Counted from the first letter of the stretch, positions 1 to 64,000 are shown. The stretch: 64,000 nt of DNA from Raja brachyura (GCA_963514005.1 OY740809.1:24428001-24492000); one strand, 5' to 3'. Numbers and translations: made by a program. Notes: generated by a model from the sequence alone, not told the origin.

Positions 1-419
1 CTGGATGACAAACTATTTACTTGGAAATGGAGATTCTCCACATTCATCTATGTTAAATTGAGTATCAAAACTAGCAGCGTTGCTTAACCCTAAACAACAT
101 AGGCACTCCTGACATTTCCAGAAGATGAGAACCCATGATCTGGACTGCTATATATGCATTCCTCTTGAAATGACTAATAGGGGCATCATATCTTCTGATG
201 TTGACCTTTTAAACCGGCATGCTCTGTACATTCATGGATGACCTTTTCTGCTAACCAAACTCTGGAAAGAATCTTGTATATGTACATAAATAGGATTTCC
301 ACCTAACCCCCATCAGCGTTAAGGTGGTGTGCTCTGAGGAGATTGTTGAGAATCCCTTCAAAAGGCTCTCTTATTCATAACTTTCTTTTTTTTTAAACGT
401 ACCTTTCTGCAATGAGTCC

Positions 420-570
420 ATAGCTCACTGAAGGAGTAGAACAGGTGGTTAAGAAGGTGTACGATATGCTAGCCTTCATTGTTAGAGGCATTAAATATAA
501 GAGTCAGGATGTTATGATACAGCTCTATAGGAGTTTGGTTAGGTTGCATTGGGAGTGTTGTGACTTGTTG
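420..570 (+). mobile_element. Degenerate CR1 LINE ORF2 fragment (C-terminal region)
   Basis: Resembles the region encoding VVKKA.GMLAFI.RGI.YKS.DVM.QLYR.LVR in the better-preserved CR1 copies at 24190-24320 and 56951-57688. Confidence 0.75.
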
Positions 571-909
571 GGATGCCTATAATCTGCAATACCAATAGTA
601 AGTGTCATGCTCCTGTTACTATTTACTCTCTGTAACATCTACGGTTGTAGACACATCCAGCACATCCCACTGTCAGGTCTGATACCTGACAGTAGGACAC
701 CTAACAACTGCTCGCAGTAGGCCAGCAAGTGGTCCTAGAGCAATTCAACGTGCTTTAGCTTGCCGTGACTTCCATCTGTGTATTTTTCTGGCCTGCTGGC
801 TGAACCATACGTGGATTCTCTTCAGCCAATCCTTGGGGAAATTAGGGTTCAGAATCATCCCATTCTGACCTGGGGTCATGGTCGTTCATCAGATTGGGAA
901 GGCATCATC

Positions 910-1220
910 AGTAGGCCGCCGGACAAAAGTCAACGCAGCTATGTACGTGGGAAACCATGCCTCACCAATTTGAATGAGTTTTTCTGATGAGATAACTAAG
1001 AAGATTGATGAAGGCAATGAATAGACAATGTCAACATGGACTTTAACAGGACCTTTGACGAGGTACTGCATGGTAGCTGGTCTGGAAAGTTGACTCAAAT
1101 ATGATCCAGGACAAGCGATCAAACTGGATGCAAAATTAACTTATAGCTAGGAAATAGAGGGTGGTTAACTGGGTGCTTAACTTCAGACTGGAGGACTATA
1201 ATAAGTAGTGCAATGCTGGA
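910..1220 (+). mobile_element. Degenerate CR1 LINE RT fragment
   Basis: Encodes SQ..YVRGKPCLTNLNEFF*EITKKIDEG..D.V.MDF..FDEV.H, matching the CR1 RT motif SQHGF..GKSCLTNLLEFFEEVT..IDEG. Confidence 0.8.
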
Positions 1221-1436
1221 CAGTATTTTGGAAAGAGAAGCAGTTAATATTCATCCCTGAACCTTGGCACTTTCCCCTGGAACCACAGGAGAGGCAACAG
1301 TTTTTCTTAGGCCTTTTCCCTCGTTGAATTCCAGCAAAGATTCACAATCACCTCCTCCAAACTCAACCCTTGCATTCTCCAAGCATGGCCTTCTCCACAT
1401 AGGCCATATACCTCCGTCTCCCCCTCTTCCCCTCCC

Positions 1437-1619
1437 NNNNNNNNNNNNNNNNNNNNNNNNNNNNNNNNNNNNNNNNNNNNNNNNNNNNNNNNNNNNNNNN
1501 NNNNNNNNNNNNNNNNNNNNNNNNNNNNNNNNNNNNNNNNNNNNNNNNNNNNNNNNNNNNNNNNNNNNNNNNNNNNNNNNNNNNNNNNNNNNNNNNNNNN
1601 NNNNNNNNNNNNNNNNNNN
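1437..1619. other. Assembly gap (183 N)
   Basis: Run of N bases following CT-rich low-complexity sequence. Confidence 1.
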
Positions 1620-1872
1620 TCATAAAATACAACACATCAAAACATAATCAAAATCACACTATAACGAACAGATCATTGTAGTACAACAGTACAATCATTG
1701 TTTATAATAGCCTCAACCCCACGCGGTGACCAGCGTTGACGGAAGGCCTCCAGCGTCCCCATGGACACCGCGTGTTCCCTCTCCAGGGACACACGTGCAC
1801 GGACGTAGGCCCGAAAGAGGGGCAGGCAGCCTACTCTCGCCTGACCGTCGACCGCCCGCTGCCTGGACCCGC
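1620..1872 (-). mobile_element. Tx1-clade non-LTR retrotransposon 3' end (5'-truncated)
   Basis: Minus frame encodes SRQRAVDGQARVGCLPLFRAYVRARVSLEREHAVSMGTLEAFRQRWSPRG, typical of a Tx1 ORF2 C-terminus. Stop at 1673, followed by a GT-rich 3' UTR running into the gap. Confidence 0.75.
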
Positions 1873-2060
1873 CCATCCCACCCCCTCTCCCCCTTCTCCC
1901 TCCCACTCTCTCCCTCTCTCCCTCTCTCCCTCTCTCCCTCTCTCCCTCTCTCCCTCTCTCCCTCTCTCTTCCTCTTTCCCTCTCTCCATCTCTTCCTCTT
2001 CCCCTCCCTCCCTTCTTCGATCCCTTTCCCATTCTTCCTTCTCATCCATCTCCTGTTCCT
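1873..2060. repeat. Polypyrimidine microsatellite (TCCCTC/TC)n
   Basis: Visible directly; it produces the spurious R/E/G-rich and S/L/P-rich ORFs. Confidence 0.95.
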
Positions 2061-2186
2061 GGTTCCATACACCTACTACCCACACATTTTACCCATCAGC
2101 TCATCCTAACGGTTATCCCTGGTTCCATCTGCTATTCACCTTCCTCCAAAAGATTATTGTCACCTTCCTCACTTCTCAGATTCCAG

Positions 2187-2396
2187 CACTAGTAGCTGGG
2201 CAGTTGCCTGGGGCCCCACGAGAATAAGGGCCCCATGCAATCTATGTCTTGTAGAATGTTAATGTAGAACATGAAAACGGAGAAGAACATCGCAAGTGCA
2301 TGACGGCATATTTGATTCGGCATAAAGAAACTGGAAGTGTAGGGCCCCAGTACACTGCTTTGCCCGGGGGCCTATAATGCTTTTAAGACAGCCCTG
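2187..2396. mobile_element. hAT-like MITE remnant
   Basis: Right end AAGACAGCCCTG is the reverse complement of CAGGGCTGTCTT, a hAT-type terminus. Several GGGCCCC subterminal motifs. Left TIR not clearly preserved. Confidence 0.55.
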
Positions 2397-2744
2397 ATTA
2401 GTAGTCTTTGCGTCCCTGTTTATCACCCACCTTCAGCCTCCCCTCTCCCCCACTTGGCCCCATCTTTATTTTGATTGTCTGCCTCCTTCTATTGTCCACC
2501 TGCCTCTGTCTCCCAACAGCAACCCTCTCCTTCTCCTACCTGGCTCAACTTGCCTATATCCTTTACCGTTCCTTGGTCCACCAATCATCCCCGGCACCTA
2601 TCCTACCATTCTCCCTCTTCTCTTTATACTGGATTTCTTCTCTCTCCATTCTTACTATCTCCATTGATAGTTCCTTTCCCTCACATATACCGTTCAACCC
2701 ACTGAGTTTCTCCAACATTATTGCTACATTTTGTTGCTACATTT

Positions 2745-2776
2745 AACATTTCGGATCATAGATCCTTCATCAGAAC
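2745..2776 (-). ncRNA. Minimal hammerhead ribozyme motif (Penelope-associated)
   Basis: Minus strand reads CUGAUGA-A-GGAUC-UAU-GAUCC-GAAA-UG-UU: both conserved core boxes plus a perfect 5-bp stem II. Confidence 0.65.
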
Positions 2777-2893
2777 TGAGAAAGTGAGAAAGCAAGATTT
2801 CCTAGATTTTCATTTATAATTTTAAATTTAGTTATGATTTTTCCATGTCTATTACGATAATCCTATTTTAGTTTTCCTACCATCGATACTCAC

Positions 2894-3078
2894 GTACTGA
2901 GAAACCTGCGTGAAAGGCTAAGGTACTTTGTTCGCTCGTGTGCCAGTCGACGTATAGCTCGCTGTTGGCTTCTGTCGTTATCCAACACGTTGATCAGATT
3001 GGCCACAGAGCGCATCGTGTCAGCGTTTCTGGGGATCGCCAAGAGGAGTCTTCTGTCATGATCCCCGCTAAGGCACTG
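2894..3078 (-). CDS. Candidate internal coding exon of an unidentified gene
   Basis: Pyrimidine tract plus ttag acceptor and GTGAGT donor (2893-2888). 185 nt open in one frame (QCLSGDHDRRLLLAIPRNADTMRSVANLINVLDNDRSQQRAIRRLAHERTKYLSLSRRFLS). CpG-rich and not repeated in the window; no protein recognised. Confidence 0.3.
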
Positions 3079-3189
3079 CTAAGGTGAGATAGAATAGGAG
3101 ACGTATCAAAGTAAAGCCATTAACAGTAGTTAGATAGAATCTAGTTAGATGAATGACAGGCTGAGGAAAACCTAGGGTGGGAGGTGGGC

Positions 3190-3951
3190 AGCGCTGGTGA
3201 CACTAGTGGCACCAGCAGTGGCTGCCTCACCCACAGTCTGTCTGTCCTTTCTTTTTTGATATTTTTAGTATGTGTTGAAAGTATGTTTTAATGTTCCTTG
3301 GTTTGTTTTATGTGGGGGGTGGGGGGGGGAGGAGGAGGGGGATGGGGGGGGGGGAGGAGGGGGTTGGGAGAAAACCTTTTTTTCAAACTCTTACCTCGAC
3401 AGAGATGCATTCGTAACTCCGTCCCCACTGCGGCCTAACATCTTGGAGTTGGCGGCCTTTCCTGGGCACCGACCCGGCGCTCCAAACCGCGGGAGTCTGC
3501 GGGAATTTTAACATCGCAGAGCTTGCAATCCCTTTGCCGGGGAGCGAAGCTCCAACCGCGGGGCCTGTGGACTTTAACATCGTGAAGCCTGCAGTCTCTG
3601 GTAAGAAGAGGCCGACTCAGGAGCTCCATGCTGCGGAGAGAGTTTCAATCGCCCCGATGTGGGAGTTTCGATCACCCCGACGGGGGCTTCGATTGTCGGC
3701 TGCAGGGGCTTTGATCGCCCCGACTGCAGGTGGTTTGACTGGCCCGACCGCGGGAGAACAAAGAGGAAGATTGAACTTTATTGCCTTCCATCACAGTGAG
3801 GAATGTGGAATCCACTGTGGTGGATGTTTATGTAAACTTTTATGTGGTTGTGTGTCTTGTTGCCTTTCACTTAGTATGACTGTATGGTATCTGAATTTTC
3901 ACTGTACCTTAATTGGCACATGCGACAATAAACTGACCTTGAAACCTTGAA
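3190..3951 (+). mobile_element. Non-autonomous retroposon with Rex1/Babar-like 3' tail
   Basis: Ends GACAATAAA followed by (ACCTTGA)n, like the Rex1 tails at 19870-19903. GC-rich interior with repeated ATCGCCCCGA motifs and a long G-tract; no recognisable coding domain. Confidence 0.55.
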
Positions 3952-5297
3952 GTAATTCTACAGATTTGAAAGAAAAACTGGTAATGAAAAACCGTGAAAG
4001 AAATCTTAATTCTATAATAGTGAATGCACAAGAAGAAGCAATGGACAATGTCTGAGCTGCATTTGATCAATAAGCCAGCTTGGGCTATTAAATTAAGCTA
4101 ATACTTCAGCCCCTCTCCCACAACTGATGATGGAGAAAAGCCAATTTAAAAAATGAAATCTGCAATCTAAAGTGATCACTCCACTTCAGCTTGGGAAAGC
4201 ACGGTTTAAAATAATAGGAGTCTGGAATTAAAACAGAATGAAGATCGTAGGTGAAACCAATCTCTGTATCTCCCTCCATGGCCCAATTTGGCTTGCAAGA
4301 AAGTAGGGACAAGATGCTGGAATCCTACTGTTATGTGGCAAGTGCCAAGCAGTCTGCTTTCAGTGGCGGCTTCACTTGTGCAGCAGTTAAGGCTGTTTCA
4401 CAGACCTGCTGGCACACACTTGATTCTAGAGTTGCTGAGACATATAACCAGAGCACCTCACCATGGCTGCAAACCAAGATGATAGGTTTGGCTTAGCAAA
4501 AGAGATGGTCTATAATTACTGAACTTAAGTTCTTGCTAAGTTGAAAAAATGTAATGAATGACTATCTGTCCCAGCTCGAGCAATGAAATCATTAAAGCTC
4601 CATCTTTGAACTTGTTCTTACAGATACAACAACATTGCCAATATAAATAAGAGTGGCAACATTTTGCAAAATGCAAAAATGAAAAAACTTGCAGAATATG
4701 TTTTCTGATTTAAAAGATACATATTTTTGTGTTGCAATTGTAAATGTTAAAAGGAACTTAAGCTAATGGTCCATATTGTGGATATTTTACTGTTGTTCAT
4801 CTAACTCATTGATACAAATGCAAGACAGGGACATTGTAGCAGTCAATCTTTAGTTGTGAATCACACTCTGGCACGTAGGGACCGGTAGATTTTGTGGGAG
4901 TTGTCAGAATCAGAATGTTTAAGAAAGAACTGCAGATGCTGTAAAAATCGAAGGTAGACAAAAATGCTGGAGAAAAAATCAGCAGGTGAGGCAGCATCAG
5001 AATCAGTCAGAATTTGTCAGAATCAGTATTGTATGTTCTAAGACTATTCAATGTATTTGTTGTGATGTACAATTCCATTTTGAGGAAGAGATTCAATAAT
5101 AAAGGATAGTCCTCGACATTACGGGACAAAGTTAGTGATTTTCTTTGCAGGTTCCCTATATTCCGCTAACATGTTTATTGACAGGCAACGCAAAGTGCGT
5201 ATGAAAATCAGACGGTGGAAAACTGAAGCAAAAACATGAAAACTGGAAAAATACAGCGTCAAGCAGCATTTTTCAAGAGAGGAACAGACCTGATTTT

Positions 5298-5390
5298 AGA
5301 CACAAAATGCTAGAGTAACTCAGCGGGACTTGCAGCATCTCTGGAGAGAAGGAATGGGGGACGTTTCGGGTCGAGACCTTTCTTCTAAAC
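5298..5390 (-). repeat. Penelope-derived short repeat with degenerate hammerhead
   Basis: Minus strand reads tagaagaaaggtctcgacccGAAAcgtc...gagatgctgc...cccgctgagttactc; the CUGA box is mutated. Confidence 0.75.
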
Positions 5391-5814
5391 AGACCTGATG
5401 TGCTTGTTGGCCTCCTCTGTCAGTATAGTCCATTGATGTAAGTCTTGCAGACACTGTGGATCTGTACTGCAGAAGCAGGCTTTCATGTTTGTGAATCTTA
5501 CTTTGTTATTAGTTCAAGGGTACTGGACTGAACCAATGTCCAGTGGTGGAATCTATCTATCGCTTGGAACCGACCATAGTTGGGGGTTTTTCCAAATAAA
5601 GTACATAAAGTTGTGGTCATCCCCCAGGTGTCTCAACTCCTAGTCATGTGCCTCACCATTTCCTCCTCAACCCACCTCTGCCTACAAGCTTGACCACATA
5701 CCAAACACATTCAGCGCACCCTCGCATCACCCACAACCTCACCACCCAGTAGCAAATCCTCCCAGATAACTCCTCTCCGGATCCTGATCCTCATTGACTG
5801 ATTGATTTTATGGA

Positions 5815-6615
5815 GCTTAACTGTTTTGCCGAGCACTTACACTCTGCCCGGAGCTCCTGGCTGCAAGCCATTTTAATTCCTCTCCCCATTCCCACACTAA
5901 ACATGCTGCTTCTTGACCTTCCCCACTGCCAGGGTGAGGCCAAATGCAAACTCGAGGAATAGCACCTCATATTCTGCCTGGGTAGTCTCCAGCCTGAAGC
6001 CATGAACATTAATTTACCTGATATCAGGTCAATGCTTCTGCTCTTTCCCCATCTCTCCCCAGCTAATCCACGCTGCTCCTGTCACACCCACTGCCTCTAT
6101 CATCCAATTTGGATGGAATTTCCCTTCTACTTTCATAAAAGGACTGGACAAGCTAGATGCAGGAAAAATGTTCCCAATGTTGGGCGAGTCCAGAACCAGG
6201 GGCCACAGCCTTAGAATAAAGGGGAGGTCATTTAAGACTGAGGTGAGAAAAAAAAATTTCGCCCAGAGAGTTGTGAATTTATGGAATTCTCTGCCACAGA
6301 GGGCAGTGGAGGCCAAGTCACTGGATGGATTTAAGAGAGAGTTAGATAGAGCTCTAGGGGCTAGTGGAGTCAAGGGATATGGGGAGAAGGCAGGCACGGG
6401 TTATTGATAGGGGACGATCAGCCATGATCACAATGAATGGTGGTGCTGGCTCGAAGGGCCGAATGGCCTCCTCCTACACCTATTTTCTATGTTTCTATGT
6501 TTCTACTCTGTCATTCCTGATGAAGGGTCCGAACCAAAATGTTGGTTGAGTATTTCCCTCCACAGACGCCGCCTGGCTCATCGAGTTCCTCCAGCGGCTC
6601 ATTTGTTGCTCCACA
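5815..6615 (+). mobile_element. Penelope-like element 3' end (GIY-YIG C-terminus plus hammerhead-bearing terminal repeat), split by a CR1 3' fragment
   Basis: 5820-6015 encodes FAEHL...HFNSSPHSHT...HCQGEAKCKLEE*HLIFCLGSLQPEAMNI, the PLE endonuclease C-terminus. After the CR1 insert comes CTGATGAAGGGTCCGAACCAAAA (6517-6539). Confidence 0.8.
6135..6505 (+). mobile_element. CR1 LINE 3' end
   Basis: Encodes MFPMLGESRTRGHSLRIKG...RVVNLWNSLP...GY*, followed by the 3' UTR stem-loop and a (TATGTTTC)n tail; very similar to 24470-24848. Confidence 0.92.
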
Positions 6616-6913
6616 ACATTTTGTGTCTTCATCAAGCGATGTCCTGGCTCTCCGAATATACACTTCTGGGCTTCCTGCCTCTATGACCCCTGTGACAACT
6701 TGTTATCAGTTTGTCCATTGCGAGCTGCGCATTCTTCAGCCCCATGAGCGTCCCTCAATTTACTCTTGGCTCACACCTTAAATCAGGATCAGTTCATGAC
6801 AGGGATTAAATACTGCCGATTCCAGTGACCTCCATGTCCACAGAATGAATAAATAAAAAATCACCGTCTCTTCATCTGTAGCACTTCGCTCCTGGCACAA
6901 CGAACCTTCAGAT

Positions 6914-7195
6914 TTGCTGCCTTACAGCGCCAGAGACCCGGGTTCGATCCTGACTACAGGTGCTGTCTGTGCAGAGTTTGTGCGTTCTCCCTGTGACCGC
7001 AGGAGTTTTCTCCGGGTGCTCCTGTTACCTCCCACACGCTAAAGATGTACATGTTTGTAGATGAATTGGCTTTGGTAAAAATTGTAAATTGTCCCTAGTG
7101 TGTAGGATAGTGTTAGTGTACGGGGATCGCTGGTTGATGCAGACTTGGTCAGGCTGAAGGGTCTGCTTCTGCGCTGTATCTCTAAACTACACTAA
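6914..7195 (+). mobile_element. tRNA-derived SINE (HE1/V-SINE-like)
   Basis: B box GGTTCGATCC, conserved core, CR1-like tail and (CTAAA)n end; many copies in the window. Confidence 0.9.
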
Positions 7196-7483
7196 AACGA
7201 ACTTTCTCCCAACACACAAAACAGAAATTCACCAACACTTTCTGTTTTTTCCCCCTCAAAATCAGGTGATAACTTATAACTCCCTGACCATCTCTTGCCC
7301 CCCCCCCATCCTCCTTCCGTCACCCCCACAGCTCCAGTCACCGCACCTGCCACCCTGTTCCTTTCTCCTTCTCATCATGCTCATCTCACACCCCTCCCTG
7401 CTCCAAAAAGTCCTTCACTTTTATTCTTTTATTCCCCCATTTTTCTCACACATCCCTATCTCCTTCCACTGATTTTACTCTCC

Positions 7484-7555
7484 TCACGCTGCGGCCCTGT
7501 TTCCACCAATCTTTCCACCGCCACACACAAGAAGCACGAGATGCGCAAGACGCCA
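7484..7555 (+). repeat. Partial copy of the mini-element at 55660-55833
   Basis: Shares GCGGCCCTGTTTCCACCAATCTTTCCACC.CCAC.CACAAGAAGC..GCGCAAGAC with 55680-55746. Confidence 0.85.
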
Positions 7556-7574
7556 CTATATGGAGATGTTGAGG

Positions 7575-7850
7575 AAACAGGCCCCTCGGCCCAACTTGCC
7601 CACACCAGCCAACAATGTCTCAGCTACACTAGTCCCACTTGCCTGCGCTTGGTACTTATCCACGCAAACCTGTCCTACACATGTACCTGTCTGTTTCATG
7701 AACGATGGTATAGTCCCAGCCTCAACTACCCCTCGGATTCCTATTAAATCTTTTCCACTTCACCTTGAACCTATGCCTTCTGGTCCTTGATTCCCCAACT
7801 CTGGGCAAGAGAGTCTGTGCATCTACCCAATCTATTCCTCTCATGATTTT
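7575..7850 (-). mobile_element. CR1 LINE 3' fragment
   Basis: Reverse complement of the CR1 subfamily 3' end also at 30720-31165 and 37075-37440. Confidence 0.85.
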
Positions 7851-8694
7851 ATCTCCACCCCTTGGCCAATCACTCACCAGGCTTTACCCCACCGCTACCT
7901 CTCTTTTCCAGCTATCTCCTCCTCTCTCCCTGTCTGAAGAATGGCCCCAAACCAAATCTGTCCATTCCTTCCGCAGATGCTGCCCGACCCGCTGAGCCCA
8001 ACTAGCACTTTGTTTATTTGCACAGTGAGCCCCCCACATTTCACTATTTCTTTTAGTAGAAACTTTCGAGTGAAACCATCAGAAACAAGTGTGCAACTTG
8101 TTATGCAATCAGTGACCTTTGATATTATTTTCAGGTTATCTGACATCTTCTGAACAAGAAGTAATCAGCATATTAGCTGCTAAAAATGTTGTCCCTTGTT
8201 AGACAAACAGGGGAAAAAAATAAAATTGAACATCACATAACAAAGAAATGTAATCTATATAACTAAAAGTTTCATCTTGACCACTTCCTGTCTGTGCTGT
8301 ATATTGATTTTAGAAAAAAAGGCTACCATATATCGCTATAATTTTTGGCCATCTTACTCACAGTCCTCCTCCGCTGAGGCAGCCCTGAGGATTTTCCCAA
8401 TTGATGAAAAGTAAAAAAGTTATGAGTGTTTAAAAAATCTTGCGATCAGCTGATTGATCCTCTCGCCTGTCAATCGCCACGATGAAGGTAACGCCCCTTC
8501 TGGTGGGGGGGAGGGGGGCAGGACTATAAAACCCAGGATGCCTGGACATGAATCAGACACTCTGGAAGATCACGAGGGAGAGGCCACAACTGTCATTCTT
8601 AACTGTGACTCAACTGAACTGTGAGTCTGCAATATACTTGCAACAAATGATTTGTTAGCCCTTAATGACAATGCAGTGAGTTGTTTGGCAATTT

Positions 8695-8900
8695 GGTGGC
8701 CTGCACTCTGCTTGGAATGCTGTGAAATTGAATGTGGTGGCCTGCACTCTGCTGGAAATGCTGTGAAATTGAATGTGGTGGCCTGCACTCTTGAAGGTGG
8801 CCTGCACTCTGCTTGAAATACTGTGAAATTGAATGTGGTGGCCTGCACTCTGCTTGAAAAGCTGTGAAATTCAATGTGGTGGCCTGCACTCTGCTTGAAA
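8695..8900. repeat. ~41-bp minisatellite inside the Helitron
   Basis: GGTGGCCTGCACTCTGCTTGRAATGCTGTGAAATTGAATGT, about 5 copies, one truncated. Confidence 0.95.
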
Positions 8901-8921
8901 TGGAATTTCAAGGAATAGCCG

Positions 8922-9090
8922 TGAGTGAACTGCCAGCCCACCAGTCCTGAGTGAATGAGCTGCCAGTCCACCAGCCTTGAGTGACTGAGCTGCCAGCCCA
9001 CAGGGCCTGAGTGACTGAGCTGCCAGCCCACCAGGCCTGTGTGACTGAGCTGCCAGCCCACCAGGCCTGAGTGACTGAGCTGCCAGCCCA
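8922..9090. repeat. 30-bp minisatellite inside the Helitron
   Basis: GAGTGACTGAGCTGCCAGCCCACCAGGCCT, about 5.5 copies. Confidence 0.95.
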
Positions 9091-9961
9091 AGAATCCATT
9101 CGGGCCACAATGTCCGTGCTAGCCCTCTGGAAACCAGTCCCTTTGGCTCACAACACCCATACTAGCGCTCCAGAGCGGAATTGGGGGAGAGGTTGAATAT
9201 TGAGTTGTGGGACCAGCCCTCCCGTGTGAACATGGGACTCAACGGGTCCCACTTAGTCTAGTGACATATCAAATGGTGAAAAACAGAAAAGAACATTGTA
9301 TTATTAGTGTAATTGAAACAAAATGAAACACTCGTGCTTTACTAACTTCCTTTAATATTATCTAGAGAAAACATCTTGAAATGAAACAGTTTGCAGCATT
9401 TAAGCCCTCACTGCATAATTTACTGTCTTTCATGGGTGGAGGTGAGCTTTTTTTTTGTGGGAATGTGTTTTTTATTTGGTTTGTAACCCCTAATATCTCA
9501 ATACCAGTGCCCAAGCCACTAAATCTTCAACCTCAATCCTCTGTCATTACAGAAAACCAACTTCAGAACCACGATGAGGTGTTTGACACAGCTCCAATCC
9601 CTGCTCTGCTCTACATGGTTTAAGCAGGTGGTTTCGTCAGGTTCTCTGGCTAGCCACTTAATGGTATGCGACCTACAACTTTCTCATAAAATAACATTAT
9701 TAACAAGGGAAACATGCCTCGTGCATCATATCTTGTTACTGCTGCAACCCATCTTGTGGCAGAGGTGCCATTGAGGCTGCACATTTGATTTATGTGAGAC
9801 TGATTGGTATCTTGTTCAGCAACCTACTCAATAATTGATGTCAATATAGTTTCCTGTTTATGGGTGAATCTTATCTTTCAAGAAATCAGATTAGTCTGGT
9901 TCACTTTTGCTAGAACTTTACTCTCCTGGATTTCCTCCAGATTTCTCCCTCACTAGTTAGC

Positions 9962-10253
9962 GCGGCAGGGTGGCGCAGAAGTAGAGTTGAGCGCTTACAG
10001 CCCCAGATACCCGGATTTGATCCCAACTACGGATACTGTCTGTATGGAGTTTGCACGTTCTCCCCGTGACCTGTGTGGGTTTTCTCTGAAATCTTCGGTT
10101 TCCTCCCACAAAGACGTACAGGTTTGTAGGTTAATTGGGTTGGTATAAATGTAAATTGTCCCTAGTGTGTGTCGGTTATTGTTACTGGTCGGCATGGAGT
10201 CGGTGGGCCGAAGGGCCTGTTTCCAGGCTGTATATTTAAGCTAAACTAAACTA
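9962..10253 (+). mobile_element. tRNA-derived SINE (HE1-like), near full length
   Basis: A box TGGCGCAG..G, degenerate B box, core and (CTAAA)n tail. Confidence 0.9.
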
Positions 10254-10319
10254 ACACCCAATAGTTACGTAGCCCTTTTTGAAATGGGGACTGGAATAGT
10301 TAGTGTGAAAGCAGTGCCC

Positions 10320-11160
10320 CCAACATTTTCCAATATTCTATAGACTCTGGATCAGTTCCTGTGGACTGGAGGGTAGCTAATGTCACCCCATTAGAGAAAA
10401 CAGGGAATTATAAACCAGTTAGCCTAACATCAATAGTGGGGAAGATGCTTGAGTCGATTATTAAAGATGTTATAGCAGCACATTTGGGATGCAGTGACAG
10501 GATCGGTCAAAGTCAGCATGGATTTATGAAGGAGAAATCATGCTTGACAAATCTACTGGAAGTTTTTGAGGATGTAACAAGTAGAATGGATAAGGGAGAG
10601 CCAGTGGATGTGGTGTATCTGGACTTTCAAAAAGCCTTTGACAAGGTCCCAAACTAGAGATTAGTGTGCAAAATTAGAGCTCATAGTATTGGGGGTAGGG
10701 TATTGACATGGGTAGAGAACTGGTTGGCAGAAAGGAAGCAAAGAGTAGTCCTTTTCAGAACAGCAGGCCGTGACTAGTGGGGTGCCGCAACGGTGCTGGG
10801 ACCCCAGTTATTTACAATATATATTAACAATTTAGACGAAGGAATTAAATGTAACATCTCCAAGTTTGCGGATGACACAAAGTTGGGTGCAGTGTGAGCT
10901 GCGATGAGGATGCTATGAGACTGCAAGGTGACTTGGATAGGTTGGGGGAGGGGGCAGATGCAGTATAATGTGAATAAATGTGAGGTTATCCACTTTGGTG
11001 GCAAGACAAGAAGGCAGATTGTTATCTGAATGGTGTCAAATTAGGAGAAGGGGAGGTGCAACGAGACCTGGGTGTCCTTGCACATCAGTCACTGAAAGTA
11101 AGCATGCAGGTACAGCAGGCAGTGAAGAAAGCTAATGGCATGTTGGCCTTAATAGCGAGA
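10320..11160 (+). mobile_element. CR1 LINE RT fragment (disrupted)
   Basis: Encodes DWRVANVTP..GNYKPVSLTSIVGK..SQHGF..YLDFQKAFDKVP, then SGVPQ and KFADDTKL. Confidence 0.93.
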
Positions 11161-12861
11161 GAATTCACTGCAAAATCTCCTCAATGAGTCTGAAAAAGGG
11201 CACCGTCCCAAAAGCTCATCTACTCATTTCCCTCAACAGAATGTTGCCTGGTCCACTGAGTTCAGCAGTTTGTTTTTTGCTCACGATTTCAACATCGGCA
11301 GTCTCTTGGGCCTAGTTATTTTGAATGTTATTTAATGGAGCACAACATTTGAAATTAAATGATTTCCTTGTGTCCATGCCTATGCAGCCGTCAACGAACA
11401 TAAATGAGAGTAGAAACAAGGATGCTGGTTTACAAATGAGAACATAGAGCTAGAGTAACTCAGCGGGTCAGGTTGCATCATGGATAGGTGACTTTTCAGG
11501 TCGGTAGAAGGTCCATAATTGAGAGAAATCCATTGAAGTAAATTCCAGACAGAGAACCTTAAACTGATTTTAACTGCCTCTCATATACCTCATTCGATCA
11601 TCTCCTCTCACATTAATATTCCCTTTGTCCCACCTCTCCTCTCCCCTACTTTCTTTTCCATCTGAAATTACGTTTATCTCTGTTTTCCAGTTCCGATGAA
11701 GGGTCGACGATCTGAAATATTAACCATTCCTTTTTACACGAGTGCTGCCTTGCTTGCCGAGTTTATCCAGAGTTTTCAGTTTTTATTTCAGTTTTCCAGC
11801 GCTGCATTTTTAAAATATTTTCATTGACATGAGTTTGGTTCGATGGAGTAGTGTGAAGCCTGCAATGGAAAATTAACAGCCTTATTATTGTAGCTCTCCT
11901 GATTTTTCTTCCTGTTCACCTGGAGGGATTAATTTCCCCATTGCAGATCAATGACACCCTTTGGTACTTTTGGTACTGTGTCAAAGAATTCACATCACAA
12001 TGCATAAAAATGTTATATTTACAGAGGTCGTTCATCCCATCATGTCTATGCTACAATGTATAAAAGCATTCAACTGGGTCCACTTTCCCCATCCTTTCTC
12101 CATTAGTCCTGCACTTCTATCCTTTCAAGTACTCATCTCCTTCACTTTTCAATGCCACAATTAAAGCTGCCTCCACTACTCGTTGGATTCCAACCACCAA
12201 CTGTGTTAAAAAACTTTTTCCACATGTCACCTTTTGTTCTTTTTGCAAATTACCTTCATTTCATGTCCTTTAGTTACTGAACGTTCCATCAATGGGAACT
12301 GATTTGTTCTATTTACCCAGGCTAGATCCTTCCTGAACTTAAATGCCCCCATTAGACTCCTCTGCAATCTCATTTGATTCAAAGGGAACCCAGTCATGCA
12401 AAGAAAGTGTCAGTGTATGACAGGTTAATGAGTCCATTTGCACCTTTGCAAATGCAACCCTTCACAAATGTGTCAGTTTCACACCTTGTACTTCACTAAA
12501 ATGTGCAGCTTAGTGCAATTGTCAGTGTTTGCAGAATTTTCCATCAGTTTAATTTAGTGATAGCTACTGATCTCAAATATGTGCCTTATTAACAATAGTG
12601 AGAATAAACTGGCTGGAAAGTTTAAATAAACTATTTTCCTGGCTACGGAATTATCAAGGAGTTCATGGCTGCCAGCTAAAACCGCTGATTTGAAGCAGCA
12701 CAACGTTCTTAGCACAACTCCGTCATTGAAAATTGATTTTGAAAAGCAGTGAACGAGTGGAGATATTATTTCACCCCCAGAATAAATCATGTTCATTAAG
12801 AGTGATGTGGAACTATTTGGTTGTTTTGGAGAATTCAGGAGCTTGAATAAGAGGTGCCGCT

Positions 12862-13497
12862 CATGAAAGCCATCTCGAGGCCTTCTCCACTGCCTCTGTG
12901 GTGTTCTTGATGGCTCTTCTCCTCTACATTCCGTTGATGCCCAGTGCACTGAAGGCTTTGTAGAGCGATTGCCCTGCAAAACTTCTACATCCAACCTCGA
13001 TGGGCATACACCTTGCCTTCCAGCCCTGCTTACGGCAGTCTATGACCAGCTCTTCGTACTTGGTCTTCCTCCTCTCGTGGGCCTCCTCCAGACGGTCCTC
13101 CCACGGCACTGTCAGTTCCAGCAAGACGATGTTTTTGGTCGCCTCTGAGACCAGAAGGATATCTGGCCTCAGGGTGGTCGTGGCAATCTGCTGTGGGAAC
13201 TTCAGCTGTTTCACCAGGTCTACAGAAAGCTGCCAGTCCTGCACAGTCGCAGGATTCCTGACGGGTTCCTGGCTGCTGTGGTTCTTGGCAGGTGCACTCT
13301 GGCCTTCACGAAGGTGATCATCTGGGTGGTGGGCCGTGCTCGTCTGCAGCTGCTGATTTCCATGCTGATGGCTTCTGCAATGGGGTTAAGAGCCTGGTCG
13401 TGACGCCAGGTGTACCGGCCCAGCCCAAGAGCCTTTGGGCAGCAGCTCATGATGTGTTCCAACGTCCCCTTGCCTGAGCATTGTGGGCAATCTGGAG
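12862..13497 (-). mobile_element. Hero-like (R2-group, RLE-bearing) non-LTR retrotransposon C-terminal fragment
   Basis: CCHC knuckle CPQC...TLEHIMSCC, YTWRHDQ, then (after a frameshift) LRPDILL...LLELTVPWE...KTKYEEL...PIEVGCR, a PD-(D/E)xK restriction-like endonuclease. Confidence 0.88.
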
Positions 13498-13595
13498 ATT
13501 TCTGGTTAAATATTCCTTCTGGGAATTTACCACATGACATTTTGAAAGGTGTTTAAAATTTATTTAGTAATAATGTCTGATAAATAATAAATAAT

Positions 13596-13712
13596 TCAGT
13601 CTTAAGAAGGGTACCGACCCAAAACATCACCTATCAATTCCTTCCACAGATGCTGTGTGACCCGTTGAATTTATCCATCCTCATGTTTCCAGCATCTGCA
13701 GTTCCCTGTGTC
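13596..13712 (+). repeat. Penelope-derived short repeat, degenerate hammerhead
   Basis: cttaagaagggtaccgacccaaaacatcacc...agatgctg...ccagcatctgcagttcc. Confidence 0.7.
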
Positions 13713-13831
13713 CCCTTAAAAATAAAGTAAGTCTCACAACAATTTGATTATGAGCGCATTTAATTTGAATGTCAAAACAATATATTTACTTCCATTAGCT
13801 TCCAGTGCATTTAGCATAGATGAAGATAGTA

Positions 13832-14035
13832 CTGAAGATAGATACAAAATGTTGGAGTAACTCAACGGGGCAGGTAACATCTCTGGAGAAAAGGAATCTT
13901 CAGAATCTGAAGAAAGGTTCCGATCCAAAACATCACCTATTCTTTTCCTCCCGAGATGCTACCTGACCCGCTGATTTACTCCAGCATTTTGTGTCTGTCT
14001 TCGGTGTAAATCGGCATCTGCAGTTCTTTCCTATA
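13832..14035. repeat. Palindromic head-to-head Penelope-derived repeat
   Basis: The 13832-13903 arm is the reverse complement of the 13906-14003 arm; CTGAAGA box at 13907-13913. Confidence 0.8.
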
Positions 14036-14083
14036 CATAGAATAGTATTGCATTTATTGGAAATTAAATGAAAGTGAATTATC

Positions 14084-15107
14084 TAGGTATGTTACAAAAC
14101 TTACCTTTAGCGGCACTGCAGTTCTGCCACTGCCCGTGTGCACGACTTTGGCGCCTTTGAGAGGGGGGCGGGTTTAAAATGCCGTTTACTCCAGACCATT
14201 CAAATTGATTAATCTCTGGGGATTTAGTTGCTGAAGAGAAATCGCTCTGACATTTGTTTTATGGAGGTATTTCTAAACTACGCTGAATAATTTAATTGCT
14301 AGAGTGAATTCAAAATCATCTTCTAAAGCCGTGAACACCGACAACGGGACGGATCTTACGTAGGGGACAAAAGACGTAAAAAACGTGCTTCTTAGGATGC
14401 CTTTAATCAAAATTTCATGTTGCGAAAAGGTGACTTAAAAAATATACGAACCGGCAGTATTTTTCCTGCCGACTGGGGGTTAAATTCACCGCAAACCGCA
14501 ACGTTCCAAACGATCGCGTTCCACAAAAACCCACTCGCAAGTTGATTTAAATGGCCATTAATTTATGGGAATTAAACACTAAATTCCTTCAATTTGGCAT
14601 ATAAATTCATGACAATGAGATTTTAAAATCATGTTATATTGTGAATTCTTGTGTGAATGTTATTTGGACACTTAGGCTTTTTAAAAATGTTAACCTTTTC
14701 TTAAGAAATTGATAGATGTTTAGATCTAGTAATTGAATTTTGTAATTAGCTACAATTAGGTAACTAGCTAATTATATGCTTTAATTTCAGGTCATCCAAG
14801 TAAGATTATTTCATATTTGTTCCAGAATGTTTCAATCTATAATAACTGAAAATTTCATTCAGTTCTCTTAATTTTTAAGAAAGTTGTGGCGCTTTTGACT
14901 GTCCTTGATCACAGCCTTTGTATTAAGTCAATGGAAAAGCAATAGGGAACAAGATGTTAATTTCTGAGTATGACAATGGCCATAACTTTTTTAATACTGA
15001 AGATATGAAAGTGATTAGGTGTCAAATTAAACTTCTTTTTACGCTTTATCCGATGGGATAAATTGCAGACTTGATTTTTTTAATCTCAAAATTTTGTAAC
15101 GTTGCTA
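14084..15107. mobile_element. Non-autonomous DNA transposon, TAG...CTA termini, 7-bp TSD
   Basis: Imperfect TIRs TAGGTATGTTACAAAA / TTTTGTAACGTTGCTA, flanked by AATTATC on both sides (14077-14083, 15108-15114). A second partial copy lies at 29215-29410. Confidence 0.8.
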
Positions 15108-15423
15108 AATTATCCTGATATTTTGCTGTATCCTTGAATCTGTTGTTCCGCTTAGTGAATCTAAACGTTTTATAGTAGCAGCAATCTTAAGGTAGAATAG
15201 CGTACACTGCATGCGTGAGAACAGATATGTCTCTTTTCAGCCCCATCTGCCCATCATCCACCCAGTACTCCCATCTGATTCCACCTAACACCTATTCGTT
15301 TCTGCACCACCCCTCCCTAGTACTGATATCTACTAACAGAATTAACTGCTGTATTATCAGTACGAGGAGGCTGAGGAGAGGAGGCTACGCAAATTGCTGG
15401 AGAGGGAGAGACGAAAGAAGGAG

Positions 15424-16342
15424 ATGTCAAGCAAGCTGATTCAGTGTGATGCTTGCAGTATGTGGGAGGTCAAGGACACTGCTGGTGCCTCTGGCTGCTA
15501 CAAATGTGAGAAGTGCATCCAGGTACAGCTCCTGAAGGACCGTGTTGGGGAACTGGAGAAGCAAGTGGATGACCTCAGGTTCGTCCTAGAAACGGAGTCG
15601 TTCCTATACAAGTCCTACAGTGAGATTGTTACACCTAAGGTACTGGACGGGAGAAAGTGGGTGACGGTGTGAAAGGGAGGGAATCTTGGAATGCAAAGGT
15701 CCCCGGGTGTTGTACCTCTTGTGAACAGGTTCACCCACTTAGAAGCTGTCCGGACAGAAGACGTTAAAACACTGAGCGGCGGACTGGCTTGCAAAGCAAA
15801 AAGGGCTGTTGAGCCAAAACCAAAGAGGCCAACGTCAGGCAACGCCATTGTAGTTGGAGACTCCATTGTGAGAGGTACGGACAGGGATTTCTGCGGCACA
15901 GACGGGATTCGAGGATGGTGTGCTGCCTTCCTGGTGCCAGGATCCAGGATGTCATGGACAGAGTGCAGAAAATCCTCAAGGGCGAAGGTGAACAGTGGTG
16001 GTGCATGTCGGCACAAACGATGTCGGAAAGAAGGGGATGAATATTCTGCGGCGTTACTTTAGAGTGCTCGGAAAAATGCTGAAGAGCAGGATATCCAGGG
16101 TTGTTATTTCCAGTTTGCTTCCAGTTCCTCATGCTGGCGAGAGCAGGAACAGGGAGATGCGGGACCTGAAGGTGTGGCTGAGGAACTGGTGCAGGGGGCA
16201 GGGATTTAGATTCTTAGATCACTGGGATCTGTTTTGGAGTAAGGGGGAACTGTACAAAAGGGACGGACTGCATCTTCACTGGTGGGGGACCAGCATTCTG
16301 ACAGGCAGGTTTGCCACTGCTACACAGTTGGTTTTAAACTGA
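15424..16342 (+). pseudogene. CR1 ORF1 (zinc finger, coiled coil, SGNH esterase), disrupted
   Basis: CDAC...CEKC, then VVGDSIVRG, VVHVGTND and RDGLHL (SGNH blocks); contains a stop and frameshifts. Confidence 0.9.
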
Positions 16343-16500
16343 ATAAGGGGGGGTGGGGTGTCAAATGGGATAGTCCACGGTGGAGTTAAAGGGAAAGAGA
16401 GTAAAGGGTGGTTAATGATCCCAGAATTAACGGGAAAGGAAGCTCACAAAGGGATAGGAGAGTATGGCCAAGTGTAATAGTGATCGATGTGAAAGGTGAG

Positions 16501-17910
16501 ATGCGTAAGGAAATAAAAGTATTGTATATGAATGCATGAAGTATAAGAAGTAAATTAGGTGAGCTTGAGGCTCAGTTAGAGGTTGGTAGATATGACATTG
16601 TGGGGATTACTGAGAAGTGGCTGCAGGAAGATCGGGCCTGGGAACTTAATATTCATGGTTATACATCCTATAGAAAGGATAGGCAGTTGGGCAGAGGAGG
16701 GGGGGTAGCTCTGTTGGTGAGGGATGGAATTCAGTCCCTTGCGAAGGAAGACATACGGACTGACGAGGTAGAGTCACTGTGGATTGAGTTGAGGAATTGT
16801 AAAGGCAAGAAGACACTAATGGTGTTATATACAGACCCCCAAATAGTAGCCCGGATGTAGGGTGTAAGTTGCAGCAGGAGTTAATACTGGCATGTAACAA
16901 AGGTAATGCCACTGTGGTGATGGGGGATTTCAATATTCAGGTAGACTGGGAAAATCAGGTTGGTTCAGGACCCCAAGAAAGAGAGTTTGTAGAATGCCTC
17001 CGAGATGGATTCTTAGAGTAGCTTGTAATGGAGCCGACCAGAGAAAAGGCAATTCTGGATTTAGTGTTGTCCAATGAACCAAATATGATAAGAGAGCTCG
17101 AGGTAAAGGAACCGCTTGGAGGCAGTGATCATAATATGATTAGTTTTAATCTGCAATTTGAGAAAGAGAATGTTAAATCGGAAGTGGCAGTGATGCAGTT
17201 GAACAAAGGGGACTATGAAGGCATGAGAGGGGAGCTGGCCAAAGTAGACTGGAAAGGGATCCTAGCAGGAATGACGGTGGAACAGCAATGGCAGGAATTT
17301 CTGGGCATAATCCGGAAGACGCAGGATCATTTCATTCCAAAAAAGAAGAAAGATGCTATGGGAATTAGGAGGCAACCGTGGCTGACAAGAGAAGTTAGGG
17401 ATAGAATAAAACTAAAAGAAAAGATGTATAACACAGCAAAGAGTAGCCGGAGGCCAGAGGATTGGGAAACTTTCATAGGACAATAGAAGAAAACAAAACG
17501 GGCAATACGGGCTGAAAAGATGAAGTATGAGGGGAAGCTGGTCAGGAATATAAAGAAGGACAGTGAAAGCTTCTTTAGATATGTTAAGGGAAAACGAGTA
17601 GCAAAGTCAAAGGGAACCCTTGAAGGCAGACACAGGTGAAATTATTATGGGCAACAAGGAAATGACAAAAGAGTTGAATAGGTACTTCGGATCTGTCTTC
17701 ACTAAGGAGGACACAAACAATCTCCCAGATGTACTGGAGGACAGAGGATGTAAGGGGGTAGAGGAACTTAAATAAATTTTCATTGGGCGAGAAATAGTAC
17801 TGGGTAGGCTAATGGGACTGAAGGATGATAAATCCCCTGGGCCTGATGGTCTGCATCCCAGGGTCCTTAGGGAGGTGGCTCTAGAAATAGTGGACGCATT
17901 GGTGATCATT
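16501..17910 (+). pseudogene. CR1 ORF2 APE endonuclease and linker, disrupted
   Basis: GITE.WL, RKDR..GRGGGVALLV, MGDFN, PTREKAILDLVL, LGGSDH and KSPGPDGLHP. Confidence 0.92.
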
Positions 17911-17990
17911 TGTGGTCCATTATTACCTCTTTAATAATTGACTCCAGCATCTTTCCCACCACCGAAATCAGGCTAACAGGTCTGTAATTC

Positions 17991-19903
17991 TCAAAGCTCA
18001 GGCTCAAGATGGCGCCTGCCTGCGGCGACGTTTGCGGAGCTCCAGGACATAAAAGGCTCATCTACAACTCTCAACAATTTACCTGCATCAGGGAAACGGC
18101 AGTAACCGGTGCCATTTCAGACAGGCTGCTTGGGCAGCTGAAAGCGCTGGCAATTTTGCGATCTCTCGCAGCTGCGGGAGCCCTGGACTTTAAATTTTCC
18201 CACGCTGGTTGTGAAACTCCCGACCCAACTGAGGAACCCAGGTACGGCACCTGGAACCCTGGGATGATCTCCAGAGCCGACGGGCTGGATATCCCAGAAA
18301 AAATGAAGCTGGAGCTGCTGACTCTGAGGGAACCCCCGTTCATTACGGAGCTGGAGCTGCCATCTGTGAGGGAATCCCCGTTCCAGCACAGGTCCGCAGA
18401 AACAGCAGGTACAGTCAACCCAGTACCTGGAAACAAAGGGGAAGCCTCCATTGTGTCCGGAAACTTGGCCGGCGGGCAGGACGTCCGGTCAGACTGAAGC
18501 GCAGGGGACTTCGGCCCCCTCTTATACTCTCCTACTGGCCAATGTACAGTCCCTTGAAAATAAAGTGGAGGACTTAAGGGCAAAGCTGCTTTATCAAAGG
18601 GAGCTGAGGGAATGCTCTGTGTTCTGTATCATAGAGACATAGCTCACCCCCAGATCCCCAGACTCAGCGGTCCAGCCTGAAGGGTTCTCCATCCACCGCA
18701 TGGACCGTACACTGGCATCGGGGAAAGGGAGAGGAGGGGGCGTCTGCCTCATGGTCAACTCTGCGTGGTGCTCAGACGTGGCAGTCCTGTCCAACTCCTG
18801 CTCTCCACATCTCAAACATCAGTACTGAGCTGGTCAGGGGGGAGGGCAGAGGAAAAACTATAAGACTGTTTGGAGTCTGTAGACTGGGCTATGTTCAAGG
18901 ACTCGGCAACGAACTTGAATGAATACGCCACAGTCGTTACAGACTTCATTAAGAAATGTATGGAGGACTGCATCCCTACAAAAACCTTCCGAGTGTTTCA
19001 CAATCAGAACCCTTGGATGAACTGTGAGATCCGCACTCTTCTGACGACCAGACATCGGGCATTCATGTCTGATGATACAGTGGTCTACACGAAGTCCAGA
19101 TACGACCTTGGTAAGGCCATCAAAAAAGGCCAAAAGGGAGTTCTGCTCCAAACTGGAGGATGAGACAGATGTTCTGTTTATTTAAAAGTTCTGTTCTGTT
19201 TAAAAGTCCTGTTTATGTCAACGGGTTGATGGTTGAAAGGGTCAAGAGCTTCAAATTCCTGGGCGTGCACATCTGTGAAGATCTTTCCTGGTCCGAGAAC
19301 ACAGATGCAATTATTAAGAAAGCTCATCAGCGCCTCTACTTCCTGAGATGATTACGGAGAGTCGGTCTGTCAAGGAGGACACCTCTAACTTTTACAAGTA
19401 CACAGTAAAGAGCATGCTGACCGGTTGCATCGTGGCTTGGTTCGGCAACTTGAGTGCCTGGAGAGGAAAAGTCTACAAAAAGTAGTAAACACTGTCCAGT
19501 CCATTATCGGCTCTGACCTTCCTTCCATCGAGGGGATCTACCACAGTCGCTGCCTCAAAAAGGCTGGGAGCATCATCAAGGACCCACACCATCCTGGCCA
19601 CACACTCATCTCCCTGCTACCTTCGGGTAGAAGGTACAGGAGCCTGAGAACTGCAACGACCCGGTTCAGGAATAGCTACCTCCCCACAGCAATCAAGCTA
19701 TTAAACTTGGCTCAGACAAAACTCTGAAAATTAATACCCCTCCACCTGTTATTTGCACTTTATTAATTTATTAATTAATGTGCGTATTTACGTATATAAT
19801 TGTAGTCAATGTCTACTATGTTCTGTTGTGCTATGCAAAGAAAGAATTTCATTGTCCTGTCAGGGACACATGACAATAAATTCTTTTGACTTTGACTTTG
19901 ACT
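17991..19903 (+). mobile_element. Internally deleted Rex1/Babar LINE with 8-bp TSD
   Basis: TSD TGTAATTC at 17983-17990 and 19904-19911. APE start LLLANVQSLENK; ESVDWAMFKD linker; C-terminus FKFLGVHI..DLSWS..KKAHQRLYFLR..LLPSGRRYRS. AATAAA plus (GACTTT)n tail; RT core absent. Confidence 0.9.
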
Positions 19904-20364
19904 TGTAATTCCCCGTTTTCTCTCTCGCTCCTTTCGTGAAAAGTGGGATAACATTAGCTATCCTCCAATCCACAGGAACTGATCCTGAATCTATTGAACA
20001 CATTGGAGGATAGCTAATGTTATCCCACTTTTCAAGAAAGGAGCGAGAAAGAAAACGGGGAATTACAGACCTGTTAACCTGACTTCGGTGGTGGGAAAGA
20101 TGCTGGAGTCAATTATTAAAGAGGCATTTGGATAGCAGTAAAAGGATTAGTCCAAGTCAACATGGATTTATGAAAGGGAAATCATGCTTGACTGATCTTC
20201 TGGAATCTTTTGAGGATGTGACAAGTAAAATGGATGAAGGGGTGCCAGTGGATGTAGTGTATCTAGACTTTCAGAAAGCCTTTGATGAGGTCCCGCACGG
20301 GAGACTGGTGACTAAAATTAGAGCACATGTTATTGGGGGTAGGGTGTTGACATGGATAGAAAAT

Positions 20365-23300
20365 ACTCTCAATGTAGACTCAATCCTCAAATTTTAAATG
20401 ACGAGGCTTGTTATGATTATCTGGTAAAACAGATTAAATTGTTTTTTGAGACTAATGACGAACCTGGAATTTCCCCGTCACTTCTTTGGGACACATTTAA
20501 AGCCTTTATGCGTGGTGCTATAATATCTGCGCAAGCACACCGTAATAAGGAAAACCGAAAGATGCAACAAACTTTAGAAAATGAAATAAAGCAATTAGAT
20601 ATTGAAAATGCAATATCTCCATCTAAGGTGATATATAATAAAATTGCAATATTAAAATATAAGCTAAATAAAATATACTCAAATCATGTTATAAAACCTT
20701 TTTCAACAGACTAAACAAGTACATTTTGAATTCGGTGATAAACCACAAAAATTATTGTCACGCCAGCTTAGAAAATCAGACGTGGAAAAAATGATATATA
20801 AAGAACAAGGAGAAATATTAACTTTACCAAAAGATATTAATGACAGATTTCTGCACTACTATCAAAAACTTTACTCAACTAAACTGACGGGACAACCGGA
20901 TGGAATGGAAACATTCCTACATGAATGTCATATTAAAGGTTTAGATCAGGAAGGCAGAGATTTGTTAGATGCTGAAATATCAGTAAAAGACATTGAGGAA
21001 TCAATCAGATCGTTGAAAAATGGAAAAGCTGCTGGCCCTGATGGCCTAAGTGTTGAATTTTATAAGAAGTTTCACGACTTGATTTCCCCACGTTTACAAG
21101 CAATGTATAAATATGCTTACGAACAAGGAAAGTTACCAGAAACTCTAAATTAGTCTACAATCACACTCATTCCTAAAGTAGATAAGGATCTGGAAGATCC
21201 TGGATCATATAGAGCAATTGCTCTTCTAAACACTGATCAAAAAATATTAACTAAAATGTTATCTCAAAGATTAAGTTTAGTGATTAATAAATTAATACAT
21301 CATGATCAAACAGGCTTTATTCCCAAACGTTATTCCACTTATAACTTGAGACGATTATTCAATATGATATATTCAAAAAGAATTAATGATATTGAATTAG
21401 CTGTCATTTCACTAGATGCGGAAAAAGCATTCGACCAGGTTGAATGGCCTTACTTATTCAAAATAATGCAGAAATTTCAACTGGGGGATAGATTTTGTAA
21501 ATGGGTTATGATTTTATACTCTAACCCAACAGCAAGAATACTAACAAATCAAATGTTATCAGCCAAATTTAATCTCTTTAGGGGTTGTAGACAAGGATGC
21601 CCGTTATCACCCTTATTATTTGCTCTTCCAAACGAACCATTAGCCGAAAGGATTGGATCAGACCCAGAAATATATGGATACAATACCAATACCACAACGA
21701 ATAAAATATCTTTATATGCAGACGATGTCTTAATATATATCACAAAACCGGAGATTAGTATTCCTAATCTACTTAACGTTATAACTAAATTCGGTACATT
21801 TTCAGAATATAGAATTAATTGGAATAAAAGTGAAATTATGCCTATAACTGGAGTAAAATCAAATATATTACAACAATTCCCGTTTAAAATAGTTACAGAC
21901 AAAATATCTAGGAATTAATCTATCCAAATCTTATAATTTTTTATTCAAATTAAATTATCCTCTGTTATTGAATAAACTAAAAAAGAATATTCTATACTGG
22001 AAAACACGATTGGCAGAATCAATGCTATAAAAATGATCTTTTTACCACAATTATTATATTTATTTCAAGCTATCCCTTTATACCTCCCTAAAACTTTTTT
22101 TTTTTAAATCGGTTCTATTGTTAACAACTTTATTTGGGATTATAAAAATCACAGAATAAGTAAAAAACACTTATGTAAATCCAAGATAAATGGAGGATTA
22201 GCGTTACCTAATTTTGTATATTATTTTTGGGCGTTTCAGATTAAGAATATGAATTTTTGGTTGGTAAGAATGGATCAGGAACCAGCTTGGCTAAAGATGG
22301 AAAAGGAACACTGTTTACCGTTTGATATAAGTTAGATTCTTTTTGCTCCAAGTGAAGTACAAAAAAAAACTTACGGGGAAAACCCTATAATTCATAGTAA
22401 TAGACGTATTTGGAAACAAATAGTTAAGACTTTGCATTTGGATAATATGTCACTTTGTTTACCAATTATGAATAATCCCTTATTTAAACCTTCTATATTG
22501 GATAAGGGGTTTAGACACTGGAAAAATGTAGGAATTATAAGGGTAGAACACCTTTACAGGAAAGGAACATTTCTCTCATTTCAAGAGTTAAAAGATATCT
22601 ATGGATTGCACCCAAATAACTTGTTTAGGTATTTACAAATTAGAGACTATATCAAGTCAAATATATCAAGACTATAAGAATAGAGAACCAGGATTACTGA
22701 ATGAATGGCTTAACAAGCACCCAAATACAGAAAAACTAATAGTGTACATATATAATACTCTTTTGGATAGAGAAGTCCAAACAACAGAATCATACCGACA
22801 GATATGGGAAAATGAAATAGGTCTATCTATAATGAAAGACACTTGGGAAGAAAGTTTACAACATATACACCATTGCTCATTAAATGCCAGACATACCTTG
22901 ATACAATTTAAAGTATTACATAGATTATTCAAAAACAAAATTAAATAGAATTTTTCCTAACATTTCTTCTATTTGTGATAAATGTCAGAATTTAGAAGCT
23001 AACTTAATGCATAGCTTTGTAACATGCATACAACTTAATAGTTATTGGGCTGATATTTTTAGAATCATTTCTGAAGTTCTTAAAACTAAATTGGACCCCG
23101 ATCTAAAGCTAATAATATTAGTTCCTGATTCAAGCCTAATATTAACAGTAAGTCAAATAAATTTTCTTGATTACTGTTTGATAATTGGAAAAAAATTAAT
23201 ATTAAAATTCTGGAAGGGAACATTATCCCCCACAATCAAAATGTGGACTGTGGAAATGTTGAAGACGTTGCATTTGGAGAGAATTAGGTTTGTCCTAATG

Positions 23301-23779
23301 GACAAATACGAACTTTTTGAACAAATATGGTCTCCATTCATTGATTATTTAAAGGGGTAGCTGAGCTCAGCATTGTAACTCAATAAGTACCCTGGTGTAG
23401 GATTAGATGAAAAGATGTATTCTGGGATTTGTATACATGTCTCTATAGATATTGTTATTTGAAATTGCCCCATTCATTGTTAAGATGTATACTTCATTTT
23501 TTTATTATATAATAAATTTTTTTTTTTCTTATTTGTTTATTTTTATTATTATTATTATGTTTTTCTTATATAATCATAACTATTATTATTTAATCACCAT
23601 CTCTATTGATTATAGATCTATACTTTTACTTCTTTACTTTCCAAAAAAAAAACAGAAGCATACATAAATTATTCTGTAACATCTGTATAATTTTTGTAAA
23701 AAGTTAATTTTGTATTTGAAGAATTGTTATACTGTGGAAAATATGCATTGCTTCTAATAAAAATACTTAAAAAAAAAAA
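20365..23779 (+). mobile_element. 5'-truncated L1-clade LINE with polyA tail and TSD
   Basis: KAAGPDG, DQTGFIP, SLDAEKAFD, RGCRQGCPLSPLLF, LYADD (21712-21726), GGLALPNF and a C-terminal CDKC..MHSFVTC. Stop at 23360, AATAAA at 23756, polyA. TSD AGAAAAT at 20358-20364 and 23780-23786. Confidence 0.93.
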
Positions 23780-24849
23780 AGAAAATTGGTTGGCAGACCG
23801 GAAGCAAAGAGTAGGAGTGAACGGGTCCTTTTCAGAATGGCGGGAGTGCCGCAAGGCTCGGTGTTGGACCCAGCAACTGTTTACCATATTTATTAATTAT
23901 TTGGAAGAGGGAATTAGGAGCAACACTAGAAAGTTTGCAGATGACACAAAGCTGGGTGGCAGTGTGACCTGTGAAGAGGATGTTAGGAGGTTGCAGGGGG
24001 ACCTGGACGGGTTGAGTGAGTGGGCAGATGCATGACAGATGCAGTATAATATAGATAAATGTGAGGTTATCCACTTTGGTGGCAAAAATAAGTGGGCAGA
24101 TTATTATCTCAATGGGGTTAGGTTAGGTAAGGGGGAGGTACAGCGAGACCTGGGTGTCCTTGTACACCGGTCACTGAAAGTTGGCATGCAGGTACAGCAG
24201 GCAGTGAAGAAAGCTAATGGAATGTTGGCCTTCATAACAAGAGGATTTCAGTATAGGAGTAAAGAGGTTCTTCTGCAGTTGTATAGGACTCTGGTGAGAC
24301 CACATCTGGAGTATTGTGTACAGTTTTGGTCTCCTAATTTAAGGAAGGACATCCTTGTGATTGAGGCAGTGCAGCATAGGTTTACGAGATTGATCCCTGG
24401 GATGGCGGGACTGTCATATGAGGAAAGATTGAAAATACTAGGCTTGTATTCACTGGAGTTTAGAAGGATGAAGGACTGGACAAGCTAGATGTAGGAAAAA
24501 TGTTCCCAATGTTGGGTGAGTCCAGAACCAGAGGCCACGGTCTTAGAATAAAGGGAGGTCATTTAAGGCTGAGGTGAGAAAAAACATTTTTACCCAGAGA
24601 GTTGTGAATTTATAGAATTCCCTGCCACAGAGGGCAGTGGAGGCCAAATCACTGGATGGATTTAAGATAGAGTTGGATAGAGCTCTATGGGCTAGCGGAG
24701 TCAAGGGATATGGGGAGAAGGCAGGCATGGGTTATTGATAGCGGACGATCAGCCATGATCACAATGAATGGCAGTGCTGGCTCGAAAGGCTGAATGGCCT
24801 CCTCCTGCACCTATTTTCTATGTTTCTATGTTTCTATGTTTCTATGTTA
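23780..24849 (+). pseudogene. CR1 ORF2 RT C-terminal part and 3' UTR
   Basis: NWLADRKQRV, KFADDTKL, RDLGVLV and LVRPHLEYCVQFWSP; octamer tail. Confidence 0.93.
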
Positions 24850-25224
24850 CTTTTCAGGATCTCGGCTCGAAACATTGCCATATAAGTTCTACTATCATTC
24901 TGGTTCTTCAGCTAGATTCCAGCATCTGCTGCCTAGGTTGTCTTCTTACCTCTTGTGTATCCAAACTCACTCATGACACTGATATGGCAGTCTAAAGAAA
25001 AATAACGACCTGAAACATCACATATCCACGTTCTCCAGAAATTCTGCTTGACTCGCTGAGTTACTCCAACATTTTGTGTCTTCTTTTGTAAACCATCATC
25101 TGCAGTTCACTATTTCATAATGGTAGAAAACCAATTGAATTGGAAAGACATCAGAGAATGGCAACAAGCTTTTAAGTCAGTCAACTGCATGCTGATGGTT
25201 ATTAGTGGCCAACTGATTTCATAT

Positions 25225-25530
25225 TCATAAGCATACGTGCAGAATTAGACTTTTCAGCCCATCACGTCTACTCCTCCATTCAATCATGGTTCATCTATCT
25301 TTCCCTCTCAACCCCATTCTATTGCCTTCTCTCCATGATCTTTGACACCCTTACTAATCAAGAGACCTGTCAATCTCCACTTTATCCACAATATCCATTA
25401 ACCTGACCTCCACGGCCATCTATGGCAATTAATTCCACAGATTCACCACCCTCTGACTAAATAAATGTCTCCTCATCTTCTTTCTAAAGGTATATGTCCA
25501 TTTATTCCAAGGCTGTGGCCTCTTGTCCTA
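25225..25530 (-). mobile_element. CR1 3' fragment
   Basis: Reverse complement of the CR1 3' end (...aattccacagattcaccaccctctga...). Confidence 0.8.
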
Positions 25531-26019
25531 GCGTATGCACCTATTGTTACTTGGTGCCTCATATCACCCAGAGGTCAAGGGGGATGTGCAGTGTGGGCTC
25601 ATATAAATGACCATGTATGGGCCTCTATTTCTTTGGCTTGGCTTTGTGTCCTCCTGAAGTCCTGCAAATAACAGGTCTAAACGCAATCCTTACTAGCAGG
25701 TTTCCATGTACATTTTTGTAGTTGTTGTCGCACAAGTATTCTAAAAACAATTGCGTGCCAATGCCTCTTGCACCTTCACCTTCTCAACCTTGTTCACACA
25801 GCCTTTGCCCACAGTTGGTGAGGGCTCCACTTTCCCTTATGAGGGAGCCTAGAAATCTCTGAAGCGATGAAATGGGAGCAAGGACCCAAGTAATGGATCC
25901 TTGCTCTTTTTCTAATTCCACCCTACACCTGCTGGCTTTGCCTGTTCCCGCTTCATCTGGTGGCTACATTGAAAGAACAAAAGGTTGTTATTTCTCCAGC
26001 TTGCTGAAGCAGGAAAATA

Positions 26020-26290
26020 GAGTTATAGAGTCATACAGCGTGGAAACAGGCCCTTCAGCCCAACTTGTCCATGCCCACCCCATCTACACTAGTACCACCT
26101 GCCTACTTTTGGCCCATATCTTTCTAAACCTATCCTATCCATGTACCTGTCCAAATGTGTTTTAAAATGTTATGATAGTACCTGCCTCACCCACCTGCTC
26201 TGGCAGCTCATTCCATGTACCACCTACCATATTTTATGTAAAATGTTGCTCCTCAGGTTCCAATTAAATATTTCCCCCCTCAACTTAAAA
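26020..26290 (-). mobile_element. CR1 3' fragment
   Basis: Begins with the tail agagtcatacagcgtggaaacaggcccttc, shared with other copies. Confidence 0.8.
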
Positions 26291-26709
26291 GATTATGTTT
26301 AAGGTGAAATGTTGACTCTCAGCTAGGTTAGAGGTTAGTAGTGTGAAAACAAGCACACAAGCACACCTCTTGAGCTTGCCCGCTTGATGACATGCTGATA
26401 ATGTCTTTGCAGATCATTCTGAGCCAAATGAAACAATAAGGCTGTGAACAGTTTGATCTGGGGCAAAGATACTTCATCTCTTCTGCATGTTGTTAACTGT
26501 TTATTGATCATTCTGCCTTGGTTGTTGTGCAGCCAAAATTATAACCCACGTTCCTTTTTCATGTGCAAGCGTGAAATGGCATCAGATAGCAACACTTCAA
26601 TAGTGTTTTGACGTACACTCCTTTGCTGCTTACATGATCAATAAAGAAAGCTTTGTATTCAGATTTGTGCTTCCAATCAATGTTTCATTGCAAGTAAACT
26701 TTAATGTGG

Positions 26710-26835
26710 TGGAAGGAACTGCAAATGTTGGTTTAAACAGAAGATAGACACAAAAATCTGTAGTAACTCAGTGGGACGGGCAGCATCTCTGGAGAGAAGA
26801 AATGGGTGACATCTCGGGTCGAGACCCTACTTGAA
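26710..26835 (-). repeat. Penelope-derived short repeat, degenerate hammerhead
   Basis: ggaaggaactgca...gtaactcagtgggacgggcagcatctctggagag...gggtgacatctcgggtcgagaccc. Confidence 0.75.
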
Positions 26836-29214
26836 TCTGTCTTTATTCTAATCACTTGGGCTGGCCCTGTTTTGTCCTTAATTGCAAAAGTGAAAACTTA
26901 ATTAAGAGCCCAGAGAAATAAAGACAATAACAAATGATTTGAAAGCATAATTGCGACCTAAACAGAGTGGCTAATCTTAAATGGCTGAAGTGCTGTGTGG
27001 ATGCATGTGCGTTGGTGTATGGTTGTGTGTATTGGTGGAAACAGGCAGTTTTATAAAATTATTTTTTAGCTGATCACAATGTGTTCTTCCATATGAAAGC
27101 TGTTCAATCACCACCAGAATAAGCAAGCGATATTAGTCCATAGATTAACAATGGTCACAAACACATCGATAAGGAGATAACACTTGGATTTGCATATTGT
27201 CCTAACAAATAAAAATAAATACTCTGAATCAATTTGAAGTGCAATGACTGTACTGGTGGGAATTGCACATAGTTTGTGGCAAGGTCACAGCTACAAACAT
27301 AGTTTGATCTTCCTTCGCACTTTGTCTTCACCTTGTGGAAATGTTGAATAGAAGCATAGCTTCAAGCTCAGTACTGCTGCAGTTTACTCAGAATAGGCCT
27401 CCAAGTATAATCTTCGTGTAGCTGCAAACAGGCTGCAGAATTCAAAGAGTTGAAAGCGCACAATAACGTGCATGATTCTCAGTTTGCAGCAAGATGATAA
27501 AAATGGGAGAACGTGCGGAGCTAGTCACTCAGATCTGAGCAGCGCTGGTACGCATATGATTTATGTGAAACCAGGCAGCTGTATAAGCACATAGATAGCC
27601 AGAGATGAGCAAGATAAGCATGGCAGGAAATTGCCTGAGAACAATGTCGCTAATTGTCAAATTATGCTGAAAAAGTTTAACCGAGAATGCAACAAAAGTT
27701 TTTTTTTCCCAGTTGTGTGTTTGTGTACGTGTGGATAGTTTCTGATGGCCTGTTCTCTTTCTTCTCACCTTAAACTCCAGCCAGTCTGCCAGTTGCAAGC
27801 CTCGTACGTATAAATGTTTGCAGGGTATAAGCTGTTTCATTGACTTGGACCCATGTTTCTGGATGATCATTTAACATCTGATCGTTAATTGCATTTGACA
27901 AGGAATTCATATTTTCCTAGTTCTTTAATGTTCCATGAGTCATAACCTGAGTTGTTATGAGACGCATCTACATGGTCATTGAATCATATAGAAACAGACC
28001 CTTCCACTGAGCCCACACCAAACATAACCACCCATTTACACTAATGCTACATTTATCTCTATTTACATTTTTCCTATTTTTCCTAGGCTCACCTGAGATT
28101 CTACTATTCATCTTCACACTGGGGGCGATTTATAGTGGACAATTATCCTTTCAAACCCGCATGTCATTGAGATATGGGGAAGAACTGGAACAGCCAGAGG
28201 AAGCCAATGTTGGGAGAAGGTGCAAACTTCAAACAGACAGTGTCGGTCATGCTTGAGCTTTGGTCTCTGACATTGTACTGCGCCACTGTACCATCCTGAC
28301 AACATTCATGTGTAGGAAGGAACTGTAGATGCTGGTTTATACTGAAGATAAACACAAAATCCTGGAGTAACTCAGCGGGCCAGGCAGCATCTCTCAGATG
28401 AAGAATAGGAGACGTATTGGGTTGGAATGATGATTGTCAAGGATGGCACGTGAACCCTATCGGTATTCTAAAGATGTTTCTAAAGCTCTTGACGGCTGGG
28501 CACATCACACATCACCCTTTAAAACTCCATGTAGCATTGAAAACAATATGACATGCCTTACAGTTTTGAGCAAATTATTGGCAGTTGCTAATCAATGATG
28601 TTGGTTTGCTGAAGAATAGATATGTTACACATCAGAGGTGATAAAACATTAGAAAAACAACATTTTTCGCAATTTTTAGAATGTACTGGTGAGACAAAAA
28701 AACAAATGAATCATTTAGATCATAAACTGATGTGGATTCATACAGCACAGAAACAAACTCTTTAGCCCACTGAGACTTCACGAACCATCGAGAACCTATT
28801 TTATACTCATTCCATTTTATTCTTGCCACATTTCCTATTAACCTCTCCCCAGATTCTGCCACTCGCTGCACAGTTCATTGTGGTTGATTCACCTGCCAAC
28901 CCACATGTTGTTGGGATAAGGGAAGAAACTAGATAACTTAATTAATTTATTGCTAATTGGTGTTAGCTTCATTTATGATATCCGATTACCTTTAATTAGA
29001 AGTTCTATAAAGTTGCTTTCAAAAATAACAATTCTTTATAAACACTGACACCAACAAATTCAAACATCAAGTGTTAAAGGTCATGCACGTCCCACTACAG
29101 AATGGATAACTTGCTGTTGGAACTGTCTCACGCTGTTTTCTTGTGAATGATTCAGATCTGACAACTCAGAAGTTAAAACTTGATCATAAAACATTTTCTG
29201 ATTACTTGTAAAAA

Positions 29215-29410
29215 ATATTTTAAGAAAGTTATATGCTTTTGACAGCTTTTGTGTTAAGTCAATGGAAAGGCAATGGGGAACAAGATGCTAATTTCTGAGT
29301 ATGAAAATGGCCATAACTTTTTTAATACTGAAGATATGAAAGTGAATTAGGTGTCAAATTAAACTTATTTTTATGCTTTATCTGATGGGATAAATTTTGT
29401 AACATTGCTA
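29215..29410. mobile_element. Right-end fragment of the DNA transposon at 14084-15107
   Basis: Near-identical to 14870-15107 and ends TTTTGTAACATTGCTA. Confidence 0.9.
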
Positions 29411-29734
29411 TAATCCCATATCCTATAATCAATATAATCCCATAGCCTACAACTAGTTTCCTCATTAGCAACAGCAACATCACATGATCTGCAAACTTCC
29501 TAATCGACCCTTCTACAGTCAGATCCAGGTCATTAACGTTCATTGCAAATAGTAAACGTCCCAGGATTAAATTCCCGGTCCACCACCAGTTACAGATTTT
29601 CAATTACAATATATAAACCCTCCACTATCTCTCTCCCCCTTCTATTACCAAGCCAATTTACGATTCAACTTGCCAACCTGTGCTGGATTCATTGGGCTCT
29701 TACTGTTTGGTCCTGTTACTCGGGCATAGACTGG

Positions 29735-30022
29735 GGCGGCACGATGGTGCAGCGGCAAAGCTGCTGCCTTACAGCGCCAAAGACCCGGGTTCGATCCTGA
29801 CAATGGATGCTTGTCTGTACGGAGTGGGTTTTCTCTGAGATCGTTAGTTTCCTCCCACACTGCAAAGACGTACTGGTTTGTAGGTTAATTGGCTTGGTAT
29901 AACTGTAAATCCTCCCTAGTGTGTGTAGGATAGTGTTAGTGTGTGGGAATCGCTGGTTGGTGCGGACTCGGTCGGCCGAAGGGCCTGTTTCCACACTGTA
30001 TTTCTGAACTAAAAACGAAACT
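29735..30022 (+). mobile_element. tRNA-derived SINE (HE1-like)
   Basis: A box, GGTTCGATCC B box, core and tail. Confidence 0.92.
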
Positions 30023-30627
30023 ACTAATGTGTCAAAGAGTTTACTGAGACTGTATGACCTATTCCTGCTCCTATTGCTCATGTTCTTATTACTGTGCATA
30101 ATAAGATCAGAGGTACCTGCAACCCAGCCCTTTGCGGCACAACTCTTAACTCGTCAGTTGTTATGAAGGATTTGCACTCTAAATTATAGGCCTTTTCCAG
30201 GTGACAAACCCACACATTTTTTTGCAGATCAGCATACAATGAAGAATTGGTACCAGTGGATGCCAGTGAGGTCTGGGCTGAATAGACTGCTTCCAGTCAA
30301 TACAAAGATATGTACAGTTCTCTGCAAGCAACAGTAGATGTACCAGAAAGTGGGTAAGGCAAACTAACCAAGGAGTTTCAGATGTGGTGAAAACCCATGC
30401 AGTCAACAAACCTACCATCTTACAGTTTCCATTGAGGATTTACTAAGAAGAAGTTAGAGGTCAGATAATGTTCGTGATATATCAGCACTGAGGTAAAGCA
30501 CTGCGGTAACATTGTCTGCAGTTATTTACATGTAACATGAAGTTGGGAAAAGGAGGTAGTTGCTTCACATGTAAATGCAGTGCTCAGAGATTCAACTTTT
30601 AGGTTAGTTTTAGTATAGCTTAGAAAT

Positions 30628-31420
30628 GTGGCATAATGGTGCAGCTGGTGGAGCTGCTGCCTCCCAGCACCAGAGACCCGGGCTCCAGAGAACTGGGTTG
30701 GATCCTGGCCTCAGGTCAGACCTGTTGCCAGGACCAGAGGATGTGAGCTATAGTTAGAGGTTGAGTAGGCTGGGACTCTATTCCTTGGAGGGCAGGAAGA
30801 TGAGGGGTGATCTTATAGAGGTGTATAAATCATGAGAGGATTAGATCGGGAAGATGCACAAGAGTAGGTGAATCGAGGACCAGAGGACATACGTTTAAGG
30901 TGAAGCAGAAAAGATTTCATAGGAATCTGAGGGGTAACTTTTTCATACAAAGGGTGGTGGGTGTATAGAACAAGATGCCAGAGGAGGTAGTTGAGGCAGG
31001 GACTATCCCAACATTTAAGAAACAGTTAGACAGGTATATGGATAGGACAGTTTTGGAGAGATATGGACCAAGTGCTGGCAGGTGGGTCGAGTGCAGCTGA
31101 GACATGTTGGCCAGTGTGGGCAAGTTGGCCGAAGGGCCTATTTCCACACTGTATCACTCTATGTCTCTAAGTCATGGGTGCTGTCTATGTGGAGTTTGCA
31201 TGTTCTCCCTGTGACTGCATGGATTTCCTCCGGCTGCTCCAGTTTCCTCTCGCATCCCAAAGAAGTGTGGGTTTGCAGGTTAATTGGTCTCTGTAAATTC
31301 CCCATAGTGCATTGGGAGCAGGAAAGTAGGATAACATGGAACTAGTGAATAGGCGATCGATGGTCAGCGTGGACTCTCTGGGCTTGTTTCCATGCTGTAA
31401 CTCTAAATTAAACTAAACTA
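30628..31420 (+). mobile_element. SINE split by a CR1 3' fragment (~30720-31168)
   Basis: SINE head at 30628-30715, then the CR1 C-terminus and 3' UTR; the SINE core resumes at GGGTGCTGTCTATGTGGAG (~31176). Confidence 0.85.
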
Positions 31421-31574
31421 CTATGTGCACAAAGTAATGTGACAGACAACAATTAACTCATTGTGGGGACAGGCAGTCATGTTGCAAACGTCGCTTTATG
31501 CATTACAGATGGAATGGTTCTTGAGGGGTTGTTTGGAACCGACAAAATGTATCCAACACTCAGACAATGCAGAG

Positions 31575-31867
31575 TGGCGTTGTGGTGTAGTGGTAGAGTT
31601 GCTGCCTTACAGACCTGGGTTCGACCCTGACTGTTGGGTGCTGTCTGCAAGGAGTTTGCGCGTTCTCCCTGTGACCACAAGGGTTTCCTTAGGGTGCTCT
31701 GGTTTCCTCCAGAACTCCAAAGATGTGCAAGTTTGTAGGTTAATTGGCTATAGATTGTCCATAATGTGTAGTATCGAACTAGTGTACAGGTGATCGCTGG
31801 TCGGCGTGGACTCGGTGGGCTGAAGGGCCTGCTTCCACGCTGTATTTTTAAACTAAACTAAACTAAA
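31575..31867 (+). mobile_element. tRNA-derived SINE (HE1-like)
   Basis: Head, core and (CTAAA)n tail. Confidence 0.9.
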
Positions 31868-32009
31868 TCTCAGAACAGTTATAGCAGCTCAAAGCTGGCT
31901 TCCATTAATCCCTGTGGACAGTGGAAGACATGTGCTCCACCAAGATCTGTAACCTCACGACTCAACATGCTCCTCATTGTTATCAAGTTAGCGGATCAAC
32001 CCTGGCCCA

Positions 32010-33060
32010 GTGAGACATAGAGAGTGCTTTCTAAGAGGAGCACCAGACATAACTAAAGATGGTGGGGTGCCAACTTAGTGAAGCCATAATACAGGACTAG
32101 GTAAATGTTAGCTGGCACAAAAAGTTGAAGAATTCACAAACATGTTCGACCAGATGTTGCTGCCTCCTGAGATCCCCAGTAGCACAGAAGCCAGTCTGTA
32201 GCAAATCAATTCACTCTGCATGATATCAGGAAATGTCTGAAGGCATTAGTTGCAGCAAAGACAACATCCCAACCACGTACTGAAGGTCTGTGTTCCAAAA
32301 TAAGCTAGCTGAGCTAATCCAGACGGAATCTAGCCAAACATGTGGAAAGCTTCTCAGGTATGTCCAGAGAAGCTGGAAAGATCCAATCTGGCTAATTGCC
32401 TTCAGATCCGTCTATCCTCAATCACCAGTATAGGAATAAAGTAATGGAAGCTGTCATTAACAGTGCTCTCCGGTTGCACTTACTCACCAGGAACCTACTC
32501 ACCAACGACCAGTTGAGAATGCTCCTGGACCATGTAGCTCCAGACTACAGTTTAGCCTTGGTCCACGAACTGAATGCTAGAGGTGAGGAGAGAGATCTTC
32601 CGGGGCATCTCAGCAGCTTTCCTGAGGGCATCAGAGGGAATACACTTCAAAGACTGAGGTCATAGCACAGCAAGATTATTGTGGAGGTCAATTACATTAG
32701 TCCCAGGCTATCATTGCAGGAGTTCCTCAGTGCATGGTTCTACCTCATAATATCTTCAGTTACTATATCATTGATCTTCCTTCAATTACCAGCATTCTAC
32801 CTGGATTACAACGCTCCAGCTTAATGGAGAGATTGGACAAACTAAGACTGCGTTCTCTGGAGTGTCGGAGGCTGAGGGGAGACCTGACAGAAGTATATAT
32901 AATTATGAAAGGCATAAATAGGGTAGACTGTCAGATCCATTTTTCCGGGGTAGAAACAGAAGACTAGAGGGCAGAGCTTTAAGGTAAGAGAGGCAAAGTT
33001 TAATTGAGATATGCAGAGCAGGTTTTATACATAGAGCAGTGGGTGCCAGGAGTTCACTGC
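32010..33060 (+). mobile_element. Highly degenerate CR1-group LINE remnants
   Basis: Residual RT-like motifs (KVMEAVINSA..HL..NLLT.DQ; GVPQ..VL) and the C-terminal ERLDKL.L.SLE.RRLRGDL.EVY.IMKG. Confidence 0.6.
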
Positions 33061-34254
33061 CAGGAAATGGAATTCCATTGAAATCAACAGAACTGAATTT
33101 CCGAGGCAGAGTACAACATAACACAGCACAATTAGTTCTGGCAATGGGGAATGAATTTTCAGGTACAAATACATAACGATGACAGTGATTCTCACAGTCT
33201 CACTGAGCACCACCAGGGACCAATCAGCAATAAATCAAAGTGATTAATGAGCCACTTTATGATGTGGTTAACGTAATTAAAAAAACTTCCCATTGAGTAT
33301 CAGTTCCAAAAAAAATTTTGTTTGAAATCGAAGATAAATCACCAGGATTTTCGGATACTGCTTCCTCTTGAGTCCATGGAAAGGAAAAATAGATTAATAT
33401 CTCAAGGGGAGCTAAGAAGCGGGCATTGTGGATTTATTCAATGCTATTGAAAATGTTAAAAGGTGTTTGAAACTCCTTTTAGTTGGCCAATTTATTTGGA
33501 AACTTAATTTAGCAGTAAAAAAAAAACAAGGCTTGTGATCAGGGATATGTTCTTCCTGAGGAAAAGGACTTTGATTAATGGCTGATGAGAATTGGGATTG
33601 AGGATTATAGAGATTTAGAGCATATGGTTGTAGGCCCTTTCATCAAGGCTTCCTGTAGATGGCCCAAACTTCCAAATTAACCCTACTGAATGGAATGGTT
33701 ATCTGACGTGATATGCCAGAGTGATTGTCCATGTTATAATCTATCATTATAACTGTGACTTATTCCTCGAGAGAAAGAATTATGAATTGAAATGTAGAAG
33801 CTTACAAATAAAATCAGAAAATATTAGGCCTGCTCAACTATTCATGTAGCATCCACAGAGAAACAGTTAACGTTTTGGTCAATAATCTTTCATTAGATCT
33901 TCGTGGAAAAATTAGAGAGCAAACAAGTTGTAAAATGCAGAGCAAAGCTGATGAAGGAATGAAAGTGGTTAAATAGAGTGATTCATCTGATCAACAAAGG
34001 TGCAAGAGGCAAAATGCTGTTCTGTATTTATCTTCCAGGAATGTCCAAATTAAGACAATTCCACTCTTCTCTCTTTCCTCCTGTTCAGAGTATCACTGAC
34101 TTGGCTTTTGTGTTCTTGACTACTCAACTAAAAGATTGCCAATGTCAAAAATCTGAACAAAAACTAGAATCCTCTGAAGATAGTCAACAGGTCAGAGAGT
34201 ATGTAGGGAAAAAACTGAGCTATCGTTTCAGGCCAATGACCTCAGGACATTTCT

Positions 34255-34562
34255 GTTTAGTTTATACAGATACAGTGCAGAAACAGGCCCTTCGGCCTAC
34301 TGGGTCCTCTCCAACCAGCGATCCCTGCACATTAACACTATCCTACACACACTAGGGACAATTTACATTTCTACCAAGCTAAATAACCTACAAACCTGTA
34401 CATCTTCGGCGTGTGGGAGGAAACCGAAGATCTCGGAGAAAACCCACGTGGTCACGGGGAGAACGTACAAACTCCATACAGACAGCACCCATAGTGGGGC
34501 TCGAACCTAGGTCTCCGACGCTGCTCGCATTGTAAGGCAGCAACTCTACCACTGCGCCATCG
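34255..34562 (-). mobile_element. tRNA-derived SINE (HE1-like)
   Basis: Reverse complement of the SINE consensus, with an extended tRNA arm. Confidence 0.9.
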
Positions 34563-35496
34563 TGTTGAAAGATCATGGACTGAAACGTTAACTATTTATC
34601 TCCACATAAATCCTGCCTGATCTGCTGGATATACCCTGCATTATCTATTTGTATTCCAACTCTGGGTAGTTGACTTGATTTTCAATATTTCTATTAATGC
34701 CAAAGTTCTTCTTCTTGGCAGTATTCTGCTTTCCGAATTCACCTTTAAAATGTTGACCACCAACCCCAACATAAGCCACGTGACTTCAATAAAGATCGAA
34801 AGTTGATGTATTGCAATGGTCTGCGTTTTATTTGAGATACAATGCACTCTTTGTCGGTCTGTGTGTAGGTTTCAGTAACTGCCAACAATAATTTGATCTA
34901 CTTTCCCTAATTATCCTCAACTGCCTGGCAAAACTGGGTGTGTGAGCAATGTTCTCAAGCGAATCGTAGCACATTGTTTTCCGTTGCCCATCCTGCCGTA
35001 TGTTCACTCATTCTGAGTATTGTGCATTGTTTTCAAACAACACTTTTGCACCTTTGCATCCGAACTAGACGAGAAAAAAAACAGATAACACATCCCTCTA
35101 ATAAAGAAACTGGGTGGAGCAATGTGTCACTCTGTCCTTTTCACCTTTTACATCTCAATTTGACCCAGACGAAAGACGTGATTATTTCCTTTCCTTCTAG
35201 CAGTTAAGTGCAGAGTTTGCGGGGCAAAATGTAGGCATCTGATTGAGATGAAATAATATAACAAACTTCAACCATATTCAATGAAAAACTCAAATAGCGG
35301 GGATTTACTTCCTATCCGATCTTACCCGGAATTATTCCATTCGTTTTTTCAAATGATCTCACTGCACTGCTGTTGAAGAGAGGGACTTGATGGGAGTGGG
35401 GAGGATGGTGGGGAGGGGTCTTTATGGAAGCTGGTGGCCTGAGCTGGTTTAGTCATGCATGGTGAGAAACGTTTTCTGATATGAGGTAAGGTAAAT

Positions 35497-35760
35497 AGTT
35501 TAGTTTAATTTGGTTTATTGTCACGTGCACTGAGGTACAGTGAAAAGCATTTGTTGCGTGCTAACCAGAGCAGAATATATGATTACAATTGAGCCATCCA
35601 TTGGTACAGCCACAGGTGCAGGTACATGATAAAGGGAATAACGTTTAGTTCAAGATAAAGTCCAGTAAAGTTCAATTAAAAATAGTCCGACGGTCCCCAG
35701 GTAGATAGTTAGTAGCTCGTGACCACTCTCTAGTTGTTGATGGAATGGTTCAGTTGCCTA
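35497..35760 (-). mobile_element. LINE-derived 3'-end repeat (GACAATAAA plus (CTAAA)n tail family)
   Basis: tttattgtcacgtg.ac.gaggtacagtgaaaagc; related copies at 61040-61148 (+) and 61735-61912 (-). Confidence 0.7.
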
Positions 35761-35854
35761 CGCTCTGCTAAAGATGGCTTCTAACTGCAACTGGGCCATA
35801 AGCTAGTGGATTTATTTGTAAGCAATAGTAAAGTCAAGTATTTTAAATAATAAA

Positions 35855-36107
35855 TGGTGGTGTAGCGGTGGAGCTACTGCCTTACAGCGCCAGAGATCCG
35901 GGTTCGATCCTGACTACGGGTGCTTGTCTGTACGGATTTGTACGTTCTCCACATGACCTGTGTGGCTTTTCTCTGAGATCTTTGATTTCCTCCCATGCTC
36001 CAAAGACTCTATCCTATGTGCAGGATAATGTTAGTGTGTGGGATCGCTGGTCGATGCGGACTCGGTGGCCACTTTCCGTGCTGTATCTCTAAACTAAACT
36101 AAACTAA
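35855..36107 (+). mobile_element. tRNA-derived SINE (HE1-like), internally deleted
   Basis: A and B boxes and tail present. Confidence 0.9.
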
Positions 36108-36111
36108 ATAC

Positions 36112-36320
36112 ACAGGAAACTGCAGATGTTGGAATATTGATCAAAACACAAGGAACTGGCGGAACTCAACTGGTCAGGCAGGATCTGTGGTTGGAATGGG
36201 CAGGGGACGTTTCAGGCCGGGGCATTTCTTCAGAAAAGTGTCCCTACCCAAAACATCGCCTGCCAATTCCCTCCACAGATGCTGCCTGGCCTGCTGAATT
36301 CCTTCTGATCTTTGTGGTGT
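36112..36320. repeat. Palindromic Penelope-derived repeat with intact hammerhead core on the minus strand (36206-36233)
   Basis: Minus strand reads CUGAAGA-AAU-GCC-CC-GGC-CU-GAAA-CG-UC; the plus-strand arm follows immediately in inverted orientation. Confidence 0.75.
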
Positions 36321-37074
36321 GATTTTAAAATATTAAATGTTTGGTCAAGAAAACCCCTTGTTACTTCAAAATGACGATGGTGTTCCTCGTGAATCAGACT
36401 GTGCTGTTGAATTTCGTCTGTCTTAGGTTGGGATTTTTAACCAGTCTTCTCCACACCCCTCCATTCCAAAAGGTGCCATTTCATGCCAGGATAAACTTCC
36501 CCAAACATCTCTCTAGTGAAGCCAACGTTTTCCTCTGTAACAAAGATTGCTCAAGGAACGGGGAATTTGGTTAATCTATCCTTCTTCTAGTCCATGGTGG
36601 CTGAGGAGAGATAACTCAGAATAAAACTAAACTTGGATTTGTAACACATTTCTATATGATTTGGAAAGATGCTTGCTTTTCTTCTTGATAGACCAGAGAG
36701 GCAGCTCAATTTAAGTGATATTAATAACGTTGATATTAACATTAGTAATATCTGTGAGTTCGTCTTGAAGGGTTGCTGTCAAATAATAAATTTGGCAGAT
36801 CCTTAAAGCACAACTCATTGATTTTATTAATAAATATTATTCCTCACATAGAATGAGCAGAAATGTTTGTTTGTCACTTTATTTAGCATTTTTCATGATT
36901 TCAAGATGGCCTGAAGCTCCACACAAATGAAGTGCATTCAGAGCACAGTCAGTGTTGTAATGTGGAAAATGCAGCACCTGACTTGTGGACAGCAAAGTCC
37001 CGCAAACAGCCTTGTGATGCCAATCAGATGGTTGGCTTCAGCAATATTGCTTGAAAGATTATAATTGGTTATAA

Positions 37075-37440
37075 TCATAGTCACAGAGTCATACAGTGTG
37101 GAAACAGACCCTTCAGCCCAACCTGCCCACACCAACCACCATGTCGCACCTACACTCATCCCACTTGCCTGTATTTGGCCCATACACCCCTAAACCTGTC
37201 CTATCCATGTACCTATCCAATTGCTTCTTAAACAATGCGATAGTCCCTGCCTCAGCTACCTCCTCCAGCAGGTCCTTACGTACACCCACCACTCTTTGTG
37301 TGAAAAAGTTATTCCTCAGATTCCTATAAAATCATTCCCCCTTCACCTTAAACCTATGCCCTCTGGTTCTTGATTCCCCTACTTGGGCAAGAGATTCTTT
37401 ACATCTACCCGATCTATTCTTCTCATGATTTTATACACGC
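37075..37440 (-). mobile_element. CR1 3' fragment
   Basis: Reverse complement closely matches 30810-31160. Confidence 0.9.
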
Positions 37441-37994
37441 TATGGCAGGGAAGAATGTCTTTGGCTTCTACTAAAGCCTAGATGTCTTTCAAATGCATGT
37501 GAGACAGCTGACATGAATTGAAAATTGCCCACTTAACAAAACATAACTCAAATGAAGACTTATCATTATCGTTATCCTTTACCTAATCTTCCGTTAGTTA
37601 GCGTGATGGCTATTTTTATTGTCATTAGGCAACTCACCTATTCTCTTGAATGCTACTTTCCCTAAAAGTATTTCTACTTAGGTCTAATTTATTTTTGGGC
37701 ACAACTATTAACGAAAACATGGATATATTTTGCGTAAAGATGGCTTTTACGATGTTTAGTTGTCCATTTGTTGCTGTTATCCATACCAAGTGGAACCAGG
37801 CAGAAATACCTGTAGTGGCACAGCTGGTAGAGTGCTGCCTCACAGCGAAGGAGACCCAGGTTTGATCCTGACCTGTTGAATTACTTCAGCACTTTGTGTC
37901 TTTCCATGAGGTGGACATTGTTGTTTAAAAGAGCTGCTTTCTCCAATTTACCTCACTACACGATGCCCGCTCACACCTGTAGTAGAGTTAGATT

Positions 37995-38338
37995 TGGTTT
38001 AGTTTAGTTTAATTTAGTTTAGAGATACGGCACAGAAACAGGCCCTTTGGCCCACCGAGTCCTCACCGACCAGCGATCCCCACACAATAACACTATCCTA
38101 CACACACACTAGGGACAATTTATACTTTTACACATAGACCAGCCAATTAACGTACAAACCTGTATGTCTTCAGAGTGTGGGAGGAAAACCGAAGGACTCG
38201 GAGAAAATCCATGCTGTCACCGGGAGAACGTAAAACTCCATACAGACAGCACCTGTAGACGGAATCGAACCCGGGTCTCGGGCTCTGCAAGCGCTGTTGG
38301 ACAGCAACTCTACCACTGCGCCACCACTGCGCCACTGT
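37995..38338 (-). mobile_element. tRNA-derived SINE (HE1-like)
   Basis: (TTTAG)n tail, core, and GGAATCGAACC (B box reverse complement). Confidence 0.92.
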
Positions 38339-38769
38339 GGGTGTTGACTATTCTTTGGCAGAATATAGATGGCGAATGTTGGCAAATAATCCAATCGTGG
38401 TATGCATCACAAATCCATTTGTTTCCATCTTCCCTTGGCACTCTCCAGCAGAAATGATTTAATAGCCAAGAAAGGCGCTGATTTTCCTTCCCTGTACCTT
38501 CCAGGCTGTTTTCAGTCTTACTCCACTCAACCACCCACCTGGACCTAATTTAGTACAGAAGCATTTACGTAGCTCAATTGCAAACTGGAGCAACCTTTTA
38601 TTTACACAATCGTGTCTTTCATTTTCAATAGCTATGCAATGGGAAACCAGACCTGACAATTATTCGGAGATGCAGTCAAAACAGGGTAGAGAAAGAGAAC
38701 TCTAGAAAGCAAAAAGAGTTCAAATAAACCTGCTGTGGTCAAAATGAAATTCTATATCGTACACAGAGA

Positions 38770-39010
38770 AAGTACAGCACAGGTACAGGCCCTTCGCCCC
38801 ACAATGTCTGTGCTGACTATCCATGTGCCTATCTAATAACCCCTTTGACACCACTATTGTATCTGCCTCCACCACCAACCCTGGCAGCACATTCTAGGCA
38901 CCACCCTCTGTGAAATACATTCACCCTGCATATCTCCTATAAACTTTGCCTCTCTTACCTTAAAGCCATGCCCTCTAGTCTTCGACATTTCCATCATGAA
39001 GACAATGGTT
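38770..39010 (-). mobile_element. CR1 3' fragment
   Basis: gtacagcacaggtacaggcccttcg...cctccaccacc...ccctctagtc. Confidence 0.75.
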
Positions 39011-39924
39011 TTGACTGCATGAAAATGGGATAAAACATGTTAACATCCTAAAAACTGAAATTATGCCTCCGCAATGCTTTATCTGAGTTAACGTCCTTGG
39101 ATGCATCCCTGAAAAGTTAGACCCAGAAGTTATTCCAAAGCAGGGTCTATGTAGGTGGTGAATTTATGCACAAGTTGTCCCTTCAGTCTCAACACAAACA
39201 GGCGTGAATGGGAAAGAACTGGGGCCAAAGTAAATTTCAAATTCAGAAGAATCTTAACTATGAATATTTAGGTTTCAGCTTATTTAACCTTTACTCATGC
39301 ACATAATCCACACACTATGATTAAAAATAGTGAATTTTGCAAGCTTCTTTCATTTTTAATGTGGCATGCTATTTCACACAAAATCCATTTGAAGAAAGGA
39401 AATATACAGAGGCAAGATTTGGAGAGGTGAGTTCAAATAAAACTGGAGAACTTTCAATTAAAATTCCAGAAAAATGCCTTCCGCTCCACGGTGGCTGAAA
39501 ATCTAGTCAAATATTAAGAGAATCTACCAGACAAAAGAACTTCCAAGAAACTTGCTTTTAAGAGCTGTGTATGTGGCACAACCTTATATGGATGAAGAGT
39601 TTGATGGGCTGATGAAAAGTTCATGGTAACTTGGGCTTAGTGCAAATATTCTCATAATTCTTCTATGCTCCAAGGTCCAATTGATTTGATCGGATTACAT
39701 CCTGGTTACATATCCCGATGGGAGCAAATGTGATAAAAAGGCATATACATCTTTACATTTAATGTAATACTTTTGCAAATTCCTCCTCAACTATTACAAG
39801 GTCATTGAACTATGCCACTTTAGCTGTGTTAAAGTGCATCATAGTTCATTACGATGAAATTAAGATCATAAACTCATGAGATCATAATAATAAAACATAT
39901 AAAACAATATAGTATAGTACACAC

Positions 39925-40232
39925 TAGCCACACACTCATCTCCCTGCTACCTTCGGGTAGAAGGTACAGGAGCCTGAAGACTGCAACAACCCGGTTTAGG
40001 AATAGCTACTTCCCCACAGCCATCAGGCTATTAAACCTGGCTCGGAACTCTGAACATTAATATCCCTCCATCTGTTATTTGCACTTTATTAATTTATTAA
40101 GTCATGGGTGTATTTATGTATAGAATTGTAGTCAATGCCTTCTATGTTCTGTTGTGCTATGCAAAGAAAGATTTTCATTGTCCTGTCAGGGACACATGAC
40201 AATAAACTCTTTTGACTTTTGACTTTTGACTT
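39925..40232 (+). mobile_element. Rex1/Babar 3' end
   Basis: Near-identical to 19597-19900; (GACTTTT)n tail. Confidence 0.92.
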
Positions 40233-40749
40233 TAGTAGAAGTGAATAATACTACATATATAATGCTGGTGATATTGTTAGATATAATATAGGATGACGAA
40301 TATAAATGATTGCGTTACTGATAGACAATCAGCTTTATCACAATATAAACTTTGGAAGCCCAATTACTTTTGGTCACCAATAGACACTCACAAACAATGC
40401 TGAATGATTCCTGTGTAATGCAATGAGGAGATTAATATACCCTTTCTAAATCTCACACCATGCAAAACGGAAGCTAAAGGATAAGCAGTTGTCAGTTAGA
40501 GATAGCGTGGAGAGTGTGATAACATCTCAATAGGAAGGAAAAGGATCAGACAGAATGGAGGGGTACAAGTGTCTCCACATACCCAGCATAACGGATGCTG
40601 ACAATTAAAAGTATTTCTCTTACTGATAATCGAGTAGATTTTAAAACATTTACCACGTACTAAAGGAGCATTTCAACAACCCCCCCCCCCCCTTCACACT
40701 CTATATTTACAACCATCCAGAGAAAGGAAGGATCTTCATGTCAAGTTTT

Positions 40750-41062
40750 TGTTCAGTTTTAGTATAGTTCAGAGATACAGTGCGGCAACAGGCCCTTCGG
40801 CCCACCGAGTCTGCGCCGACCAGCGATCCCCACACGCTAGCACCATACTACACACACTGAAGGCAATTTACTATTTTACCAGGCCAATTATCCTACAAAC
40901 CTGTTCGTCTATGGAGTGTGAGAGGAAATTGGAGCACCCGAAGAAAACCCACACAGGTCACAGGGAGAAAACACTTCCTCCATACAGACAACACCCGTAG
41001 TCAGGATCGAACCTGGCTCTCTGACGCTGTAAGGCAGCAACTCTACCGCTGTGCCACCATGT
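40750..41062 (-). mobile_element. tRNA-derived SINE (HE1-like)
   Basis: Reverse-complement SINE with A and B boxes. Confidence 0.9.
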
Positions 41063-41827
41063 CGACCAGGGTGTTTGTCTCGAGCATAAAATATTTTCTT
41101 TAAGATCTATCAAGCAAAAATTTTAAATAGGTAGATTACTGGTAGAAAGACTTTAAGATTTCAGGAGCTTGCAGCTCAAGGATAAATATGTGGCATGGTG
41201 GTGCAACAGGTAGTGCTGCTACCTCATTGTTCCAGCAACTCAGCAACTAAGGTATGATCCTGACCTCTGGTGCCGTTTATGTGGTGTTCCACATCCCACA
41301 TTCCCCTTGCGAAACCGCTATTGCTCTGGTATCCTCCAACGTCCCAAGGATGTCAGTAGGTCAATTCGCTGCTGTAAGGAGCCAAAGAGCCTGAAAAACG
41401 CACCTGACCCAAAACAGCAGCTGTCCATTCCCTTCCCAGGTGCTGCCTGACTCGATGCGAACCTCCAGCACTTTGTGTTTAGCTACTGTAAGTTATCCCC
41501 AGTTTGGATGAGTGGTCAGAAAGTCAGTGAAGAGTTGGTTAGCACATAAAAGAGAATAGGTTACAAAGAAATGAGTGGGGGATTGAGGTGAACAGTTAAA
41601 AAAAATACACCAATGCCGGAAATACAAAATTTAAAAAGTGCTGGAAAAATCTCAATGTCAGGAAGCATTTGTGGAAAGAAAAGCAGAGATAACATTGCAG
41701 GTCCAAGACCCAATTTTGGATCTGAGGAAGTGAGAATATGCGTTTATTTTCAGTCGCAACGAGTGTCAGGGTAGGAGTGGGCATAACAAAGGAAGAGCAG
41801 AGTAATACCTGAGGAGTTAATGCAGCC

Positions 41828-41998
41828 GACACAAGGAACTGCAGATGCTGGAATCTTGAACTCAGCCGTTCAGGCAACAACTGCGGAGGGAATTGACACT
41901 GATCCGTCTGAAGAAGGATACCAACCCGAAACATAGTTTGTCCATTCCCCCTCACAGATGCTGCCTGACACGTTGGGTTCCTCCAGCACTTTGTGTTG
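41828..41998. repeat. Palindromic Penelope-derived repeat with hammerhead core boxes
   Basis: CTGAAGA-AGGATACCAACCC-GAAA-CATA at 41908-41935, preceded by an inverted arm. Confidence 0.7.
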
Positions 41999-43359
41999 AG
42001 TTCAACAGGCTCTAACGTTGTGTTGTCCATACCTGACATCAGATTACCACTGGTTCCTCTATAATTGCCATGCAAGTTTCTTGCCCTATGAAATTACCTT
42101 TTCCAGGTCTTATATCATTTTTTACTAGAAGTAATTCTCCAACAGTACCTGACACCAGTGTAGAAAAGGGGCCTTTATTTGCTTTTCACAGCTACTTAAC
42201 AAGCTTAATAAACCATTCAGCAAAAATGTTGCTGTTCAGAGAACTTCCTAATGCAAACCAGAATTTCTGTACAGGTGGTAGGAAAAGCAGACAGAAAGAA
42301 AAATAAATATAATTGCACAGATTGTAATTCATGAAGCTACTTTCAATTGATTGGTTCTAGTATGCTGCAGGAAAACTCAGATCTCTATTTAGTTTCAGTA
42401 TTGGAAAACCACACAGAGCTGTTAAAATTGTTGAGATGGTTGGGGATCATCTTGATGGTTTTTATTCTAGATGTGAAATGTATGCATTGTTGAAACTCCC
42501 ATGAATTGTGGAGAAAATAATATGATGCTAGGAAGACACATTTACTATTTAGGTTATTAAGTTAGGCAGTTCTAATTCTCAATGGGCAGCTTCCCATTCT
42601 CTTGCTAACCATCATGATCCATCATGTAAGAATCCTGTCACCATCAATGTAAATGAAAACGGCATCCATCTATCTTACTTACTTTGTGTATAGGTTCCAG
42701 AGGATGTTGGAAATACTCTGCAGGTCAGGCAGCATCTGTGGTGAGAAAGGGGAATTATCAGTTAATTTGCAGCACTATTACATGCTAATGCTAATGCTTC
42801 TTTCCTTGACGGTGGGTATTTTCAACATTTAGCAGATCACATCATATAAATGGATGAGCTCAGCATTTATCCACAATCTCGAGAGCTTAGTTGCGATTCC
42901 CTCTCTAACTTTCATGCAGAAATGACTATTTATTTCTTGAACCTACCATTCCTTCCCTTCTCCTTTTAGTCCTGTGATATTCTCAAAGAACATAATTAAG
43001 TAGCAGATTTCTTGAATGAAAAAATAAAACACCAGAACTATTTGCACAACCAGATGTTATATTTGTCTCCTTAGCACCATTTTATCAAATTGCAACTTCT
43101 GTGAATTAGTACAAGGAGTTCCATAAGAATGGCCAATTCTACCCAACACGGAGCAGGCTATACTTGAGATGATATTACACAGATATGATTAAGAAATGAA
43201 ATTTCCATAATTAAATTTAATTTTACATTCAGTTGAGGAGGAGAAGAAAGGCTCCAACTCTACTATTTTAGCTTTAAATACGGACAACTATGAAGTCATA
43301 CAGGAAGAGTTGGCTAAAGTATATTGCTACATGAGCTTAAGGGATATGTCAGGCAAAGA

Positions 43360-43570
43360 ATCATGGAGTAAGCAGCACGGGAACATGCCCGTTGGCCCAA
43401 CATGCACATGCCGACCAACGTGCCCCGTCTATGATGGTCCCACCTGTCCACGTTTTCCTCATATTCTTCTAAACCTTTCCTATCCATGTACCCGTCTGAA
43501 TGCCTTTTTAATATTGTTATACTACCTGCCTCAACTACCTCCTCTGAAGCTCGTTCCACATACTCACCAT
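43360..43570 (-). mobile_element. CR1 3' fragment
   Basis: Encodes EEVVEAGSITILKRHSDGYMDRKGLE, followed by the 3' UTR. Confidence 0.8.
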
Positions 43571-43699
43571 CCAGTCAAGATGCATTTGCAGACATTCACG
43601 AGGATCTTTCAGATTGCATTGAATGGAAACATACCCATGAGAACAAAAACCGAAATAGAACCTGTCCTTAACCACCATCCTTGGCTAACTAACCAAATT

Positions 43700-43833
43700 A
43701 GTCTAAAGAAGAGTATGGACCCGAAACGTCACCCATTCCATCTCTCCAGAGATGCTGCCTGTCCCAACTGAGTTACTCCAGCTTTTTGTGCCTATCTTCG
43801 GTTTAAACCAGCATCTGCAGTTCCTTCCTACAC
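43700..43833 (+). repeat. Penelope-derived short repeat
   Basis: gtctaaagaagagtatggacccGAAAcgtcacccattcc...gagatgctgcctgtccc.ctgagttactccagc. Confidence 0.8.
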
Positions 43834-44819
43834 AAGTTAAATATCGAACTTAAAGAAAAAAGATATTATAATGTGGGAGGCATGTCAGAAGATTATACAG
43901 AGTATTTTAAAAAGCAGCAATAAATGATTGAAGATTGATAAGGAAGGAAATTGAGAGCAACAAACAATGCTAGCCAAGAGACAATAAGAGTATTTGGAAA
44001 AGAAAAGATTCACAAAATTACTGTGGGGCTCATAGAAAGTGAGTCAGGAAAATTAACAATGGAAAACATGGGGATAGCATTGCATTATTTTGCATCAATC
44101 TTCATTATAGAGAATACAAATTACATCCCAGAATTAGCTTTAAATCAAGAATTAGCGAAAAATAGTGGGAGTCAGGTAAATTACCATGGATGAGGAACTG
44201 GGCAAATTATTGCAGCTGCAGGCTGATAAGTCTTTGGTTTCTGATAATTTATCCTTGGATCTTAAGAGAATGGGTTGGCGAGAGAGATGGTTTCCCTTTC
44301 CAAAATTCCTGAAATTCAGGAAATCAGTTCAGTGTGCAGGACATGAGTTAGATAATGGGCTTTTGGACATAAGCTAAGCTGTGGAGTTTTTAATAACAAA
44401 TCCTGGCTTCCATTACAGGCTTTTTCATTCCATAATTTATTTCACCAAATTTTATCGGCCTCACAGAGGTGGTGTAATTTGAACTCCTACTGTTGAATCT
44501 TCTATTTAAGCTATGGATTACAAGATCAATTTTAAATAGGCTGCTGTATTGAGTTGGAAATCCAGTCAATAACGTTCAGGCTACCACGTTCAAAGAGCAC
44601 ATAGCCGATTCAGTTCAGCTCTGAACATCAAAGCAAAATGGCCTAGACATTGCATTGCATCATGCAAGGTTTATGTGTGCCATTTGACTGAATTTCAATG
44701 AAAAATAAATTGACATGGATCAGAGACTTGTCTAAAAGATTGCAAAGAGGAACATTCTCCTTCCTGGTTCTCCACACATCAGATGTCCTGATCCTTGAGA
44801 AAGCTTGACATAAGCAATG

Positions 44820-45142
44820 GTTTAGTTTAGTTTAGTTTATAGATACAGTGCAGAAACAAGCCCTTCGGCCCACCGGGTCCGTGCCGACCAGAGATCCCCG
44901 CTATCGTGGATCAACACGATCCTACACCCACTAGGGACAATTTACATTTATACCAAGTCAATTAACCTACAAACCCGTACATTTTCGTAGGAGGAAAGCG
45001 AAGACCACTGAGAAAACCCACACATGTCACGGGGAGAACGTACAAACTCCGTACAGACAGCACCCGTAGTTGGGATCGAATCTGGGTCTCTGGCATTGTA
45101 TTCGCTATAAGGCATCAACTCTACCGCTGTGTCACCGTGCCG
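44820..45142 (-). mobile_element. tRNA-derived SINE (HE1-like)
   Basis: Tail, core and head recognisable. Confidence 0.9.
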
Positions 45143-45899
45143 CTGTGGTGTTTGATATGCCTCATCAATCATTTTCAGTGGTGCCCTTTGGTTCTAAATG
45201 GAAGAGGGCACCCACACTTAAGCACGTGAAGAGAGCACCAGTGGAGATTACAGTACTGGCAGAATAGACCTGATGGGCCGAATGGCCTAATTCTGCTCCC
45301 ATCACTTATGAACTTATGTTCCCTCCCACTTTGGCTGGCTGACCATGTGGAGTAAAAGCATTTGTGCATGTTAAATGTGCAAGACAGGATCTATTTCACA
45401 CAATATATGTGGCACAGTTGTAGAGTTGCTATTTCAACCTATACAGTGTTCCTACATGAAGCCCTTATTCCTCTCAGTTGAATGAAACTCCTTCCCAGGC
45501 TGATGAATTTTAAGTGTGAGCTTACGTTCAATACTCTGGTGTAGTGTGAAGGTAAGTCTGAAGAAGGATCCTATCCCAAAACATCACCTGTCTTAAGTCT
45601 GAAGAAGGGTTCTTTCACTGAAAAGAATAAATTGACAAAATCCATGTAATGCTTTGGCCTCCCTCCAAGAATGATTTCCCATCCACACTCTCAACCCAAC
45701 TTAAACCTGTCATGTTGTAATTGGGCCATTGTTGTTGTGTGTGTTTTAAAATGATGATGTGCTATAATGCAATGGTGATATTTTCACTGCCAAGAGCGTG
45801 TAATCAAGAAGGAAGTATACCTAGTTCAAATTTATCTCAGTGTTAAGAAAAGTTCAAACAACAGAAGCTAGTACGTTTTTTAGTAAAAAAAAGATACTC

Positions 45900-46207
45900 T
45901 GGCATGGTGGCGCAGTGGTAGAGTTGCTGCCTTACAGCGCCAGAGACCCAGGTTTGATCCTGACTACAGGTGTTGTCTGTACGGAGTTTGTACGCTCTCC
46001 CCGTGACTTGTGTGGGTTTTCTCCAAGATCTTCAGTTTCCTCCCACACAAAGACGTACAGGTCTGTAGGCTAATTGGCTTGATATAAATGTAAATTGTCC
46101 GTATGTGTAAGATAGTGCTAGTGTGTGGGGGTCGCTGGTCCCCATGGACTCGGTGGGCCGAAGGGCCTGTTTCTGTGCTGTATCTCTAAACTAAACTAAA
46201 CTAAACT
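45900..46207 (+). mobile_element. tRNA-derived SINE (HE1-like), full length
   Basis: GGTGGCGCAGTGG A box, GGTTTGATCC B box and (CTAAA)n tail. Confidence 0.93.
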
Positions 46208-46959
46208 AGCAGAAAAGTAATTGTGTAAAATGCGTTATGTACAATTTTAATGTTAGATGATGAACTGGTTGATTTACATACTAAGAACAGAGCATTATTC
46301 TGAGTTACCTGAATTTAAGCCATGGTATATTTCTATAGAGCCAAAGGACAATCATTAGGTTAAATGTTGTTACAATTAATTATAAAAACATGTTTAAAGA
46401 TGAAATTGTGCAATTTGTCTTTGCTGTATAATAAACAATGGAATACAGATTGAACGTGTTAACTAGATATTGCTTTTAACACCAGCCCTGGGGAAACTAT
46501 AATTGTGAGTCAGTTGCCGCAGCCTATGTCCATTCTATGTATACAGGGTTTTCTCAGGAAATAGTGACTCAGAAATTGCATTGTGTGTACATCAATCAGT
46601 AGAGAATGGAATTTATTTTTTAATCATGTAAGCTAACATGAATGGAGGCACCGTACACTTGGGAACTAAGATAGATAAGTAGCAAATAACAAAAGAAACA
46701 TTATGGAGCCTCAACATGTGAAAGGCTGATGGATTATTGAAAAACAAATCATTGTAAGTTGTAACTTACAGGTAATAATACCTGCCAAGGGTAATGCGAT
46801 CCAAAATTATAAGGTTTATTACTTCGTACATGTCAGTGCAAACTATAGTTTGAAATATTACAGCTACACTACAATTCATTAGTTTTAATTGGGGCAAGGA
46901 ATACCACTGTTTAAATTTCCAAATTTTATTTAGTTATTATAAAAAACGATAATAATTGG

Positions 46960-47120
46960 GCACCATTGAAGGCCCATCTCCAGTGCTTAGAAATGCGGAT
47001 TGTAGGTAGTCCATGATTCAGAGATATAACGGAGAATATTGATCACTGCTGCTTTGCAGAACTTGAGCTTTGTGCCAGGATTGAGTTCGTTCCCTTTCCA
47101 TTTCAACCACCTTCAGGTTT
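46960..47120 (-). mobile_element. RTE-clade LINE fragment (degenerate)
   Basis: Minus frame encodes PGTKLKFCKAAVINILRYISESWTTYNPHF*ALE, resembling the RTE motif TKLKVY.AVV...LLYG.E.WT.Y..H...LE. Confidence 0.6.
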
Positions 47121-47939
47121 TTTTTACACCAGGTTTTAATGTTGTGCACTTGTTCAATATGTTTGTTCGTCGATATTTTGTTAAGAAACTGCAAAATGCT
47201 TGGTGTGTCCTTGACAAGGCTGTCCAGAAAACCCTCAATTGTCAGCTGGATAGACCACATCCTCAGCGTGATACTGAATGGAGAATTAGACAGAAAAACA
47301 ATGTGACAAACAGAAGAAGAATGAAACTTGCTGACCCAAAGAATAACCAAATACATGAAAACCAAAGGAGAGATTGCCTCAGATTCAAGAATGCACTCAA
47401 GTTCTAATGGATAGAACATTTTCTGTAGAATATATGAAGAAGTTTGGAGGAAAGCCGCAGATGATGAGAATGGAAAGTAAATATCTTTGAATCTTCCTGC
47501 AACTTCCATACATGTCATCGTGCTGGGTATCTCTAGTTGAAAACTGCCCACATAAGAATTAGAAGGTCCTGCGAATGTTAAATGGTGATAAACCTTACTA
47601 AGTAAAAAAGACTAGCTTTGACATTTGGTTTGTGCTGTGCTCGGGCCCCTCACCATTGACTCTCGTGGTCGTGTCATTTGTACCCCAAATGCAAAAAAGG
47701 GAAGAACCAGAAGTTAGTTGGGTAATGATTAGGGAAATTGAGGAGATGTCAGGAGGATAAAAGCACAAAATAGCTAATATCCCAGTTTTAAATTGCTCTA
47801 CAAGAAAGGTGTGTGCATGTCAATTACAGATAGACCCTGATTTAGATTTACATGCAATTTATTGTGAAATAATCATTCAAAAGTCAAGAAGTGGTGAGGT
47901 ATTTTTGCCACTAGTAGTAAAGAGTATTACTAATACTAG

Positions 47940-48100
47940 AGAGAGTTACTTAGAGCTCTTAGGGCTAACGGAATGATGGGTTTTGGGGAGAAAGCAGGAA
48001 TGGGTACTGATTTTGGATGATCAGCCATGATCATATTGAATGACGATGCTGGCTCGAAGGGCAGAATGGTCTACTCCTGCACCTATATTCTATGTTTCTA
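47940..48100 (+). mobile_element. CR1 3' end
   Basis: gatcagccatgatcatattgaatg...ctcgaaggg...ctcctgcacctat..tctatgtttcta. Confidence 0.88.
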
Positions 48101-48609
48101 AGAGTATTGCATATCAAAATATTTGTTTATTAATACAAAAATTGTGCATTCTGTACAGAAGGCATTCCATTATGAACTCTTAGATGATGAGGTTTGCCAC
48201 TAAGAAATTCAGTCAAAAATGTACTTTTAAAACTTCAGGGTTCTGAAATTTGATTGAACGACTGCCAGGTCGTTGAGGCATTTGCATTATACCCAGGCAG
48301 CCTCAAGAAAGTCAGCAAGCTTAAAGTTGGTATAAAAGCTTGGAATTTGGATCATCCGGGCCAATCTCATAAAAGTCTATTTTACCCAAGGTAGATTGGG
48401 CTAACAAGGTAAAACTGCCCCCTTTTAAGTAATTGGACCAGGTACCTCAGTGCACTAACAGACCTGACAATTTTCTGGCATCAGACATCCACTTATCCAC
48501 TTAATGACTTCACCACTCACGCCTCATCCACTTCAAGCCCCACATTATAATTGGAACAAGTTATGGCCATTGTGGAATAGTAACGGCACAACCAGAAGTA
48601 CACATTACC

Positions 48610-49508
48610 TCAAGAGTCAAGAGTCAAGAGTGTTTTATTGTCATATGTCCCAGATAGGACAATGAAATTCTTACTTGCTGCAGCACAACAGAATATGTAA
48701 ACATGGTACATAACGGAAGGAAAACAAGTTCAGTGTGTCTGTATACACATGCACACATACTCAATAAATAAACAAATATAGTCCAATAATAATAATCATC
48801 TGTTGCAGTTCAGAGCTTATTTGTTGTTGTGTTTAATAGCCTGATGGCTGTAGGGAAGAAGCTGTTCCTGAACCTGGGCCTTACAGTTTTCAGGCTCCTG
48901 TACCTTATTCCCGATGGCAATGGTGAAGTGAGTGTGTGGCCAGGATGATGTGGGTCTTTGATGATGTTGGCTGCCTTTTTGAGGCAGCAACTTCGATAGA
49001 TCCCTTCGATGATAGGGAGATCAGAGCCGGTGATGGACTGGGCAGTGGTCACAATATTTTGCAGTCTTTTCCGCTCCTGGACGTTCAAGTTGCCGAATCA
49101 GGTCACGATGCAACCGGTCAGTGTGCTCTCTACCGTACACCTGTAGAGGTTCGAGAGAGTCCTCCTGGACCTACCGAATCTCCGTAATCTTCTCAGGAAG
49201 TAGAGGCGCTGATGTGCCTTCTTTATAATTGCATCAGTGTGCTGGGTCCAGGAAAGATCTTCGGAAATATGCACGTCCATGAATATAAACAGGATTGTGG
49301 GTCCTCATCCTTCCCCTTCCAAAGTCCATAATCAGTTCCTTGGTTCAACTAATGTTGAGAGCCAGGTTGTTGTGCTGGCACCATCTGGTCAATTGGTCGA
49401 TCTCATTTCTATACTCTGACTCATCACCATCTGTAATTCGTCCAACGATAGTGGTATCGCCAGTGAACTTGATGATGGAGTTCGCACTATGTCTGGCTAC
49501 ACAGTCAT
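48610..49508 (-). mobile_element. Rex1/Babar RT C-terminus and 3' end
   Basis: IIKFTGDTTIVG, KTKELIMDF, EDLSWTQHTDAIIKKAHQRLYFLRRL and PLPSGIRYRS; (CTCTTGA)n tail. Confidence 0.9.
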
Positions 49509-49876
49509 GTTGTTGTTTTTATTATTATTTAAAAGGGAAACTCAGACTGAATAGCTTCAAAATGTAGCTGCTAACAATGTCATTCAATGGGTGCCACAGT
49601 GGTGACATTAATGAATCATGTTGAAGACCCCTGGCAAGTTGGAATTACGTTGTTGGCAAGGCCTGTACCAGTACCAGCAGCTGTCACATTGGCATACCTT
49701 TCAGAAATTAGATTTGGCCTGGAATTAGCATGAATTTCAACAGTGCTATTGTAATGAGAATTGTCCACAACAGCAAATTAGCAAGACGTTATCAAAGTCA
49801 AAAACCAATGTGTGATTGAGCTTTAACATCAAAATGCCTTTCCCATCTTACAGCCAAATTTGAATTTGTTTTGGTA

Positions 49877-49970
49877 AGACACGAAACGCCGGGGTAACTC
49901 TGTGGCTCAGGCAGCATCCCTGGAGAACATATATAAGTGACATTTCGGGTCTGGACTCTTCTTCAGCCTG
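49877..49970 (-). ncRNA. Penelope-derived repeat with intact minimal hammerhead core (49937-49966)
   Basis: Minus strand reads CUGAAGA-A-GAGUC-CA-GACCC-GAAA-UG-UC-AC. Confidence 0.65.
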
Positions 49971-50429
49971 ATTGCAGGGTTGTGTTCAAATTTGATGCGT
50001 TATATTGCTCCGTATGCCTGTGACTGCAATCTGATTGCTCCTTTTCTGTTTGAGTGAGCGGTCTGTGGTGGTTAACCATGACAAGCATTAGTGCGCTGAC
50101 AGAGAGACTGCATTGGCTATTGAATTGGTGCCCTCATGAGGCAGCCATCAATGCCTGAACTTGCATTCCAGGTGACCTCTCAGCATCTGCAGAACCAATA
50201 GTCCAACAATCTGACGGCACTAAAACCACTCTATTGTTGTTTCAACCCCCAGAACCAAAGGTGAGTGGTTAACGATCTAGAAAATAGTCTACAATGCAAT
50301 TAAATGTGACATTCTCCACAAAGGCAAAGACATTTTTAAGAAGAAGAGCATGATCAAGATGCCAAGAGACCACATACCTCTGACATGGGTGACCCAAATT
50401 TATTAAAGGCTAGAATACCAGTACCACAA

Positions 50430-51065
50430 GTAATAATGAAAGCTGACAAATTACCAATCTTTATTGCAAGAGGAATTCAATGCAAAGGTTGGGATGTTGT
50501 GCTTCAGTCATGAATGTCATTGGCATGACCATATCTATAGTGATGTGTACTGTATTGGTCTCCTGACTGAAGAACGCATGTTATAGCATTAGAAGTAATG
50601 CAGAGAAGAGTTACCAGTGATACATGGAATAGGCAGATTGTGTTATGAAAGTTTAGACAGGCTGGGCTTATTTCTGCTGGCGATTAGAATAGTGAGAGTT
50701 TACAATTGTAATATGTAAGACTAGGAGGTGTCTTAATAGAGTGAATGCGAAGAGGATTTTCCTCTTTTGGGACAATCTAGAACTTTTTTGAAAAAGTATT
50801 AAAAAATAAGGATTCACTCACTCAAGACATAATTAAGATGATTTTATTTTCTCTCAGATGATCATAAGTGGAACATTTCCCTGTAAGGTAGTTGAAATAG
50901 TCTTTGAATGTTTTCGAGGTAGAGGTTGACAGATTGTTGATAAGCAAGGTGGTAAAAGGTTACCACAGGGTTGGGGTTGAGGTTGCACTCAGATAAGTCA
51001 TGACCTTAATGAATGGTGGAGCAGGTTTAAGTACTCAATTGGCTTATTCCAGTTCCTATTTCATA
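50430..51065 (+). mobile_element. Old degenerate CR1 3' region
   Basis: Residual tattggtctcct, tatgaaagtttagacaggctggg and atgaccttaatgaatggtggagcagg. Confidence 0.7.
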
Positions 51066-51514
51066 CACTCATACATTTACGCGCTTGTAATCGCACCAGC
51101 TTTGATCTGCATCCATTGTGGTTTTCGTCTGAATCTTCTGAGGCAATGTGGATGTGTGGACACCTGCTGCATCAAGTCCCCACATGGGGTGGGATTCCTG
51201 AATGTTGGTGGCAGGCAACAGTCGACTAGTACCCAACCAATGTCCATGTAACCTTGCTGATTACCACTGAACCATGTGGTGAATGTGCACCCACAGTGTG
51301 TAGTGGTTTTGAAATGAATGGTTTGCTGGGCTCTATAAGAGGACAGAAGCACACGTACAGTAGGCCCAACCTGTATAGGACAGAAGATTTATTTCCCCGA
51401 TGTACTAATGGTGTTGCAGCAGGATCTCCCATGAAACATTCCAAGTTTTCCATGAAAACAACGTTTTCTCATGTTCATTTAAAATATGGCAGATTTTGAA
51501 AGGTAACAAAGGTA

Positions 51515-51880
51515 ACTTAAGGGGTTGGACAGGCTAGATAGCAGGAAGATTGGTCCCGATGTTGGGGAACTCCAGAACAAGGGGTTACAGTTTAAGGATA
51601 AGGGGGAAGTCTTTTAGGACCGAGATGAGAAGATCATTTTTCACACAGAGAGTGGTGAGTCTGTGGAATTCTCTGCCACAGAAGGTTGTTGAGGCCAGTT
51701 CATTGGCTATATTTAAGAGGGAGTTAAATGTGGCCCTTGTGGCTAAAGGGATCAGGGGGTCTGGAGAGAAGGCAGGTACAGGATACTGATTTGGATGATC
51801 AGCCATGATCATATTGAATGGCAGTGCAGGCTCAAAGGGCCGAATGGCCTACTCCTGCACCTATTTTCGATGATGCTATG
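51515..51880 (+). mobile_element. CR1 3' end
   Basis: Encodes PMLGNSRTRGYSLRIRG..FFTQRVVSLWNSLPQ, followed by the 3' UTR hairpin. Confidence 0.92.
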
Positions 51881-52114
51881 AATATCTCATTTAGAATCAA
51901 CGATAAAGGCTAATAATACATGCACACATAACGACTGTGATATTAACTTTCCTTGCAAAAGCTAGTTAGAGGACAAGAAGTATGAGACCAGCAACTGTAG
52001 TGGGCAATATAATTAGATTAATACTAAATGCAATGTAAAACATTCCTCTGCTATTTTATTGCAGGATTTAATCTGATTATTTTACAATGGCAAGGGAATA
52101 TCACATGAAGCTGC

Positions 52115-52422
52115 TAACTTCTTCCCTACAGCCATCAGGCTATTAAACGTTAAAACATCATCAACTCTGAACTACAATAAACCATTATTATTATTATTAT
52201 TGCACTGTTTCTGTTTGTATTTTGAGTATGTGTGCATGTGTCTATATATATATATATAAACATATGTGAGTATGTGTATATATACACACTAAACTTTTTT
52301 TTCTCTCTCTTACTTATCATATTATTTATTATGATTACATATTCTGTTGCGATGCAGCAAGTAAGAATTTCATTGTTCTACCTGGGACATATGACAATAA
52401 AACAGTCTTGACTCTTAACTCT
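52115..52422 (+). mobile_element. Rex1/Babar 3' UTR
   Basis: cttcttccctacagccatcaggctattaaac...gtaagaatttcattgt...atgacaataaa. Confidence 0.85.
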
Positions 52423-52584
52423 TAATTGCTCAACTTTTGCAACATGTTTCAAACAGGCTTTGGTGACCATAATGCCAATGTAACCAGTTCTTTGAGCACT
52501 GCATTTCCGTGGCCAAATAGCTACAATAAAATTCTTACATTAACACGTTCAAAGTCAAAGGAGGATTCAATAATGCAGATATAT

Positions 52585-53245
52585 TTATTTATTTATTTGA
52601 TTCTTTATTTTGAACAGAATAAAAGAATAAAAGAATAAAAAGCAAGTGTGAAACAGCATACAAAAAAACAAAACAAGAATATTTATAAAGTGTCATAAAC
52701 AATATCTATAAATAAATGAAATCGTATGTGTCCGAAAAGGAGCTGGAAGAAGCCAAAGCTTATAAAATTCCAACCCCTTATTCAACTGCTTATCTTATAC
52801 AAATATCTTATACAAATTTAGCGGCTATATGTACACCATTTGTACACCAGCAGCTATATGTACACCAAATTATTTACATGTATACACTAATCAAATATTT
52901 ACAAAGCCATACAAAAAAAGAGAGAAAAAAGAAAAGAAAAACCCCTCATATACTATACAGTATATCTTAGTCATATATACAACCCATCACCCTACAATCC
53001 CCCTTCCCAATACAATCAGTATAACAAATATCCCACTCACAATCACCTATCCTCATCCCAATATCCTTTAAAAAAAATGTTTTTGTACATCTTTTTAAAC
53101 TGAATTATTTTGTGCTAAGTTTTATCTCCTGTTCCAGACCATTCCACAAATTCACCCCCACAGATTGCAATCCACATACTTTTAAGAATTGTTCTGGCAT
53201 TGAGTTTTTTAAAATTATGTTCCCCTCTCAAATTATACAATTCTA
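52585..53245 (-). mobile_element. Crack/Daphne-like (L2 group) LINE 3' end
   Basis: Minus strand encodes YNLRGEHNFKKLNARTILKSM..CGVNLWNGLEQEIK..FKKMYK; the 3' UTR has cttcttcc.gctccttttcggac and an (AAAT)n tail. Confidence 0.65.
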
Positions 53246-53727
53246 CTAGGCAATCAACAAGAAGTTCTTCAAAGTCCATTTCGATTTAATGTTTTAACCT
53301 TTTAAAATCATTCAATTTGCATGGTAAATTGTAAGTTTTCACCTGACCTAGTCCATGGACATAATGTTAATATCAATTCAAAAATTACAGAGAAGTGTGA
53401 ATAGAAGGAAAAGTATTAATATATATATCAAATATGAGGATATATAATTCTACTAAGCAATCTTCTAGAAGTCCTTAAAGTTAATTTGTATTTAATTCTT
53501 TTAACTTTTAAAAACATTCAATTTGAGTGTTAAATCGTAGTTTTTGCCCTGATCTAGTCAATCGATATAATGTCAATAAACAGACTAAAAATACAAAGAG
53601 CAAGATAAATAGAAGACAAAACATTCGTATGCTTCAGATGTATTTAGCAGGCATCAATGGAGGAGAGATTGACCAAAAAAACAATGTATTTGTAATGGCA
53701 CCATCTTTTCAATTTACACCTGCTATG

Positions 53728-54028
53728 TTTAGTTCAGTTTAGATTAGAGATACAGTGTGGAAACAGACCCTTCAATCCACCGAGTCTGAGCTGATCTGCG
53801 ATCACTCATATACTAGTTCTATTCTACACATTAGGGACAAGTTGCAGAAGCCAATTAACCTACAAACATGCACGTCTTTGGAATGTAAGAGGAAATCAGA
53901 GCATTCAGGGAAAACCCTTGTTGTCACAGGGACAAAGTACAAACTCTATAAACAGAATCTAGTCAGGATTGAACTCGGGACTCTGACGCTGTAATGCAGC
54001 AACTATATGTCTGCACCACTGTGTTGCC
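53728..54028 (-). mobile_element. tRNA-derived SINE (older copy)
   Basis: Reverse-complement SINE tail, core and head. Confidence 0.85.
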
Positions 54029-54034
54029 ATCTGA

Positions 54035-54166
54035 AGGGCACGTGATGCGCGCCTGGTGCGCGGTGACGTAGGCAGTGACGCGCGGCGCCCCAGGATTTTG
54101 GGATGTACAAAATCTTCGAGCGCCATCTGCGTGACGTGCAAATGACGCCCAAGTGGAACAGGCCCT
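54035..54166. mobile_element. PIF/Harbinger-type MITE, left TIR mostly deleted
   Basis: Right TIR AAGTGGAACAGGCCCT as in the element at 63551-63857; starts AGGGC; TGA on both sides (54032-54034, 54167-54169). Confidence 0.75.
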
Positions 54167-54949
54167 TGAGTGTTCTGCAACATATTCTGCCATGTATTAC
54201 CCGTTACCAGTTTGAAGAAATATCCCACAAAATAAATTTGTCCTCACTTAGTTGCAAAACTTACAATATGATAATGCTGCATAATATACGTCACTTCTTC
54301 AACTTAGTTCCATTCACTTGCAACAGGCAGCTGTTATTGTGCTGTTTAGTGCTGCTGAATAAAAATGATGGTTCTGCTATACCCATTACATCTTGGAAGT
54401 TTCTGGCTATCATTTACCATTATGGAAAAGGCATTCGCATTTAGTTTAGCGACTGTTCATTGCCCATCAAATAAGAATTGTTAAGCCTTATCTAGCCCAC
54501 TGAAGTTGACCAAGGTGTGATACGCTTCTTGTCTGAACTACACACACTGTCTGTATTTCAATAATGCACAATAAGGTCATGCAAAGGGTCATATCTCTGT
54601 AAGAGTTAAGTCCTTAAGCAAGTCAAATTTATTTAGCAACTGCTGATAGACAATAGATGGTCCAAAAATCAACCGTTGCTTCTTAATGTCCCTGACCGCA
54701 CTAGTGGTAGTTTCCCATGATCGGTACTTAAAATAGACCGATGTAGCAGCGTATTGAAGAATGTTCAGCATTTTACTGATTATAATGGAACAACGTGTTT
54801 ATAACATAAATTAGCCCTCTCGTGTAAACTGTCTGAAATAGATATATTATTTTTCAGGAGTTTGACGAATATTGAGATATGGTGCAAAAGCGGCAGATAT
54901 TGTCGAGAGAGGTTTTGTTTATTGTGTACTGGGGCCTCCAGGTGCGTGC

Positions 54950-55380
54950 AAACCTTCAGTCCTGCGGTCGGGGATGTGGTTAGAAAACAGGCTCGATCGT
55001 TTTTGCAGACTAGAAAGGAAGTAGCTCGTTTCTGCAGCTCAGCAGCTCAGCACTGAGCTGTTCATATTTTTTTTTTTTCGTTCAGCTATCTTCGATTCGG
55101 GTCACATGATGCTGGTGGCCCAGTTTCGTGACAAGGCAGCAAGAGCCAGTTTCCGGAGCGAGAAGCACTGATGACGTGACATGCTGGCAGAGTAAGGAAC
55201 GAGCTGTGAGAAAGGAACCCGTGCTCGCGCGCTTAGGCACTTTCCAGTAAATGAGTACAGCTGCTGTGCATCAGAAGTGATAAGAGAGCAGGCACGCATC
55301 TGAGAAACTAAAAACTGCTCCATTCTGCAAGAAACGGCCTGCAAGCCAGTAAATGAATATAAAAACTGACGTGTGAATAT
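54950..55380. promoter_or_regulatory. Candidate enhancer or promoter (motif cluster, raised CpG)
   Basis: GGAAGT and TTCCGG (ETS), GTCACATGA (MiT/TFE-type E-box), ATGACGTGAC and TGACGTG (ATF/CREB-like), CAGCTG and GATAAG in sequence not repeated in the window. Confidence 0.35.
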
Positions 55381-55471
55381 CTTTATTATTGCAAAGCAGT
55401 TTGGATATAAACTCTATTCTGCGCTATGTATGCTCAAAGAATAAGGTTACTTCCAATTAATTGAATGCCCA

Positions 55472-55880
55472 AAGGCTGGTAGAGTTGTTGCCTCACAGCG
55501 CGAAAGGACCAGGTTCGATCCTGACCTAGAGTGCCATCTGTGTGGAGTTTGCAAGTTCTCTCTGTGACCGCGTGGGTTTCTTCTGGGTGCTCCAATTTCT
55601 TCCCACATCCCAAAGACGTGTGGGTTTGTAGGTTAATTGACCTCTGTACAATTGCCCCTCGGGTCAAGGAAAGAGCGTTCACGTTGCGGCCCTGTTTCCA
55701 CCAATCTTTCCACCACCACGCACAAGAAGCGCAAGAAGCGCAAGACAGGCACCAAGACAGTATGCAGATGCCGAGAAGTGTGTTCAGCTCTGGCTGAACA
55801 ACTTCTAATCTTGTGTGTGGACTCGACAAGAAGAATTGCCCCTAATGTGTAGGGAGTGGGTGAGAAAGTGGTATAACCTG
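55472..55880 (+). mobile_element. SINE interrupted by a 174-bp insertion
   Basis: SINE head and core run to 55659 and resume at 55834. Confidence 0.88.
55660..55833 (+). mobile_element. Short retroposon with 10-bp TSD and (AAG)n tail, Vingi/Ingi-like
   Basis: TSD AATTGCCCCT at 55650-55659 and 55834-55843. Ends ACAAGAAG; the 3' part encodes ADAEKCVQLWLNNF*. Confidence 0.7.
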
Positions 55881-56599
55881 TGAGGTTCTCTGGTGTTCAG
55901 GTTCTGGATACTGATGAGCCTCTCATGAAGTCAATTCCCACCACAGTCTCTCAGGTACCACACACACGTGTGTAGACTGGGTAGACTGCCTATCCAGTTG
56001 GTCTTGCTATACCAGGACAAGAGTACGCAAATGGGCATCGACACCATATGTCAAAGTCCATTGTGATGAAGTTCATGGATGTCAAAGTCCCATCAACAAT
56101 ATAGTTAAATGAAAAAAGCATTTGGATGTGTATATTTAAATTGTAGTCTTTAAATAGGCAACTGATTTGGAGTTGCATCAATTTTCAATTTTTTGTCTTT
56201 TTTTGAGATTATGTACAAAGTATGAGCTATTTCGAAAAGTGTCCGGGCCAAAGACTGAAAATGATCAAAGCTGGAAGGAAAATTGCACAGCAGTGGATTG
56301 AAATCTTAAAGATGTATCACTGTTCATTATTGAAGTGAAAAGCTGTGATGTGAATTCAAAACCCCTGACATTTGTACAAGTTATTTTTCTGTTTTCACCA
56401 TAAACCTTTCCTGCTTCTTACAATCAATTGCTTATCCATTGCCATAAAGTAAAAGCAAATGTTTGCAGCAATTCAACTAGCACGTGAGAGGTAAAGGCAG
56501 GACAATGTTTTGGAAATGTTGATTAAAGACTCCAACCTTTATCTGTTTTTTTTGTTCTTTCATGCACTGACCAAAAAGCACAACTCGCACTTATTCATT

Positions 56600-56857
56600 T
56601 GTTTTATTTTAGAGATACAGCGTGAATACAGGCCCTTCGGCCCAACATCTCTGTGAACACTAACGCTATCCTACATTCACTTGGGACAATTCACAACTTT
56701 ATCAAGCTAATTAGCATACAACCTGCACCTCTTTGGAATGTGGGAGGAAACGGCTCCTGGAGAAAACCCACGCAGATCACAGAGAGAACATACAAACGCC
56801 CTACAGACAGCATCCATAGTCAGGATCAAACCCGGGTCTCTGGCATGTTGAGGCAGC
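56600..56857 (-). mobile_element. SINE whose tRNA head is interrupted by the CR1 at 56858-60705
   Basis: Stops at AGGCAGCA; the remaining head (TCTGCCGCTG..GCCACC) appears at 60711-60735. Confidence 0.8.
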
Positions 56858-59800
56858 ATATAACCATATAACCATATAACCATATAACAATTACAGCACA
56901 GAAACAGGCCTTCTCCGCCCTTCCAGTCCGTGCCGACCATTTATTTTCCCCTAGTCCCATCTACCTGCACTCAGACCATACCCCTCCATTCCCTTCCCGT
57001 CCAAATACCTATCCACTTTACTTTTAAATGTTAAAATCGATCCTGCCTCCACCACTTCTGCTGGAAGATCATTCCACACAGCCACCACTCTCTGAGTAAA
57101 GAAGTTCCCCCTCATGTTACCCCTAAACTTCTGTTCCTTAATTCTCATGTCATGCCCTCTTGTTTGAATCTTCCCTACCCTCAATGGGAAAAACTTATCC
57201 ACGTCAACTCTGTCTATCCCTTTCATCATTTTAAAGATCTCAATCAAGTCCCCCCTTAACCTTCTGAGCTCCAAAGAATAAAGACCTAACTTGTTCAACC
57301 TTTCTCTGTAACTTAGTTGCTGGAACCCAGGCAACATTCTAGTAAATCTCCTCTGTACTCTCTCTATTTTGTTGACATCCTTCCTATAATTAGGCGACCA
57401 AAATTGTACACCATACTCCAGAATTGGTTTCACCAATGCCTTGTACAATTTTAACATTACTTCCCTACTCCTATATTCAATGCTCTGATTTATAAAGGCC
57501 AGCACACCAAAAGCTTTCTTTACCACCCTATCTACATGCGATTCCACCTTCAGGGAACTATACACAGTTATTCCTAGATCCCTCTGTTCCACAGCATTCC
57601 TCAATTCCCTACCATTTACCATGTACGTCCCATTTTGATTTGTCCTGCCAAGATGTAGCACCTCACACTTATCAGCACTAAACTCCATCTGCCATCTTTC
57701 AGCCCACTCTTACAAATGGCCCAAATCTCTCTGTAGACTTTGAAAATCTACTTCATTATCCACAGCACCACCTATCTTAATATCATCTGCATACTTACTT
57801 ATCCAATTTTCCACCCCATCATCTAGATCATTGATGTACATGACAAACAACAGTGGACCCAACACAGATCCCTGAGGCACCCCACTGGTCACTGGCTTCC
57901 AACCTGACAAACAGCCATCCACCATTACTCTCTGGCATCTCCCATTCAGCCACTGTTGAATCCATCTTGCTACTCCGCCATTAACACCCAAAGATTGAAC
58001 CTTCTTAACCAACCTTCAATGGGGAACCTTGTCAAAGGCCTTACTGAAATCCATATAGACAACATCCACTGCTTTACCCTCATCAATTTCCCTAGTAACC
58101 TCTTCAAAAAATTCAAGAAGGTTTGTCAAACATGACCTTCCAGGCACAAATCCATGTTGACTGTTCTTGATCAGACCCTGTTTATCCAGATGCTTATATA
58201 TATTATCTCTAAGTATCCTTTCCATTAATTTGCCCACCACTGACGTCAAACTAACAGGTCTATAATTGCTAGGTTTATTCTTTGAACCCTTTTTAAACAA
58301 TGGAACAACATGCGCAGTACGCCAATCCTCCGGCACTATTCCCGTTTCTAATGACATTTGAAATATTTCTGTCATAGCCCCTGCTATTTCTACACTAACT
58401 TCCCTCAATGTCCTAGGGAATATCCTGTCAAGACCTGGAGACTTATCCACTTTTATATTTTTCAAACGTGTCAGTACTTCCTCCTCTTTGAATCTCATAG
58501 TTTCCATAGCTACTCTACTTTTTTCCCTTACCTCACAGAGTTCAATATCCTTCTCCTTGGTGAATACCGAAGAAAAGAAATTGTTCAATATCTCCCCATC
58601 TCTTTTGGCTCTGCAGATAGCTGTCCATTCTGGCTCTCTAATGGTCCAATTTTATCCCTCGTTATCCTTTTGCTATTAATATAGCTGTAGAAACCCTTTG
58701 GATTTACTTTTACCTTTCTTGCCAAAGCAACCTCCTATCTTCTTTTAGCTTTTCTTATTTCTTTCTTAAGATTCTTTTTCCATTCTTTATACTCACCTAG
58801 CACCTCATTTACTCCATGCCTCCTATAATGATTGTAGATATCTCTCTTTTATCGAACCAAGTGTCCAATTTCCCTTGAACACCATGGCTCTTTCCGATTT
58901 TTACTATTTCCTTTCAACCGAACAGGGACATAAAGATTCTGTACTCTTGCAATTTCCCCTTTAAATGTCCTCCATTTCTCTTCTACATCCTTCCCATAAA
59001 ACAAAATGTCCCAATTCACTCCTTTTAAATCATTACGCATTCCCTCAAAGTTAGCCTTTCTCGAATCAAAAATCTCAACCCTAGGTCCAGTTCTGACTCT
59101 CTCCATAATTATATTGAAACTAATGGTATTGTGATCACTGGTCCTGAAGTGCTCACCAACGTGTGAGATATAGTTTTGTGCTCGCAATCACTACTCAGAG
59201 ACTAAATCATGGGAACAAGAAATGCTTTATTTCGAGTCTGCAGAATCGGGTGCCTCTCCAAGTTGAGACACCCCGGGCAAAGGAAAAACGTCTATTTTTA
59301 TACAATTCAGTATACAGTCTTTATTGATTGGACGCCTCCCCTTCTGACCCTTTCCAATCAGGGTACTAAGGTTCACAATCTTCCAACCCTCCCCTCCATG
59401 CATCATCAATCATTCCCTCTTCTCCCACATCATACATCACATGTACATTTAAATTAGGTTCTTTGTCATGAGGGGCGTAAAGTTAATATTCATTTATTTC
59501 ATTAAGCATGCTCAGTCGCTTTTGCCCTAACCTACTTAATTGCCTTTGACCTAAAGACTAGCTTCTGTGTTGTCAGCTACATTCCTTACCTCATCTTGTT
59601 ATTCTACATTGTTATCAACAGCTCTGAAGGACAGTAACAGTTTGTTCGAATCACAAGGTTGGTGATTCCAACTACTCGGCCCATCACAAGGTCGGTGGCT
59701 ACAACCACTCGGCCCCTCACAATGATGGTGGTTTAATCATCTTATCCCTCACAAACGCATACCTCCGTCACCTGACCTGCCTCATTTCCTAACAGGAGGT

Positions 59801-60705
59801 CCAGCACTGCCCCTTCTCTGGTCGATACCTCTATGTATTGCTGCAAAAACTATCCTGCACACATTTAACAAACTCCAAACCATCCAGCCCATTTACAGAA
59901 TGTGTTTCCCAGTCTATTTTTGGAAAATTGAAATCTCCCACAATCACTACCTTGTGCTTACTACTAATATCTGCTATCTCCTTACATATTACCTCTTCCA
60001 ATTCTCGCTCCCCATTTGGCGGTCTATAACACACCCCTAAAGGTGTTGCTACACCGTTCCCACTTCTCAGTTCCACCCAAATAGCCCCCCTAGACGAGCC
60101 CTCTAATCTATCCTGCCAAAGCACTGCTGTAATATATTCTCTGACAAGCAATGCAACCCCTCCACCTCTGGTCCCTCCAATTCTATCACACCTGAAGCAA
60201 CGAAATCCTGGAATATTTAGTTTCCAATCACAACCCTCCTGCAACCATGTTTCACTGATTGCCACAACATCATATTTCCAGGTGTCAATCCAGGCTCTAA
60301 GTTCATCCACCTTTCTTACAATGCTCCTAGCATTAAAATATACACAATTTAGAAACCCACCGTCCCTTATTCTCTGTTTATTATCTTTTTCATCTTTCTC
60401 GCCTACATTTTGGGTCTGAGTGCTTCCCTATTCTGCCTCTTGCCCCTCACCCTGTCCCCTAGCCCCCTCTACCCGAGTCCCTCCCCCCAGCCTTTCTAGT
60501 TTAAAGTCTCCTTTGCAAATCTCCCCGCCAGGATATTGGTTCCCCTCGGGTTCAAGTGCAACCCGTCCTTTTTATACAGATCATGCCTTCCCCAAAAGAG
60601 GTCCCAGTGATCAAGAAACCTGAATCCCTGCCCACTGCACCAGTCCCTCAGCCACGCATTTATCCTCCACCTCATTCCATTTCTACTCTCACTGTCACGT
60701 GGCAC
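56858..60705 (-). mobile_element. 5'-truncated, relatively young CR1 LINE (ORF1 C-terminus, complete but disrupted ORF2)
   Basis: SGNH end KDGLHLN (stop 60496); APE (ISETWL, GGGVALLV, VGDFN, TSDH); RT (NYRPVSLTS, DFSKAFD, SGVPQGSVLGP, KYADD). Stop at 56951 and (TATATGGT)n tail. Confidence 0.95.
59162..59753 (-). mobile_element. Solo LTR (592 bp, ERV- or Gypsy-type) with 4-bp TSD, inserted in the CR1 APE domain
   Basis: TGTGAG...CTCACA termini; TSD AACG at 59158-59161 and 59754-59757. On the minus strand the order is CCAAT (~59328), TATAAAA (~59298), hairpin, AATAAA (~59228). Removing it restores CR1 VTEVCVGEHF. Confidence 0.88.
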
Positions 60706-61039
60706 GTATATCTGCCGCTGTACAATAGTGCCACCCTTTTCTATGGTTACACACACACCCATTCTAACATATGAGATACGTAAATAGCAAATGAGGGTGG
60801 TATGTGCTTGACTCATCTTGTTCTCTCAACCGAAAGAGACAACATATCTCAACATGTTGATTCCACAGATTAACTCTGCCCCTCAGAGTGCCCTTGCAAA
60901 ACAATTCCAGCAAATACAGATAAAAGCAAAGATCCTTTTTCAAAAACAACACAATTTAGAATAAAGAAATGTCTAAAAAGAATATGTTGTCACCACGAAA
61001 ATGAGTCACAAAAAAACATTCAACTCGCATTTGATTCAA

Positions 61040-61148
61040 TTGGGCAATTGGCTCAATGGCAATCATGTATTGTCTTTCTGCAGACTTGATAGCACGCAAC
61101 AAAAGCACTTCACTGTACCTCGGTACACATGACAATAAACTAAACTCA
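61040..61148 (+). repeat. LINE-tail repeat (family of 35497-35760)
   Basis: agcacgcaacaaaagc...ttcactgtacctcggtacacatgacaataaactaaact. Confidence 0.75.
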
Positions 61149-61734
61149 ATTTTGACATTCACGTTCAAAGTCATTGGAAGGGAATTTCCATTCATCCTTG
61201 CATTATTTTAGTAGGTGAACGTTTAAGGAACGATGTCAAATGATGGTTTGAATATTTAAGTATAGTGAAAAAAGAATCAATCTGGGTTTTCAAAAGGGAT
61301 AGACACAAAGTGCTGGAGTAACTCAGTGGGTCAGGCAGCATCTGGGGAGAAAGAGAATTAATGAATTAAAGAATTAATGGCCCCAAACCAACAATGGGCC
61401 ATTATGGGCTCCACTGTCCATGGGATCATCTGTTTGCATGCCCTGATATGTTCTGGCCCCTTCTCACCTCTAGTTCTGCCTCTTGATTTACACATCTCTG
61501 TCATCGCATCATTATTATCATGTTTCCACACACCAACAACAATTGGTCTAAATCACTAAAATGCAAAGATGTAAGGACCACATTTTCAGAACAAAGTGTG
61601 TTACGTATTTCTACGGATTTTAATGATGGCCACTTTAACCTCTGAAAATGGAACGATCAGTTCACGGTTTAGATTTTGTGCTCGATTTTTTCTTTGCTTC
61701 CTTCTGTTCACTTTTTTTAAAGTTGTGAACCGTA

Positions 61735-61912
61735 GTTTAGTTTAGTGTCGTTTATTTTCCCGTGTACCGAGGTACGGTGAAGAGCTTTTGTTGTGTGTTA
61801 ACCAGTCGATGGATAGATTATACATGATTACCATCGAGCCATCCACGGTATACAGATACATGACAAAGTGATAGTAGCTCAGGACTAGTTTCTAGTTGTT
61901 AATAGGATGGTT
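61735..61912 (-). repeat. LINE-tail repeat (family of 35497-35760)
   Basis: Similar to 35497-35750. Confidence 0.75.
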
Positions 61913-62074
61913 ATAACATAAGGGTAATACATCAGATCAAGTGCAAAAAAATATTTTTACACCTCATTACACACTCCACCCTCACCAACAGGTTTTCAGT
62001 TATTTCCGTTACCCACCCCACCCTCTATTACTCTCTTACCTTATTTATGCTAGCTAAATTATACTCCAAATTTA

Positions 62075-62395
62075 GGTTTTAGTTTTTTCATTTAGTTTAG
62101 AGATACAGCACAGAAACTGGCTCTTCGGCCTGCCGAATCTGCACCGCACCCTAACACTACCACTACACCCTAACACACACTACTAGGGACAATTTTTTAC
62201 AATTTTACCAAGCAAATTAACCTAAAAATCCGTACGTCTTTGGAACGTGTGAGGAAACTGCAGATCGTGGAGAAAACCTACACGTTTACGGGAAGAACGT
62301 ACAAGCTCCATACAGACCGCACCCTTAGTCAGGATTGAACCCGGGTCTCTGGCGCTTTAAGGCAGCAGCTCTCCCTCCGCGCCACCGTGGTGCCC
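62075..62395 (-). mobile_element. tRNA-derived SINE (HE1-like)
   Basis: Tail, core, B box (reverse complement GGATTGAACC) and head GCGCCACCGTG. Confidence 0.9.
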
Positions 62396-63550
62396 GAAAG
62401 GGTTTTTTTTATCATGTTGATCTTTCAGATATCTTTCAGATATACTACAATTATCTTTTGTGTAATCAATCAATAAAGTTGGTTACTCTGGATTCCCATT
62501 CCTTTAGCATTTAATTTATCTTGCCATTGGGAATTACACACAATACCAGAAGTTTCCAAATGTTTTCCAAATGGAATACATTAAAAATATTTTTTATTAT
62601 GCCATGCAATTTCCCAGAGTTTGCATAGGAATGTCAATCTGATCTTAAACTCACACCTCTAAAATGGAGGTCATTTGTTCTTAAGACGTCCATAAACGAG
62701 CATCTACCTGCAACATTCCTGTTTGGTAGCTTGAAAAGAGTCACTGTGGCGGTTTTCCCATTAAGAATTGCTTTCATGCTTGTACTTAGATACAGAAAAT
62801 TAGATATGGAGACTACATGGTTATAGGAAAGAGTCTCATTTGGAAAGGTTAGAATAACAAAACAATACCAACCTCAGATAGCTTTCGTCACTCTCGTACA
62901 GCAGCTTATTTCTAGTCAGTGTTGGAGCTGATCTGAAAGAATACAGCACATCCCTGATCTTTCCCAAGACTGGTCCTTTCTCCAGAATGTAGGCCAGCAC
63001 GTGGTTCCCAATCAGGAGTACACATTATTCATTCACATATTTTATTTTAAAGTTACAATTCCATTAAAATAGTCATTTTTGTAGCATTTCATGTTAAATT
63101 GTATGGACAATTTTAAAGATGCAAAAATGTTAAAAAATCAATAACATTAAACACAAAAAAATGGATCAAATTATTTTAAATTCTCAATCAGGGATTCATA
63201 GGGTTATGCAGCATGGAAACACAAACTTCAACCCAACTTGTCATTGTCAGCCAAGATGCCTTTCTTTGCTAATCCCATTTTTCCTGCTTTTGGCCTGTAT
63301 CCTTTTCCTAATCATGTGCCTGTCCAAATTTCTAACTGCATACAATGAGCCAGTTTATACTCATTACAATTAAACTGTTTTGATTACAATCAGAGCGATC
63401 AATTAAAAAAATATTGTGATATTCTGACAACACAAAAGCAAACTCCATGATGGAGCAGTTATGGTCAATAAATCTTAAATTCCCTCGCAATACTCTATAC
63501 TAGAAATGCAGATACTGTGAACTCATTGCACTAGACAGAGAGATGCTTTA

Positions 63551-63857
63551 TGGGCCTGTCCCACTTTCCTGAGTCATCAGCCGATTTGAAAGGATCTTAA
63601 AAAAAAATCAAGGTTTTTGTGATCTACGAACTCCTCCTCCCGACTATCCTTTTACTCGTGGACATTTTTGTCATGCTGGAAAAAACGTTCCGACTTACCT
63701 GATGCCCCGCGTACCTAGGTTGGCATAACGAGCCGCTACGATATATCTACGGACTCCTACGGCCTCCTACGGACTCGCTACGGACATTCTCCAAGTTTGA
63801 ATCAAGGGGAAAACTCGGGAAAATCTGTGAGTAACTCGGGAAAGTGGGACAGGCCCT
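63551..63857. mobile_element. PIF/Harbinger-type MITE
   Basis: TIRs GGGCCTGTCCCACTTTCC.GAGT at both ends; TTA TSD at 63548-63550 and 63858-63860; internal (CTACGGACTC)n repeats. Confidence 0.88.
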
Positions 63858-64000
63858 TTAATGTGAACGTGATTAAAATAACTACTTAAAATTTATAAAT
63901 GTCTAAGCAAATCGTTTCAAAACTTGGAGATGCAAATGAGGCAAGACTGTCTCAAATTGTCCGGTACCTGACTGGCGGATGCTATTCTTGTTGCCAGCAC

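What the first reader, a model, noticed from the sequence alone, without database searches (positions are those of the whole stretch)
2745..49970. Dispersed family of minimal hammerhead ribozymes in Penelope-derived short repeats
Seen: a dozen or more ~100-130 bp repeats share the pattern CTGA(A/T)GA-A-GGGTC-nn-GACCC-GAAA-CG-TC. Both core boxes plus a stem II are intact at 2745-2776(-), 36206-36233(-) and 49937-49966(-). The boxes are intact with a weak stem at 41908(+). Degenerate copies occur near 5360, 6517, 7933, 11190, 11693, 13600, 13907, 24990, 26810, 43700 and 45558. Stem II varies in sequence (GGAUC/GAUCC, GGGUC/GACCC, GCC/GGC) while remaining paired. Known: Penelope-like elements carry minimal type I hammerheads whose stem III is reduced to a short palindrome (here ACGU) and which are proposed to act as dimers. 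Inference: an abundant non-coding, ribozyme-bearing retroelement family (retrozyme-like) able to cleave host pre-mRNA or produce circular RNAs. Many mutations are CpG-decay type (CGAAACG to CAAAACA).
Basis: partly seen in the sequence, partly recalled or inferred. Interest (0 to 1): 0.78.

Follow-up and report, generated by a model that had tools for sequence, protein, structure and literature searches.

The report
Decayed Penelope hammerheads in cartilaginous fish
The short repeats are real end-pieces of a Penelope-like jumping gene in what appears to be a shark- or ray-type genome, and they carry the small "hammerhead" self-cutting RNA motif already described for such elements, but nearly every copy here is damaged and stands alone, so they are most likely inactive relics.

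Summary
The repeat family is real: 30 profile hits in 64 kb (26 at E<1e-3; none in the reversed window). Its 5' end has the minimal type I hammerhead layout described in Penelope-like elements (PLEs) in 2014. The PLE link was tested: a broken RT/GIY-YIG ORF tail (5825-6028, +) lies upstream of one copy on the same strand, and three head-to-head pairs and a ~40-nt optional tail match PLE insertions. Two DNA runs lay about 130,000 contigs each on one copy and restore an intact core. The copies in the window are mostly dead. Only 4 of 19 keep both core boxes, 8 of 19 lost catalytic G12 by a CpG-type change, and none keeps core, both helices and the palindrome together. Covariation is weak, mostly between two subfamilies. 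'Retrozyme-like' is not supported: no tandem units, and the unit ends are not at the cleavage site. Cleavage of host RNA and circle formation are untested; no host gene was identified. The scan found this kind before in other cartilaginous-fish genomes. One open detail: most copies seem to start three bases before the core. Verdict: new member of a known kind.

The parts
2740..2778 (-). Subfamily B hammerhead fragment, the best-kept copy: full core, 5-bp helix II, helix I 4 of 5 pairs, UG in stem III; preceded by a pyrimidine tract ending in AG; downstream part lost
2669..2721 (+). Partial copy without hammerhead, tail-to-tail with the 2773 fragment; long pyrimidine-rich stretch upstream (about 2410-2668)
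   Evidence: E=0.0025, weak
4958..4998 (-). 3' fragment with tail
5242..5297 (-). weak older fragment, adjoining the 5298 copy
   Evidence: E=0.0038
5298..5385 (-). Subfamily A copy closest to consensus (89%), first box truncated; flanked by a 12-bp direct repeat (likely target-site duplication)
5825..6028 (+). Broken C-terminal end of a PLE RT/GIY-YIG ORF (in-frame stop; alignment gaps suggest a frameshift upstream)
   Evidence: (tblastn E 8e-12 to 7e-6)
6120..6505 (+). LINE 3' end (CR1-like, label recalled; boundaries approximate) inserted between the ORF remnant and its hammerhead repeat
   Evidence: resembles by eye the end of the RT-bearing LINE at 56951-58651
6517..6605 (+). Hammerhead repeat read as the 3' pLTR of the ORF remnant; G12 lost
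7933..8017 (+). Copy with pyrimidine-rich upstream part; G12 lost, 6-nt deletion over stem III
11190..11277 (+). Subfamily A copy; G8 and G12 lost
11441..11505 (-). 5'-truncated copy
11688..11776 (+). Subfamily B copy; U4 changed to C; strong acceptor-like tract upstream
13601..13688 (+). Subfamily A copy; G5 and G12 lost
13840..13996 (.). Head-to-head pair 13840-13898(-) / 13907-13996(+) with palindromic junction; G12 lost; folds as a long hairpin
   Evidence: z=-12.3
24992..25081 (+). Subfamily A copy with tail; G5 lost
26746..26832 (-). Subfamily A copy with tail; 4 core changes
28350..28426 (-). 5'-truncated copy with tail
33825..33896 (-). Old subfamily B copy; G5 and G12 lost
   Evidence: (E=0.004)
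34172..34242 (-). Old truncated copy
   Evidence: E=0.002
34564..34644 (+). Subfamily B copy, first box damaged
36144..36316 (.). Head-to-head pair 36144-36233(-) / 36234-36316(+); the minus copy keeps both boxes and ACGU but has no helix I and is largely paired to its antisense arm
   Evidence: z=-8.5
37867..37901 (+). 3' fragment
41391..41480 (+). Subfamily A copy; 3 core changes
41635..41719 (-). Old subfamily B copy; 5 core changes
41844..41996 (.). Head-to-head pair 41844-41898(-) / 41908-41996(+); plus copy keeps both boxes, weak helix II, CA in stem III
42704..42752 (-). 3' fragment
43700..43834 (+). Full-length solo unit (135 bp) with tail, used as reference for public runs; G5 lost; predicted cleavage site after 43730
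45555..45625 (+). Two truncated hammerhead 5' ends 41 nt apart, same sense; first lost G12, second lacks U16.1 and a good helix II
49877..49969 (-). Subfamily A copy; both boxes kept, helix I first pair broken, UG in stem III
61301..61364 (-).

Best explanation
These are mostly dead solo pseudo-LTR pieces of endonuclease-bearing Penelope-like elements in a cartilaginous fish. In the active element the pLTR follows the RT/GIY-YIG ORF and holds a minimal type I hammerhead that works, if at all, as a dimer or with help from the PLE protein. Reverse transcription starts internally about 90-130 nt downstream of the core, on uncleaved RNA, and runs upstream through the hammerhead. Most products end at about the start of helix I, which leaves ~135-bp solos; some fold back and give head-to-head pairs; a few continue into the ORF. 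After insertion the copies decay, CpG first, and lose catalytic residues. Shown here: family, motif layout, ORF-then-hammerhead order, end positions, inverted pairs, decay. Inferred from other PLEs: internal priming, uncleaved template, dimer or protein dependence. Not shown: any cleavage or transcription.
For: Family and boundaries: (summed depth in X6 rises from 667 in 43690-99 to 291,761 in 43700-09 and falls from 1.4 million in 43830-39 to 2,423 in 43840-49; loose ends cluster at 43833-35). Intact family core: loose ends before 43718 restore the first box and helix II in all 4 runs. ORF remnant: 16 phmmer hits, 5 of 8 looked up from whale shark and 1 from a skate; their longer relatives include P0023, which has RVT_1 below cut-off (E=9e-5) and GIY-YIG above cut-off and hits 5825-6028 at E=6e-7. 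Order in an independent element: a zebra-shark PLE protein model (P0025) reads on into its pLTR; its last 18 residues score best, among 127,864 window positions, on the copy at 11190, and 4 of the top 13 positions are hammerhead copies. Head-to-head pairs with palindromic junctions and a 30-40 bp tail are described PLE traits (PMC3846280; bioRxiv 2021.04.23.441226). Internal priming 111-118 nt into the ORF, uncleaved substrate and protein-assisted cleavage: PMC11167929. Helix I changes in a compensated way between subfamilies (G-C in A, U-A in B). Decay: 15 of 19 copies have a core lesion.
Against: No full-length PLE lies in the window and no whole genome was held. The ORF-to-hammerhead link rests on one locus interrupted by a LINE plus one protein model from another species. 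Covariation is modest (score 0.228 against 0.175 shuffled, 15/500, a control that ignores relatedness), and RNAalifold finds no structure. Subfamily A has only a 2-bp helix I in the window plurality consensus. Non-CpG core positions are better kept than downstream positions (18 changes against 28-39 expected of 161; 4 intact cores against 0.8-1.8 expected). Selection on the source elements explains this, but it does not exclude selection on some inserted copies.
Confidence: 0.85

Rival explanations
1. A non-autonomous SINE-like family in its own right: the 135-nt unit is transcribed from its own 5' end (three bases before the core) and is copied in trans by the PLE enzyme, rather than being a truncation product of full elements. 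This refines the best explanation rather than replacing it.
For: Sharp 5' boundary near 43700, with letters upstream differing between runs. 5 of 13 subfamily A copies read AGT there and 3 more keep the AG. Very high abundance. Subfamily A lacks the ATG that subfamily B and the Anolis element have in the first box.
Against: The boundary comes from one reference copy with unique flanks, so longer pLTR forms appear only as minority loose ends. Copies at 7934, 2669 and 6517 run further upstream. No transcription start data.
Confidence: 0.3
2. One reading: a retrozyme-like family whose copies are active ribozymes that cut host pre-mRNA or make circular RNA, for instance by dimerising in trans through the ACGU palindrome.
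For: The family consensus core is intact; density is one hit per ~2.5 kb, so long transcripts would carry many copies; 36 and 30 contigs in two DNA runs show direct repeats of the unit; 4 of 19 copies keep both boxes.
Against: No tandem array in the window. Direct-repeat joints are 36 of 133,148 laid records, though contigs break at repeats and some joints were not counted. Unit ends are not at the cleavage site, and none of the 15 joints shown (206 not shown) maps there. No copy keeps core, helices and palindrome together. The 4-bp intermolecular helix III of the window consensuses is predicted unstable alone (+2.6 and +3.4 kcal/mol). Published monomers were inactive, and 8 of 9 Xenopus dimer elements showed no cleavage.
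Confidence: 0.07
3. The hammerhead likeness is chance within an ordinary repeat.
For: No Rfam hammerhead match; no consensus fold; 6 single hammerhead segments fold no better than shuffles (z -0.11 to 1.16).
Against: All 11 core letters, the extra A, G10.1-C11.1 and a palindromic stem III appear together in the consensus at the PLE position described in print; two subfamilies keep helix I with different letters; slid-register controls score 0.06-0.12 against 0.228.
Confidence: 0.03

Closest known systems
Minimal hammerheads (min-HHR) in the pLTRs of metazoan Penelope-like elements (Cervera and De la Pena 2014, PMC4209133)
   Same: Type I layout, both core boxes, extra nucleotide between 9 and 10.1, G10.1-C11.1, palindromic 15.2-16.2 with no helix III loop, mostly solo copies from truncated PLEs, some opposite-strand pairs, several consensus families per genome.
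   Different: Helix II is 4-5 bp, against 7-8 bp in Schistosoma. Subfamily A helix I is 2-3 bp. I saw no cartilaginous fish in the parts of the text read or in the two supplement files searched (one file could not be searched).
Poseidon PLE of Anolis carolinensis, PAc (Frangieh et al. 2024, PMC11167929)
   Same: Hammerhead in ORF sense; element 3' ends about 110-125 nt after the start of helix II, with a second end some 30-40 nt away (tail); copies span the uncleaved site.
   Different: In PAc the ORF start codon lies in the core; subfamily A here lacks that ATG. Clade (Poseidon or Neptune) was not determined here.
Non-LTR retrozymes of animals (Cervera and De la Pena 2020, PMC7229834; Li et al. 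2026, bioRxiv 10.64898/2026.07.22.740005)
   Same: Short non-coding repeats with a type I hammerhead, related to PLE pLTRs; solo monomers also occur.
   Different: Defined by tandem units, each with a complete hammerhead (canonical in the 2020 paper), and by circular RNA. Here the units are solo or head-to-head, the motif is minimal and the ends are off the cleavage site.
Drosophila virilis Penelope (as described in PMC4209133 and PMC2377424)
   Same: Short helix I; the intron's 3' end maps to the 5' end of helix I, as the acceptor-like tracts do in two subfamily B copies here.
   Different: D. virilis has a longer palindromic stem III and young, near-identical copies; splicing was not shown here.

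Membership tests
PLE minimal hammerhead (min-HHR) | Core boxes CUGANGA and GAAA, then U16.1 and H17 | tested here: met
   Met in the family consensus; both boxes and U16.1 intact in 4 of 19 window copies
PLE minimal hammerhead (min-HHR) | [quoted passage not shown] | tested here: met
   A in 18 of 19 copies
PLE minimal hammerhead (min-HHR) | G10.1-C11.1 pair closing helix II | tested here: met
   G-C is the commonest pair: 9 of 19, with 3 A-U, 2 G-U and 5 unpaired
PLE minimal hammerhead (min-HHR) | Palindromic 15.2-16.2, no stable helix III | tested here: met
   CG in the profile consensus; kept in 5 of 19 copies, with CA or TG in 11 and other palindromes in 2
PLE minimal hammerhead (min-HHR) | Short helix I (4-5 bp) with covariation | tested here: inconclusive
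   5 bp in the subfamily B consensus (5 copies), 2 bp in subfamily A (13 copies); one compensated change between subfamilies; overall covariation modest
PLE minimal hammerhead (min-HHR) | Self-cleavage as dimer or with protein help | not testable with these tools
   Needs in vitro assay
Endonuclease-bearing Penelope-like elements | pLTR lies after an RT/GIY-YIG ORF on the same strand | tested here: met
   ORF tail at 5825-6028(+) before copy 6517(+); same order in a zebra-shark protein model; one locus only
Endonuclease-bearing Penelope-like elements | Inverted 5'-truncated copy, head-to-head | tested here: met
   Three pairs
Endonuclease-bearing Penelope-like elements | Optional 30-40 bp tail at the 3' end | tested here: met
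   Two 3' end classes near +90 and +132; main end at 43834 and opposite-strand joints between 43761-43801 and 43826-43835
Endonuclease-bearing Penelope-like elements | Full-length element with two pLTRs around one ORF | not testable with these tools
   None in the window; no genome held; motif scans of viral, prokaryote and metagenome contigs found nothing
Non-LTR retrozymes | At least two consecutive tandem units, each with a complete hammerhead | tested here: not met
   No such array among 19 TRF rows; 45558/45599 are defective fragments; rare direct-repeat joints exist elsewhere in the runs
Non-LTR retrozymes | Canonical type I hammerhead (6-bp helix I, loop 1-loop 2 contacts) | tested here: not met
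   Helix I of 2-5 bp, extra A, no Rfam match
Non-LTR retrozymes | Expression as linear and circular monomer RNA ending at the cleavage site | not testable with these tools
   No run on record as RNA was listed; contigs cannot show ends or strand

The most novel reading that the evidence does not exclude
Subfamily A is a very high-copy, non-coding ~135-nt retroposon whose fixed 5' end marks the true start (transcription start or splice acceptor) of the PLE RNA, and whose young intact copies, dense enough to occur many times in one long transcript, dimerise in trans or bind PLE protein and cut host RNA. A rare old copy such as 2740-2778(-) might have been kept for that role.
Probability: 0.07. 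Interest if true: 0.7.

Novelty: new member of a known kind. Interest (0 to 1): 0.2.

Why it matters
As it stands this extends a motif class described in 2014 to a cartilaginous-fish genome, at high density. My library searches found no paper that describes this particular family; one 2026 preprint reports tandem retrozymes in a single chondrichthyan. Repbase, Dfam and most subscription journals were not searchable. The role of PLE hammerheads is still open in print. A family with very many solo copies and fixed ends is good material for testing whether the ribozyme acts in vivo and where PLE RNA begins. The window itself gives no sign of present activity.

Tried and rejected
Rfam scan: no hammerhead family up to E=10; the miRNA hits are hairpins of inverted repeats, far below gathering score. 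Whole genome not held. Exact motif scans found 0 matches in viral, prokaryote and metagenome contigs. Pfam on all 299 stop-free frames of 60 aa or more gave LINE-type domains (RT, AP endonuclease, GDSL-like, ALKBH8_N, which I recall as LINE-derived) and a few sub-threshold hits, with no GIY-YIG and no host gene. The CC2D2A-like hit at 53527-53739 is below cut-off and does not look like an exon. An exon-like frame at 2902-3078(-) found no homologue. A crude exon finder with recalled splice weights gave 9 candidates, none convincing. Word-based search with the ORF remnant found nothing; PDB search with its whale-shark relative gave only E>=0.3. RNAalifold gave no structure. Pyrimidine-rich upstream stretches of subfamily A copies are not significantly alike; two of three subfamily B pairs are (p<0.005 and 0.01; the third 0.085). 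Target-site duplications: 1 clear case among 10 copies examined. Sequencing runs: no RNA holder listed. Variant shares (G12>A 13.6% of depth in X6) are biased by seeding on one reference copy and were not used to argue for selection. Lunse et al. 2017 on PLE hammerhead dimers was not held; I saw only its title and a review's summary.


Full report
What is in the sequence. An iterated profile built from eight named copies gave 30 hits, 26 at E<1e-3, and none on the reversed window. The 22 strongest hits are 60-89% identical to a 90-nt consensus. Many continue into a further ~40 nt of shared tail. Tandem Repeats Finder lists 19 rows, none of this family. Rfam has no hammerhead match up to E=10. 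The window is otherwise rich in LINE remnants. Relatives of the ORF remnant described below come from whale shark, zebra shark and skates, so the host is inferred to be a cartilaginous fish.

The hammerhead. I aligned 19 copies chosen by hand for having the 5' part. I left out the inverted partner at 36234, the fragments at 34172, 11441, 28350, 45599 and about 24850, and all 3'-only pieces. The consensus shows both boxes, an extra A, a 4-5 bp helix II closed by G-C, a two-letter palindrome in place of helix III, then U-C or U-U and the 3' strand of helix I. These are the traits listed for minimal PLE hammerheads in PMC4209133 (parts 1-2 of 4 read). Two subfamilies appear: A (13 copies, helix I 2 bp in the plurality consensus) and B (5 copies, helix I 5 bp); 6517 fits neither. 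One helix I pair changes from G-C to U-A between them. Overall covariation is modest: score 0.228 against 0.175 +/- 0.026 in shuffles (15/500; relatedness not controlled) and 0.06-0.12 in slid registers. RNAalifold predicts no structure.

State of the copies. 15 of 19 have at least one core change and 8 of 19 have G12 changed to A; G12 is the general base (PMC6155905, passages). CpG positions diverge at 0.35 against 0.22 elsewhere, and 41 of 55 CpG changes are transitions of the methylation type. A strict descriptor passes one copy, 2773(-); allowing one core mismatch passes three. Each of the four box-intact copies has a further defect. Against a purely neutral reading, non-CpG core letters are better kept than downstream letters (18 changes against 28-39 expected of 161). 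This is expected if the source elements differed downstream while keeping the core, but it leaves room for selection on some copies.

The Penelope link. A motif scan found a peptide at 5903-6028(+) with one stop. Read through that stop, it found 16 relatives. A search from one of them gave 29 longer proteins among 72 candidates. Of six scanned, P0023 carries a GIY-YIG domain above the Pfam cut-off and an RT match below it, and three others have weaker GIY-YIG matches. All 12 proteins used as tblastn queries hit the same place, within 5804-6115, at E 8e-12 to 7e-6, and show no other PLE-type fragment in the window; their other hits are LINE parts of chimeric models. A LINE 3' end follows, then the hammerhead copy at 6517 on the same strand. 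Separately, the zebra-shark model P0025 runs past its ORF end, and its last 18 residues match hammerhead copies best among 127,864 window positions. Three head-to-head pairs occur; the two folded form long hairpins (z=-8.5 and -12.3). Such pairs, with palindromic junctions and a 30-40 bp tail, are described for PLEs (PMC3846280, passages and discussion; bioRxiv 2021.04.23.441226, passages).

Beyond the window. Laying four public runs on 43620-43919 placed 133,148 and 129,757 contigs from two DNA runs, and 12,812 and 1,991 from two runs only guessed to be RNA. These are not copy numbers, but they show a very large family shared by several organisms. Depth starts near 43700, three bases before the core, and ends at 43834. 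Loose ends restore an intact first box and helix II, while the letters upstream of -3 differ between runs. Direct repeats of the unit are seen in 36 and 30 contigs. None of the 15 joints shown maps to the cleavage site (206 were not shown).

How it most likely works. The inserts span the cleavage site, so the template was uncleaved. Their 3' ends lie about 124 nt after the start of helix II, with a second class some 40 nt earlier. The Anolis PLE behaves this way in vitro: priming 111-118 nt into the ORF, uncleaved RNA as main substrate, cleavage only with the PLE protein, and no RNA-seq ends at the site (PMC11167929, parts 1-2 of 4 read). I infer that the copies are short cDNAs from the same process, now decaying. 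Why so many stop at -3 is not explained. It may be the RNA's 5' end, or a fold-back point at the palindrome seen in the inverted junctions. Two subfamily B copies have acceptor-like tracts ending two bases before the core (scores 5.7 and 7.8 against a 99th percentile of 5.6 with recalled weights), which recalls the D. virilis intron end at helix I (intron described in PMC2377424, passages).

Comparison and verdict. The motif is a member of the PLE minimal hammerheads on every sequence feature except a long helix I in subfamily A; activity is untestable here. It is not a non-LTR retrozyme by the tandem criterion (bioRxiv 10.64898/2026.07.22.740005, parts 1-3 of 5 read, supplements not seen; PMC7229834, passages). 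Published tests found monomers inactive and dimers weak (review PMC6765202, passages), and 1 of 9 Xenopus dimers active. Searches, and the supplement search (one file not searchable), found no description of this family in cartilaginous fish; repeat libraries were not available. Earlier notes of this scan report the same kind in other shark-type genomes; none covers this genome or this sequence. The catch is correct, the kind is known, and the functional claims are unsupported. Interest 0.2.

Noticed in passing
window 2893-3075 (-): CpG-rich open frame with acceptor-like and donor-like ends that looks like an exon; no homologue found. It lies about 120 nt upstream of the best-kept hammerhead copy, on the same strand.
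   Followed up: partly
window 19904-20067: Near-perfect inverted repeat, 66-nt arms, 97% complementary, 32-nt spacer, close to LINE RT remnants; origin not examined.
   Followed up: no
window 20343-23360 (+): Long LINE ORF2 remnant with a strong RT match (E=5e-34), apparently of a different clade (L1/Tx1-like, recalled) from the CR1-like copies.
   Followed up: no
window 15300-17930 (+) and 56951-60825 (-): LINE copies with GDSL-esterase-like ORF1 and AP endonuclease; the minus-strand one also has RT matches.
   Followed up: no
window 12924-13385 (-): 153-aa frame with a PD-like motif resembling the restriction-like endonuclease end of R2/NeSL-type LINEs (recalled; no Pfam hit).
   Followed up: no
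window 8690-9090: Two adjacent minisatellites, periods 41/60/101 and 30.
   Followed up: no
window about 24850-24920 (+): A further truncated hammerhead-repeat fragment right after a LINE 3' end, not reported by the profile (seen).
   Followed up: no
window 55661-55692 (+): Sub-threshold partial match to the CPEB3 ribozyme model (23.8 bits, cut-off 35, E=0.063); probably chance.
   Followed up: no
window 53527-53739 (+): Sub-threshold Pfam match to the CC2D2A N-terminal C2 domain (E=0.002); no clear exon seen.
   Followed up: partly
protein P0014 (XP_078266213.1): A skate neuromedin-U receptor 1 model ends in the C-terminus of this PLE ORF; P0008 (VKOR) and P0012 (zinc finger) begin with it. 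Either annotation errors or exonised PLE pieces.
   Followed up: no
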